A stretch of 64,000 bases of DNA from Hydrolagus colliei (GCA_035084275.1 CM068771.1:5084001-5148000), one strand, 5' to 3'; counted from the stretch's first letter, positions 1 through 64,000 are shown. Notes: a model not told the origin generated them from the sequence alone. Numbers and translations are program-made.

Positions 1-174
1 AATCAGTCACTTTACTCCACGACTTTTGGTGGGCAAACCTTCAGCCACTCTGCCCCCAACTTCTGGAACTCCATCCTATCGTTCCTCCACATTGTCCTCT
101 CCCTGGCCTCCTTCAAGTCCTGACTCAAGACCCTCATCTTCAATGGTCCCATTGGTCACCCAAAATCCCCCCCA

Positions 175-445
175 TGTCTACGGATGACATCGCTCAGAGG
201 AAGCAATATATATAGAAATAAAAGAGGGCCAAGGATGGAGCCCTGGGGTACCCTGCGGTTGACCAGACAGGCATTTGCTGAGATGAACTGGAGACGGTCA
301 GTTAACCATGCGGAAGCAGTCCCACTAAGTAGGATGAGGGTGGTGGAGGGCGATAGCGTGGTCAACTGTGTCAACTGTGCAGCAGAGCAATCCAGGAGAA
401 TGAGGAGGCAGATGGAGAGGGTGTCATTTGTAACTTTGACTGTCA
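175..445 (-). mobile_element. L2 LINE RT fragment
   Basis: ORF 156-446 contains LLDCSAA...WLTDR...VPQGSILGPLLF. Confidence 0.8.
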
Positions 446-1165
446 CTCACAATAAATTCGACATTGTCTGTATCTATCTAATTGCCGGTAGGTCTGCCTG
501 TGTCGTTATATCTTATTCTTTTGCACACCGCGTGACAGTAGAACAAGTGGATTGCTGTAATTTAACCAATTACAGCAATCCACCTTATCAATACAAGTGA
601 ATGTGGGAAGAGATTTGAACTCTATTTACACGAGCCATGGGCTGAAAAAAGGGCAGCACCTGTTAAAACAGAACTAGACAACCACAAGTTGCTAACTCAT
701 AGATCGCAATTTTCAAAGAAAGAAGTAAATTGTCTTTAATGATCAGGCAGATACTGAAGCAATCGATTACCAAATGCAATAACAAGCAGGGAATGTCTAA
801 TCTAAACAAGTACAAGCCTTTCTCCCTTCTTCGGTCTGGACTATGTCATACAACTGACATTTGCTGATAGCCCTACTGACCTCTGGAATTTCTAAGGGAG
901 ACTAAGAAACAGCTAACATGGTTTCCAACTTTTAACATGGTTTCCACACCTGTATCAGAGTGTATGATTTCAAATGCATTGAGACTATCACTCCAAAGCA
1001 GCACTGAGTTGTTGGAGATATGACATGTGCCTACTAATTCTACAGTCACTACACTTTATAATTTATCCTATGAATCACTTTAAGACAGCTAACCAATGTT
1101 AAAAAGTGCTCTATCAAATGTAAGATTCACTATTTTTATTATGTTCTTTGGCAGTTGCTGGATCA

Positions 1166-1430
1166 AGAACACAAGAACATAAGAATTAGGAGCAGGAGTA
1201 GGCCATTCAGCCCTTTGAGCCTGATCTGCCATTCAATAAGATCATGGCTGATCTTCTCACCTAACTTTGATTACTTGCCCTATCCCCATATCCCCTAATC
1301 CCTCTATTTTTCAAAAATCTATCAGTCTCAGGCTTGAAAATGTTCAAGGACTGAGCATCTACAGCCTTCTGGGGGAGTGAATTCCATAAATTCACTACCC
1401 TCTGAGTGAAGAAATGTTTCCTCAAAATGT
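1166..1430 (-). mobile_element. CR1 3' fragment
   Basis: FFTQRVVNLWNSLP...DRFL...GYG C-terminus plus 3' UTR and tail. Confidence 0.85.
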
Positions 1431-2014
1431 TTCCATCAACAAAAAACAATTACATCTCTATAGGTACTTTCATGTTGGAGGATATCTCAAGGAGCTCAAG
1501 AGTCAAGGGTTTACATGCAAGATGGGGTTACATTGGGGGTGGAGAGCAGGGATGGTCAGGGTAGGTGACCAAAAGTGTGCTCAAAGAATGTCTTCAGATG
1601 TACCTTAACGGAGGCATGGGAGGGGGCTCATACATCTTGTGCACATTTCACCTATAAAATTTAGTCAATTCACTTACAGTATATAAGGAATAACTATATC
1701 AAATGTAAGTATCATTGTCGAAACCGATCAACACACACATAATATAGTCTTGACATAAGACTATACTATGCTATGATACAATAAGATATAATAGAGTCTT
1801 CGCGTTTGATAAAGCGCCTTATCATGTATTTGAGATGTCATAAAGCATTTCATAGAATATAATGTAAAGTAAATTGACTGTATATATTGTGGGCTAAACA
1901 TAGCGAGACAAACAGTCGTAGATTGAGTAACCTTTTTTTTTATTGAGGAATTATTACCTCTGGAAAAATTATCTACCAATCGACTAGCAACCAGGTTCCT
2001 ATTTACTGCTAGAT

Positions 2015-2355
2015 AATATAATAATAATAATAATAATCCTTGCATTTGATATAGCGCTTTTCACATCTTAACAACATCCCAAAGCGCTTCACAGAATATA
2101 AAGTGAATTGACTGTATATTTGTGGGTGAATCGTGGCAGCCAATTGCACACGGCAGTGTCCCACAAACAGTCGTGGATTGAAATGACCAATTTTATTATT
2201 GTGGTTTTTTTGGACGGATTATTATTAGGTGTATGTGTGTGGAGTAAGGAAACTTGCCCAGGGTTTCACCCTGACCTGCCTGGATTCGAACACAGGTCTC
2301 CCCAGCTTGGTCTCTCCAGCTTGCAAGACAATTGCTTTAAGCCACAGGAGCTCCA
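2015..2355 (-). mobile_element. SINE2 copy
   Basis: Reverse complement of the 34247 family. Confidence 0.85.
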
Positions 2356-2716
2356 GGTAAACAGAGGCATGTGGAGTAAGGAAACTTGCTAATGTTTCGC
2401 CCAGCCGGGAATTAAACCCAGATCTCTAGCTTACGAGGCGAGTGCTCTAACCAGGACTCTGGTTAGGACTCTACACATTGTCAAATTAAGCAAATTTTAA
2501 TGACTTCCACCTTCAAAATGAAAACTTATTTTACGTTTTGGAGTTGTTAAAGGGCTACTCAGCAAATACATAAAAAGAATGTTTTTTCATCTTTAAATTG
2601 TTCAAGCTAGTGGTAACAGTGATGAGACAATTGCCAAATCCTATTCCTAAAAATTAGAAATTGGTTTGTGTATTTTACCTTCACAAATATGTCGTGCGTT
2701 AAAACCAGAGGAATGT

Positions 2717-2757
2717 TCATTTTCTGACGTGTTTGATTGGATGCTGCCAGTTCTGCA
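2717..2757 (-). CDS. Gene A terminal coding exon (tail [13 protein letters not shown])
   Basis: tttgcag acceptor; 41 nt, same length as and similar sequence to the gene B terminal exon. Confidence 0.78.
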
Positions 2758-5700
2758 CTGCAAATCAAATCATGTGCATTCAAAATAAAGTGCTGTTCCA
2801 ACGAATCACTTTTTATTTGAACTGTTATAAAGAGTTAAGAGATTAAGTGGATTAAGGGATTTGGGCCAAATATTAATGAGTTGCATTTGGAGGGATTGGA
2901 GAAGAGAGTTCCAAAACTTCATGGTGTAGTGACTGAAAGCATGGCGAATGATGGGGAAGCGGAGGGGACAAGAGACAAGCAGCAGGCTAGAGCCAGCTAG
3001 ATAGAGGCAGCAGGTAGTGTAGTGGGTGGAAAGTAGCTTGGGGTTGCTGGCGGAGTGGGATGGGGGAGGCTGTGGGTAAGATACTACTTCATGAAGGGAC
3101 AACAATCCATTCTGTGCTGAGGGAAAGGGTAGCAAGGACTGGTGTGATGTGGGTAAGGAGTTTAGTATGGGTGAGTATATTAGAGTGGCGTAGTTTGGGA
3201 GTTGTAGTTAGTGGGTAGTGGTGCTGGGGAGACCGATGAAACCTAAATTATCACAGATATAGTGGGAAAAGAATAGGTTGATATACAATTTCTATTTCTG
3301 TTAATATCAAGGTGGAAATTTGTTTATAGCGATTGTTACTTACTCCATTTCAGAACTAGTGTATAGAGTATTAGAACACCAACCAAATAGACAATGATTG
3401 AGATAGTAGTCACAACTGTCAGTGAGGAGAATGGAATCTTACACATCTTCACTGTAGACAGAAACACAACGGTCTGAATTACAAATTAAATAAAACATCA
3501 AACGATGTTTCCCCCTCAAAATGTACAGTCAATCCACTTTACAATGTATTCTGTGCAGTGCTTTAAGATGTCTCGAAAATGTGATAAGGTGCTATATCAA
3601 ACGCAAGGATTCTGACTAAGTTTGTCAAGCAGGGGGGGCAAGCGGAGGAGCACGATAGGAGGATATTGGGCACTTATTGGATACCAATAGCTCAGTTGCA
3701 AGAGCACTCAGGGTTCAATTCCCGACAGGCAAAAGATTGGGGAAGTTCCTTACTCCACTGCCTCAGTTTACCTAGTAATAAGTAGAAACCCAGTTGTTGG
3801 TCAATTGGTGGATCACATTTTCGGGGGTAATAAGAAAGAAAGATATGTCTGAGATCCAAATGTGAAAGTTCAATATTTTTCACTTATTTCAAAATACTCA
3901 CTGTTCCGTACTGCTGTATGAATTTGGATAGTTGTAATGCACACAGCAATTAATCCGTACCCTAGAATAATATTGCGATGAGCTGTTATGAAAAAGAATT
4001 GAATAAACCATCAGAAAGCAAATAGGAATGGAGTACAGGGGTCAGCATTTAACAAATGAGAGCTAGGCCATTTAGGAGTAAAATCAGGAAGCATTTTTTC
4101 CAGCAAAGGGGAGTGTAAATCTGGAACACCCCCAAAAGGCTGTGGATGCTGCATCAATTCAAATTTTCAAGACTGAGGTAGATAGATTTTTGGTAGGTCA
4201 GGGAATCAAGGGATAAGGAGAAACAGGAAACAGCTTTGGAGTCGAGGTACAGATCAACCATGATCTAGTAGATGGTGTAACAGGCTTGAGGGGCTGAATG
4301 GCCTTCTATGTTCCAATTACATGCTTCGGATACAACAACAATAAAAGTATGTTTGTAAAGTACACTTAAAACAACAACAAAATTACATTTATAGAGTGCC
4401 TTTCACATCGGGAGGATGTCCCAAAGGGCTGAACAGTTAGGGATCAAGTATGGGGGCAGGGTTGGGTGAGGGAGGGTAGTGGGTAGGAGTTCAATTAAAG
4501 GAATGGTCAAAAAAGACGGTCTTCAGTTGGGCCTTGAATGAGGTAAGAGAGGGAGCAAAGGGATTATGGGATGGAGTCTCAAAGCCTGGTGACAGAGAGG
4601 CTGAAAGCCCAGCCACCAATGGTACGGTGGGTTGGACAGAAGATATGGAGCAGTCTGGATCTTACTGAGTGAAGGGATTAGACAGGTTGGTAGGTGGTCA
4701 ACATGTCAGAGAAAGAAGGAGAAAGAAAGGCTATGGGAGGCCTTGAAAGTGAGGACAAGATCCTGAATGAGATTCTCTGAGGGACGTGGAGCCAGTGGAG
4801 CCGAGCAAGTGTGTGGGTAATGGGGGTTGCAGAGCCTGGTGCAAGAGAAGACACAAGCTGCAGAGTTCTGGATGATCTGCAGCTTGTGGAGGGAAGAGTT
4901 GGGGAGGCCAATGAGGAGGGAGTTTCCACAGTTGCGTCTTGAGGTGACAAATGCATGTATGAGAGTTTCAGCAGCCTGACGGGTGAGGCAGTGGCAGAGT
5001 CAATCAATGTTGCTGTTCAGGGAAGGCAGAGCAGGTCATGTCATGGATATGGGGAGAAAGGACAGTTGAGGGTCAAACAAGATACCCAGATTTCTGACTG
5101 GCTTGATGAGGTGGAGTGTGCTACCATGGATGACGCTACCAGAGCCTGAGGTGTAGAGGCACTGGCATGAGCCAATCATGAGGGCATCGGTCTTGCTGAC
5201 ATTCAGATGTAGAAAATTGGCTTTCATCCATGATTTGGTATTAGACAGACAGTCTATCAGGATGCCATTTTTCAGAATATTCCAGGTTACAGTAAATGAG
5301 TAATTTGAGGTTCAATAGCTTGGAAGAACCACCCATTTGGGATCTAAGGTTCCCTAAAATTCCCACTATGATGGTACACTAACCCATACAGAATCCATTG
5401 CTATCAATATCTGTATTATTGTTTTATTATTATTTGTATCGCATCAAGCGACTACTAGAAGGCAGACTAGATGGATTTTTTTTAAAAAGATCTCGGAATG
5501 CCTTCTCATTGCCCCGTCCTCCCCATCTTCAAATACCACCACCTAAGCACCTATGTTTTTGATGATGCTTTTGGTCACTTCCCCAGTTCCACTCCCCTCA
5601 GCTCATCGTCAGCCACTGTAAAGTGCTTTGACATGCTACCCCGCATGGAGGACGCTACACGAATGCAAGTTGTTGCTGTTATTGTTGTATCTTCCTATAT

Positions 5701-8700
5701 TGAAACTCAACCATGAAAATAACTTACTTTTAGTTACCAAAAACGAACGTTTTAGGTGAGTTTCAGGGCGGATGTACAAAAAGACGATGTAGGAAATCAT
5801 TGTTATGACGGCAAGAAATATAAATCCTGAAAGAACTCTGTATGTTACAGTAAATCCTAGGAAAGAAGAAAATAAAGATTAAGACTGAAATAGACAGAAT
5901 GCAAAAATAGAAGTTCTAACAACCACAATTACAACTTGGATTTATATAGCACCCTCCACGCCAAATGGTGTCGCAGAGTGCTTCACAATAGTGGAGCCTG
6001 GTGATGAGCCAGGGGGAGGGAAAAGGTGACCGCAATAGGCACAGTCAAACAGAAAGGTCTTCAGACACAACCTGAAAATGCGAAAGGAGGGTTGAGGCAA
6101 AGGGATTGAGGGAGGAAGTTTCAGAGTTTTGGGGGCATAGTGGCTGAAGGCATGAAGGCATGGCTGCCAATGTTGGAGCGGAGGATTCGGGGGACAAGGA
6201 GCAGGCCAGAACCAGTAGAGCAGTGGATGTCAATACTGCTGTGAGGAGAGAGATTAGGGAGGTAGGCGGGTGCAGATGTGGAGTTCTAAATATATAATAC
6301 ACAATCAATTCCTATTTGCCAGAACAAAGGTTATTTCTAGTCATTTTATTAGAGTGGAGTCCTGTAGAGCAGTGATTAGGGCCTTGCAAGCGAGAAGACT
6401 CAGGTTTGATCCCTGGGCTTCGTGAAACCTATGTCATGGTTCCTTACTCCATACACTTCTGTTTACCTGAGGAGGAATGTAAATAGGAGTGAAACCTTGG
6501 CACCTGACAAAGAGCCAGGAAATAATAATAATCCTTACATTTGCTTTAGTGCCTCAACTAGGGTCCATTGATATGGAAATTTTCCGACATCGATATATTG
6601 GTTGGCTCACATCGATATATACCGATATCTCCGGGGCTTTTTGCACTGCTCGTGAGCGCGCATTCAGAGGTGTGCGGGCATTCGGAGGTGTGCGCGCATT
6701 CGGGGTGCGTGTGCATTCCATGCTCTAGGCCCAGGAGGTTTGCAATGCCGGCGACAAGGTAAGTTAAAAAAGTTTGCTTTATACCTATATATACCGATAT
6801 ATCAATATATCGCTGGACACAATATACCGATATTTGTGATATATTGATTTTTTTCATATCGAATTTTTCAATATATATTGATATATTTGAATTTCCAATA
6901 TCGGCATATCGATATGAAAAATTATACTGATATAACCGATATATCGATATATTGCCAGACACTAGCCTCAACACATCTTTGAGACATCTCAAAGCGCTTC
7001 ACAGAACATACTATCAAGTAAATTGACTGTATATTTTGTGAGCGAAGTGCAGCAGCCAATTGCACACAGCAGTGTCCCACAAACAGTCGTGGATCAAAGT
7101 GATTAATTTATTACTTTTTTTAATGGAATTATTATCCTGGAAAAACGATCTGGCAACCGACCAATAATCAGGTTCCTACTTACATGGGCATATGGAGTAG
7201 GAAACTTGCCCAACATGTCATTCTGCTGGGAATCAAAGCAAACCAGGTCTCTCGCTGGCAAGGCAAGTGCTCTAAGCTGCAGGATTCCTGTATGTAACCA
7301 CCGTTCAAATTTAAATATGACAAAATCAAAACAAAACTTACCTTTGTCTATTACACCCAGAAAAGATGCAGTCAACGTGCAAATCAAGGCGAGCATTTGA
7401 AAGAATACACAAACAGCAGTCAATTGCACATGGCGTTTGTAAACTATGAATAAAACAAATTACTGAAATTACTTTATGAGAAAATCAGTCTATTATGTTT
7501 CAAACTAAGGCCTATCTAAATGCTTAAAATTCAAACACTTGCATACTTTATGAACTTCTATTATCTTCTCAGACAAAAAACATCCATTACCTCTATATTC
7601 CAATAAGGCAATGAAGATTATGTATACTGATGCTACCAAAGATAATAAATTGCTGATCAGTGCAATGATGAAGGCAATGAGAGTTTGTTTATGAACTATC
7701 AAAATCCCTTAAAGAGAAAACAAGTAAACAGATGTGAATATACTTTAATTTAGTTCAGGTTTAAAAAAAATGTCAAACAATACGTATACTACAGACAGGC
7801 TAGTATGCAAGTAACATTAAGCAACAAAATTAAAAGCAAAATTCTGGCTGAATACAACAATAACAACTTGCATTTATATTATTTAGTAGGGTCCGTCGAT
7901 ATAGAAATTTTCCGATTTAGATATATCGATGGGCTCATATCGAGATATACCGAAATACCGATATTTTCGGGTTTTTCGTACTGCGCATGCGCGCGGCGTG
8001 CGCGCATTCAGGGTGCACGCGCGTTCCAGGTGCGTGCGCATTCCGGGTGCGTGCACATTCGGGGCCTATCTCCTCAGGAGGTAAATATCTTTCTCTCTCT
8101 GTGTCTCTCACTCTCTCCATCTCTGTGTTTTTCTCTCTGTGTCTCTCTCCTCTCTCACATCCACCCAGTCTCCACCCCGCCGCCGTCCTTCTCTCCTCCC
8201 GCCGCCTTTCCTCTCTCGCACCCCCCACCCCCGTTGTCTCTCTCCCCCCCCACCCTCCCCAGCCGTCTTTTTCCCCCTCCCCGTCTCTCTCTCCCTCCCA
8301 CCCCCCGCCGTCTCTCTCCCCCACCCAGCCGTCTCTCTCCCACTCCCCCCAGCCGTCTCTCTCCCCCTCCCCTCCCCCCCAGCCGTCTCTCTCCGCTCCC
8401 CCCGCCCCCAGCCGTTTCTCTCCCCCTCACCTCCCCCCACCCCCAGCCTTCTCTCCCCACCCCTACCCCTTGCATACCTGTATATTGTATTCTAGGACTA
8501 TGAATACAATATGGCAGCTTTGCACCTCTGTCTGTGCATTGTGTATAGAGATGAGCATTCTGGGTCTTGTAGTTCAGTGTGCACGCATTCCGATTTTTTA
8601 CCTCGTTATATCGACTTTTTGATATATCGATATTTTTGAAATGCCTATATCGGCGTATCAATCTGAAAATTATATCGGGTTTTAGAGATATATCGATATA

Positions 8701-11700
8701 TCGCTGGACCCTAGTATTTAGTAGGTCAATGTAAGGTAGGTCACTGTAAGCATGTTCAAAGATGAAGGCCTTCAGGCTCCTGAATATGGGGAAGGAGGGG
8801 GCAAGGTGAAAGAGAGTGCTCCAGAGTTTGGGAGCAAAGTGTCTGAAAGCGTAGCCACCGATGGTTCCATGGATGGCACAAGGAAACCTGTGAAGCAGAG
8901 GTATAAATACCTGGAGTGGAATAAATACATGTGAAGCACTTGGACACATTTCAATGTTGTAGGTATTATATTAAATGTAAGGATTATTGTTGGGTGGAAC
9001 CTCTGTCACAGCATAAATTTTCCAGACTGAAGTAGATGGAAATACATTAGCTAAACGTAACGAGGGATATGGGGCAAGGGTGGGTAATTGGAGTTGAGGT
9101 ACCGATCAGCCATGATCTTATAGAATGGCAGAACCTATACTGTAGGCTCGAGGTTTGCTAGTTCTGTACGGCACTGAAAATATTCTACACTGAATATTAA
9201 ATAATATCTATTGATTATGTCTATATTGAGCACTCATATGAATACAAATATTGTATAGGTTATAAAACCTACCATCGACCAAAAGTTGAAGTGAGTTTCT
9301 GTTCATGCTGACGTGATTTCTCACCATGCAGGTATACTTGCCACAATCTGTGAGTCTTAGATTTTTAATTGTCAGTGTACTATTGTTCAATATTACATCC
9401 AAATGGTTGTCATCGAGTATCATTTCATCGTTTTTCATCCAAGACACGCTATAAAACATTTTGTTGAGGGCAAGACAACTCAGCACCACAATATCACTCA
9501 CAAAGGCGGGATCCTTAAGAATCAATGGAATTGGCAATCTTTCTGTCGGAGAGAGAAAAGTGAGTGACCAATTTGTTGGTAATAACATTTGATGCAAGGC
9601 AATCTAGTGGTAAATTCATTCCTTTACTAACTGCAGAGAGTGGGGAGGGGTGGGGGAGATATTGCTGTCTGCAAGAAGGGTTTTAAGACTTATCTTGAAG
9701 GAGGCCAAGGGGGGCATAAGGCTGTGGAATGTAGTTCCAGAGGGTGAGGGCAGCATTGTTTGCTGTTGTAGGCCCGCCAATGATAGGACGAGCAAGGTGG
9801 GGGACATGAAGCAGGTTGGAGTCCGCTAAGCAGAGTTAGGGTTGAAGGCAAGGATGAGGATTTTCAAATCTATCTTCTGGGGGATTGGAAGCCAGTGGAG
9901 CCGGGTGAGTAGAGGAGTAAAAGGATCACAGAGCTTGTATTTACCATGAGAGAAAAACAGAACATTTCCTCAATTAGTTGGTATTGCATTGGAGTCAACA
10001 TCCACCTCAGGAACATTGGATGTACAGTTTACCCCAAAGTAAAGCAGCTGAAATTTATTTTTAAATGTTCCTACACTAATCTGTCTCATACCTCACCTTT
10101 TTGTTTTGCCAAGGAAGCTATTCTCTATTTAAATTCCAAGCACTTTGGGATATTCTCCCAACATGAAAGGCACTGTGTAAATGTAATTCATTGTACAGTA
10201 AAAGCTCCTTTATCCAGCACCCTCGGGACCTGACCAGTTAATTAAATATGCCGGATATTCGAGAGGCAAGTTACCAAAAATCATATACAAAAAATTAACT
10301 TATTTTAAAACAAACCAAATTAATAATAGATTAAATAATAATAGAATATTGTATGAATACTTACCAATAAAGCATTCCAGCACACTTGGTAAAATGATAA
10401 GTGAAATAAAAATTCTGTTATGTTTAATAAGTGCACATTGCAAGCATGCGCAAAGTGAGCATACTTACAAGTGTCCCGAATGGCTCCAGTATGAGATCCG
10501 TTGGCTGGAATGCTGAATTGTATTGAGAGATACCGGTTGGGGTTGACATTCCGGTTGGTTGGGTGCTGGATAAACAAGCTTTTACTGTAACTAGAAATAG
10601 TACTCACCTTCAATTATCAACTCTGTGTAGACCTCATTTATTTCAGTAACCATGGTTAGACGATCAAGCTTTTCTGATCTTTTACAATATAGACCACTGT
10701 CCTCTCTTTCTAATTGACTCAATAGAAGAGATCCATCACTTATATTTGCTCGATGCCTGAATAGGTGATTCAGAGAACCAGTACCATAACGGGTAATGTA
10801 GCTTCCGATTATTATCTCGCTTTCACGTATAATTTGTTTCCATTGCACAAAATCAAGTGTTTTGAGAGTACTGTTTGTGAACCCAGCAAGTAAAACTGAA
10901 GAGCCCAGTTCACCATAAATGGTTTTTCTATATTCAACCTTCTTCTTTTCTTCTGAAGAATCTGCAAGAAATACAATTATAGCAATATAAGTGTTAACTG
11001 TTATTCAAACAGTCAAAAAAATCCACCAAAAAATTTAGTTTCAAGCAGCAAAGAATAACAGATTCATAATAATACTTAGAATTGAATTGTATATTGTCCA
11101 TTATCATGACTAGAGACACCCCAAGGTGCTTCGCAGAGTTTAATGTAAAGTGAATTGACTGTACATTTTATGGGTGAAACACACCAGAAAGTTGTACACA
11201 GCTGTGTCCCATAAACAGTCATGGATTGAGTGACTGGGGATTATTGTCCCTGGAAAAGCAATCCTCTGATCAACTGATAACTGGGTTCCTGCTTAGTGTT
11301 GGGTAAACAGAGGTCGTGTGGATTAAGAAAACTTGCCCAATATTGCACACGGGAATCAAACCCAGGTCTAACCATGAAGTTACAGGACTCCACTACAACA
11401 ACAACAACAACAAAATTACATTTGAATAGTGCCTTTCACGTCAGGAGGACGTCCCGAGGTACCAGACAGTCATTGTTTCGGACCCGAGTTAGAGTGAGAG
11501 GTGGGGATTTGGGGTGAACGATGGCACCGTCAAAGAAGGGGGTCTTGAGATGAGACTTGAAGGAAGACAGGGAGGGCACGAGGCAAAGGGACTGCGGGAT
11601 GGAGTTCCAAAGGCTGGGGCAGAGTGGCTGAAGGCTCACCCGCCAATGGTGGGGCGGGTGGGTTGGGGGACATGGAGCAGGCCAGAGGCCTGCTGAGTGG

Positions 11701-14392
11701 AGTGAATGGGATTAGGAGGTCGCATTTGTAGGGTGGGGCGAGGCCATGGAGGGCTTTGAATGTGAAGATCAGGATCTTGAATTGGATCCTCTAGGTGATG
11801 GGGAATCAATGGAGTCAGGAGACAATGGGGGAGATGGGGTCATGAAGCTTGGAGTGGTAGAGGGTATGGACTGCAGAGTTCTGGATTAGCTGTAATCTAT
11901 GGAGGAAGGAATTGGGAAAAGAAAACAAGGTCTAAAAGGAATTCCTCTCTGCCAGAACTCCATCCCACAGCCCCTTCGCCTCCTTCAAGTAAGGTCGCAA
12001 GATCCTCCTTTTCAATCCTCTTCTGCCACCCTCCCATCTCTCTCCCTCCCTCTCCTCCCCCCTACTCTGCTCCTCTCCAGTGCTCGGGTCCTGACCCCTC
12101 ACTGTTCAGTACTTTGGCATGTCCTCCCAACATGAAAGGAGCTCTATAAATGTAATTTTGTTGTTGCTGCCCGACACCCAAATTCAGAAATGAATTCCAG
12201 AGAGTACCATTGCCTCTCCCATTGCAGCAATTGATTAATCTGACCTTCAGGCGGAGCAATTTCCTCTGTTGCATCTCGTTTCCTTGGCTGAAAATTCATT
12301 CGACTGTCATCTATATCCAAATACTCCAGTAGGAGTGATCTGTAACTCGGAGGGTGTATTACATGGCTTCGGAAATTCTCACTCTTAAAATGGGATGTAC
12401 CCACTTCATATTCCCAAAACGGTGATATCTCATCATAAACGGCATCATTCCACGAGTTCATCTTACTGCTTTGATTGTCGTTTTCTGAGAACTGGAGGTA
12501 AGGAACAGAGTACTGTTCAAGACCAGATACACATTTCTTCTGGTGATCTGCAAGAAAAAAAACATTGCTTGATTTTAACACACACAATTTGTATCTATAT
12601 CGTGCCTCTGAAGCTGGGAAGTATCCCACACTGCTTAATAGTGGTGGATTTTTTGAGATATAGTAGCTCAGAGTAAGGGCACTGGTGGTTGAATAGACGG
12701 CACAGTTTGAACACAATGCCCAGGAATAAACTCTTTTTAAAATGTTTGATAAAATCTGGCTGGCCTGCTTCCTATTTTTGTACTGAATGCATATGTCTCT
12801 CCACACTCCCACCCCAAAACTGAGTATTAAGTAGATCCTCTTATTTGTCTACAAATCCCTTCACACCCAGGCAGCTTCCATCTCTGAAACCTACTTTCTC
12901 ACCACTCCACTATCCACAGCCCATGCTCATCTGGTTCTGGGCTCCTATTGATCCCTCATCCCCTGTGATCGACCATCAACAGCTGTACTTTACAACTTGA
13001 AGCTGTGGAACTCTCTTCCCTACCTCCTCTTTAGGTCATGACTGAAGATGAGAGTCATCCCTCCCTCCCATCAGCTTGGTCTCAGGCTCCACCACTATTG
13101 AGGACTCTGAGATACTGCACAGCACGAAGGATGCTGTGTAAATTGTTGTTACATAGGCGTAGGCCATTCAGCCCGTTGAGCCTGTTCTGCCATTTAATTA
13201 GATCATGGCTGAACTATATCTCCACTAATCCTTTGAATTACAATTTGCTGCTTTCACTCCAAATTCCAGAAATTTGTTGCTTTTACTACCTGATGTATCC
13301 AGTTTTTCCCAGTCTGTGTGAAAGCTAAAATCTCCCATTGCAACCATGTTGCTTTTGCTACATGCTGCCCTGATCTCCGTATTGTTGCTCTGAGACGCTA
13401 TCCGGCTTGGAGGGCACTATATCAATTGAATTTGCGCCACGTTATGTCCAAAAATATAGTCCATTCAGTTTACATTACATCCTGTGAAGCTCTTTCAAAT
13501 GTCTCAATGATGTGATAATGCCCCCATTTCAAATCCACACATTATTTGTAATAATCACTGCCTTTGATATGGCACTTTTCACGTCTTCCATATGTCCATG
13601 TGCTCACATAACCTTTCTTTTCAACCACGCCTTTGGTTGCCTTTCCCCCTCTGCCCCCTGGCTCAGCCCCGGAATCCGTTATTGTGAAGCATCCTGAGAC
13701 GCTGTCCGGCGTGGAGTGAGGGCGCTATATAAATCCAAGTTGTTGTTGTTGTCTCAAAGCACTTCACAGAATATACAGTAAAGTGGATTGCCTGCTTGTG
13801 GGTGAAATATGGCAGCGTCCTATTTCCAGAAAATATCAGGCAAAGGCTGGCAAGAGCCAAGAGTGTGCATTGAGGGTAACTGCTGGACTCTAACCAACTA
13901 AACCCCATGGCTCACCATTGATATCCCCATCTGACAGGCTAGTCCAGCGAGAACCACCCTCCCTGTTAGTGAGGGCTTTGGCTGCGGGGTTAACAGGGGC
14001 TGAGTGGAAAGGTGGCTACTGCACAGCAATTCAACACACACAGAAAATACACACACACACACAGATAGATACACACACAGAGACAGATACATACACACAC
14101 ACACAGATACACATACACACAGATAGATACACACACACACAAATCAGATNNNNNNNNNNNNNNNNNNNNNNNNNNNNNNNNNNNNNNNNNNNNNNNNNNN
14201 NNNNNNNNNNNNNNNNNNNNNNNNNNNNNNNNNNNNNNNNNNNNNNNNNNNNNNNNNNNNNNNNNNNNNNNNNNNNNNNNNNNNNNNNNNNNNNNNNNNN
14301 NNNNNNNNNNNNNNNNNNNNNNNNNNGAGTTTGTCAATGTGCTACTTGCCTTGAGGAGCCAGGAGGAGGAGGAGAGCGGCTGTGAGCAACAT
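2717..14392 (-). CDS. Gene A: IgV-IgC2-5TM receptor (CD2/CEACAM-type ectodomain, CD47-like pentaspan), ~414 aa, 9 coding exons
   Basis: join(minus) 14392-14350, 10961-10608, 9542-9273, 7707-7591, 7443-7342, 5856-5728, 3982-3902, 3451-3344, 2757-2717 = 1245 nt, open throughout; all introns phase 1 with AG acceptors and GT donors (GC for intron 1); exon sizes match gene B. Confidence 0.85.
3344..3451 (-). CDS. Gene A TM5 exon
   Basis: 108 nt; [36 protein letters not shown]; gtaagt donor. Confidence 0.82.
3902..3982 (-). CDS. Gene A TM4 exon
   Basis: 81 nt; [27 protein letters not shown]; homologous to B RHRIIILGYGL...; gtgagt donor. Confidence 0.8.
4060..4315 (+). mobile_element. CR1 3' fragment
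   Basis: Degenerate ORF2 C-terminus and 3' UTR (cagatcaaccatgatcta...ggggctgaatggcct). Confidence 0.75.
4372..5260 (-). mobile_element. L2 LINE 3' fragment
   Basis: [32 protein letters not shown] motifs; (TTG)n tail. Confidence 0.8.
5728..5856 (-). CDS. Gene A TM3 exon
   Basis: 129 nt; [43 protein letters not shown]; strong pyrimidine tract, gtaagt donor; not in the ORF track. Confidence 0.85.
6559..6964. mobile_element. hAT-type MITE with TAGGG end
   Basis: Perfect 8-bp TSD GCCTCAAC (6551-58 and 6965-72); CGATAT-rich palindromic arms. Confidence 0.82.
7342..7443 (-). CDS. Gene A TM2 exon
   Basis: 102 nt; [34 protein letters not shown]; gtaagt donor. Confidence 0.85.
7591..7707 (-). CDS. 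Gene A TM1 exon
   Basis: 117 nt; [39 protein letters not shown]; same length as B and C TM1. Confidence 0.85.
7887..8713. mobile_element. hAT-type MITE, same family, with internal C-rich expansion
   Basis: TAGGGTCC...GGACCCTA termini; TSD TTATTTAG/GTATTTAG (7/8). Confidence 0.82.
9273..9542 (-). CDS. Gene A IgC2 exon
   Basis: 270 nt; VVLSC...VSWMK...[24 protein letters not shown]; ctctccgacag acceptor, gtaggt donor. Confidence 0.92.
10196..10587. mobile_element. Tigger/pogo-type MITE
   Basis: TIR CAGTAAAAGCT..TTTATCCAGCACCC at both ends; TA flanks; ends 20 bp from gene A V-exon donor. Confidence 0.82.
10608..10961 (-). CDS. Gene A IgV exon
   Basis: ttcttgcag acceptor, gtgagt donor; 354 nt; VQW...[23 protein letters not shown]-set motifs; no B-strand Cys. 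Confidence 0.92.
11395..11915 (-). mobile_element. L2 LINE 3' fragment
   Basis: LWNSIPQSL...[10 protein letters not shown]-terminus, conserved 3' end, (TTG)n tail. Confidence 0.75.
12245..12547 (-). CDS. Extra diverged IgV-like exon in gene A intron 1 (alternative or decaying)
   Basis: ttttttcttgcag acceptor; open 303 nt phase 1-1 with weak gtcaga donor; W...FWEY...ENFRSHV...[14 protein letters not shown] parallels gene C V domain; the G-strand-like KLLRLKV lies in another frame. Confidence 0.5.
14030..14149. repeat. (AC)-rich ACACAGAT minisatellite abutting gap
   Basis: Direct reading. Confidence 0.85.
14150..14326. other. Assembly gap
   Basis: N run. Confidence 1.
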
Positions 14393-14870
14393 TCCCGCTG
14401 CCTGACTCCAGGGCGATGGTCAAGTCACAAGATGGCGGCCTAACGGCAACTCAGCTCTTTAACGGCAACAAGTTCAAAATGAAAGACAAACAAAGCGGGC
14501 GGCTGGCGCCGCTGCCCGGCTCTCTGGGCCCCGCCCCTCCCTCCCTCCCTCCCGCCCGGGGGCTATTCGCTCGGTAACGCTGACTCCGTCCGTTCCGCCG
14601 CCTTTATCCCGGCTCCGCAGCCGCTTCCCCTTCGCCTCTGGTAACGGTTTCAGTTTGTCCGCCTCCCGTCCCCGCGCTCACTCACTGCGCAGGCGCCGCA
14701 CTTCCCTTTCCCGCGCTCACTCACTGCGCAGGCGCCGCACTACCCTTTTCTACGCTCACTCACTGCGCAGGCGCCACAGCTCCGTTCCCGCACTCACTCA
14801 CTGCGCAGGCGCCGCACACTAATAATGTTCAGTGCGCAGGCGCCGCGCCTCCTTTTAACCCCACAGCAAA
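14330..14870 (-). promoter_or_regulatory. CpG-island promoter/5' UTR of gene A with YY1 site and five NRF1-like motifs
   Basis: CAAGATGGCGGC at 14428-14439; TGCGCAGGCGC x5 between 14681 and 14846 at ~38 bp spacing; GC box near 14530. Confidence 0.7.
14350..14392 (-). CDS. Gene A exon 1, signal peptide [14 protein letters not shown]
   Basis: First ATG in a CpG-rich block; hydrophobic leader; CAAG|GCAAGT GC-type donor, phase 1. Confidence 0.72.
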
Positions 14871-15536
14871 TCCTTTTGACATACGACACGCCTTCAAAGG
14901 TCAATGTTTCACTTTATTAAACAGAATAAAGTCGTAACGATGTGGAATTGTTGAAGGACAAATCATGTTTGGGATCTAATAATGCTTTCACTTTTATTCT
15001 TCTGTTTTAAAAAAAAATTCATAGCTGATAAAAAAAAATTACTTTGCCTGGACAGATTAAAGTTCCTGCTACAGATGCAACCATCTTTCACTTCAACAAA
15101 TATTGTGTGAAGAGATTTTATATGTTTTGTACATGTGTATACACACATTTACATGGCAATATACAGGATATATACAAGTACAGTCCTCTGTCAATCAACA
15201 TATAACATCTCTGAGCTGTGCATTACATACACGGTTGCTGGTCCTAATTATAGTCCTGCAAGTCCACAGAGATTAAATATAAAGTTCATTTGTTCAAGAA
15301 AGGTTAAGTTCTTCGCCATATGCCGTCGCTGCTCCAGGCTGAGGCCACAGGTATGAAGCAAAGTTGAAGATGTCCAACCGAAATTAACCAGAGTGATATC
15401 AGGGATGAAGGACTTCAATGATGTGGGTACCAGAGAGGCTAAGATTATCCCCCATCATCCAATAGCAGAGTTTGATTATTTTTATTGCACTTCACCTTTA
15501 GAATGGTACGTACTGCTAAAACCACAGGAATAATCT

Positions 15537-15577
15537 TCATTTCCTGAACTTTTTGATGGGATGCTTCCATTTCTGCA
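15537..15577 (-). CDS. Gene B terminal coding exon (tail MQKWKHPIKKFRK*)
   Basis: 41 nt; paralogous to gene A tail. Confidence 0.78.
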
Positions 15578-18500
15578 CTGCAAACGAAATCAACACACTT
15601 GGTGAGCCCTCAACAGACATAATTGGAAGATTACCCATGTGTAGATAATAATAATCCTTGCATTTTATGTCTGTATTTAATGTCAGGAGGATGTCTCCAG
15701 ACATTTCACAGTATTGGTCATCAGTGTAGGAACTGTATATATTTGCAAGTAAAATGCCACTACACTCTGCTGGAAAGAAATCTGGCAATTAACGAACAAC
15801 AACAAAAGCACATTTACAGAGTGCCTTTCACCTCGGGAGGACATCCCAAGGTGCTAACAAGTGGATTTGTATTGACTGCTAGATGTTCAGAAGCATATGG
15901 AGTAAGGAAACTTGCCTACAGTTTTGCCTCCACTGACTTTGACTGAGAAAGCATCTCTAACCTAGACTGAGGAAGCATCGCTTCATACGAAGCATTGTGA
16001 AGACATGGAACTCTCTATTTGCCAAAACACTGTAAATGCAGCTGCATAATTATTACTTACTGAACTTTCCAAAAAAGACAAAGAATACTCCAACAGCAAC
16101 CACATACACCACCACAGCAACTGTGACTAAAAGTGCTAGCTCTCCAATAGGAACATTGCATGCCGTCACTATAGGTAAAAATATGAACATTTGAATTATT
16201 TAACATTTGATATATAAAGAGAGAAAGCAACAAACACAAATTTAGAAAATACAGAGATTAAAGAGGGATTTTTTTTTAAATGCAGATTTTATCACAGATC
16301 ATAGTAATTTATTAGAAACAAATTAAAGTAATCTATGGAGTCCTGTAGCTCAGTGATTAGATCATTTGCCTTGCAAGTGAGAGACATGAGTTCATTTTCT
16401 GGCAGCATAAAACCTTAGGTAAGTTTGCCTATGCCACACATCTGATAATAAGCTCTCAATAAAAAAAATGTGGTCATTCAATCCACGAATGTTCTTGGGT
16501 CACTGCTGTGCAGAACTGGCTGCCGCATTTTGCCTACAACTATACAGTCACTTCACTTGTTGTGTATATTGTGTGAAGCACTGAGATGCCTTCTTGGAGA
16601 CATGAAAAGTGCTATATCAAATCCAAGGATTGTTGATAAGAGTAGTAAAGGAGGAATTAGAAACTTTGAAGTAGACTTAGAATGGAAGAAATATACATCT
16701 TTTCACCTAAATTATAATGCTAATAGTAATCATAATAATAATACTTGCATTTGATATATTAATTTATCACATCAGTGATATATCTCAACGTACTTTGCAG
16801 AATATACTGTACTGCAAAGTGGATTGACTTTCTTGCGAATGAAATGCTGCAGCAAATTGTGTACAACAGTGTGCCCCAAACAGTCATGGATTGAGTAACC
16901 ACATTTTTTTTGGAGGGATTATTAACCCCAAAAAGCAATCTGTCAATCGACTAACCTGGTTCTTAGTTGCTGCTATGGATACAGAGGCATGTGGAATAAG
17001 GAAACTTGGCTAAGATTTGTCCCTGTCCGGGAATCAAGCCCGGGTATTCACTTGCGAGGCAGATACACACACACACACACAAACACACAGACATGCACAC
17101 AGATACACATATACACAGTGATTGCAACACACTCACCATTTTTTTTGGCTTGATGAATTGGGGCACCTGAAATTATTATGGTTGATAATCCATATCCAAG
17201 AATAATAATGCGGTGGCCTATTAGTAAAAGAAACAAATCTGAGGACATAGGAAAATTGCCACAGTTGGTTGGTTGAATTGTGTTGCCAACTCAGCTCCAA
17301 GGGAACCCTGCTACATCCACCCCTCCACCATCAGAGGGCTATGCTTTAGAGTCTCCAAACCAAGCTGAGAATCCCATCTACACATGCAAACCCCAAAGAT
17401 AGATTCTTTGAATAGAATGCACTCTCTCTCCCTGGAGGGATGCATCCTGCTAACCTAATAACATATTAGGTTCAGGTTGGTAAGAACCAAGGCTTGATTT
17501 CCTAGCTGGCATGCTTCTCCCCCTGCTCATCCAGCTTACCCTACCCATTAAGGATTTGGCTTCCAGGGTTAACAGGAGCTGAGATGGAGGATTCCCAGCC
17601 ACTAGTGACTGATCTGCCTTTCCAAGTCCGGCTGTGCTGTCATCAGCGATGTCCTAGGGTCAATTTTCCAACAAACTTCAAGGGGACTTTAAAACATATT
17701 AATATCGGAATGTCTGCCAGGATTCCATCCCTGTTCCAACAGTATATATAAGGTGAGCCAAGTCCATGAGATTATAAAAGACAGCAGTTGTTGGGAACTC
17801 TCGGGATGTCGGGCAGCATTTATGGATAAAGGAAAGTGAATCAACGTGTTGGGTCCATGATTATCAGTTGTTTGACATGTGGTATCCCAATATCCCAATA
17901 TACTGTATCCTGAAATAGTACTTTCCAGCAGAAATCTATCTAATTTGTTCTTGAAAACAAACAAAACTAAAAAATAATTCCTCTTCAACAGCAATTTCAG
18001 GTGAAGAGCTTTCTTTAGCCTATGAAGTGAGAGAAAACAGTGACCAAATTCAACCATTACTAGGTTAACTTACGCTTGTGTAACAAAAAGGACCTTGTCA
18101 GTTCAGTTTCAGGACGCAGGAAGAAGATGGCAATGTAGATCATTACTGCAACAGATATAATACAGCCAATGCCTGAGACAATTCTGTATTCAAATGAAAA
18201 CCCTGGAAAAGGAAGAAATTGAAGAATGTGGTGAATAGAGAATGTGGAACAACAACAACAACAAATCATATTCACACTGCGCCTTTCACATCAGGTGGAC
18301 ATCCCAAGGCCCTGAACAGTCAAGGGTGAGCACCCAAACTGGGGGTTCCAATCAGGAGAGGTGGAGGGCAGGGATAGGAGGGTGACTGAATGTGCAACCG
18401 AAGAGGAAGGTCTTGAGATGGGCCTTGGAAGAGGAAAAATAGGCGAGGTAAAGGATCTATGGCAGTGGTTTCCAAACTGTGGGACGCACCTCCCTTGTAG

Positions 18501-21500
18501 TGAGCCAGGCCAGCAGCGAGTGAGATCAGCAGCAAGTGAGTGAGCCGGGCAGGCAGTCAGGGAGAAACTTTGCATTGAAAAGCAAGCTCACACATCACAC
18601 CAACAAATTCAAAGTGTTGTAAATTGTAAATGTAAGTCATTGGTTTCACAATTTTAATAATTTTTTTCATTGAATTCGATTTATTAACAATTTCATGTTT
18701 TTTGTTCATACTTTTAAAAAAAAACTGATTTAAAAAAGGTAAAATAAAGATTGAATTTGCTGTTCTCATTTGTGAAAATTATTCAATGTGAAGTGGGGGG
18801 GACGGTGCAACAAAAACTTTGCTGAGTTGGGGGGGGGGGGGGGGGGCGGGGGCACCGCTATTTAAAGTTTGGAAGCCACTGGTCTTTGGGATGGGCATTC
18901 CAAAGAAAAACATTGCATTCATCTGAACAACTTTAAATTTCTATTTGGTGGAGAAAATGCATAGTTAGGCATTTCGCACTCAAATGAAAAATTACTAAAA
19001 TTCTGAATAAACATTCTGTCTCGTTGGTTGCTTCAAGAAATATGAATATCCTAATTCTCTTTTTGGATCACCTAAGTGTTTGGAGTCTATAAATATGGGA
19101 CATTGTTGTATTCTGTGAAGCGCTTTGAGACGTCGATAAGATGTGGAAAGCACTATATAAATGTAAGGATTAGTATTATATTGTTATACATAAAGGAACC
19201 CTGCAGTGTTGTAGTTAGAGCACTCGCCTCACAAGTGCGAGGACTTGGGTTCGATTGCCAATCGAGGCGAAACCTTAGGAAAGTTTCCTTCCTCCACACA
19301 TTTCTGTATATTTCGCAGTAAATAGGAATGCTTTTGCTACCTGATTAGCGGATCCCATTCCAGGAGAAATAATCCCTCCGAAAAATAAATAAGAAGAATT
19401 TGGTCACTCAATCTACAACTGTTTCTGGAACACTGCTGTGTGCGACTGCATTCCATGTTTTGTGCACAAAATATATCATCACTACACTTTGTAATACATT
19501 CTGTGAAGTGCTGAGACGTGATAGGATGCTCCATCAAATGCAAGGACTATTAGTAGCATTCGCTACAAGCAGGAGCTACAGTGTGGCATCTGATAAAGCA
19601 GTAGGAAAATGTGAGGACAAAACAAATGCAAGAAAAATGATACTTACCCTCATCTAACAAGCACAAAAAACTTGAAAGTAACAGACAAACCAAAGATAAC
19701 ATTTGAAAGAACACGCAAACAGCAGTGAGCTGGACATGGCGTCTGTGAACTGGGAATACAAACAAATCAAAGTGAAATTATCTTTGAAGAAAATCAGCAC
19801 ATTATCACATTCCCAAATTTTACGTTCTGTCACAGTGCCCTTCTCCGACCGTAGCTTACACCGAACTCAGCCCAAACCCTCATCCGTGTATTTGTCACCT
19901 TCAACCTCAACTACTTGAATGCTATCCTCGCTGGTGTTCTCAGCTCCACTGCTCACACAATCCAGTTCATTTACAACTCCACTACCCACACTAAACTCCG
20001 TACCCCCATCACACCAGCTTCACCAGGCTCCACTAGTTCCCCATCACATACAGCGATACAGTGCCTCCATCATACCAGTCCGCGCCAGTCTCCATTAGTT
20101 CCCTTTCACACAGTAAACTCTGTACCCCATCACACCAGTTTCAGGCTCCACTAGTTCCCTATTGAGTAACGTCTATACCCCATCACACCAGCCCTTGCCA
20201 GGTTCCACAATTTATAATAATAGATAATAATAGTTGCATTTGATATAGTGCTTTTCATGTCATAGATCTCAAAGCACTTCACAGAATTTATGGTAAAATG
20301 AATTGACTGCATATTTTGTGGGTGAAATGTGGCAGCTAATTTTGCTGAGTAGCATTCCAAAAACGTTCGTGGATTGAGTGGCAAAATTATTATTATTATT
20401 ATTTAGGGACAAATAAGCAATCCACCAATCAAACAACCTGGTTGCTACTTTTTGTTAAGGAAACAGAGGCATGTGGGGTAAGGAAACCAACTCAACATTT
20501 TGCCCTGCCCTATTCTGGAAATAGAATATGGATCTCTGCTTGCAAGGTGAGTGCTCTAACCACTACACTACAGGACTCCATAATACTATTTACTTTCATA
20601 AACCATAACTCTCCAATCATTGTCTAAAATTCTATGAATAGTGTCTTACAACATGCTAACACTTTTCTTGCAATTAATTCTTTTGGAGTAAATCTGAAGC
20701 AATGTGTAATATTTACTGTTTACTGTATATGATAGTTCCTTATCAAATACATAAAATTCTGCATATTTAGTCCTCGCTTAACGTTGCAGTTGTGTTCGCG
20801 CAGAATACCGGACGTTCAGTGACTATGTATGCCTACGCTACCCAAAGTTGTTAATTTCCACCTGCGCGAATGATGCATAGCGAACGTTGCAACAGTAAAT
20901 GAATATTCAGCAATATGTTGCTGATACATATTCTCATATGTATCAGCAACATAATAACAAAACATTTACCGACGCAACGTTAAGCAAAGTCTACCTGTAC
21001 TCCCATCCCCCCAGTCTATGCCAGGCTCTGCTTGTTCCCTGTCACACACTAAACTCTGTACCCCTACCACAGGTTCCACTAGTTCCCTATCATTGAACAT
21101 ATTGATTTCAAGATCCTCATACACACACATCGTCAAATCGCTTCATGCACCTCCCGACCTCTTCAAACTGCTTATTCTCCAACCAATTACCCATTGCCTC
21201 CATTTGACTGGCTCTGGCCTCCTGCTTGTCTTTCGTGCCCTCCATTTCACCATTGGTGGCTGTGCTTTCAGCCATTACGCACTGAAACTCTGGCACATTC
21301 ACCCTCAATTCCTCCGCTTCATGCCTTCCTTCCCTATCTATTTCCAGGTTTCAATTGAAGACCTTTCTCATAGACCATGCCTTCAGTCACCTTCTCCTTC
21401 CTTCGGCTTGGTGTCATGGTTCCACCACTGTCCAGCTCTCAGATACACTACCCTGATGCTATATAAATGCAAGTTGTTGTTCGTACCATAAACAAAATTC

Positions 21501-24500
21501 AAACTTGAAATATTTTAGCCTATAATTTTGCAACAGAAGACTTCCCCGTGCTATACAAGTGTAATGTTGTCATCATTGTTGTTCCCAAAGAATATAAGTC
21601 ACCTTTATATTCCTCCAGGGCATAGAAGATTATGAACACGGATGCAGCAAAAGAGGTGATATTGCTGACCAATGCAATGATGGACACGATAAGAGACTTT
21701 TCATGAGCAAACAGAATTCCTAAAACAAGAATCAAATGTAAATTTACTATAGTTTTAATAAAATGTTGAAAGTGACATGGTTTAATGGTAATAAAACAGT
21801 AATGAAAGTATTTTACCACAGGTAAATTAGACTATTCAGCCCCTTGAGCCTGCTCCACCTTCCTATTAGATCATGGCTGATCTGAAACTTAACTCCAATT
21901 ACCCATGTTTGCGCCAGACACCTTGATACACTGACCTAACAAGAATCTATCCACCCCAGTCTTGATAATTTGAATGGCTCCACCACCACAGTCTTTTGGA
22001 GGAGAGAATTCCAGATTTTCACTATCCTTTGCATGAAAAAAATACTTGCTGAATTCACTCCTAAATAACCTAACTCTAATTTTAAGATGATGCCCCCTGT
22101 TCTACATTCCCCTACCAGAGGTCATAGGTATCTACCCTATCAAATCCCTTTATCATTTCAAGCACTCAAATCAGATCACCCCTCGACCTTCTAAACTCAA
22201 AGGAATACAGAACTAGTTGATGCAAACTGTAATTTAATACGGTATCATTTGGGTGGAATATTGTTATAACCTGTTGAACCTTTGGCTGCTGAGGGCTGGA
22301 TGCCCTAGTTGAGAAAAATCTAAGAGCCTCATCAACAATATTTTTGTATTTTGCTTCCACAAACATAACATTAATAGGTTTTGGAGAGAATGGGGTTGGG
22401 CCAGATGAAATGGTGAATAGAGAGATCAAATCAGCCTGGTCTGGAGGCAACCCTAGACCACCCTGACCTACACAAATACAACGACAGTTACCAAACCTAC
22501 CACTGACGGTGAGGAAATGTGAACGGCTGTTTTTGCTGACAACATTTTGGACAGTGCATGTGTACCAGCCACAGTGTCTAATCTTGAGATTCTTGATGAC
22601 CAGCGTGCTGTTGTTGTCCTCGAGTATCCAATCATCCTTCAATTCCATTCTTCCTTGCCTCATCCAAACATAATGATTAGCAGTTTCATCAGTTATAGAA
22701 CAGCTCAGCACAACAGAATGCACCACATAGCTGGGATCCTGAAGAATCATTGGTGCTGACAAGATGTCTGTTAAACAAAAATAAATGATAATGGTCGGTG
22801 ATCCAATTTGTGGGTGTTTTCTCATGGTAAAGTCAACAACAATGACTTGCTTGTACATAGTGCCCCCTACACAGAGTAGCATCCCAGAGTGCTTGATAGT
22901 GGCAGAGTAAGATGCCAAGCAGGCGTAGGTGACTGTAAGCATGAAGCCTTTCTCTTCAACTACCTGAAGTTGGGGAATGAGGGGCTAAGACAAATGGTTT
23001 GAGAGAGACTGTTCTAGAGTTTTGACGCACAATGGCTGATACTTACATCCTTCATTTACACACTCAAGTTATTTGTGTTTTTGGTCTGTACCAAAGTTAC
23101 TTAAGTGTAGAAAGCTGAAGGTGGATGTGCAGCTTTCATGTTGTGAAGTCATTCCGAAAGCACTGGACAGTCATGGATTTGGACCCATGATTTGGGGTTG
23201 GGATCTAGAAGGGAGACCAGGGGTAGGAGGGTGCTTGAAGGTTTGGTCAAAAAGGAGGGTCTTGAGATGTGCCTTGAAGAAGGCAAAAGAGGGAAAAAGT
23301 TGAATCAACTGTAGGATGGAGTTCCAAAGGGTATGGGCAGAGAGGCTGAAGGCCCAACCACCAATAGTGGGGGAGGCTGGGTAGGGCATTTGGAGCAACC
23401 CAGAGCAGAGTGGATAGGTCAATATGTTAGGGGTCAGCCCTTTCGCACTGAGTTGAGAAAAATGTATTCACTCAGAGGGTAGGGAATGTATGGAATTCTT
23501 TACCCCAAAGGGCTGTTGATGCTCAGTCCTTGAACATATTCAAGACTGAGATAAATAGATTTCTCATTCATAAAGGGATTAAGGGGTATGCGGATAAAGC
23601 AGGTAGCTGGAGTTAGGATGGAATATCAGCCATGATTGAATGGCGGGCAGGCTCGATGGGCCGAATGGCCTACACCTGCTCCTACTTCTTATGCTCTTAT
23701 GTTCTTATGGTATTAGCAGGTCATGTTCTCTTTGCCTGATGGGGTACAACATGGGCTCGCAGACCAACTACACTTACGTTGGACGATCAATTGTATGAAG
23801 AGTCCAGGACTGTTCAGCTCAGTCAGCTCCACAAAGCTTGGCGATGACACACTGCGGTCTGTTTTGTGAATGTAAAAGCCACTGTCATGTGTTTCTAAAG
23901 CGCGCAGCAAAAGAGACCCATCTTGTGTGTTGATGGTTGCTCGTTGCTTATAGTAGATATTGAAATTAGGATTGCCCCCAAAACTAAATTCTGCAATTTG
24001 TATCTCACTGTCACGGGTTAAATGCAGCCAGCGGATAATATCTCCAGTTTTCATCTTTCTGTCATATCCTTGGAATAAAACAGAGGATCGTGTAACACGA
24101 TAAACGGTTTCTCTGAAGTTAATTGTTTTACCTGCAAAAAAAAACAACCATTGGTGGAGTTAAACACTGTTGGAAAGAGCCACACATTCAAACATGCATT
24201 ATGCAAATAATAATAATCCTTACATTTGATACAGCCCCTTATAACGTTGCCGAGATGTCTCAAAATGGTTTACAGAATATACTTTAAAGTCTAATATTTT
24301 GTGGGTGAAGAGTAGCAACCAATTGTGCATAGCAGCATCCCACAGTCATGGGTTTCCCTTGTCCACTCCTCACAATGCAGACTTATAATCAGATAGTCTT
24401 ATTATTAATAATAATAATAATCCTTGCATTTGATACAGCGCCTACTTACCATCGCTAGATTCTTCCTCATTCTTTGAAAGAAGTTCAACCTCCACATAAA

Positions 24501-27500
24501 AGTAGGAACTGCCAACATCCCACGGGCAAAATGAATGAGGAAGTATCCCTTTAAGAACATTTGTGCTCAGTGACCTTTCACTAATCTGCTCGATCTGAGG
24601 TACGCCTTCAATTCTTTACTCAGAGGAAGCAGCAGTGTGACCAGTGAAAGTGCTGAAAATATACAGTAACAATACATTTAGCACAGATTTATTTACATTA
24701 AACACAGCAAACTACAGATTATAGCCATGCTATAATATAATTATTATAATATAATATAAACATAATATTTATATTATATGCTATGGGCAAGGACGTTTTG
24801 TACGAGGAGGTTGAACTTGTTTCAAAGAAAGAGCAAGAGTAATATATGTAAAATAAACAAATAAAAGTATGTATAATATTTTGTACATAGCAAATAAAAT
24901 AAACAAATAAAATAAATTCATTTAGTTTAAAATATTATGTATAAAATAAACAAATCAAGGTACATAAAATATACAGTAATGATATACTTAGCACAGATTT
25001 ATTTAAAGTAAACCAGTAACACACAGTTAACCAACCTAAAATATATAAATCAATATACCGTATATCTCTGCGTATAAGGCGCACCCGCGTATAAGGCGCA
25101 CCCCCCGTTTTTGACAACCAGGTGGCAAAAAAAAATTTTTTGCTGCCGTATTTTTTCGACCATTTTCTATCATTTTTATAATTTTCCTGTTACTCTTTTT
25201 GTTATTTGGTGGCCCTGAAAAGGGCCGTTGGTATATAAAACTTTTATGCTACATTCGGGAAATCCTAGTCGTCGGTCGCCTCGTCAAATACCTCGCGAAG
25301 TTCCTCATCTGAATCCGCGTATTGTAGGTCGGCGTCGCTGTCGTCGCTCTCGGATGTGCTCGGCGAGTTGTCCTCCCACAGCACATCGTCTTGCGTCCCA
25401 TCCAAGCTGTTGGATATGCAGCACTTCAGGAAGCCGCGTCTGATGATCTCCGCTGGCAGCTCATCCCAGACTTTTGCTATCCACGAGCAGATGGTTGGGA
25501 GATCTACCTTCCGCATCCGTCCTCCAGCCGTGTACGTCTTCTCCCCCTCCAGCATCCAGTCAGCCCAGCACCTCCGCATGCCATCCTTGAAGGGCTTGTT
25601 CACCGCGACATCAAGCGGCTGGAGAAGCGACGTCATCCCGCCGGGGATCATCACCAGATTGGTGTTGGATTTCCGCAGGGTCGCCTTCGTCTGGTCCGTC
25701 TTGTGACAGCGGAAGGCGTCGAGGACAAGAAGGCTTCTGCGCCGTGAGGGACCCCCTACTCGCCTCTCCCAGACGCAATGCAGCCAGTCGTTTACGAGGT
25801 CGCCGTCCATCCAGCCCTTCGGGTGAACCCTCACGAGGATGCCGGGCGGGAAACTCTGTTTCGGAAGAGTCTTCCGCTTAAAGATCACGTACGGTGGCAG
25901 CTTTCCTCCATCGGCGGTGCAGCCCAGCATTACCGTGAAGCGGTCCTTCTCGTGGCTAGTCGTCGAGATGCTCACGCTCTTCGACCCTGTATCCACGATG
26001 GTAACGCTCCAGGGGACATCGAAGGTGAGTGGCGTCTGGTCTGCGTTGCCGATCCTGGTGAGCGGGTAGTTGTGCTGGCGGCGCAGCTTGATTACGAACT
26101 TCTGTAAGCTGGTCATCTTTTCCTCCAAGTTGGCAGGCAAGTGCTGTGCGATATGTGTGCATCGGCGAATGGATAGCCCGTGCCGAGACATGAAGCGGTA
26201 AGCCCATGAAACACTCACCTTAAAGTCGATGATTCCCTCCCTGGCAGCGATGGCCCTGGCCTTCAGTCGAAGCGCTACCGTTGAGATAGCGTGCCCCTCA
26301 TGCCGTTTTTCTCGAACCCAGGCGATGAGCTCCACCTCCAGTTCAGGCCACTTCGCTGTTCCTCTCCGTAGCGCCTTCTTTAGTTTCGGCATCTCCTCCA
26401 GCGTGGACTGTGTGGAACGCCATCAGCGAACATTTGATTCGGCGAAGCCGAATTTCCTCCCTGCCTCCCGGTTTCCAGCCTCCTCTGCATACTTGCAGAC
26501 GGAGAGCTTGAACAAAGCTGGGAACGCACGACGAGACATTTCTCACCTGCTACCGCATTTCGAATTTGTGGCGCTAAAAATGTTGTGTACCCGCGTATAC
26601 GGCGCACCCCCCTCTTTCAACACTTTACGACCTGAAAAAAAGTGCGCCTTATATGCGGAGATATACGGTAATATGAATATGATAAAATACTATGAAGATC
26701 AATATAATCAGTGTCCTACTGCTCTCTCATTCCATTCCAGTCCCCCATCAACGGCCATGTTTTCCACACTATTCTCGGAAAATTTGGAACTCTTTCCCTC
26801 AATCCTTGTGCCTTGCACCCTCCTTCCCCATTTTCAAATCACTCCCTGAGACAGCTCAGTAATCAATCAATCAATCAATCAGTCAGTCAATCAATCAAAA
26901 CTTACATTTATATAGCATCTTTCATGTCAAGAGGCACTGTATCGTTAGGTAGGGACAAGAGCAGGGGGGAGGGGTTGGGGCAAGATGAAGAAGAGTAGGA
27001 AAATTGGCTGTATATTTGTGGGCGAAAAGAGACACGGGGACAAGCCACAAATAGTAGATGCACAAAATTGGGGAAAAGAGAGCAACAAAGAGAGACACTG
27101 AATCAATGTGAAGTGCTCTGAGACGCCGTCTGGCGTGGAGGGCACTATATAAATCGATGTTGTTGTTGTTGTATTGCAAATGGGTTTGAAGGGATGGAAT
27201 TTTGGGCCTCTAGTGAGCTATTCATAAACTGGGACACAAGAGGGCACTGTCCAATTGACATATCCGCCAGCATTTTGTAACTTGGTGAGTGAGCAGCAGC
27301 AATGATTCTCACTAAATTTAAAAATAATGATAGGTACTTGTATTATATCTAGAAAAAAGTCTTTGTTCAAAACCACGCTTCCATAGTCTTAGCAATTATC
27401 CCATCTGATTTACCTGTGAAACAAATATTCACATAAATCCTTTACGGTTTAATCAATGTAGTATTGAATGTTTCTAAATTCAGACCATTCCACATTGTTT

Positions 27501-30500
27501 GGGGGAGAAGGAAGAAGAATATATCTTATAATATTATTAATCTACCCATCATTTACCAAATAGGATTATATCTCCTCTGTGAATCTCTCTAAACTTTGTT
27601 CCTCAAAAATCACCCACAACTTTGAGCTAAATGGCTTGATTTCTACTTTGGCCTACTATTTATTAACAATAATTTTACAACATCCCTTTAGGGATGAGGG
27701 ATTCAGTTATGTGGAGAGACTAGAGAAGCCAGGATTGTTTTCTTAGAGCAGAGAAGATTAAGGGCAGATTTAATAGACTTGTTGAAAATTATGATGGGCT
27801 TTGATAAGACTAGACAGCGACAAATTGTTTCCACTGCAGGTGATTCAGTAACCAGGGGACCCAGATTTAAGATAATTGGCAGAAGAACCAAAGAGGAAAC
27901 AAGGAGAAATTGCATAGCCAGATTGGACATCAGAATAACATCTCATCTGAAGGATGCCACCTCTGACAATGCAGCCTTCCCTCAACTTTCTGACTCAAAG
28001 ACAAGAGCGACAAATTCTCAGTGAACCAACATAATAATAAATCCTCCCCTCCTAAGTCTCTCCCTTCTGTCTCCCCTACACTGCCCCTCCTCTTTGCTCA
28101 GGTCCCGACCTGACTGTTCAGTACCTTGGGCCATCCTCCCAGTACGGTCTCACCAAGGCCTTTTTTTCTCCTTTTTACAGTTGCAGCAAGACTTCACTAC
28201 TTCTATGCTCTAACCACTTTGCAATGAATGCTGATTAGCCTTTCTAATTGAATGCCATACCTGCATACAAGCTTTCTGTGATTGGTGTACAAGGACACCT
28301 AAACCCTCTAATATTACCGAGTTTCTCCCCCTCTAGAAAACAATCTCCTTTTCTATTTTTTCCAGGTGAATAATTTCATACTTCCCGACATTTTACTCTA
28401 TAAGCCACCTTCTTGCCCACTCACTTAACCTGTCTATATCCCTTTGCATTCTCCTTGTGTCATCCTCACAGCTTACTTTCCCACCTAGCTACAACAACAA
28501 CTTTGATTTATATAGCGTCCTCCACACCGGATAGCATCTCAGAGCGCTTCATAATGCAGCTTCGTAATGTCCGCAAATTTAGATACGTTAAGCTCTATTT
28601 CCTCATCTAAATTATTCACGTGGGTAAGGAGGGGGCAGGGCATGAAGGGATTTGAAGGAGAGTGAGTACATCTTGAAATGATTCAGTTCGATAAAAGGGA
28701 GCCAGTGAAGCCTGGCAAGGTTTGGTGTGATGGAGGTTAAACCATAAAGGCCCTTCCTTCTTCTCACTAATTAATCTTGGGATATCAATTTAAAAACAAT
28801 GATGATAATAATAATCCTTGCATCGTAAGACGTATCAAAGCACTTCTGCACAACAATGAATGAAGTTGAGGTGGGACCTAGCCAAGGTGGAAAGAAAAAT
28901 TGGCAGGTAAGACAACTAACGAGCAGTGGGCAGTGTTCAAAGAGGAGATAGTTCAGGCACAGGTCAAAAGCATCCCCACAAAGGTGAAATGTAAGGCATC
29001 CAAACCTCCCTGGATGACTAAGGAAATCGGGGCCAAAATAAAACAAAAAAAAGAGGCTTATGATAAGTGTCAGGCTCAAAATTCAGAAGGGAACCAAGCA
29101 GAATATAGGAAGTGTAGGATAGAACTAAAAAAGGAAGTTAGAGGGGCAAAGAGACTGCATGAGAAACAATTAGCGAGTAAGATTAAGGGGAACCCTAAGG
29201 TTTTTTACCAACATATTAAGAGTAAAAGGTTGGTCAAGGATAGGGTGGGGCCAATTCGGGACCTAGGAGGAAATCTCATTGTGGAGGCAGAGGGCATGGC
29301 TGATGTACTGAATGAGTACTTCGCCTCTGTCTTCACAAAAGAAAAGGATACAGCCAATGCCATAGTATTGGAGGAGAGGGTAGGAGAAATGGATAGAATA
29401 ATTATAACCAGAGAGGAAGTTCTAAAAAGGTTGACGTCGCTCAAGGTGGATAAGTCACCTGGTCCGGATGGGATGCACCCTAGGTTACTAAGGGAGGCAC
29501 GGGAGCAAATAGCAGAGACTCTGGCCACGATCTTTCAATCTTCCTTGGACACAGGGGTCGTGCCAGAGGACTGGAGGATAGCTAATGTTACTCCCTTGTG
29601 TAAAAAGGGGCAGAAGGACAAGCCTGGTAACTACAGACCAGTCAGTCTAACGTTGGTAGTGGGCAAACTTCTAGAGTCCATAATCAGGGACAAAATAGAT
29701 CTTCACTTAGAAAGATATAGGCTAATAAAGGACAGTCAACATGGATTTGTTAAAGGCAAATCTTGCCTTACAAATCTGATAGAATTTTTTGATGAGGTAA
29801 CGGAATGGGTGGATAATGGTAGCGCAGTTGATGTAGTTTACATGGACTTTCAAAAGGCATTTGACAAAGTGCCACATGAGAGACTTATTACGAAATTAAA
29901 GGCCCATGGCTTAAAAGGGACAGTGGCAGAGTGGATCCACAACTGGCTGCGAGACAGAAAGCAGAGAGTTGTAGTGAGTGGCTGTTTTTCAGATGGAGGG
30001 AAGTGAGCAGTGGTGTGCCACAAGGATCGGTTTTGGGACCATTGCTGTTTGTAATCTACATCAATGATCTGGACTTGGGTGTAGGGAGTACAGTTTCCAA
30101 GTTTGCAAATGACACTAAGTTAGGGAGAATAGTAAATAGTGAGGAGGATAGTAGCCATCTGCAAGAGGATATAGACAAATTGGTAAAGTGGGCAGACACA
30201 TGGCAGATGAAGTTTAATGCAGAGAAGTGTGAGGTGATGCATTTTGGGAGAAGAAATGAAGGGAGGCAATATAGGCTAGATAGTACAATTTTAAATGATG
30301 TGAAGGAACAAAGAGACCTGGGGATTTGTGTTAGTGACTCGTTGAAGGTGGCAGGACAGGTAGACAAGGCTGTTAAGAAGGCATATGGGATACTAGGCTT
30401 TATAAATAGGGGTATAGAGTACAAAAGTCAGGAAGTGCTGACTAACCTCTATAAAACTTTGGTGAGGCCTCAGCTGGAATACTGTGTTCAATTCTGGTCA

Positions 30501-32015
30501 CCACACTACAGAAAGGATGTGAAGACATTGGAAAGGGTACAAAGAAGATTTACTAGGATGGTGCCAGGATTGAGGGACTTCAGCTATGAGGAGAGGATAG
30601 ATAAGCTAGGGTTATTCTCTCTGGAGCAGAGAAGATTGAGGGAAGACCTAATAGAGGTTTATAAGATCATGAGGGGTTTCGACAGGGCAAATAGAGAAAA
30701 ACTATTTCCACTCGTGGGCGAATCTGTGACTCGTGGTCACAGATTTAAAATAGTTTCAAGGCGAAGTAGAGGGGAGCTGAGGAGAATTTTTTTCACTCAG
30801 CGAGTTGTTCGAATCTGGAATGCATTGCCTGAAAAGGTGGTGGAGGCTGATTCGATAACAACTTTTAAAAGGGAATTAGATCTTTATTTAGGGAGAACAG
30901 GTCTATTAGGCTATGGGGAGCGGGCAGGGCAGTGGGATTGAATCGCTCTTTTCAAAGAGCCGGCACAGACTAGATGGGGCGAATGGCCTCCTTTTGTCCC
31001 GTAAAATTCTATGAATCTATGAATTGAAACTGCAGCTTGTGAGCGAAACGCAGCAGCCAACACCCACAACAATTGACAATAATTATCATTTATTCAATTT
31101 GTTGTCAAATGCAAGGAGTATTATTGTTGCTGAGACCCTGTCACACATACCCACTGTCCACATTAATGCTAACAATGCGAAGTGCAGCTCTGGCGCCTCC
31201 TGTCTGCTGAGCTGTGGTTGCTTTGTGGTGTATTTATGGCTGTGTCTATGGCTGTAGCTGTGTCTATGGCTGTAGCTGTGTCTATGGTTGTAGCTGTGAC
31301 TGTAGCTGTGTCGATGACTGTAGCTGTGTCTATGACTGTAGCTGTGTCTATGGCTGTAGCTGTGACTGTAGCTGTGTCTATGACTGTAGCTGTGACTGTA
31401 GCTGTGTCTATGACTGTAGCTGTGTCTATGGCTGTAGCTGTGACTGTAGCTGTGTCTATGGCTGTAGCTGTGTCTATGACTGTAGCTGTGTCTATGGCTG
31501 TAGCTGTGACTGTAGCTGTGTCTATGACTGTAGCTGTGTCTATGGCTGTAGCTGTGTCTATGGCTGTAGCTGTGTCTATGGCTGTAGCTGTGACTGTAGC
31601 TGTGTCTATGGCTGTAGCTGTGACTGTAGCTGTGTCTATGACTGTAGCTGTGTCTATGGCTGTAGCTGTGTCTATGGCTGTAGCTGTGACTGTAGCTGTG
31701 TCTATGGCTGTAGCTGTGACTGTAGCTGTGTCTATGGCTGTAGCTGTGACTGTAGCTGTGTCTATGGCTGTAGCTGTGACTGTAGCTGTGTCTATGGCTG
31801 TAGCTGTGACTGTAGCTGTGTCTATGGCTGTAGCTGTGACTGTAGCTGTGTCTATGGCTGTAGCTGTGACTGTAGCTGTGTCTATGGCTGTAGCTGTGAC
31901 TGTAGCTGTGTCTATGGCTGTAGCTGTGACTGTAGCTGTGTCTGTGGCTGTAGCTGTGGTTGTGCTACTTGCCTTGAGGAGCCAGGAGGAGGAGGAGAGC
32001 GGCTGTGAGCAACAT
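15537..32015 (-). CDS. Gene B: IgV-IgC2-5TM receptor paralog, ~413 aa, 9 coding exons
   Basis: join(minus) 32015-31973, 24131-23778, 22767-22501, 21719-21603, 19749-19648, 18202-18074, 17217-17137, 16168-16061, 15577-15537 = 1242 nt, open; all phase 1; AATAAA on minus at 15481-15486. Confidence 0.87.
16061..16168 (-). CDS. Gene B TM5 exon
   Basis: 108 nt; VTACNVPIGELALLVTVAVVVYVVAVGVFFVFFGKF. Confidence 0.82.
16338..16630 (+). mobile_element. SINE2 copy
   Basis: tRNA head with CTTGCAA loop, core and tail. Confidence 0.8.
17137..17217 (-). CDS. Gene B TM4 exon
   Basis: 81 nt; RHRIIILGYGLSTIIISGAPIHQAKKN. Confidence 0.8.
18074..18202 (-). CDS. Gene B TM3 exon
   Basis: 129 nt; GFSFEYRIVSGIGCIISVAVMIYIAIFFLRPETELTRSFLLHK. 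Confidence 0.85.
18463..18881. mobile_element. hAT (Charlie/Buster-type) MITE inside an L2 fragment
   Basis: CAGTGGTTTCCAAACT...AGTTTGGAAGCCACTG; degenerate 8-bp TSD. Confidence 0.75.
19198..19550 (+). mobile_element. SINE2 copy
   Basis: tRNA head, core and tail. Confidence 0.75.
19648..19749 (-). CDS. Gene B TM2 exon
   Basis: 102 nt; [34 protein letters not shown]. Confidence 0.85.
20765..20997. mobile_element. Degenerate Tigger-like MITE
   Basis: GCTTAACGTTGC / GCAACGTTAAGC inverted arms; right end CCTG|TA. Confidence 0.55.
21603..21719 (-). CDS. Gene B TM1 exon
   Basis: 117 nt; GILFAHEKSLIVSIIALVSNITSFAASVFIIFYALEEYK. Confidence 0.85.
21822..22245 (-). mobile_element. CR1 3' fragment
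   Basis: Reverse complement of CR1 ORF2 end and 3' UTR. Confidence 0.75.
22501..22767 (-). CDS. Gene B IgC2 exon
   Basis: 267 nt; VVLSC...YVWMRQG...NNSTLVIKNLKIRHCGWYTCTVQN. Confidence 0.92.
23425..23710 (+). mobile_element. CR1 3' fragment
   Basis: ORF2 end, 3' UTR ggccgaatggcctacacctgctcc and (TTCTTATG)n tail. Confidence 0.8.
23778..24131 (-). CDS. Gene B IgV exon
   Basis: 354 nt; IRW...KQRATINTQDGSLLLRALETHDSGFY; ttttgcag acceptor, gtaagt donor. Confidence 0.92.
25058..26668 (-). mobile_element. Full-length pogo/Tigger-superfamily DNA transposon (Passer/POGK-like, DD35D), 1611 bp
   Basis: 27-bp TIRs CCGTATATCTC(T/C)GC(G/A)TATAAGGCGCAC (25/27 match), TA flanks at 25056-57 and 26669-70; transposase inside. 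Confidence 0.93.
25265..26539 (-). pseudogene. pogo transposase (N-terminal HTH, CENP-B-type HTH, DDE_1), 424 codons with one nonsense codon
   Basis: ATG 26539; TGA at 26423-26425 (ESNVR*WR); motifs NADQTP, LVLDAF, LQPLDV with 35 residues between D2 and D3. Confidence 0.88.
28885..31023 (+). mobile_element. CR1/L3 LINE, 5'-truncated ORF2 (RT), frameshifted
   Basis: ORFs 28900-30006 and 29931-30941; [28 protein letters not shown] (D to N); 1-nt deletion near 29994; TTCTATGA-type tail. Confidence 0.95.
31239..31960. repeat. Modular minisatellite (18- and 12-bp units) at the start of gene B intron 1
   Basis: Units TGTAGCTGTGTCTATGGC, TGTAGCTGTGTCTATGAC and TGTAGCTGTGAC. Confidence 0.95.
31973..32015 (-). 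CDS. Gene B exon 1, signal peptide [14 protein letters not shown]
   Basis: Identical to gene A exon 1; GC donor. Confidence 0.72.
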
Positions 32016-32670
32016 TCCCGCTGCCTGACTCCAGGGCGATGGTCAAGTCACAAGATGGCGGCCTAACGGCAACTCAGCTCTTTAACGGCAACAAGTTCAA
32101 AATGAAAGACAAACAAAGCGGGCGGCTGGCGCCGCTGCCCGGCTCTCTGGGCCCCGCCCCTCCCCCCCTCCCGCCCGGGGGCTATTCGCTCGGTAACGCT
32201 GACTCCGTCCGTTCCGCCGCCTTTATCCCGGCTCCGCAGCCGCTTCCCCTTCGCCTCTGGTAACGGTTTCAGTTTGTCCGCCTCCCGTCCCCGCGCTCAC
32301 TCACTGCGCAGGCGCCGTATCACCTTCCCGCGCTCACTCACTGCGCAGGCGCCACACTCTGGGTATCGTGTTGTGCACCACGGGGTGAGTGAGCCACGCC
32401 CCCCCCACCCTGACCCCGCCCCTCCACAGCCAGAGCCACGCCCTGAGCCCAGCCCGCCCGCAACCTGTGCCACGCCCCACCATAGCCTGAGCCACGCCCC
32501 CACGCACTGAGCACCCCCGCACATTTTGAGCCACGCCCCCCACAGCCAGAGCCACGCCCCCAACAGCCAGAGCCACGCCCTCACAACCCAAGCCACGCCC
32601 CCCCACAACCTGTGCCACCCCCCCCCCCATAGCCAGAGCCCCCCCACACACAAAGCGAGCCACGCCACCC
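32016..32670 (-). promoter_or_regulatory. CpG-island promoter of gene B with YY1 site, two NRF1-like motifs and a GCCACGCCC (SP/KLF) array
   Basis: CAAGATGGCGGC at 32051-32062; about nine GCCACGCCC copies 32391-32665. Confidence 0.7.
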
Positions 32671-32737
32671 CCCCCCTATTCTTGCATTTGATTCAGCATC
32701 TGATCACACCCTTGAGATGTCTCAAAGTGCTTCATAC

Positions 32738-32836
32738 AATAATAATAATGATTATTATGATAATAATAATCATTATTATCATAATAATAATGATTATTAT
32801 CATAATAATTATAATCATTATAATAATAATAATAAT
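32738..32836. repeat. (AAT)n/(ATC) microsatellite (expanded SINE tail)
   Basis: Direct reading. Confidence 0.9.
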
Positions 32837-33039
32837 CCTTGCATTTGGTATGGCTCTTTTTACTTTGATTCTAGATGTACCAAAGCGCTTCACGGGATAT
32901 ACCGTAAAGTAAATTGACTGTACAAACGTGGATGAAACGTGGCAGCCAATTGCGCACAGCGGCGTCCCACAAGTCATGGACTGAGATGACCGATTTATTA
33001 TCGTTGTTTTTTTGACGGATTATCATCAGGAACCTTGCA

Positions 33040-33350
33040 TTTGATACAGCGCTTTCCACATTTTATCAACGTCCCAAAGCGCTTCACAGAATATACTGTA
33101 AAGTGAATTGACTGTATATATTTGTGAGCGAATCGCGGCAGCCAATTGCGCACAGCAGCATCCCCTTCAAACAGTCGTGGATTGAAATGATGAATTTTAT
33201 TGTTGTGTTTTTTTTGGAGGGATTATTATTAGGCGTGTGGAGTGAGGAAGGCTGCCCAAGGTTTCGCCCTGACCTTCCTGGTCTCCCCAGCTTGGTCTCC
33301 CCAGCTTTCAAGACAAGTGCTCTAACCACTAAGCCACAGGAGCTCCACAG
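33040..33350 (-). mobile_element. SINE2 copy (tandem with a partial copy at 32830-33040)
   Basis: Reverse complement of the family consensus. Confidence 0.82.
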
Positions 33351-34246
33351 TGTAGAGCAAGGAAACATGGATAGCTATTTACCCAGCCAGAAATTAAACC
33401 TGCATCCTCTTGATTGTCAAGTCAGTGCTCTAATAAATATCTGACAGGATGCAGATAACAATAGTTTGGTCACAATTTTCCCCCTCCCCTTGGCTCGGTC
33501 CCAACTCCACTTTGTTAAGTACTCTGAGACTCCGTCTGGCATGGGGGGCGCTCTATAAATCCAAGTTGTTGTTGTTGTTGTTAACCTGCTGAGTGCTCCC
33601 AGTGACTTCTGCTTTCGTTTCAGATTTCCAGCATCAAAACGTATTTCGCGTCTTTATTTGCAAGAAATGTCCAGATTGGTGCCTTAAATAGGACCCATTC
33701 AGTCGACAAAAATGAAGAAAAGCAGCATACATCGTGTTAAGTCATCGAGTTTCAGTAAATCATTTTGCTTGTGGCAAAACATGATGGGCGTCAGTTTCCA
33801 AAATAAAAATAATTGAACTGAGCCAGAGCAGCAAATCCTCAAACAAAACACAACATTCTCAGCCAGCACTTACCCACATGACATAGGATTTCTCAACCGG
33901 TTTAGCTGCATTTAACATTCGTCCTTGTCTAGTATGAACAACAACAACCATAAATTACATTTGTAGAGCGCCTTTCACGTGAGAGAAAGTCTCACTTAAG
34001 TATTCATTTAAAGCAACAACAATTTGCAGGTATATAGGGCCCCTCATTCTGGGTAGCACAAACGCATGAAGGGACTATGTAAATACAGTACAAGTTGTTA
34101 TCTAAGTTGTCTTCAAAAGAATTTACACAATTATGCTGTGCGTCAGAACATTTCAGAATCTCACACTCTTCTCCACAAAAAAAATGCTTTTAATCCCCTT
34201 TTTATTCCTGTTGATCTGCTGTGCTTACTAAGCTTTCCATATTTTA

Positions 34247-34570
34247 TGGAGTCCTGTAGCTCAGTGGTTAGAAGCACTCACCTTCCAAGCGTGAGACCTG
34301 TGTTCGAATCCAGGCAGGTCAGGGCAAGTTTCCTTACTCCACGCACGCGCGCCTAATAATAATCCCTCCGCCCAAAAAACCACAATAATAAAATTGTTTC
34401 ATTTCAATCCACGACTGTTTGTGAGGACACTGCTGTGCGCAAATGGCTGCTGCGTTTCGCCCTCAAATACACAGTCAATTCACTTTACAGTATACTCTGT
34501 GAAGTGTTTTGAAACATCTAGAAGACATGAAAAGCGCTCTATCAAATTCAAAGATTATTATTATTATTAT
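34247..34570 (+). mobile_element. Full-length tRNA-derived SINE2 (Deu-type core, L2-like tail); representative of >20 copies
   Basis: Head ggagtcctgtagctcagtggttag...gttcgaatcc (A and B boxes); core gctgtgcgcaa(a)ttggctgc; tail gaagcgctttgag...aaagcgct...(tta)n. Confidence 0.88.
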
Positions 34571-36299
34571 TTTGCCCACAAAATACAGTCTTGCCGAGCT
34601 TCCCAATTCTTCTCTCCGCAAGCTGCAGATCACTTAGATCTCTGCACCTCGCGACCTCTCCCACATCAAACCTTGACCCTATCACCCCCACCCTTGTCCA
34701 GCTCTATTGGCTCTCCATCCCTCAGGCGATAAAAGTCAAAACCCTCATCCTCACCTTCAAGGCCATCTACAGCCTTGCTCCTCCCTGCCTCTGTGACCTG
34801 CTTCAGCATCCTGTCCGCTGTCTCTATTCAGGAAGCCGTGGCCTCCTCCACAACCCACTGCCTGGCTCACGCCACCATCAGCAGTCAGGTCTTCAGTCTC
34901 TCTGCCCCCACCCTTTGAAACTCATTACACATTTGTTTCAGTACATTCTGTGAAGCGCTATGAGGCATCTCAATGATGTGATACCAAATGCAAGGATTAT
35001 TACTATTGTTCATTGTTTTTCAGAAAAGTGAGGCCAAACAGAACAAGTTTGTTTGGCCACCATGGGCTCATCAACAGTGCTTGGAAGGCCATTCACTGAG
35101 GTAGGGGATTCTTCCCACTTCTGTTAATCCTACAAACCAAAGCCCTTGTGTTGCTAAATTAAGTGTAAGGATTCATAACATATCAGTGCGCTTTGTTAAT
35201 GTTGAAACCCGTCGGTATTGGTTTGTTGAGAAATTTTCACATCTGCTCCAAATGTGTTGTGGCCGTGATATTCGGCGGCCGGGCTTTCAGCCTCTCTGCC
35301 CCTCCCCCCCCCCCCCCCCCCACACTCTGGAACTCCATCCCGCAATCCCTCCGCCTCGCTTCCTCCCCTTTCCTCCTTCAAGGCCGGGCTCAAGACCTTC
35401 CTCTTCAACCACGCCTTCGGCTCCCCCACTAACTCTTAACTCTCCCCCACTTTCCTACTCTCCTTCTCCCTGCCCCTACCCCTCCCCCCTGCCCCTCCCC
35501 ACCCACCCCCCAGCGCTCTGGTCCCGATCTAACCGTTCAACGCCTTGGGACATTCTCCCGACGTGAAAGGCGCTCTATAAATGTAATATTGTTGTTGTTG
35601 TTGTTGTTGTTGTGTGCTGTGGTCTACTTTCCAAGTCCTGACAGCACATCAGGCTGGGCTGTGCTACCTTTGTTCACCTAGCAGTAAGTAGAAACTAGTT
35701 GTTAGTTGTTTGATGGATCACTTTCCAGGGGTAATAATCTTTCTCCCCCCACCACCCCCAATGCCCCCTCCCCCTTGTGGTGACTTAATGCACAGCTGTG
35801 CACTTTGCCTTTTACATTCACTTCGTAGAATATTATGTGAAACCCTGCGACAAATGCCAGTTAGTCCCAGTTCCCGTTTGGACTGTAAGTTCTTCATACA
35901 GAAATTTCCCATAGAATAGAAATTGAGAAGTGTGATATTAGGGTATGTCAAACCGAAACTGTAGAATGCACAAGTATAGGCAAGCATCTTGTTTGTGTCC
36001 CTCCAACAATCGATCTATATGATTTCCATGTGTACTGTACTTCGGAAACCTGGATACCTACATCCCTGTGTCTGACTCCCTGCCTTCAAAACCTTATACA
36101 AATATAATTGTGTATTTTCTTAGTGTGTTGTTTAATTCTGGCCACTGTTTTCTGTGTGTGTTTTTGTGCGTTGTTGATTTTATCCTTTTTGGGCTGTGTT
36201 TTTTTTTGAAGGGGATTTCTTTTGATCTGGTGTGTGTCTGACACCAAGAGAAACTCACCACCAAGTTTAAGCGTTTCCAAACCAAACTGAGCGATCCAT

Positions 36300-36620
36300 A
36301 CTTATAATAATAATAATATAATCATCGCATTTGATATCGCGCTTTTCACATCTTATCGATGTCTCAAAGCGCTTCACAGAATTTACTGTAAAGTGAATTG
36401 ACAGTATATTTTGTGGGCGAAAGGCGACAGCCAGTTGCGCCCAGCAGCGTCCCCCTACAAACAGTGTTGGATTGAAATGACCCATTTTATTCTTGTGGTT
36501 TTTTTTTGAGGGATTATTATTAAGTGTGTGGAGTAAGGAAACTTGCCGCGGGTTTTGCCTTGACTTTCCCGGATTCAAAACACAGGCGAGTAAGGCGAGT
36601 ACTTTAACCACTGAGCTCCA
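36300..36620 (-). mobile_element. SINE2 copy
   Basis: Reverse complement of the family consensus. Confidence 0.82.
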
Positions 36621-37429
36621 GCATTGTACTTCCCCACTGCACATGGAAATCCCAGAGCTGGATTGTCGGAATGGAGCTCACATTCTCGCCTTGTAGGGAT
36701 GCATCCTGTTTACCCGATTCGCAGGTTTAACCAAGACATCAAAGGGCACATCAGTCAGTCGCTGATGGCAGGCAATTATCCCACTCAGCTTCTGTTTATC
36801 AATTCCCTGACAATTAAAAGTAGGAACTTACAGTTGAGCAGACCAGAACCAAAAGTACTGTATGTGGTAAGGTTTCTGGTAAAAAAGGAACAAGGTTTAA
36901 TTTAGTTTACAGAAGTCAGTTTAAAAGTTTAATGTTTAAAAATCATGCAAGTGTACAGTCAAGTGGTGAACTTGACTGTACAATCAATCAATCAATCAAT
37001 CAGTCAGTCAGTCAGTCAGTCAGTCAATCAATCAATCAAAACTTACATTTATATGGCGAGTATAGAGGGTATAGAGGGTAAGGTGGGGAGAGGGAGGGAA
37101 AAGTTGGGGGTTAAAATCAGTGAGGAATGGGGAGAAAGGGGGAGAGAAAGGGGGGGAAGAGAGGGAGAGAAGAAAAAAGGGGGGGAAGGTTAAGGGGCAA
37201 AGGGGGGGAGGATTAATCACAAACAATAAACAACAAAAGCAATAACAATTTGTAACAACAAATTATATTTACACAGCGCTTGTGTACACGTTGGGTGGAC
37301 ATCCTGTTCATCCCAAGCAGCGAGTGACCTGGACCTTGTTATTTTCCTCCCTTCAAGGACCTTCGCAAGGGTGTGGCAGTTTCCCAATTTTGGGAGTGAA
37401 AATAACTCTTTACTCTATCAACCGATGAT

Positions 37430-37835
37430 TCATAGAAACTTATGGCACAAACTTATGACCCATCGAGTCTGTGCCGGCTCTTTAAAAAGAGCAATTTAAT
37501 CTCCCCAGCTCTCTCATTCCCCATAACCTCACAAACCTGTCCTCCCCAAATAAATGTCTATCTCTCTTTTAAAAGTTGTTATTGAATCGGCCTCCACCAC
37601 CTTTTTAGGCAATGCATTCCAGATTCCAACAACTCGCTGGGTGAAAACATTTCTCCTCATCTCCCCTCTGCTTCTTTTTGAAACTATTTTAAATCTGTGA
37701 CCTCGAGTCACTGACACACCCACCAGTGGAAACAGTTGTTCCCTGTTTACTCTGTCGAATCCCCTCATGATCTTAAAAACCTTTATTAGGTCGCCTCGCA
37801 ACCTTCTTTGTTCCAATGAGAATAAACCTAGTTCT
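37430..37835 (-). mobile_element. CR1 3' fragment, same young subfamily
   Basis: ORF 37529-37942 [26 protein letters not shown]...YLGRTG. Confidence 0.88.
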
Positions 37836-38106
37836 AACGAAGGGTTGTAGACCCGAAACGTTGACTCTTTTTCCTCTCTCCATGGATGCTGCTTGTCCTG
37901 CTGAGTTTTCCCAGCAACTTTTGTTTCTGTTTCATAAACCAAACCCTGATGGATTCAGGGATTATCATTGTTAAACTGAAAGTCCTGGACACTCAGCGGA
38001 TCTTGTGACAATGACTAAACTGTGGAGGCCTGAGATTAACTTAGCTCAGCACAAAATAAATGACAGCAAAACATCATGTGTTTGGAGCACTAAGAATAAA
38101 CACTGC

Positions 38107-38400
38107 TGAGTCCTGTAGCTCAGCAGTTAGAATACTTGCCTTGCAAGAGAGAAAGCTGGGTTTGATTCTCAGCAAGAAACAGCTCCACGCAAGCTTCCTT
38201 ATTCCACACATCTGACAGTAATTTGAGACAAAAAGACTGTAATAATTTGGTCACTCAATCACCAACTATTTGTGGGTCACTGCTGTGCACAATTGTCTGC
38301 TGCGTCTCGCCCACAAATATACCCTCAAATACACAGCAGATTCTGTGAAGAGCTTTGAGATGTCTAGAAGATGTGCAAAACACCGCATAAAATGCTGGGC
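38107..38400 (+). mobile_element. SINE2 copy
   Basis: gagtcctgtagctcagcagttag...ccttgcaag head. Confidence 0.78.
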
Positions 38401-40189
38401 TTATTGTTAGTAGTATGAGAACACATGAAAACAAAATACATAAAACGAAACTGAGACATAAAACGCAAAATATTATTTGATCGTTTTGTAACTGGAAAAT
38501 TTCTAGCAAATCTCCCTAGAAGCTATTGACTCATTCTAAGCTGTACCTAATACTCTTCAGAATTAGGTAAGCAGGATAGGTCCCATCCCCAGGATTAGAG
38601 TGAGCATCCCATTCCAATGATCTATCTCTGGGATTTCCATGTGTAGGTGGGATGCATGGAATCCTCAGTTTGGTTTGGAAACTCAACAACAACAACAACA
38701 ACAACAACAACAGAAAGGTGAACAAGGCACGGCCGAAGAGAAAGGTCTGTGATTTGAAACTGAGAAGAGAGGGGATGAGGCGAAGCGAGTGAGGAAGCGA
38801 GTTCCAGAGCCTCGGGGCATAGTGGCTGAAGGCACGGCCGCCGAGGGTGGAGTGGAGGATTCGGGGGGGAACATGGAAGAGGCCAGACCCGGTGGAGCGA
38901 AGGCAACAGGAGCTGGTTTGAGGAGAGAGGAGGTCAGAGAGGTATGGGGGGTGCAGAGGAGGGAGGGATTTTAAGACTCATAAGCAACGTTTCAGATAAA
39001 ACCAAAACACAACAGTCATAAGAAAAGTTTCAAAATTGTAGTGAAACGAAACAGTTCAACAGTGACCAATTCTGCTTATTCTGGTGAACTGATTCATTCT
39101 TCTACTGCTTGTTAATTGATAGCCTAAGGAACCTATTCTCTGTATCTACCAGTTTTAGTTCCATTGATGCCCTATCACTGAATGGATCAATTGAAAGGTC
39201 TTTTTACAAATCTTTCATACCTGCCTATCCCCCATAACCTAGCTCTCCGACCTTCTTACTCTGCATTGAACTACCACACACACACACACACACAGATCAT
39301 CATCCTCACCTTCAAGGCCATTCACGGTCTTGCCCCCACCTATCTCTCTGACCTGCTGTCTCCCTATCAGCCTGTGCCCGTCCCCTCCATTCAGCAGGCT
39401 CTGGCCTGCTCCACGTCCACCGCCCTGACCACCCTACCATTGGCGGCCGGGCTTTCAGCCTCTCTGCCCCCACACTACGGAACTCCATCCCGCAATCCCT
39501 TTGCCTCACCTCCTCCCTTTCCCCCTTCAAGGCCGGTCTCAAGACCTTCCTCTTTGACCGTTTCACCCATAAATATACAGTCAGTTTTCCTGCTCTCCTT
39601 CCCCCTACCCCGACCCCTCCCCTTGCCCTCATTTCCCCCTTTCTCCCCGAATCCCACTTGCACGACTGTTTGTGGGACGCTGCTGTGCGCAATTTGGCTG
39701 CCGCGTTTCGCCCACAAATATACAGTCGATTCTCCTACTCTCCTTCATCCTGCCCCAACCCCTCCCCCACCTGCTCTGGTCCCTATCTGACCATACAGCG
39801 CCTTGGGACGTCCTCTCAACATGAAAGGCGCTATATAAATGTAAGTTTGATTGATTGATTGGTTGGTTGGTTGATTGATTGATTGATTGATTGATTGACT
39901 GTGTCTTCTACTCCCCTCCCAACCCTCCCCCTTCTCCTACTCCCCTTCCCCCTACTCCGACCACCCCTCTCCGCCTCCCCCCCGCTCAGGTCCCATCCAA
40001 ATTGTTCAGCGCCTTGGGACGTCCTCCTGACGTGAAAGGCGCTTTAAAAGTGCAATTTTGCCGTCATTGTTGCTAATGTTGAGAGTCAGGAAGTGGAACT
40101 AAAATTCAAAACAGGATTTGCTTCCTGAATTGTATCAAACGCCAGCCAAACTCAGTGAGTGAGTCAGCTTGCTTGTGCTTGCGGAGAAA

Positions 40190-42583
40190 ATGAGCAGTCA
40201 ACTCCGGACGTATTTCAATGGGAACTGGTAAGGGCGACAGGGCTGCTGAATTCTTCCTTCACCCACATTAACCGTGTTTGTTGACTTGGCGTAACTCGGC
40301 TGACGAGTGTCTGGCTTTGTGTGTGCTTACCGCAGGCTCATGGAGAAGGTGGGGTACATCAGTGTGTCCAGGTTTCAGGACCGGTACATCGCCGAGGTGA
40401 TCATGAAGGAGGACAGAGCGCGCGACAGGTAACTCAGGCAACTCGGTCAGATCCCGTGGATCCTGGCGTGCGTTTGGGGATGTCCCCTGCTCTGTCTCTT
40501 CCAGCTCACCACACCCCCACACCACCCCTCACTCACTGCCTCTACCATAGTATTTTCACTGTCTCTCTCCGAGTCTCTCTCTCTCTCTCCTCTCTCACAA
40601 TCTCTGACACAAAACTGTTTCTCAGTCTGACTATCACACAATCTCTCTCTTATTGTATCTCTCAGTGTCAGTGTAAAGTGAATTGACTGTATATTTGGTG
40701 GACGAAACGCGGCAGCCAATTGCGCACAGCAGCGTCCCCACAAACACTCGTGGATTGAAATGACCAATTTATTATAGTTTTCTTTAAGGGTTTACTATCA
40801 GGTTTGTGTGTGTGTCGAGTAAGGAAACTTGCCCAAGTTTTCACCCTGACCTGCTGGGAATCGAACCCATGATACAAGCTTGTGTCTTAACCTCCAGCAG
40901 TCCATCCCTGATGTTGTTGTGAATGAGGTTGGGTAAATAAACATTGGGGCGAATAACCTTGTAAATAACTCTAACCCATCCCTCCCCTTAACGCACACCA
41001 CTCCCCTCTGCCATGTATAGTTAACGTAGAAATTCAAACTCAATCACTTTTGGGATAGGAATATTTGAAAGCCCGTCTTGTCATTATGACTACAGTCACG
41101 GAAACTTGCTTAGTTACTTGCATTGTTTTGTTTCGATCGGCCAGGCCTTTGACGCACGCGGAAATCCATCACTGTACTTCAGAGAATCCAAACCAAATTG
41201 AGCATTCCACGCATCCAGACCACACATTGGAAATTCCAGAGATGGATTATTTCACTTCGGGAGGACGTCCCAAGGCGCTGAACAGTCAGGACGGGACCCG
41301 AGCAAGGGAGAGGGGAAGGGCAGGGGGTGGGAAGGGGGGGGCGAGGCGGGAGAGAGTTGGGAGGGGAGGGAGAGAGTTGGGAGGGCAGCAGAAGGCACTG
41401 TCAAAAAGGTGGGTCTTGAGATCGGCCCCGAAGGAGGAGAGGGAGGGAGTGAGGCGAAGGGACTGGGGGATGGAGTTCCAGAGTGTGGGGGGTAGAGAGG
41501 CTGAAAGCCCGTCCACCGATGGTAGAGCGGGTTGGACGGGGGACATGGAGCAGGCCAGAGCCCGCTGAGTGGAGGGGGCAGGGAGGTCAATAGGGGGCAC
41601 CAGTTTGGAGAGTGGTGGAGGGGATGTGGAGGGGGTGGCACGGGGGAGGCTGTGAATGGCCTTCTATCACGCATAGAAAAGCGAGGCACCATTTGACTAA
41701 CAAATGGGTTCCTGTATAATGCCTGGTAGACAGAGAGGTGTTTGTGTGGGAACAGCAATATCACTTCTCCCTGCTGAGAAACATTAGCCCAAATGTCCCC
41801 TACCGAGTCGAAACTCTGTGAACACAATCCTTGGGAGGGTTGGGAGTGAGTTGATATCTTGCCCATCCAGTCTAGCAAGTCGTGGAGTAAGGAAACGTTT
41901 GTTTTGTCAGCGAGTTTTGGCAGCCTCTTATCGCTGTCAGTCACACACTCACGTATCAGTGGAACCCAACCCTTTGTTTTTTTCCGGGACCCAAAGTAAC
42001 CACAACAAAAAGGGCCTCGCGACCTTCAATTATCTCAAAGCGCTTCACAGAATATACTGTAAAGTGAAGTGACTGTATATTTGTGGACGAAACGCGGCAG
42101 CCGATTGCGCACAGCAGCGTTCCCCCACACACAGTCGTGGATTGAAAACGACCAATTTTATTATTGTATTTTATCGGGAGGAGAGATTATTATTAGGCGT
42201 GTGGAGTAAGGAAACTTGCCCAAGGTTTCGCCCTGACCTGCCTGGATTCGAACACAGGTCTCACGTTTGTAAGGCTCTCACCACTGAGTTACAGGACTTC
42301 AATTGCAAGTCGAGCGCTCCGACCACTAAACTACAGGACTTTGGTTGAAACCTTTCATTCGAGACTTTGAGCTCACGGTCGGAAAATTCATCTTTCCCAA
42401 CTGAAATGTTAAATAAACCCTTTCCCGTCAGAAATGGGGAGCCATTCACATAGTGCGTTTGGCCAATTCTGCACCAATTTTATGGAGTCAAACCTTCTCT
42501 GTTACAGGAAAATGATGAAACCCAAAGCGAACGGCTTGCAATCGGTTGGACAAAAGAGACAATGTGACCTGTGCAAGACATAA
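40190..42583 (+). CDS. Candidate small three-exon gene, 68 aa, unknown product
   Basis: join 40190-40227, 40336-40428, 42508-42583; phase-2 GT-AG introns; exon 2 has strong GC3 codon bias; AATAAA at 43214-43219; third exon less certain. Confidence 0.5.
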
Positions 42584-45176
42584 TCCACCTGTCCTCCGTC
42601 ATTCACCTCAGTGGGACCGCACTCGTGTATATGGATGCACCCACCTCCATCCGGCATAGAGGTCACTATATAAATCGAAGTTGTTATTGTAGCTGCATCA
42701 AGACTATGGTTCAATCAATAATTACATAGAAACATTTGGGCTTTCAATGTTTGTATCTATTATTACAATAACTCTTGTATAATCCTCAAAGCGCTTCACA
42801 GAATACAGCAATCTCCTTCACATGCAATCTTGTTCCTTCCCCTCCACCCCACCCCACATCTCTCCTTCCTTTCCCATCCCTCTCTCCCCTCCCACCGGAA
42901 ATGGAGCAGAGTGTACTTACAAAAGAGCTGATTCCACAAAGCAGATAGAAGATAACGTTTTGGCTGAGCTGAGCTAGTGTGGAGGATCTGTTAGAGGCTA
43001 ATTTGGGTTGCAGCCAACATTAGCCAGTTCAAATGCAGTCGTATATATATACAGTATACGACTGCAATTTTACTGGAAAATACTGTACATTATATACTGC
43101 GCATGCGCAAAAAAGATGTGCCATCTTGGGTCGTTAAAATGAAATCTAATGTTGTATATCGATAAAAAGGTGTTTGTAACATCAAATTTTGTTTGTTAAA
43201 GCGAAATGATGTAAATAAAAGCTTTGTAACTGGAATGCTATATTTGAATTAAAAAGGAAAATCTAAATCGCCATTAATTTGGACATTGTCTTTTTGATCA
43301 GCTTCAATCATTGTGAACTGTACTTCAACATCAAATAGTTATTGTTCTGTATTCCTTTAACTTTGCATTATATAACTTCTGCTCATTTACACAATATTTG
43401 TGTCACCTATTTACACATTTATTGAATCGCTACACTACTTACTGGTAGGTAAGATTCACTAGGTTGGCACCTGGGATGTGGGGAATGAGCTAGGAGGATA
43501 GGTTGAGCAATCTCAGCCTATATTCTCTAGAAAATAGAAGAAACTAGAGGTGATCTTATAACAACCTATAAGATTATTAAGGGGCACGACAGAGTAGACA
43601 GTGGGGGCCTGTTTCCCCTGGTTGGTGAAACTACAATCTTAAAATTAGGGGTCAGCCCTTTGCCATTGAGTTGAGGAAAAACTTCTACACTCAGAGGGTA
43701 GCGAATGTATGCAATTCTCTACCCCCAAAAGACTGTAGATGCTCAGTCCTTGAACCTATTCAAGACAGAGATTGATGGATTTCATGTGGATAAAAGGGTT
43801 GAGGGTGCATGTGAGTGAAATTTGAATGACATTAAATCATGAGGATGCTTTATTTCAAACAAAAATAGATCTTTATTCTGAATCAGAATGCAACACAAAC
43901 AAACGATTCCCGTCACAGAAAGCAAAACAAGACTCAAACATTGACCAAGTTTGTGGAACCTGTCATGAACCTTTTCCTCCTCAACTTTACCCCATCCCAC
44001 CTTTCCCTCCCTCTCCCCCTTTACCCTCTCTCCTGCGTTTCTCTCCTAACTCCACTTCCGCGACTGTTTCTGGGACGCTGCTGTGCGCAATTTGGCTGCC
44101 GCGTTTCGCCCACAAATATACAGTCAATTTTTTTACTCTCTTTCCCCCTACCCTGAACCCTCCCCACCTTCTCTGGTCCCTACCTAACTGTTCAGTGCCT
44201 TGGGACGTCCTACCGACGTGAAAGGCGCTATATAAATGTAATTATTGATTGATCTAGGCTTGACCACGCCATTGGCTCTGAATCCTTCAGAGGATGGAGT
44301 TCAAATACCACATCCTCACCTTCAAATCCCTCCATGGCCTTGCTCCTCCCATATCACCTTGACCTACTAACTCCATACTGACTTCTCCGACCTCTCCAAT
44401 CCGTAGGCTTTGGCCTGCTCCATATCCTGATCTGGTCTGGACCAGCCCAGCGAGCTCCACCATCGGTAGTTGGGTCTTAAATCACTTTAACATCTGGCCT
44501 CCTCCATGTCCCCCCCCGAATCCTCTGCTCCACCATCGGCGGCCATGCCTTCAGCCACTACGCCCCAAAGCTCTGGAACTCCCTTCCTCACTCCTTTCGC
44601 CTCTCCCCATCTCTTCCCAGTTTCAGGTCTCAGCTCAAGACCTTTCTCATTGACCGCGCCTTTGGTCACCTTTCTCCCCCCGACCCTGGCTCAGGCCCGG
44701 GATCCATTATTGTGAAACGCTCTGAGAGGCCGTCCGGGGTGGAGTGAGGGAGGGCGCGATATAAATTGAAATTGTTGTTGTGGTTATCCAAATCCTTTGG
44801 AACTCCATCCTGCAATCCAAACTCACAGTCCCTTTCCTCCTGCAAACACTTCTCAAGATGCTTCCCTTCAAGTGCCTTTGGTCACCTTCCTACCCCAACC
44901 CCCACAGCCCTCTACCCCCTCCTGATCCCAACCCTCAGCTAAAGTGCAAATCTCTGAATGTTCAGTCCCTTGGGACATCCTCCCAATGTGAAAGGCGCTC
45001 TACAAATGTCATTTTGTTTTTGTTGCTCAATGCTCTATCCCGAACCCTTTCATTAACTTCTCCTCATATTTATAAACCTACTTTGTAAAAAGTGTGTCTC
45101 TGTTGTGTGTTACCGAGTAATTGAATGCACACGAGTTGAAAGTCTTTTCGCTGAAATGTTGATTATCTGGGTCTGT

Positions 45177-45204
45177 TCAGGTGGTCGGTAAAGACGCTGA
45201 GACT
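45177..45204 (-). CDS. Gene C candidate terminal exon (RVSASLPTT*)
   Basis: Strong acceptor gttttcttttcaaacag, compatible phase 2; no paralog support. Confidence 0.4.
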
Positions 45205-48200
45205 CTGTTTGAAAAGAAAACGTAATTTCTCACAGTGAAGTCCAATAGAAATCTTTACAATGTAAATATAGTGAACACAGCAAGTCTTTGGGATGAGAGG
45301 TAAACAGAGGGTGTGCGCGGTGAGGAAACCTGCTTAAAGTTTCACCCCGCACAGGAATCAAAGTGAGAAGAACGCTCTAACCCAGTGGTTCCCAACCTCG
45401 TCACAAAAGAGACGGGGGTATCGTCTTGGCTGAACTTTGCTTCGGTCGCCCACTAAGGGTAGGGAGGACCCGTTCGTGGCCAATCTAGTGTCGCAGCAAA
45501 AAAACGGTTGGGAACCACTGCGCTAACCACTACACTCGGGCCCGAGATCCGTTATTGTGAAGCGCTCTGAGACACCGTCCGGCGTGGAGGGCGCTGTATA
45601 AAACAACATTGGTGTTGTTACACTACAGTTCAGTGTAGTGTATTTTGAAGTGATTCAAAATAATCACTTCAAGAGATTATTTCCCTTGGAAATCAGTCCA
45701 CCAATTGAATTACAACTGGGGTTCCTAATTACTGGTCGGTAAACACAGCCATGCAGAGTAAGGAAACTTGACAAACGTTTTCTCCCCACCCTCTAAGTTA
45801 GAAGTTCCCAACCTCGGGTCCCGACCCAAATCAGGGGGTCCTCGGTTGGGTCGCGAAGGGTCATCAGAAAAAAATGTTGTTGCTTTTTTTAATGTTATTT
45901 TAAGGTTGAAAAGTGCTCGAGTCGACACCACCGACCAATTTGTATGAAAGACCGTACTAACAAGTTGCACTGAGTCCACAAAAGAGAAGGAGATATCGTC
46001 TTGGCTGAGCTTCGCTGAGAGTCACGATATCGCCCTCTAAGGGTGGGAGGACCTGTTGGTGGCCAATTTAGGGTCTCAACTAAAAAAAAAGGTTGGGAAC
46101 CATTGCTAAGTAGTAAATAACAGGAATTGGACATTACAACAACAACAACAAATTACATTTATAGAGCGCCTTTCACGTCGGGAGGACGTCCCAAGGCGCT
46201 GCACAGGAGGCGTATGACCCGAGCTGAGAGGGGAGTGTTTGGGAAGGGGTGAAACACGAAGGGGAGGTAGAAGAGTTCGGGGTGGAACAGAAGGCACGAT
46301 CGAAGAGGAAAGTCTTCAAACCGGCCTTGAAAGAGGAAAGGGAAGAAACGAAACGGAGGGATTGAGGGATGGCATTCCATAGGGTGGGAGCGGAGAAACT
46401 GAAGGCCCGGCCTCTGATGCTGGGACGATTCGGGCGGGGGGCTTGGAGCAGGACAAGTCCTGTTGAACGGAGGGTCCGGGTGGGCGTGTAGGGGGAGAGT
46501 AGATGGGTTAAATAGGGCGGGGCAAGGCCGTGTAAGGCCTTGTAGGTGAGGACGAGGATCTTGAACTCGATCCTCTGGAGGATGGGGAGCCAATGGAGAC
46601 GGGCGAGGGTGGGGGTTATGTGGTCGCGGAGGCGGGTGCGGGATAGTACATGGGATGCAGAGTTTGGGATGGCCTGCAGCCTGTGAATGGAGGAACTGGG
46701 GAGGCCGACGAGGAGAGAGTTTCCATAGTCCAGCCGTGAGGTGATGTATGCGTGCACGAGTGTTTCGGCAGCGTGGGGGGTGAGATAGTTGTCCGCAACT
46801 ACCTGGCAATATTGCGCAGGTGGAAATAGGCGGTGCCGGTCAAGGCGCGGATGTGGGGGAGGAAGGAAAGTTTTTGATCGAACATGATGCCGAGGTTCCT
46901 GACTGGCTTTGTGAGGTGGAGAGTGCAGCCTTGGATGTTGAGGCTGGCAGCGCCCGATGTGCGGAGGCGCTGGCTTGAGCCAATCAGCCAATTACATCAC
47001 TCAATCGGATACTTACCTTTGAAGACTGTCCATTTCCTGTTCATTCTGGGGTTCAGCATTACTGTTTCCCTTTTTATTATCTGTAATGACATGAACACAA
47101 GACCCATTAACATCCAAGCCCAGGGAACATACAGGAACATACAAATCCAGAGACACAGGGAACCATGAACACAGAGAACTGTTGATGTGGGGACCAGATA
47201 CACCTGGGACCCCATTGACCCAATGTTCCACTGTCCATCCACACTCCCAGGTCATGTTTAGAGACAAAGTAAAGCTTCCTCTACAGTCCACACTCCTAGG
47301 TCAGAGACAGTGTAATGCTCCCTCTACACTGTCCACACACACTCGCAAGTCAGCCACATTATGGGTTGGAATAAAAAAGAACAACTTTCATGCCTTTCAC
47401 ATGAGGAGGAACATCCAAGATGATGGACAGTCAAGCATTCGGTCCCAAGTTGGCATTTGGGAACTGGATGGGTGGAGGGCAAGGATGGTAAAGATAGAAG
47501 ATTGAACCAAGACATGGAACATGAGGAAGATCTTGAGATGACCCTTGAAGGATGCAAAGTGAAGGGACTACCAACATATTAAGAGTAAAAGGTTGGTCAA
47601 GGATAGGGTGGGGCCAATTCGGGACCTAGGAGGAAATCTCATTGTGGAGGCAGAGGGCATGGCTGATGTACTGAATGAGTACTTTGCCTCTGTCTTCACA
47701 AAAGAAAAGGATACAGCCAATGCCATAGTATTGGAGGAGAGGGTAGGAGAAATGGATAGAATAATTATAACCAGAGAGGAAGTGCTAAAAAGGTTGACGT
47801 CGCTCAAGGTGGATAAGTCACCTGGTCTGGATGGGATGCACCCTAGGTTACTAAGTGAGGCACGGGAGCAAATAGCAGGGACTCTGGCCACGATCTTTCA
47901 ATCTTCCTTGGACACAGGGGTCGTGCCAGAGGACTGGAGGATAGCTAATGTTACTCCCTTGTATAAAAAGGGGCAGAAGGACAAGCCTGGTAACTACAGA
48001 CCAGTCAGTCTAACGTCGGTAGTGGGCAAACGTCTAGAGTCCATAATCAGGGACAAGGTAGATCTTCACTTAGAAAGATATAGGCTAATAAAGGACAGTC
48101 AACATGGATTTGTTAAAGGCAAATCTTGCCTTACAAATCTGATAGAATTTTTTGATGAGGTAACGGAATGGGTGGATAATGGTAGCGCAGTTGATGTAGT

Positions 48201-51200
48201 TTACATGGACTTTCAAAAGGCATTTGACAAAGTGCCACATGAGAGACTTATTATGAAATTAAAGGCCCATGGCGTAAAAGGGACAGTGGCAGCGTGGATC
48301 CACAACTGGCTGCGAGACAGAAAGCAGAGAGTTGTAGTGAGCGGCTGTTTTTCAGATTGGAGGGAAGTGAGCAGTGGTGTGCCACCGGGATCGGTTTTGG
48401 GACCATTGCTGTTTGTAATCTACATCAATGATCTGGACTTGGGTGTACGGAGTACAGTTTCCAAGTTTGCAGATGACACTAAGTTAGGGAGAATAGTAAA
48501 CAGTGAGGAGGATAGTAGCCATCTGCAAGAGGATATAGACAAATTGGTAAAGTGGGCAGACACATGGCAGATGAAGTTTAATGCAGAGAAGTGTGAGGTG
48601 ATGCATTTTGGGAGAAGAAATGAAGGGAGGCAATATAGGCTAGATAGTACAATTTTAAATGGTGTAAAGGAACAGAGAGACCTGGGGATTTGTGTTAGTG
48701 ACTCGTTGAAGGTGGCAGGACAGGTAGACAAGGCTGTTAAGAAGGCATATGGGATACTAGGCTTTATAAATAGGGGTATAGAGTACAAAAGTCAGGAAGT
48801 GCTGACTAACCTCTATAGGACTTTGGTGAGGCCTCAGCTGGAATACTGTGTTCAATTCTGGTCACCACACTACAGAAAGGATGTGAAGGCATTGGAAAGG
48901 GTACAAAGAAGATTTACTAGGATGGTGCCCGGATTGAGGGACTTCAGCTATGAGGAGAGGCTAGATAGGCTAGGGTTATTCTCTCTGGAGCAGAGAAGAT
49001 TGAGGGGAGACCTAATAGAGGTTTATAAGATCATGAGGGGTTTCGACAGGGCAAATAGAGAAAAACTATTTCCACTCGTGGGTGAATCTGTGACTCGTGG
49101 TCACAGATTTAAAATAGTTTCAAGGCGCAGTAGAGGGGAGCTGAGGAGAAATTTTTTCACTCAGCGAGTTGTTCGAATCTGGAATGCATTGCCTGAAAAG
49201 GTGGTGGAGGCTGATTCGATAACAACTTTTAAAAGGGAATTAGATCTTTATTTAGGGAGAACAGGTCTATTAGGCTATGGGGAGCGGGCAGGGCAGTGGG
49301 ATTGAATCGCTCTTTTCAAAGAGCCGGCACAGACTAGATGGGCCGAATGGCCTCCTTTTGTGCCGTAAAATTCTATGATTCTATGATTCTATGATTCTAT
49401 GATTCTATGACTGTGGGATGGAAGGTGGGGACAGAGAGGCTGAAGGTCTGACCACCAATGGTGGAGTGGGCTGGGCAGAGGATGTGAAGCAGCTCAGAGC
49501 CTGCCAAGCGGAGGGAGTGAACAGATGCGGGGTCACAGAGGTATGGAGGAGGAAGGCTTTTGAGGGTCTTTGAGGGCAAGGATTTTGAACTCCGTCCTCT
49601 GGGAGTTGGGAGCCAGTGGAGCCTGGTGAAGGTTGGGAGTGATAAGAGTCGCCGAGCACAGTAAGTGAAAGGACACGAGCTGCAGAGTTCTGAATGTCAA
49701 GTAAGAAAACTTGACAAAGGATTTCCTTATCAGCTCAGACACTGTGATACTCTTTTAAGACTAATTACATCTTCAAGATGACTCAGTATGCTTCACAGTG
49801 TACATTATCAAGATAATTGACTCAATAAGATAAAACTGAAGTCCCCCAATCCTGATATAATGGTACAGAGAAGATTTACAAGAAGTATTCCAGGGATAAG
49901 GGATTTCAGTTGTCTGAAGTAAATTTTGTGGGCGAAATTGCGCAGAGTAATGATCCACAAACAGTCATGGATTGAGCGACCATAGTGGCATATATGGAGT
50001 AAGGAAACCTGTCCACAATGTTGCTCTGCGAGTGCTCTATCCACTGGGCTACTGCAGATATCTTGTACTTACACAGTGTGAAGCAACATATCAACACTGC
50101 AGCAATTACGACACAGATGATAATCGTAGGGAGAAGAACTTTTTGTAAGTCTTCATTCAGACTGCATCCTTTATCTGCAAGCAAAGACATTAATACATAG
50201 TCAAAATATTACAGATAATAATAGTCCTTCCATTTGGCCTTAACGCAACCGCAATAAATGACATTTACACAGCAACTTTCATGTTAGGAGGGCATCCCAA
50301 AGTGCAGGACAGTGAGTTATTCGGTCCAGAGCTGGGGTTGGATAAAGGATGAGAAGGTCACAGAGATGGGGAGGAGCATTGAAGGGAATTTGATGAATGG
50401 GGGGGCCTGCGGAGCTGGGTGGGGTGATGATAGAATCATAGTATTTTACAAAAGGGGACCATTTGGCCCATCTTTGAGAAGAGCTGTCGAAACCAATCCC
50501 ACTCAACCACTCTCTCCCCATAGTCCCTGAAACAGGGAAAAGGTGGGCAGGTTGATAAGCCGAGCCATATTTGTGATAAAAGCATAGATTGCATTGCCTG
50601 AAAAGGTGGCGGAGGCCGATTCGATAACAACTTTTAAAAGAGAGGTAGACATATATTTTGGGAGGACGGGTTTGCGCGGTGATGGGGAGAGAGAGAGCCG
50701 GGGAGTGGGATTGAGTTGCCCCTTCCAAAGAGCCGGAACAGACTCGATGGGCCAAATGGCCTCCTTTTGTGCCGTAAGATTCAACGATTCTATGAAGGAC
50801 TAGGCTGCCTGAGGGGAGAGGCAGAGCTGGGCGATGGCAGGTGGGGGGGAAGGCAGAGTGGGTCATGGGATGCATCACATAGTTGAGATGTCTCAAAGAT
50901 GTCTTCACAGAATACACAGTACAGAATATACTGTACAAGTGGAGCGACTGTGTGTATTCCACCTCTGCCTCGTGACGCTTTGGAATTGGGAAAAGATGCT
51001 ACGCAATAAAGCCGTCTGAGCTGTTACTTACCAGCTGCCTTCAGGACCCAGAGTGGTGGAGGGTTTGTGGAGGGGGTGGTGGAGGGGAGGCTGTGAATGG
51101 CCTTCTATTACGCATAGAAAAGCGAGGCACCATTTGACTAACAAATGGGTTCCTGTGTAATGCCTGGTAGACAGAGAGGTGTTTGTGTGGGAACAGCAAT

Positions 51201-54200
51201 ATCACTTCTCCCTGCTGAGAAACATTAGCCCAAATGTTCCCCACCGAGTCGAAACTCTGTGAACACAATTCTTGGGAGGGTTGGGAGTGAGTTGATATCT
51301 TGCCCATCCAGTCTAGCAAGTCATGGAGTAAGGAAACTTTTGTTTTGCGAGCGAGTTTTGACAGCCTTTTTTCGCTGTCAGTCACACACTCACCTATCAG
51401 TGGATCCGAACCCTTTTTTTTTCCGGGACGCAAAGTAACCACAACAAACAGGGCCTCGCGACCTTCAATTGTCTCAAAGCGCTTCACAGAATATACTGTA
51501 AAGTGAAGTGACTGTATATTTGTGGGCGAAACGCGGCAGCCGATTGCGCACGGCAGCATTCCCCCACACACAGTCGTGGATTGAAAACGACCAATTTTAT
51601 TATTGTATTTTATCGGGAGGAGAGATTATTTTTAGGCGTGTGGAGTAAGGAAAGTTGCCCAAGGTTTCGCCCTGACCTGCCTGGATTCGAACACAGGTCT
51701 CACGTTTGTAAGGCTCTCACCACTGAGTTCAATTGCAAGTCGAGCGCTCCGACCACTAAACTACAGGACTTTGGTTGAAACCTTTCATTCGAGACTTTGA
51801 GCTCACGGTCGGAAAATTCATCTTTCCCAACTGAAATGTTAAATAAACCCTTTCACATCAGAAATGGGGAGCCATTCACATAGTGCGTTCGGCCAATTCT
51901 GCACCAATTTTATGGAGTCAAACCTTCTCTGTTGCAGAAATTCATCAGAATTTCCAATCAGAAATTCACATAGCGCGTACGCAATAAAGCCTTCTGAGCT
52001 GTTACTTACCGGCTGCCTTCAGGACCCTGATCAACAATACTAAGGAAATCACGACGACCACAAGGTTACTGAGTGGAGCTACAACATCCCTTCCGACACG
52101 ATAGACTGTCAGAGAGAAGAAATAATAATCAGCATAATCCTTCTGTTTAATATCGGACCTCATTACATCGTTTTGATAGATCGATCGATCGATTGATTGA
52201 TTGATTGATTGATTGATGCCCTGGTTAACGAAGGCATGTGGAGCAAGGAAACTTGCCGAAGGCATTGCCCTGGCCGGGAATCAAACCCAGGTCCTCTGAT
52301 TCGCAAGGCGAGAGTGTTTTTACCCCCTGCGCTGCCGAAACACTCGTGCACGCATACATCACCTGACGGCTGGACTATGGAAACTCTCTCCTAGTCGGCC
52401 TCCCCAGCTCCTCCATTCACAGGCTGCAGGCCATCCAAAACTCTGCAGCCCGTGTACTATCCCGCACCCGCCTCCGCGACCACATAACCCCCACCCTCGC
52501 CCGTCTCCACTGGCTCCCCATCCTCCAGAGGATCGAGTTCAAGATCCTCGTCCTCACCTACAAGGCCTTACACGGCCTTGCCCCGCCCTATTTAACCCAT
52601 CTACTCTCCCCCTACACGCCCACCCGGACCCTCCGTTCAACAGGACTTGGCCTGCTCCAAGCCCCCCGCCCGAACCGCCCCACCATCGGAGGCCGGGCCT
52701 TCAGTTTCTCCGCTCCCACCCTATCCCTCAATCCCTCCGTTTCATCTCCTCCCTTTCCTCTTTCAAGGCCGGTTTGAAGACTTTCCTCTTCGATCGTGCC
52801 TTCTGTTCCACCCCGAACTCTTTTACCTCCCCTTCGTGTTTCACCCCTTCCCAAACACTCCCCTCCCAGCTCGGGTCACACGCCTCCTGTGCAGCGCCTT
52901 GGGACGTCCTCCCGACGTGAAAGGCGCTCTATAAATGTAATTTGTTGTTGTTGTTGTTGTTAATCACTATAATATATAGTGATCAACCGAGCATTTAACA
53001 TCGTGGTTAGTGCACTTGCCTCGAAACACGACAGCGTTTTTGTTGGATAATTAAAACAAACGTACTGTTATTTTTGTGCATGATGGAGAAATAGTGCGTG
53101 CAACACTTTTTGATGTCCAAGGTGGATATGGTGACCAAGATTATCAGGAAGGCCACAAACACCAGAGAAACCACTAATATTTCAGAAGGACCTGGGGGAA
53201 CAAGAGACAAAGCACTCGGTCATTCTTCAGAGTTCTTTGCAGAACCAGTAAAACAAAACACAAAATCAAACATTTCAGTCATTTTCAGTCCACGACTTTT
53301 GTGGGGGACGCTGCTGTGCGCAATTGGCTGCCGTGTTTCGCCCACAAATATGCAGTCAATCAATTCACTTTATAGTACATTCTGTGAAGCCGCTTTGAGA
53401 CGTCGGTAAGATGTGAAAAGCTGCTTTATCAAATGCAAGGATTATTATTATTATTATTATTTGTGTCGGAAAAATTTCTGTACAAATAGCACTCAAACAG
53501 AAGGTTTTATTTTCTCATCCATAAATGCATCTTTTTAAAAAATAAAATGCACATATTCAAATGTTACACGCACACGCACGCACGCATGCACGCATCTGTT
53601 TCCCTATCAGTAGGTAAACAGAGGAATGTCGAAGACCCATTTGTGTTACAAATCTGTTTTTACACTTGCACAACTGCTTTCTTGCTTCATACGTACAAAT
53701 ATAAAGAATTAATCACCTTGGCTGCTGGTGGGAGAGATTGCTGTGTGCAGTTCCCTGCTTACTTTCACCCACCAAAAAAACTCAGTCATTCAAATTTCGA
53801 ATATATTCTGTAAAGCGCTTTGAGCGTTCCCGATGAAAGGCACCATAATAATCCTTACGGAGAGCAGGAGAATTGACCGTATATTTGTGTTTTTCACGTC
53901 CTCTAGACCAGTGGCTTCTCAACCCTTTTCAGTAATGTACCCCCTTGTTAATTTTCAACATTATCGTGTACCCCCCACCCAACCACACACACACAGACAC
54001 ACACCACCCCACTCATTCCAATTGCATTTTATGACCAAGCTTTTCCTATATCACAAAATAACTAGCACATACACAACCAGGGGAATAACAATTAAATATA
54101 CAGTTTGGAAAACGCTAAATAAGAGAGCGAAATAAATCAATGTACCCCCCACCTGTACCCCGTGGAACTCATTTCGTACCCTCTGTACCCCTGGTTGAAA

Positions 54201-57200
54201 ACCGCTGATCTCGATGTCTCAAAGCGCTTCACAGAATATACTGTAAAGTGAATTGACTGTATTTTCGTGGGCGAAATGCGCACAGCAGCGTCCCACAAAC
54301 AGTCGTGGATTGAAAACGACCAATTTTTTTTTTTTTTTTTTGAAGGATTATTATTAGGTGTGTGTGTGTGTGTGTGTGTCTGTGTGTGTGTGGAGAGTAA
54401 GGAAACTTGCCCAAGATTTCACCCTGACCTGGATGGATTCGAAACACAGGTCCCACGCTTGTAAGGTGATTGCTCTAACCACTGAGCTACTGGATTAAAC
54501 AACATCACAACACACCCATTTGGTCATTGAATTTCTACTTACCCCAAACATTCAGTTGGAAAAATAATGCACAGAATAAAGCGATCAACGACAAGATGGA
54601 CAGAATATGGTGTCTGAAGAATATCTTCCCCTGGACTGTAATGCCTAGCAAAGCAATTTAGATTTGTTAGTTACATTTTCATTTCCTTAAAAAATTCGCT
54701 GTCAACTGTAAAATAATATTTCAACCACATAGCCCCAACTCAGCCAAAACCCTAGTCCACGCCTTCATCAACTCCCAACTCAACTGCTCCAATCCCATCT
54801 TCACTGATCTCCCCAGCTCCTCAGACAGATGCTATCTGAGGTACAACAACAACAATAACAACTTTGATTTATATATCGTCCTCCACTCCGGACGGTGTCT
54901 CAGAGTGCTTCACAATAACGGAACCTGGGGACGAGTCAGGGGTAGGGGGGGAGAAAGGTGACCAACGGCACGGTCAAAGGGAAAGGTCTTTAGCTGAGAC
55001 CTGAAACTGGGAAGAGAGGGGTGGAGAGGCGAAGGGAGTGAGGAAGGGAGTTCCAGAGCCTCGGGGCGTAGTGGCTGAAGACACGGCCACTGATGGTGGA
55101 GCGGAGGATTTGGGGGACATGGAGGATGCCAGACCCAGAGGAGCGAAGGCAATGAGATACTGTGTTTTGGAAGCGTATATATTGAAGGTATATTGGCCTT
55201 AGAGTGGGTGCAACGTAGATTCACCAGAATTAAACCAGGGTTAAATTACGAGGAAAGATTGTGTAAACTTGGCCCGTGTTTCATTTAGAAGGTTGAGTTT
55301 GATCTAATTGAGGTTTTCTAATCGATGAAGGGATTTGATCGGGTAGTTACAGAGAAACTATTCCATCTGGTGGGTGGTGGGCGGGAATCAAGAAAGAGGG
55401 GGGTGTTATCTTAACACGTAAAAGCCAGTTTTAACACAAAGGTCGTTGGTAATCTGGAACTTGCTCCCTCTCTCAAAAGTTTATGGATTATGGCTGGATC
55501 CATTCGCATTTTCAAGGCTGAGTTGGATCGATATTCGCGAGGTCAGGGTATTCCAAGGAATATGGAGTAATGGCAGATAAACAGAGTTGGGGTACAGATC
55601 AGCCATGATCTTAGACCAGTGGTTCCCAACCTCGGGTCCCGACCCAAAAATCAGGCTCGCGGGGCGTCCTCAGTAGGGTCGCGAAGGGTCATCAGAAATA
55701 TTTTTTTTTTCTCGCTGGAAAGTGCCCAAGGCGACACCGCCAACCAATTTGTGTGAGAGACCGTACTATTGAGTTAGAAACATAGAATAAATAGAATCTT
55801 ACGGCACAAAAGGAGGCCATTCGGCCCATCTAGTCAATGCTGGTTCTTTGAACAGAGCAACTGAATCCTAAACTCAATTTCCTCGTAGCTGAAATCCCTC
55901 ATTCCTGGTGCCATCCTAGTAAATCTCCTCTGCACCCTTTCCAATGCCTTAATATCCTTCCTAGAGTTCCACTGAGTCCACAAAAGAGACGGAGATATGG
56001 TCTTGCCTGAACTTCGCTTCAGTCGCTTCAGTCGCCCCCTAAGGGTCGGGAGGACCTGCTGCTGGCCAATTTAGGGTTTGCAGCAACAAAAAAGGATTGG
56101 GAACCACTGTCTTAGACAAAAGGAACGGCCTCAAGGCACTGAAAGGCCTCCGCATTTTCCGATCTTCACTAAGTTACACTACACACAAGTTAGTCGCAAA
56201 AGATTCCGAATTCTTCCTCTTCAATTGCGCCTTTGGTCACCCGCCTACCCCCCAGCCTCCCCGCCCTCCACCCTTCCTGATCCCAACCCCTAGCTTGAGT
56301 GCAGATGCCAGGACTGCCCAGGTCCTTGGGAACCGCTTCATAACATGAAGGTGAATGTAATTTTTCGTCGTTGTTGTTCAAACACTTACCGAACTCATCC
56401 TTGGTTGATTGATTGCAAAGGAATAGAATTGCAAAGATGGATATCAGTGCACACAACAGGGCGAAGGCTGATCCTGCAAGTGTGACCTTATGAGAAGCCG
56501 TCAGACCTTAAGCAGAGAGTAGTACGCACACAGTCATTCCAAACGAGCAACAGGACTCCACAACAACAGCAACAACTTTGATTTATATAGCGCCCTCCAC
56601 TGCGGACGGCGTATCAGAGCGCTTCACAATAAAGGATCCCGAGGCCAAGCCAGGGGGAGGGGGCGACAAAGGTGACCGAAGGTGCGGTTGAAAAGAAAGG
56701 TCTTTTGCCGAGATCTGAAACTAGGAAGAGAGCGGGGGATGGGGGGGTGGGGGGGAGGTGGGGGGGCGCGAGGCGAAGGGAGTGAGGAAGGGAGTTCCAG
56801 AGCCTTGGGGTGCAGTGGCTAAAGGTATGGCTGCCGATGGTGGAGTGGAGGATTCAGGTGGAACAAGGAGGAGGTCAGATCCGGAGGAGCGAAGGCAACG
56901 GGTGGTGTGTTGGGGAGAGAAGAGGTCAGAGAGATTTGGTAGGTGGGGTTGCAGAGGAGTGGAGAGACTCGAAAACAATAAATGACTCACCATAAATGAG
57001 GAGATTGTACGAGGTGTTTGTCTGTCCGAGTATGTTTCCCATGACACACGTGTAAATCCCACAATCCTCTTTTTGGGCCTCACCAATCACCAATGATCTG
57101 TTGTTGTCCATCAGCCAATGGCGTCGATCACCATCAAGCTGCCTTCCTTCTCTCATCCAGTAAGTATTTGTGGCTTCCCCCGTCAGCACCTTACAGCTCA

Positions 57201-59210
57201 GCTCAACATTGGTTCCCAAGTAACTCGAGTTTGGGACAATAAATGGTTTCGACAAAGGAACTGCGGTGGTGGGTTGGGTAGGGTTGGGTTGGGTTGGGTT
57301 GGGTTGGGTTGGGTTGGGTTGGTGAGCAAGTGATGGGAGATGGGAGGAGGTAAAACAGGCAAAAATTACTTATTATAGTAATCCTTGCATTTGATGGAGC
57401 GCTTTTCACGTCTTCTAGACGTCTCAAAGCACTTTGCAGAATAGACTGTAAAGTGAATTGACTGTATATTTTGTGGGCGAAACGCGGCAGCCATTTGCGC
57501 ACAGCAGCGTCCCCACAAATAATTGTGGATTGAAATGACCAATTAATGATAATATTTGGGGGGGGATGGATTATTACTAGGCATGTGTGCGTGTGTGCGT
57601 GTGCGTGTGCGTGTGTGCGTGTGGAGTAAGGAAACTTGCCCAAGGTTTCGCCCTGACCTGCCTGGGTTTGAAACGCAGGTCTCAGGCTCGTAAGGCGAGT
57701 GAGTGGCTCTAACCACTGAGCCTCAGGACATTGGGACTTGAACCTACAGCCGTCTGACTCAGCGGCGAGAGCGCGACCTCCGACCCGGGCCGACAACACA
57801 GAAAAGCTACTCACTGAAAACATCCAGGTGCACAGTCCTCTCCAAGCCATTTTCCAGATTGACTTTGATGTGGTACTTTCCGCTGTCACGAGTCTGTAGG
57901 TGTTTCAGCAGAATCGATCCGTGGGACCTGTCGAACTCGACACGGTTTTTGTACAGCTCGTTTACGGTGAGGGCCTGGCTCTCGATGTAGTAATCCAGGA
58001 TGGACAAGTTGATGTCCGCGTAGCTGAAAAACCACTGAACGACATTTTTGTTGATCAGCTCCTCCGTGGTGAAACCCGGCAGCCGAACCGAGTCGTTGAG
58101 CTTGGAAACCAGTCTCGTTTCGCTCTGCTTGCCCGCTGCGAATTGGGATCCGTCTGAAAGAAATGACAGCAACAACAACAACGGGAACAAACGTATGATT
58201 GGCCGGCGCTATTCCCGTCGGGAGCATGTCACGGGGGATTTGAAACGGTCTCAGTGAGTCAATCCACGGCTGTTTGTGGGGGGCGTGCTGCGGTGCGCAA
58301 TTGGCTGCCGCGTTTCGTTCTCCCGCAAATGTGCAGTCAGTTCACTTCACTGCAATATTCTGGGAAGCGCTTTGAGACGTCGATAAGACGTGAAAAGCGC
58401 CGTATCAAAATGCAAAGATTATTATTTTTATTATTATTATTGCTATTGTTATTATTATTATTATCTAGTGTTGTCAGGGTTGGAGGGCAGGGCGTGTTGG
58501 GGTAGGAGGGTGACCAACAACAACAACTTGGATTTACATTGCGCCCTCCCTCACTCCACGCCAGTTGACGTCTCAGAGCGTTTCACAATAACAGATCCTG
58601 GGCCCGAGCCAGAGGGGGGGGGGGGGGGGGTGGTGGGGGTGGGGGGGGTTGGGGGGGGTGCGGAGAAAGGGTGACCGAAGGCGTGTCTTCGAGACCTGAA
58701 ACTAGGAAGAGAGAGGGGGTGGGGGGGGAGGGGAGGGGAGGGGAGGGGAGGGGCGGCGAGGCGAGGCAAAGGGAGTGAGGAAGGGATTTCCAGAATTTCG
58801 GGGCGTAGTGGCTGAGGGCACCGATGGTGGAGCGGACGATTCGGGGGAGACACGGAGGTAGACCAGAACCGGAGGAGCGAAGGCTGTGTTGGGGAGAGAC
58901 ACCCACACACGTGATTCCTTGGGGGGGGGGGGGGGGGGGGGGGGAAAGCAGGGCCCATGTGCCATCAGTCAGTCGCCTTCAAGGCAGACAGGAATTAAAC
59001 CTCCCGACGTGAAAGGCGTTCTCTGAGTGTAATCTCGTTGTTCCTGTTATATCTCATAGCTCTAACTACGGCAGTGAAACATTTCGACCCTCCCGGGAAT
59101 CTCTCGCGAGCCGCGCGCACTGACCAGAATACGATGGGACTCACTCAGAGCTTACCTTGTGAAGAGAAGACAGCGAAAATCAGGAAGAGGAACGTCCCGG
59201 GGGAAGACAT
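45177..59210 (-). CDS. Gene C: more diverged IgV-IgC2-5TM paralog with longer tail, ~432 aa
   Basis: join(minus) 59210-59156, 58153-57815, 57260-56991, 56506-56390, 54644-54543, 53191-53066, 52105-52010, 50174-50073, 47080-47017, 45204-45177 = 1299 nt, open; last exon tentative. Confidence 0.8.
45383..45520. mobile_element. hAT Charlie-type MITE (138-bp deletion derivative)
   Basis: CAGTGGTTCCCAACC TIRs; TSD CTCTAACC/CGCTAACC. Confidence 0.82.
45799..46105. mobile_element. hAT Charlie-type MITE, same family
   Basis: Internal sequence shared with 55617-56109; degenerate left TIR. Confidence 0.75.
46137..46990 (-). mobile_element. Young L2 LINE 3' fragment
   Basis: ORF 46173-46991 [19 protein letters not shown]...LHWLP...[20 protein letters not shown]; tail gtgaaaggcgctctataaatg(ttg)n. 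Confidence 0.9.
47017..47080 (-). CDS. Gene C cytoplasmic exon ([21 protein letters not shown])
   Basis: cattacag acceptor, gtaagt donor; phase 1 in, phase 2 out. Confidence 0.65.
47571..49410 (+). mobile_element. CR1/L3 LINE, 5'-truncated, 570-aa open RT frame, inserted in an older L2
   Basis: ORF 47593-49305 with FADD but PPGS instead of PQGS; (TTCTATGA)n tail; near-identical to the 28.9-kb copy. Confidence 0.95.
50073..50174 (-). CDS. Gene C TM5 exon
   Basis: 102 nt; [34 protein letters not shown]; Cys at 4th codon as in A/B. Confidence 0.8.
51051..51939 (+). repeat. ~890-bp local duplicate of 41610-42509
   Basis: High identity by eye across unique and SINE sequence; flanked by 49-bp direct repeats. 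Confidence 0.9.
52010..52105 (-). CDS. Gene C TM4 exon
   Basis: 96 nt; [32 protein letters not shown]; gtaagt donor. Confidence 0.78.
52325..52960 (+). mobile_element. Young L2 LINE 3' fragment (inverted near-copy of 46137-46780)
   Basis: Same sequence in opposite orientation. Confidence 0.9.
53066..53191 (-). CDS. Gene C TM3 exon
   Basis: 126 nt; [42 protein letters not shown]. Confidence 0.8.
53909..54207. mobile_element. hAT Charlie-type MITE
   Basis: CAGTGGCTTCTCAACC...GGTTGAAAACCGCTG; left flank CTCTAGAC. Confidence 0.7.
54208..54490 (-). mobile_element. SINE2 copy with hAT MITE inserted in its tail
   Basis: Family consensus; tail continues at ~53850-53908. Confidence 0.82.
54543..54644 (-). 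CDS. Gene C TM2 exon
   Basis: 102 nt (same as A/B TM2); [34 protein letters not shown]; gtaagt donor. Confidence 0.78.
55617..56109. mobile_element. hAT Charlie-type MITE inserted in a CR1 3' end and carrying a CR1 tail fragment
   Basis: Perfect TSD TCTTAGAC (55609-16 and 56110-17); TIR CAGTGGTTCCCAA. Confidence 0.88.
56390..56506 (-). CDS. Gene C TM1 exon
   Basis: 117 nt; [39 protein letters not shown]; HKxTL motif as in A. Confidence 0.82.
56991..57260 (-). CDS. Gene C IgC2 exon
   Basis: 270 nt; VELSC...TYWMREG...[24 protein letters not shown]. Confidence 0.92.
57365..57722 (-). mobile_element. SINE2 copy in gene C V-C2 intron
   Basis: Family consensus. Confidence 0.85.
57815..58153 (-). 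CDS. Gene C IgV exon
   Basis: 339 nt; SVRLPGF...VVQWFF...[27 protein letters not shown]. Confidence 0.92.
59156..59210 (-). CDS. Gene C exon 1, signal peptide [18 protein letters not shown]
   Basis: ATG, hydrophobic core, CAAG|gtaagc donor, phase 1; ends Q-G like the A/B leader. Confidence 0.78.
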
Positions 59211-59236
59211 CAAAAACTCAAATTCGGATTTGTTAA

Positions 59237-59340
59237 TGAGCGAGTGAGCGAAGTGAGCGAAGTGAGCGAGTGAGCGAGTGAGCGAGTGAGCGAGTGAGCG
59301 AGTGAGTGAGTGAGACTGAGACTGAGACTGAGACTGAGAC
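59237..59340. repeat. (GAGTGAGC)n followed by (GAGACT)n upstream of gene C ATG
   Basis: Direct reading. Confidence 0.85.
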
Positions 59341-59609
59341 TCGGGCGTGAACTGAAACCTTCTGGTTTCTCTGCTGGCTTATTCAGTTGTGCTTATTCAT
59401 TCCAGGCGGGGAATGATTAGTCGACTGAAAATCAGGAAGTGCTTATTCATTCAACTACTTCAGGATTTTCCTCTGAGATCAAGGATTGGGCAATTATTTC
59501 TGCTGCCTCCATGTGGCTCTGAGTAAGAATCACTGAGTAAGAATGCGTTGGATGCAGAGCCTCATCGTGTCTTTGAGTCAGTGCCACAATGCACCGTGGA
59601 GTTTCCTGT

Positions 59610-59688
59610 AACATGTGTTCGAATCCAGGCAGGTCAGGGTGAAACCTTGGGCAAGTTTCCTTACTCCACACACACACACACACACTCG

Positions 59689-59723
<35 letters not shown>

Positions 59724-59935
59724 GCGCGCCTAATAATAATCCCTCAAAAAAAAACACGATAATAAAAATTGGTCATTTCAATCCACGCCTGTTTGTGGGG
59801 GACGCTGCTGTGCAATTGGCTGCCGCGTTTCGCCCACAAATATACAGTCACTTCACTTTACAGTCTATTCTGTGAAGCGCTTTGAGACGTCAATAAGATG
59901 CGAAAAGCGCTGTACCATATGCAAGGCTTATTGTT
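59610..59935 (+). mobile_element. SINE2 copy, head truncated
   Basis: Starts at B box; (CA)n expansion internal. Confidence 0.82.
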
Positions 59936-60348
59936 ATTGAATAGAATGTACTGTAAAGTAATTTGACTATATTTTGTGGGGTTGGAGCATTCATTCAGGT
60001 TACATAAGGTACGTTTCCTTACTCCATCCCCCACACCCCCACCTCCCAAACCCCCAAACCCCCACAAACAACAACAACCTGCATTTATATACATCTCCTG
60101 ACATCGACGTGAAGATAAATTCTCTTTGACGGGAGAATTCTGCTGCCCCCAACTGGCTCTGAATAAGAATAACAATAAGAATAAGCCTTGCATTTGACAT
60201 AGCGCTTTTCGCATCTTATCGACGTCTCAAAGCGCTTCACAGAATACCCTGTCAAGTGCAGTGACTGTATGTTCGTGGGCGAAACGCGGCAGCCAACAGC
60301 CGTGGATTGAAAATGACCAATTTTATTATTGTGTTCTTTTTGGACAGA

Positions 60349-61817
60349 NNNNNNNNNNNNNNNNNNNNNNNNNNNNNNNNNNNNNNNNNNNNNNNNNNNN
60401 NNNNNNNNNNNNNNNNNNNNNNNNNNNNNNNNNNNNNNNNNNNNNNNNNNNNNNNNNNNNNNNNNNNNNNNNNNNNNNNNNNGATGCATGGAGTTCTCAG
60501 CTGGGTTTGGAGAATTTTTTTAATCGACGGTGACGGGTTTCCACGTGAAAAAAAGTGCTCTTTAACCNNNNNNNNNNNNNNNNNNNNNNNNNNNNNNNNN
60601 NNNNNNNNNNNNNNNNNNNNNNNNNNNNNNNNNNNNNNNNNNNNNNNNNNNNNNNNNNNNNNNNNNNNNNNNNNNNNNNNNNNNNNNNNNNNNNNNNNNN
60701 NNNNNNNNNNNNNNNNNNNNNNNNNNNNNNNNNNNNNNNNNNNNNNNNNNNNNNNNNNNNNNNNNNNNNNNNNNNNNNNNNNNNNNNNNNNNNNNNNGTG
60801 TGTATTTTTGCGNNNNNNNNNNNNNNNNNNNNNNNNNNNNNNNNNNNNNNNNNNNNNNNNNNNNNNNNNNNNNNNNNNNNNNNNNNNNNNNNNNNNNNNN
60901 NNNNNNNNNNNNNNNNNNNNNNNNNNNNNNNNNNNNNNNNNNNNNNNNNNNNNNNNNNNNNNNNNNNNNNNNNNNNNNNNNNNNNNNNNNNNNNNNNNNN
61001 NNNNNNNNNNNNNNNNNNNNNNNNNNNNNNNNNNGGAACTTCTCTCTCTGGGGTTTCGTCGTGAGTGGGAATCAGACGGGGTCCGTTGGCTTGCGATGGC
61101 GAGCGCGCCAGGCCAGATACGCCTTACGCGCGGGGAGCGATGCGATGAAACTCCAACGGAACGCAAACTCCTTCGTTTCTACTGGAAGCTCGGACCCTTT
61201 ATTGCTGGAACAATTGCCGGCAGACAAACGCAAACGCCCTTCCCAAAACGCAGTCCGATTTCACCGCGCTTTTCCAATGGTTTGTGCAGAGTAATAACAC
61301 AGGCTTGTGTTAGATACAGCAACAACAGCCACAACAAAATGACACTTGTATCACCCCTTTCACGTTCAGGAGGACGTCCCAAGGCTCTGACAGTCACTGC
61401 TTCAGTTGCCGATGGATCCATCGAAGAGGAAAGTCTGGAGGCGAGATTTGAAGGAGGCCAGGGAGGGGGCGAGGCGGAGGGACTGAGGGATGGAGTTCCA
61501 GAGGTTGGGGGTGAAGGCTGAAGGCTCGCCGGCAATGGTGGGGTGGGTGGGTGGGTGGGTCGGGGGGACGGGGAGCAGGCNNNNNNNNNNNNNNNNNNNN
61601 NNNNNNNNNNNNNNNNNNNNNNNNNNNNNNNNNNNNNNNNNNNNNNNNNNNNNNNNNNNNNNNNNNNNNNNNNNNNNNNNNNNNNNNNNNNNNNNNNNNN
61701 NNNNNNNNNNNNNNNNNNNNNNNNNNNNNNNNNNNNNNNNNNNNNNNNNNNNNNNNNNNNNNNNNNNNNNNNNNNNNNNNNNNNNNNNNNNNNNNNNNNN
61801 NNNNNNNNNNNNNNNNG
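60349..61817. other. Cluster of four assembly gaps
   Basis: N runs at about 60349-60482, 60568-60797, 60813-61034 and 61581-61817. Confidence 1.
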
Positions 61818-61846
61818 ACCGACTGACGGAGGGAGGGAAGGAGGCA

Positions 61847-61900
61847 CGAACGAACGAACGAACGAACGAACGAACGAACGAACGAACGAATGAACGAACG
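61847..61900. repeat. (GAAC)n microsatellite
   Basis: Direct reading. Confidence 0.9.
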
Positions 61901-62754
61901 ACATGAAGTCAGTGGTAAACGGTGCCGATCTTCCCCGACCACCTGACTCTCTGTGTGTGTGTTTGTCTGGGTTCCACGGATCCCGTTCGTGATCTTTCTG
62001 CGCTAGGAACGTTTCGCGACCACCTGATTTTCATAAATCACATCTAAACAAAAGAGCAACAGAGAGAGAGAGAGAGGGAGTAAGAGTAACAAGCCTAACA
62101 CTAGCATAGGATCACTAGCATAATAAGGAATTATTAAAAAACACTAACACTAATAATAATCCTCACATTTGATACAGCGCCTTCACAAGCCACTGAAACG
62201 TCTCAAAGTGCTTCACTGAATATATCGCAAAGTGGAGTGACTGCATATTTTGTGGGCGAAACGCAGCAGCCAATTGCGCAAGGCAGCGTCTCCCCCCCCC
62301 CCCACCACCCCCCCCACGCCACAAACAGTCGTGGATTGAAGTAACCCATTTATTATTGTGGAGGGGTTTCCTTGAGGGATTATTATCAGCCGTGGGGAGT
62401 GAGGAAATTCACGACGGACGGCGTCTCGGAGCGCTTCACAATAACGGATCCCGGGGACCGAGCCAGGGGCGGTGGGGGGAGTGGGGGGGGGGGGGGGGGG
62501 GGGAGAGGAGAGAGGCGGGGGGGAGAAAGGTGACCGAAGGCGCGGTCGAAGAGAAAGGTCTTTAGCTGAGACCTGGAACTGGGAAGAGAGAAGTGGGGGG
62601 GGGGGGGGGGGGGGAGGAGAGGAGAGGCGAAGGGAGTGAGGGAGGGAGGGAGTTCCAGAGCCTCGGGGAGTAGTGGCTGACGGGGGGGGGGGGGGGGGGG
62701 GGGCCAAGGGCTGGGGCTAATGGGGGAGTGGGGTTTGGTGCGGGTGAGGCTTAC

Positions 62755-62890
62755 CATTTCGACGGGAGACTTGCTTCGCTCGTTTCTTCGCCCATTTGCA
62801 ACCGACGAGGATCAGGACAATGTAGCCCAGATACCCAGGGAACCCGGCGTATCCCAAATACCCATAGTCCACCTCCGCAGGCGGCCGGAG
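62755..62890 (-). CDS. Candidate TM exon of an upstream (fourth) gene
   Basis: Long pyrimidine tract + cag acceptor, gtaagc donor; GYLGYIVLILVGCKWAKKRAKQVSRRN (hydrophobic then basic); length 136 is not phase-symmetric. Confidence 0.35.
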
Positions 62891-63124
62891 CTGGGTGACA
62901 ACAGGAGAAGCAGAGAGAACATCGAAAGTCGGCCATCGCATCTTATCGACGTCCCAAAAGCGCTTCGCAGAATAGGTCCTGCAAAGCGAAGTGACTGGAT
63001 ATACTCTAACCACTGAGCTCCAGGGATGTCCTCCCGACGTGAAAGACGCGATACAAGTGTTGTTGTTGTTGTTGTTGTTGTTGTCGTAGACGTGGATGGG
63101 TGAGCAGCGTCGTTCCCCCCCCCC

Positions 63125-63161
<37 letters not shown>

Positions 63162-63321
63162 ACTGCCACCCCAAACAGGATCGAAGTGACCAATGCAGTA
63201 TGGTTTTTCGGGGAGGATTATCATCGGGCGTGTGGAGTAAGGAAGCTGGAATCAAAGTCTCTCGTCTGCAAGTAGCTCTCACCGCTGAGCTAACAGGAAT
63301 CCGCGAGCGGTAAGTCGACAT

Positions 63322-64000
63322 CAGGCCCGTACGCAGGGGGGGGGGGGGTGCAACGGGTGAGTACGCACCCCCCCCAAATTATAAAAGGTCCACATTTTCC
63401 GGGGTAGAGAATTGTATTTTTATCAAATTTAAATACCAAGTAAATTTATTGAACATTTGTGTCACAATTAATTCTTCAAAACTAGGTATGACTTATAAAT
63501 ACACATCTTTGAATGATTTGGTATTAATATAAAATGACTCGCACACCAGAATCGGCGTCTACCCCAAAACATAGATAGACGCGCTAGTCAATGACGCGGC
63601 GAGTCTGTGACTCACCGCGACTCAAATCCATCCTCGTTTGGAATCATCCCGTAAACAGCCACAAAGGCAGCACCACTTCTGGAAGTTAAAATCATCTTTT
63701 CATCTGATCACCGTAAGTAAAAATCACTCACGTTTTGAGAGGTGTGACTGTAATGCTAGCAAACAATGGCAACATATTTACAAGCTTCTGAGAAATTAAA
63801 GCTTTTGAGAACCCAACAAAAAAGTTATATGTGTCTGGACGGGAATGCCTATCTTTAAAAGAAATACTCATGGACGTAGGCCTAATGCTTTAGCGCCTAT
63901 TCCACGTGGTGTGTCAATCGGAAATCATCCCGTATACAGTCACTACATAAAAAGGTTGCACCACTTTGTGGAAGCTGAAATCGTATTTTAATCTGATAAA
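63322..64000. mobile_element. Possible left end of a hAT-like DNA element running off the window
   Basis: CAGGCCCGTACGCAGG...GGGTGCAACGGGTG...GCACCCCCC terminus style interrupting a SINE head; ~75-bp internal direct repeat (63637 and 63920). Other end not visible. Confidence 0.35.

Follow-up and report, generated by a model that had tools for sequence, protein, structure and literature searches.

CD47 is, to our knowledge, the only well-studied immunoglobulin (Ig) superfamily protein built on a five-helix bundle. Its IgV and membrane domains are joined by a long-range disulfide, Cys33-Cys263, which is present in addition to the Ig pair Cys41-Cys114, and CD47 lacking the long-range bond binds ligand and antibody more weakly and has its signalling abolished (PMC10902115); an earlier note on the DNA studied here, which had taken this bond between the Ig domain and the membrane domain as its precedent, was right on this point. 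Human CD47 is encoded by 13 exons, with the tails coming from exons 8-13 (PMC10902115), a count that would leave five exons for the five helices, i.e. one exon per helix. A second set of described receptors, those of the CEACAM/CD2/CD48/CD58/SLAM type, carry a C2-type domain behind an N-terminal V domain devoid of the canonical disulfide, and are held in the membrane by a single-pass or GPI anchor.

The window, by which we mean the whole 64,000-nucleotide stretch of Hydrolagus colliei DNA that was analysed, contains a gene cluster that can be compared with both. Like CD47, the encoded proteins have an Ig ectodomain placed directly on a five-helix bundle whose loops and tail are short; one extra Cys is located where the Ig domain faces the membrane, and a further Cys in the extracellular loop preceding helix 5. 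Unlike CD47, they have an ectodomain of V and C2 domains rather than a single IgV domain, their V domain is CEACAM/CD2-like and has no disulfide, their putative tether starts, in nearly all members, from the C2 EF turn and not from the A' strand, and they constitute a tandem multigene family seen in cartilaginous fishes only. They share the disulfide-free V domain and the following C2-type domain with the CEACAM/CD2/CD48/CD58/SLAM-type receptors, and differ from these in having five helices (five hydrophobic exons per gene, five helices in two structural models) and an extra Cys pair that may link C2 domain and bundle. Our analysis supports the proposal that a locked Ig-on-bundle design like that of CD47, albeit with a CEACAM-like two-domain ectodomain, exists as a multigene family in cartilaginous fishes.

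Three paralogous genes and their chondrichthyan relatives

The minus strand of the window carries three paralogous genes, A, B and C, and tblastn finds these three family genes only. Their core models, spanning 10961-3344, 24131-16061 and 58153-50073, respectively (Table 1), were obtained by comparing the translated segments of the three regions, which gave seven collinear conserved blocks per gene, and by reading the DNA around each block for AG/GT splice sites and frame; the sites are clean. In each gene a V exon is followed by a C2/I-set exon and then by five exons with a single helix apiece; all introns are in phase 1, and the exon sizes in A, B and C are almost equal: 354/354/339 nt for V, 270/267/270 nt for C2, and 117/117/117, 102/102/102, 129/129/126, 81/81/96 and 108/108/102 nt for helices 1 to 5. 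Pairwise identity among the three is 26-45%, with 63 of 408 columns (15%) of an exon-wise alignment identical in all of them. No reading frame of these models crosses the assembly gap, which lies outside all coding exons; as the segment directly above it (14338-14741) is a duplicate, at 97.5%, of 31961-32358, itself adjoining a tandem array, the gap is probably situated in repeat DNA. A 98% duplicate in the window (29206-31022 and 47569-49386) was considered as the possible trace of a fourth gene copy and rejected, since it represents two LINE copies and tblastn detects only the three genes.

Table 1. Coding exons of the gene cluster and the assembly gap, in window coordinates
Feature	Position	Strand	Remarks
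Gene A upstream exon	12252..12581	-	N-terminal extracellular, degenerate Ig-like stretch with one Cys; translated; 68% identity with residues 2-111 of Callorhinchus LOC103189488 (tblastn)
Gene A V-set exon	10608..10961	-	From splice sites and frame; 76% identical to Callorhinchus LOC103189488; B-strand Cys absent, lone F-strand Cys retained at 10686-10684
Gene A C2/I-set exon	9273..9542	-	Canonical Cys 9477-9475 and 9330-9328; extra EF-turn Cys 9345-9343 (TDCGKY, 9351-9334)
Gene A TM1 exon	7591..7707	-	
Gene A TM2 exon	7342..7443	-	
Gene A TM3 exon	5728..5856	-	
Gene A TM4 exon	3902..3982	-	Final base A opens split codon ATG
Gene A TM5 exon	3344..3451	-	Loop Cys is 4th codon, 3443-3441 (MKMC)
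Gene A last coding exon	2717..2757	-	13-residue cytoplasmic tail and stop; matches tail of Callorhinchus LOC103189488
Assembly gap (N)	14150..14326	.	Between last coding exon of gene B and upstream exon of gene A
Gene B V-set exon	23778..24131	-	No Cys
Gene B C2/I-set exon	22501..22767	-	Canonical Cys 22702-22700 and 22558-22556; extra EF-turn Cys 22573-22571 (RHCGWY, 22579-22562)
Gene B TM1 exon	21603..21719	-	
Gene B TM2 exon	19648..19749	-	
Gene B TM3 exon	18074..18202	-	
Gene B TM4 exon	17137..17217	-	
Gene B TM5 exon	16061..16168	-	Loop Cys is 4th codon, 16160-16158 (VTAC); N-V-T sequon just before
Gene B last coding exon	15537..15577	-	13-residue tail and stop; ends 1.2 kb above assembly gap
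Gene C V-set exon	57815..58153	-	No Cys; 62% identical to Callorhinchus LOC103189490
Gene C C2/I-set exon	56991..57260	-	Canonical Cys 57195-57193 and 57048-57046; extra EF-turn Cys 57063-57061 (EDCGIY, 57069-57052); 75% identical to Callorhinchus LOC103189490 (tblastn)
Gene C TM1 exon	56390..56506	-	
Gene C TM2 exon	54543..54644	-	
Gene C TM3 exon	53066..53191	-	Donor GTACGT; boundary least certain of all
Gene C TM4 exon	52010..52105	-	
Gene C TM5 exon	50073..50174	-	Loop Cys is 4th codon, 50166-50164 (DKGC)

A profile of the three V exons, run against 1.8 billion representative proteins, recovered full-length V-C2-five-helix relatives in cartilaginous fishes only, namely in Callorhinchus, Mustelus, Heterodontus, Heptranchias, Stegostoma, Chiloscyllium, Scyliorhinus, Cetorhinus, Carcharodon, Pristis, Hemitrygon, Hypanus, Mobula and Rhinoraja. 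A word-index homologue search gave no match with a long open frame plus the C2 exon region as query and four proteins with the family alignment, a single ray protein being the more productive query. The two Callorhinchus milii loci LOC103189488 and LOC103189490 have the same domain order and Cys pair as the window genes, and their exons match at the modelled positions, yet identity is only 63-76%: gene A is about 70-76% identical to LOC103189488, and gene C 63% identical to LOC103189490 across the full core. A phylogenetic tree joins window A to LOC103189488 and window C to LOC103189490, with 100% support in both cases; window A and B form one fully supported clade with Callorhinchus, Mustelus, Heterodontus and Hemitrygon genes, whereas window C and LOC103189490 fall outside the main elasmobranch group. 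The family has two lineages, an A/B type and a C type, the former including both chimaeras and sharks/rays. Judged by full-length similarity and common exon structure (BLAST, tblastn, tree), the window genes are members of an unnamed chondrichthyan V-C2-5TM family; we found no published description of this family or its loci in the literature searched, and its members are annotated either as uncharacterised or with automatic NCBI names such as HEPACAM-like, CEACAM-like, SLAMF-like and even VEGFR3.

Pfam recognises the Ig domains alone in ten family proteins, the helix region matching no family. The best PDB sequence matches of the family (for a V+5TM profile, among the best 60 of 90) are the V domains of CEACAM, CD48, CD2, CD58 and SLAM, and the best structural matches of a predicted model among those listed by Foldseek are CEACAM1 (TM-score 0.77 on target), CD48 and CD58; the C2 exon of gene A retrieved a generic I-set/C2 domain from the PDB. 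Sequence and structure matches alike therefore place the ectodomain with the V + C2 receptors whose V domain is devoid of a B-F disulfide.

Two extra cysteines, in the C2 EF turn and in the TM4-TM5 loop

The three core proteins contain 28 Cys residues, 12 of which occupy four columns conserved three ways (C2 B strand, C2 F strand, EF turn and TM4-TM5 loop), the other 16 having no three-way conserved column. Besides its canonical B- and F-strand Cys, each C2 domain thus has a third Cys at the x of a D/H-x-G-x-Y-x-C motif. The earlier note had reported this residue in the EF loop of all three C2 domains, together with a Cys at exactly the fourth codon of all three TM5 exons, the latter maintained despite otherwise low identity, in a region running from 3344 to 57260. 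Upon relocating the six motifs on the minus strand and mapping their codons we could reproduce these observations: both residues are among the four conserved Cys columns in an alignment with 15% three-way identical columns, and the two end points are exon boundaries (the TM5 end of gene A and the C2 start of gene C). The motifs MKMC, VTAC and DKGC emerge only in the spliced reading, because one codon is split by the intron, its first base closing the TM4 exon and its other two opening the TM5 exon; the unspliced frame of the gene A exon reads VKMC. A Cys at the first x of x-G-x-Y-x-C was found in none of 76 such motifs in Ig proteins outside the family, where this position is usually E, A, S or T. 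Four apparent non-family proteins with an EF-turn Cys proved to be truncated family members.

The loop that carries the second Cys was held by the earlier note to be extracellular, and not intracellular, and several features agree on this: an N-terminal Ig ectodomain with glycosylation sequons precedes the five helices, K/R-rich loops are found between helices 1 and 2, between helices 3 and 4 and after helix 5, and two AlphaFold models show the same topology. The models, of the Callorhinchus orthologue of gene C (LOC103189490) and of a ray relative, serve as stand-ins for the window proteins and are not independent of each other, as they were derived from one common 19-sequence alignment; both have a pLDDT of 76, a pTM of 0.61 and five long helices. 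The loops between helices 2 and 3 (three residues) and between helices 4 and 5 (seven residues) both face outward, with the Cys mid-way in the latter, which has a pLDDT of about 70-80 in both models. The Ig fold places the end of strand G, together with the EF turn and the A' segment, on the side of the C2 domain that faces the membrane. Strand G stops six residues short of helix 1 in both models, so that the C2 domain sits on the bundle. Moreover, lone beta-bridges occur in both models at two residues, one being the Tyr of a conserved Y-G-L linker and the other the one directly following the loop Cys; by these bridges, the partners of which we infer, the models suggest that the Cys loop packs against and contacts the linker between C2 domain and helix 1.

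We propose that the C2 EF-turn Cys and the TM4-TM5 loop Cys form an intramolecular disulfide amounting to a CD47-style lock, which we regard as the probable state of these proteins. In the proposed architecture a CEACAM/CD2/SLAM-type ectodomain (V without the usual disulfide, then C2/I-set) would stand directly on a five-helix bundle with a short cytoplasmic tail, and the extra EF-turn Cys, positioned where the C2 domain faces the membrane, would most likely be bonded to the Cys of the short loop that joins helices 4 and 5 outside the cell. Such a bond would fasten the C2 domain onto the bundle, set how the whole ectodomain is oriented and couple it mechanically to the helices, as Cys33-Cys263 does in CD47.

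Cys parity bears on this proposal to different degrees in the three genes. The V domains of A, B and C are all without the canonical Ig disulfide, and the extracellular Cys of Callorhinchus LOC103189490 are only 156, 200, 205 and 374, i.e. the canonical pair and the two residues in question. The description of the two as an otherwise unpaired pair, as given in the earlier note, holds for genes B and C, where parity leaves just the EF-turn and loop Cys, but not for gene A, in which further lone Cys (V F strand, upstream exon) mean that parity does not force their pairing. The odd Cys of gene A, which exceed what one internal pair can absorb, and the exposure of both residues at the membrane-proximal face in the models would also suit a different arrangement, in which the two Cys are functional but bonded between molecules, as a covalent homodimer or with a partner protein. 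Given that exactly the two Cys are left over in B, C and LOC103189490, and given the changes in rays described below, we consider such intermolecular bonds improbable. Another arrangement would have the loop Cys pair inside the bundle with a Cys of the helix 2 outer end or of the first extracellular loop, akin to the staple of GPCRs, leaving the EF-turn Cys free or in another role. A Cys-Trp is indeed seen close to where helix 2 ends on the outer side in many elasmobranch C-type members, and the first extracellular loop of one family member (P0027) contains a Cys; however, the helix 2 Cys has no conserved position, there is none at the helix 2 outer end in window A, window C and LOC103189490, and the canonical pair, the EF-turn Cys and the loop Cys are the only (nearly) invariant Cys of the family, making intra-bundle pairing very improbable indeed.

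Conservation and coordinated change of the cysteine pair

We find the two Cys together in some 22 distinct full-length genes, which come from roughly 15 species. Alignments of the family, in which columns are on average 35-40% identical, show no variation at the C2 B-strand, C2 F-strand and loop Cys and almost none at the EF-turn Cys; the EF-turn and loop Cys are both retained at 25-30% overall identity across a clade with chimaeras and sharks/rays. Since the A/B-type clade of the tree intermixes chimaeras with sharks/rays, the pair has been kept in a lineage older than the chimaera-shark split. The earlier note had considered the independent loss of one Cys in orthologues as evidence against the lock; we found neither Cys to be lost alone, the two exceptions, which are sister genes in rays (Pristis LOC127585946 and Hypanus LOC132394532), being one compensated move and one joint loss with the C2 exon. 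In Pristis LOC127585946 the EF turn has Ser and the loop Cys is kept, while a new Cys has arisen nine residues before the B-strand Cys, in the A' position. The corresponding residue of the LOC103189490 model (147) is an A' bridge residue, and the A' position and the EF turn flank the same end of strand G in the model. In contrast, Hypanus LOC132394532 has a V-V-five-helix organization with Arg at the site of the loop Cys, and the ungapped 11.3 kb intron at the expected place in this locus contains no C2 exon and no recognisable remnant of one.

A real internal pair would predict changes of just these kinds, a compensated move and a joint loss. They speak against intermolecular bonds, as two independent bonds need not change together: there would be no requirement for the EF-turn Cys of Pristis to reappear at the adjacent A' position, or for the C2 domain and the loop Cys of Hypanus to disappear together. 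A loop Cys without a C2 domain was encountered in two database proteins, Callorhinchus LOC103189488 isoform X3 and a draft Scyliorhinus model (P0125), in which it would be unpaired if these are real products; we give them little weight because the former is an alternative isoform and the latter a draft gene model.

The same pattern bears on the reading that there is no bond at all, the Cys being free thiols or inherited for unrelated reasons and their co-occurrence reflecting shared ancestry. The evidence is entirely comparative or predicted, and gene counts do not equal independent events because the family sequences are related, both of which count in favour of this reading. Against it, non-structural Cys turn over freely in these proteins, as seen in genes A to C, where 16 of the 28 fall outside three-way conserved columns, whereas the EF-turn and loop Cys persist at low identity on both sides of the chimaera-shark/ray divide; the sole two departures from the pair are the coordinated ones described above; and secreted domains tend to avoid free exposed thiols. 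On these grounds we judge the absence of a bond to be quite unlikely, and favour the internal EF-turn-to-loop disulfide and the locking role that we infer for it.

Relationship to CD47 and implications

The earlier note had left open whether a CD47-like lock arose here by homology or by convergence. While the lock as such is supported by comparison and topology, homology to CD47 finds no support in sequence: the Pfam model of the CD47 transmembrane region (PF04549) matched none of ten family proteins at E<=10, and no CD47 chain appeared among the PDB sequence matches listed for Scyliorhinus P0125 or for a TM5-exon profile (E<=10), or among the best 60 of 90 PDB matches of the V+5TM profile. 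The CD47-type IgV model (PF08204) gave only sub-threshold matches (E 0.012-0.08) in 3 of the 10 family proteins, whose ectodomain is in any case not a single IgV domain. Foldseek searches of the PDB and BFVD returned Ig-domain matches only among the 50 matches listed, Ig hits dominating and nothing being CD47-like.

Certain features are nevertheless reminiscent of CD47. The loop of CD47 reads Cys-Ile-Pro, which is near the Cys-Lys-Ile-Pro of gene A and the Cys-Asn-Val-Pro of gene B, a resemblance that serves as a lead only. One exon per helix, with a short tail from a small 3' exon, is the layout of the window genes: the helices of A, B and C are each encoded by their own phase-1 exon, five per gene, and in A and B a further exon adds the 13-residue tail; as a sign of kinship with CD47 the one-helix-per-exon layout and the short tail exons are suggestive only. 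Furthermore, the new Cys of Pristis, 9 residues before the B-strand Cys, is in essentially the same place as Cys33 of CD47, which is 8 before Cys41. This raises the tentative and, on balance, doubtful possibility that the five-helix bundle is homologous to the CD47 membrane domain, in which case CD47 would be the lone bony-vertebrate survivor of a more ancient set of Ig receptors with several membrane passes that cartilaginous fishes keep as a diversified tandem family with CEACAM/SLAM-like ectodomains. If this were true, the Pristis variant would capture the step that took the tether Cys from the EF turn to the site used in CD47.

A family of sharks, rays and chimaeras that repeats the plan of CD47 with another ectodomain and another attachment point would make the Ig domain locked on a helical bundle a reusable design, and would raise the question of the origin of CD47 itself. 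It would also offer natural variants for testing the role of the lock, with the tether at the EF turn, with the tether at the A' strand, and with neither C2 domain nor tether. Our survey additionally flags about 20 database genes whose automatic names (HEPACAM-like, CEACAM-like, VEGFR3) are misleading.

V domains and the upstream exon of gene A

The V domains of genes A, B and C, the three paralogues for five-helix surface proteins, all lack the canonical B-F disulfide (3/3), as do the N domains of the CEACAM, CD2 and SLAM proteins. Among the three, the F-strand Cys of the V domain (10686-10684) is kept in gene A only, and it is also retained by LOC103189488, the Callorhinchus orthologue of this gene. 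Gene A additionally possesses an extra upstream exon, which contains a decayed Ig-like stretch and shows 68% identity to the N-terminus of the Callorhinchus protein. Its one Cys, equivalent to a Tyr in Callorhinchus, brings the extracellular Cys total of gene A to six. The signal-peptide exon of this gene was not located.

Coordinates of the exons, splice donors, sequon and repeats
Feature	Gene	Position	Strand	Sequence
V exon	A	10608-10961	minus	
V exon	B	23778-24131	minus	
V exon	C	57815-58153	minus	
Extra upstream exon	A	12252-12581	minus	
Donor 3' of C2 exon	A	9267-9272		G|GTAGGT
Donor 3' of C2 exon	B	22495-22500		G|GTAGGT
Donor 3' of TM5 exon	A	3335-3343		A|GTAAGTAA
Donor 3' of TM5 exon	B	16052-16060		same as A
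Glycosylation sequon directly preceding loop Cys	B	16161-16169	minus	N-V-T
Tc5/pogo-type DDE transposase ORF	intergenic	25265-26389	-	
LINE reverse transcriptase, copy 1	intergenic	28900-30938	+	
LINE reverse transcriptase, copy 2	intergenic	47593-49302	+	
Tandem array		31229-31958		

Exon duplication, read-through products and the loop sequon

The related proteins P0027, P0113, P0145 and P0093/P0183 show that relatives differ in domain number, with V-V-C2 and V-V-V-C2 forms, and that the helix count of one Mobula gene is apparently about double that of other members. Judging from these sequence architectures, both the ectodomain and the bundle seem to have expanded by exon duplication.

If the donor following the C2 exon of genes A and B is left unspliced, the reading frame continues with Gly-Arg-Phe, and the database entries P0116, P0127 and P0128, three proteins of Callorhinchus, Chiloscyllium and Hypanus, terminate just past the same read-through. 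These may be truncated gene models; alternatively, retention of the intron after the C2 exon may generate secreted V-C2 isoforms. Likewise, a message unspliced at the TM5-exon donor, which is identical in genes A and B, reads Ser-Lys and then a stop. The predicted product would be an almost tail-less protein, reminiscent of the CD47 isoform with a 4-residue tail. Were the gene B sequon glycosylated, an outward orientation of the loop would be confirmed, and the glycan would sit beside the proposed disulfide between the C2 domain and this loop.

Repeats and N runs

The two LINE copies are 98% identical (29206-31022 versus 47569-49386), and their insertions are therefore recent. The segment adjoining the tandem array (31961-32358) is repeated with 97.5% identity at 14338-14741, immediately above the assembly gap between genes B and A. 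Beyond gene C, and outside the span of the Cys-pair observation, four more N runs of 134-236 bases lie within a low-GC stretch (60349-61816).
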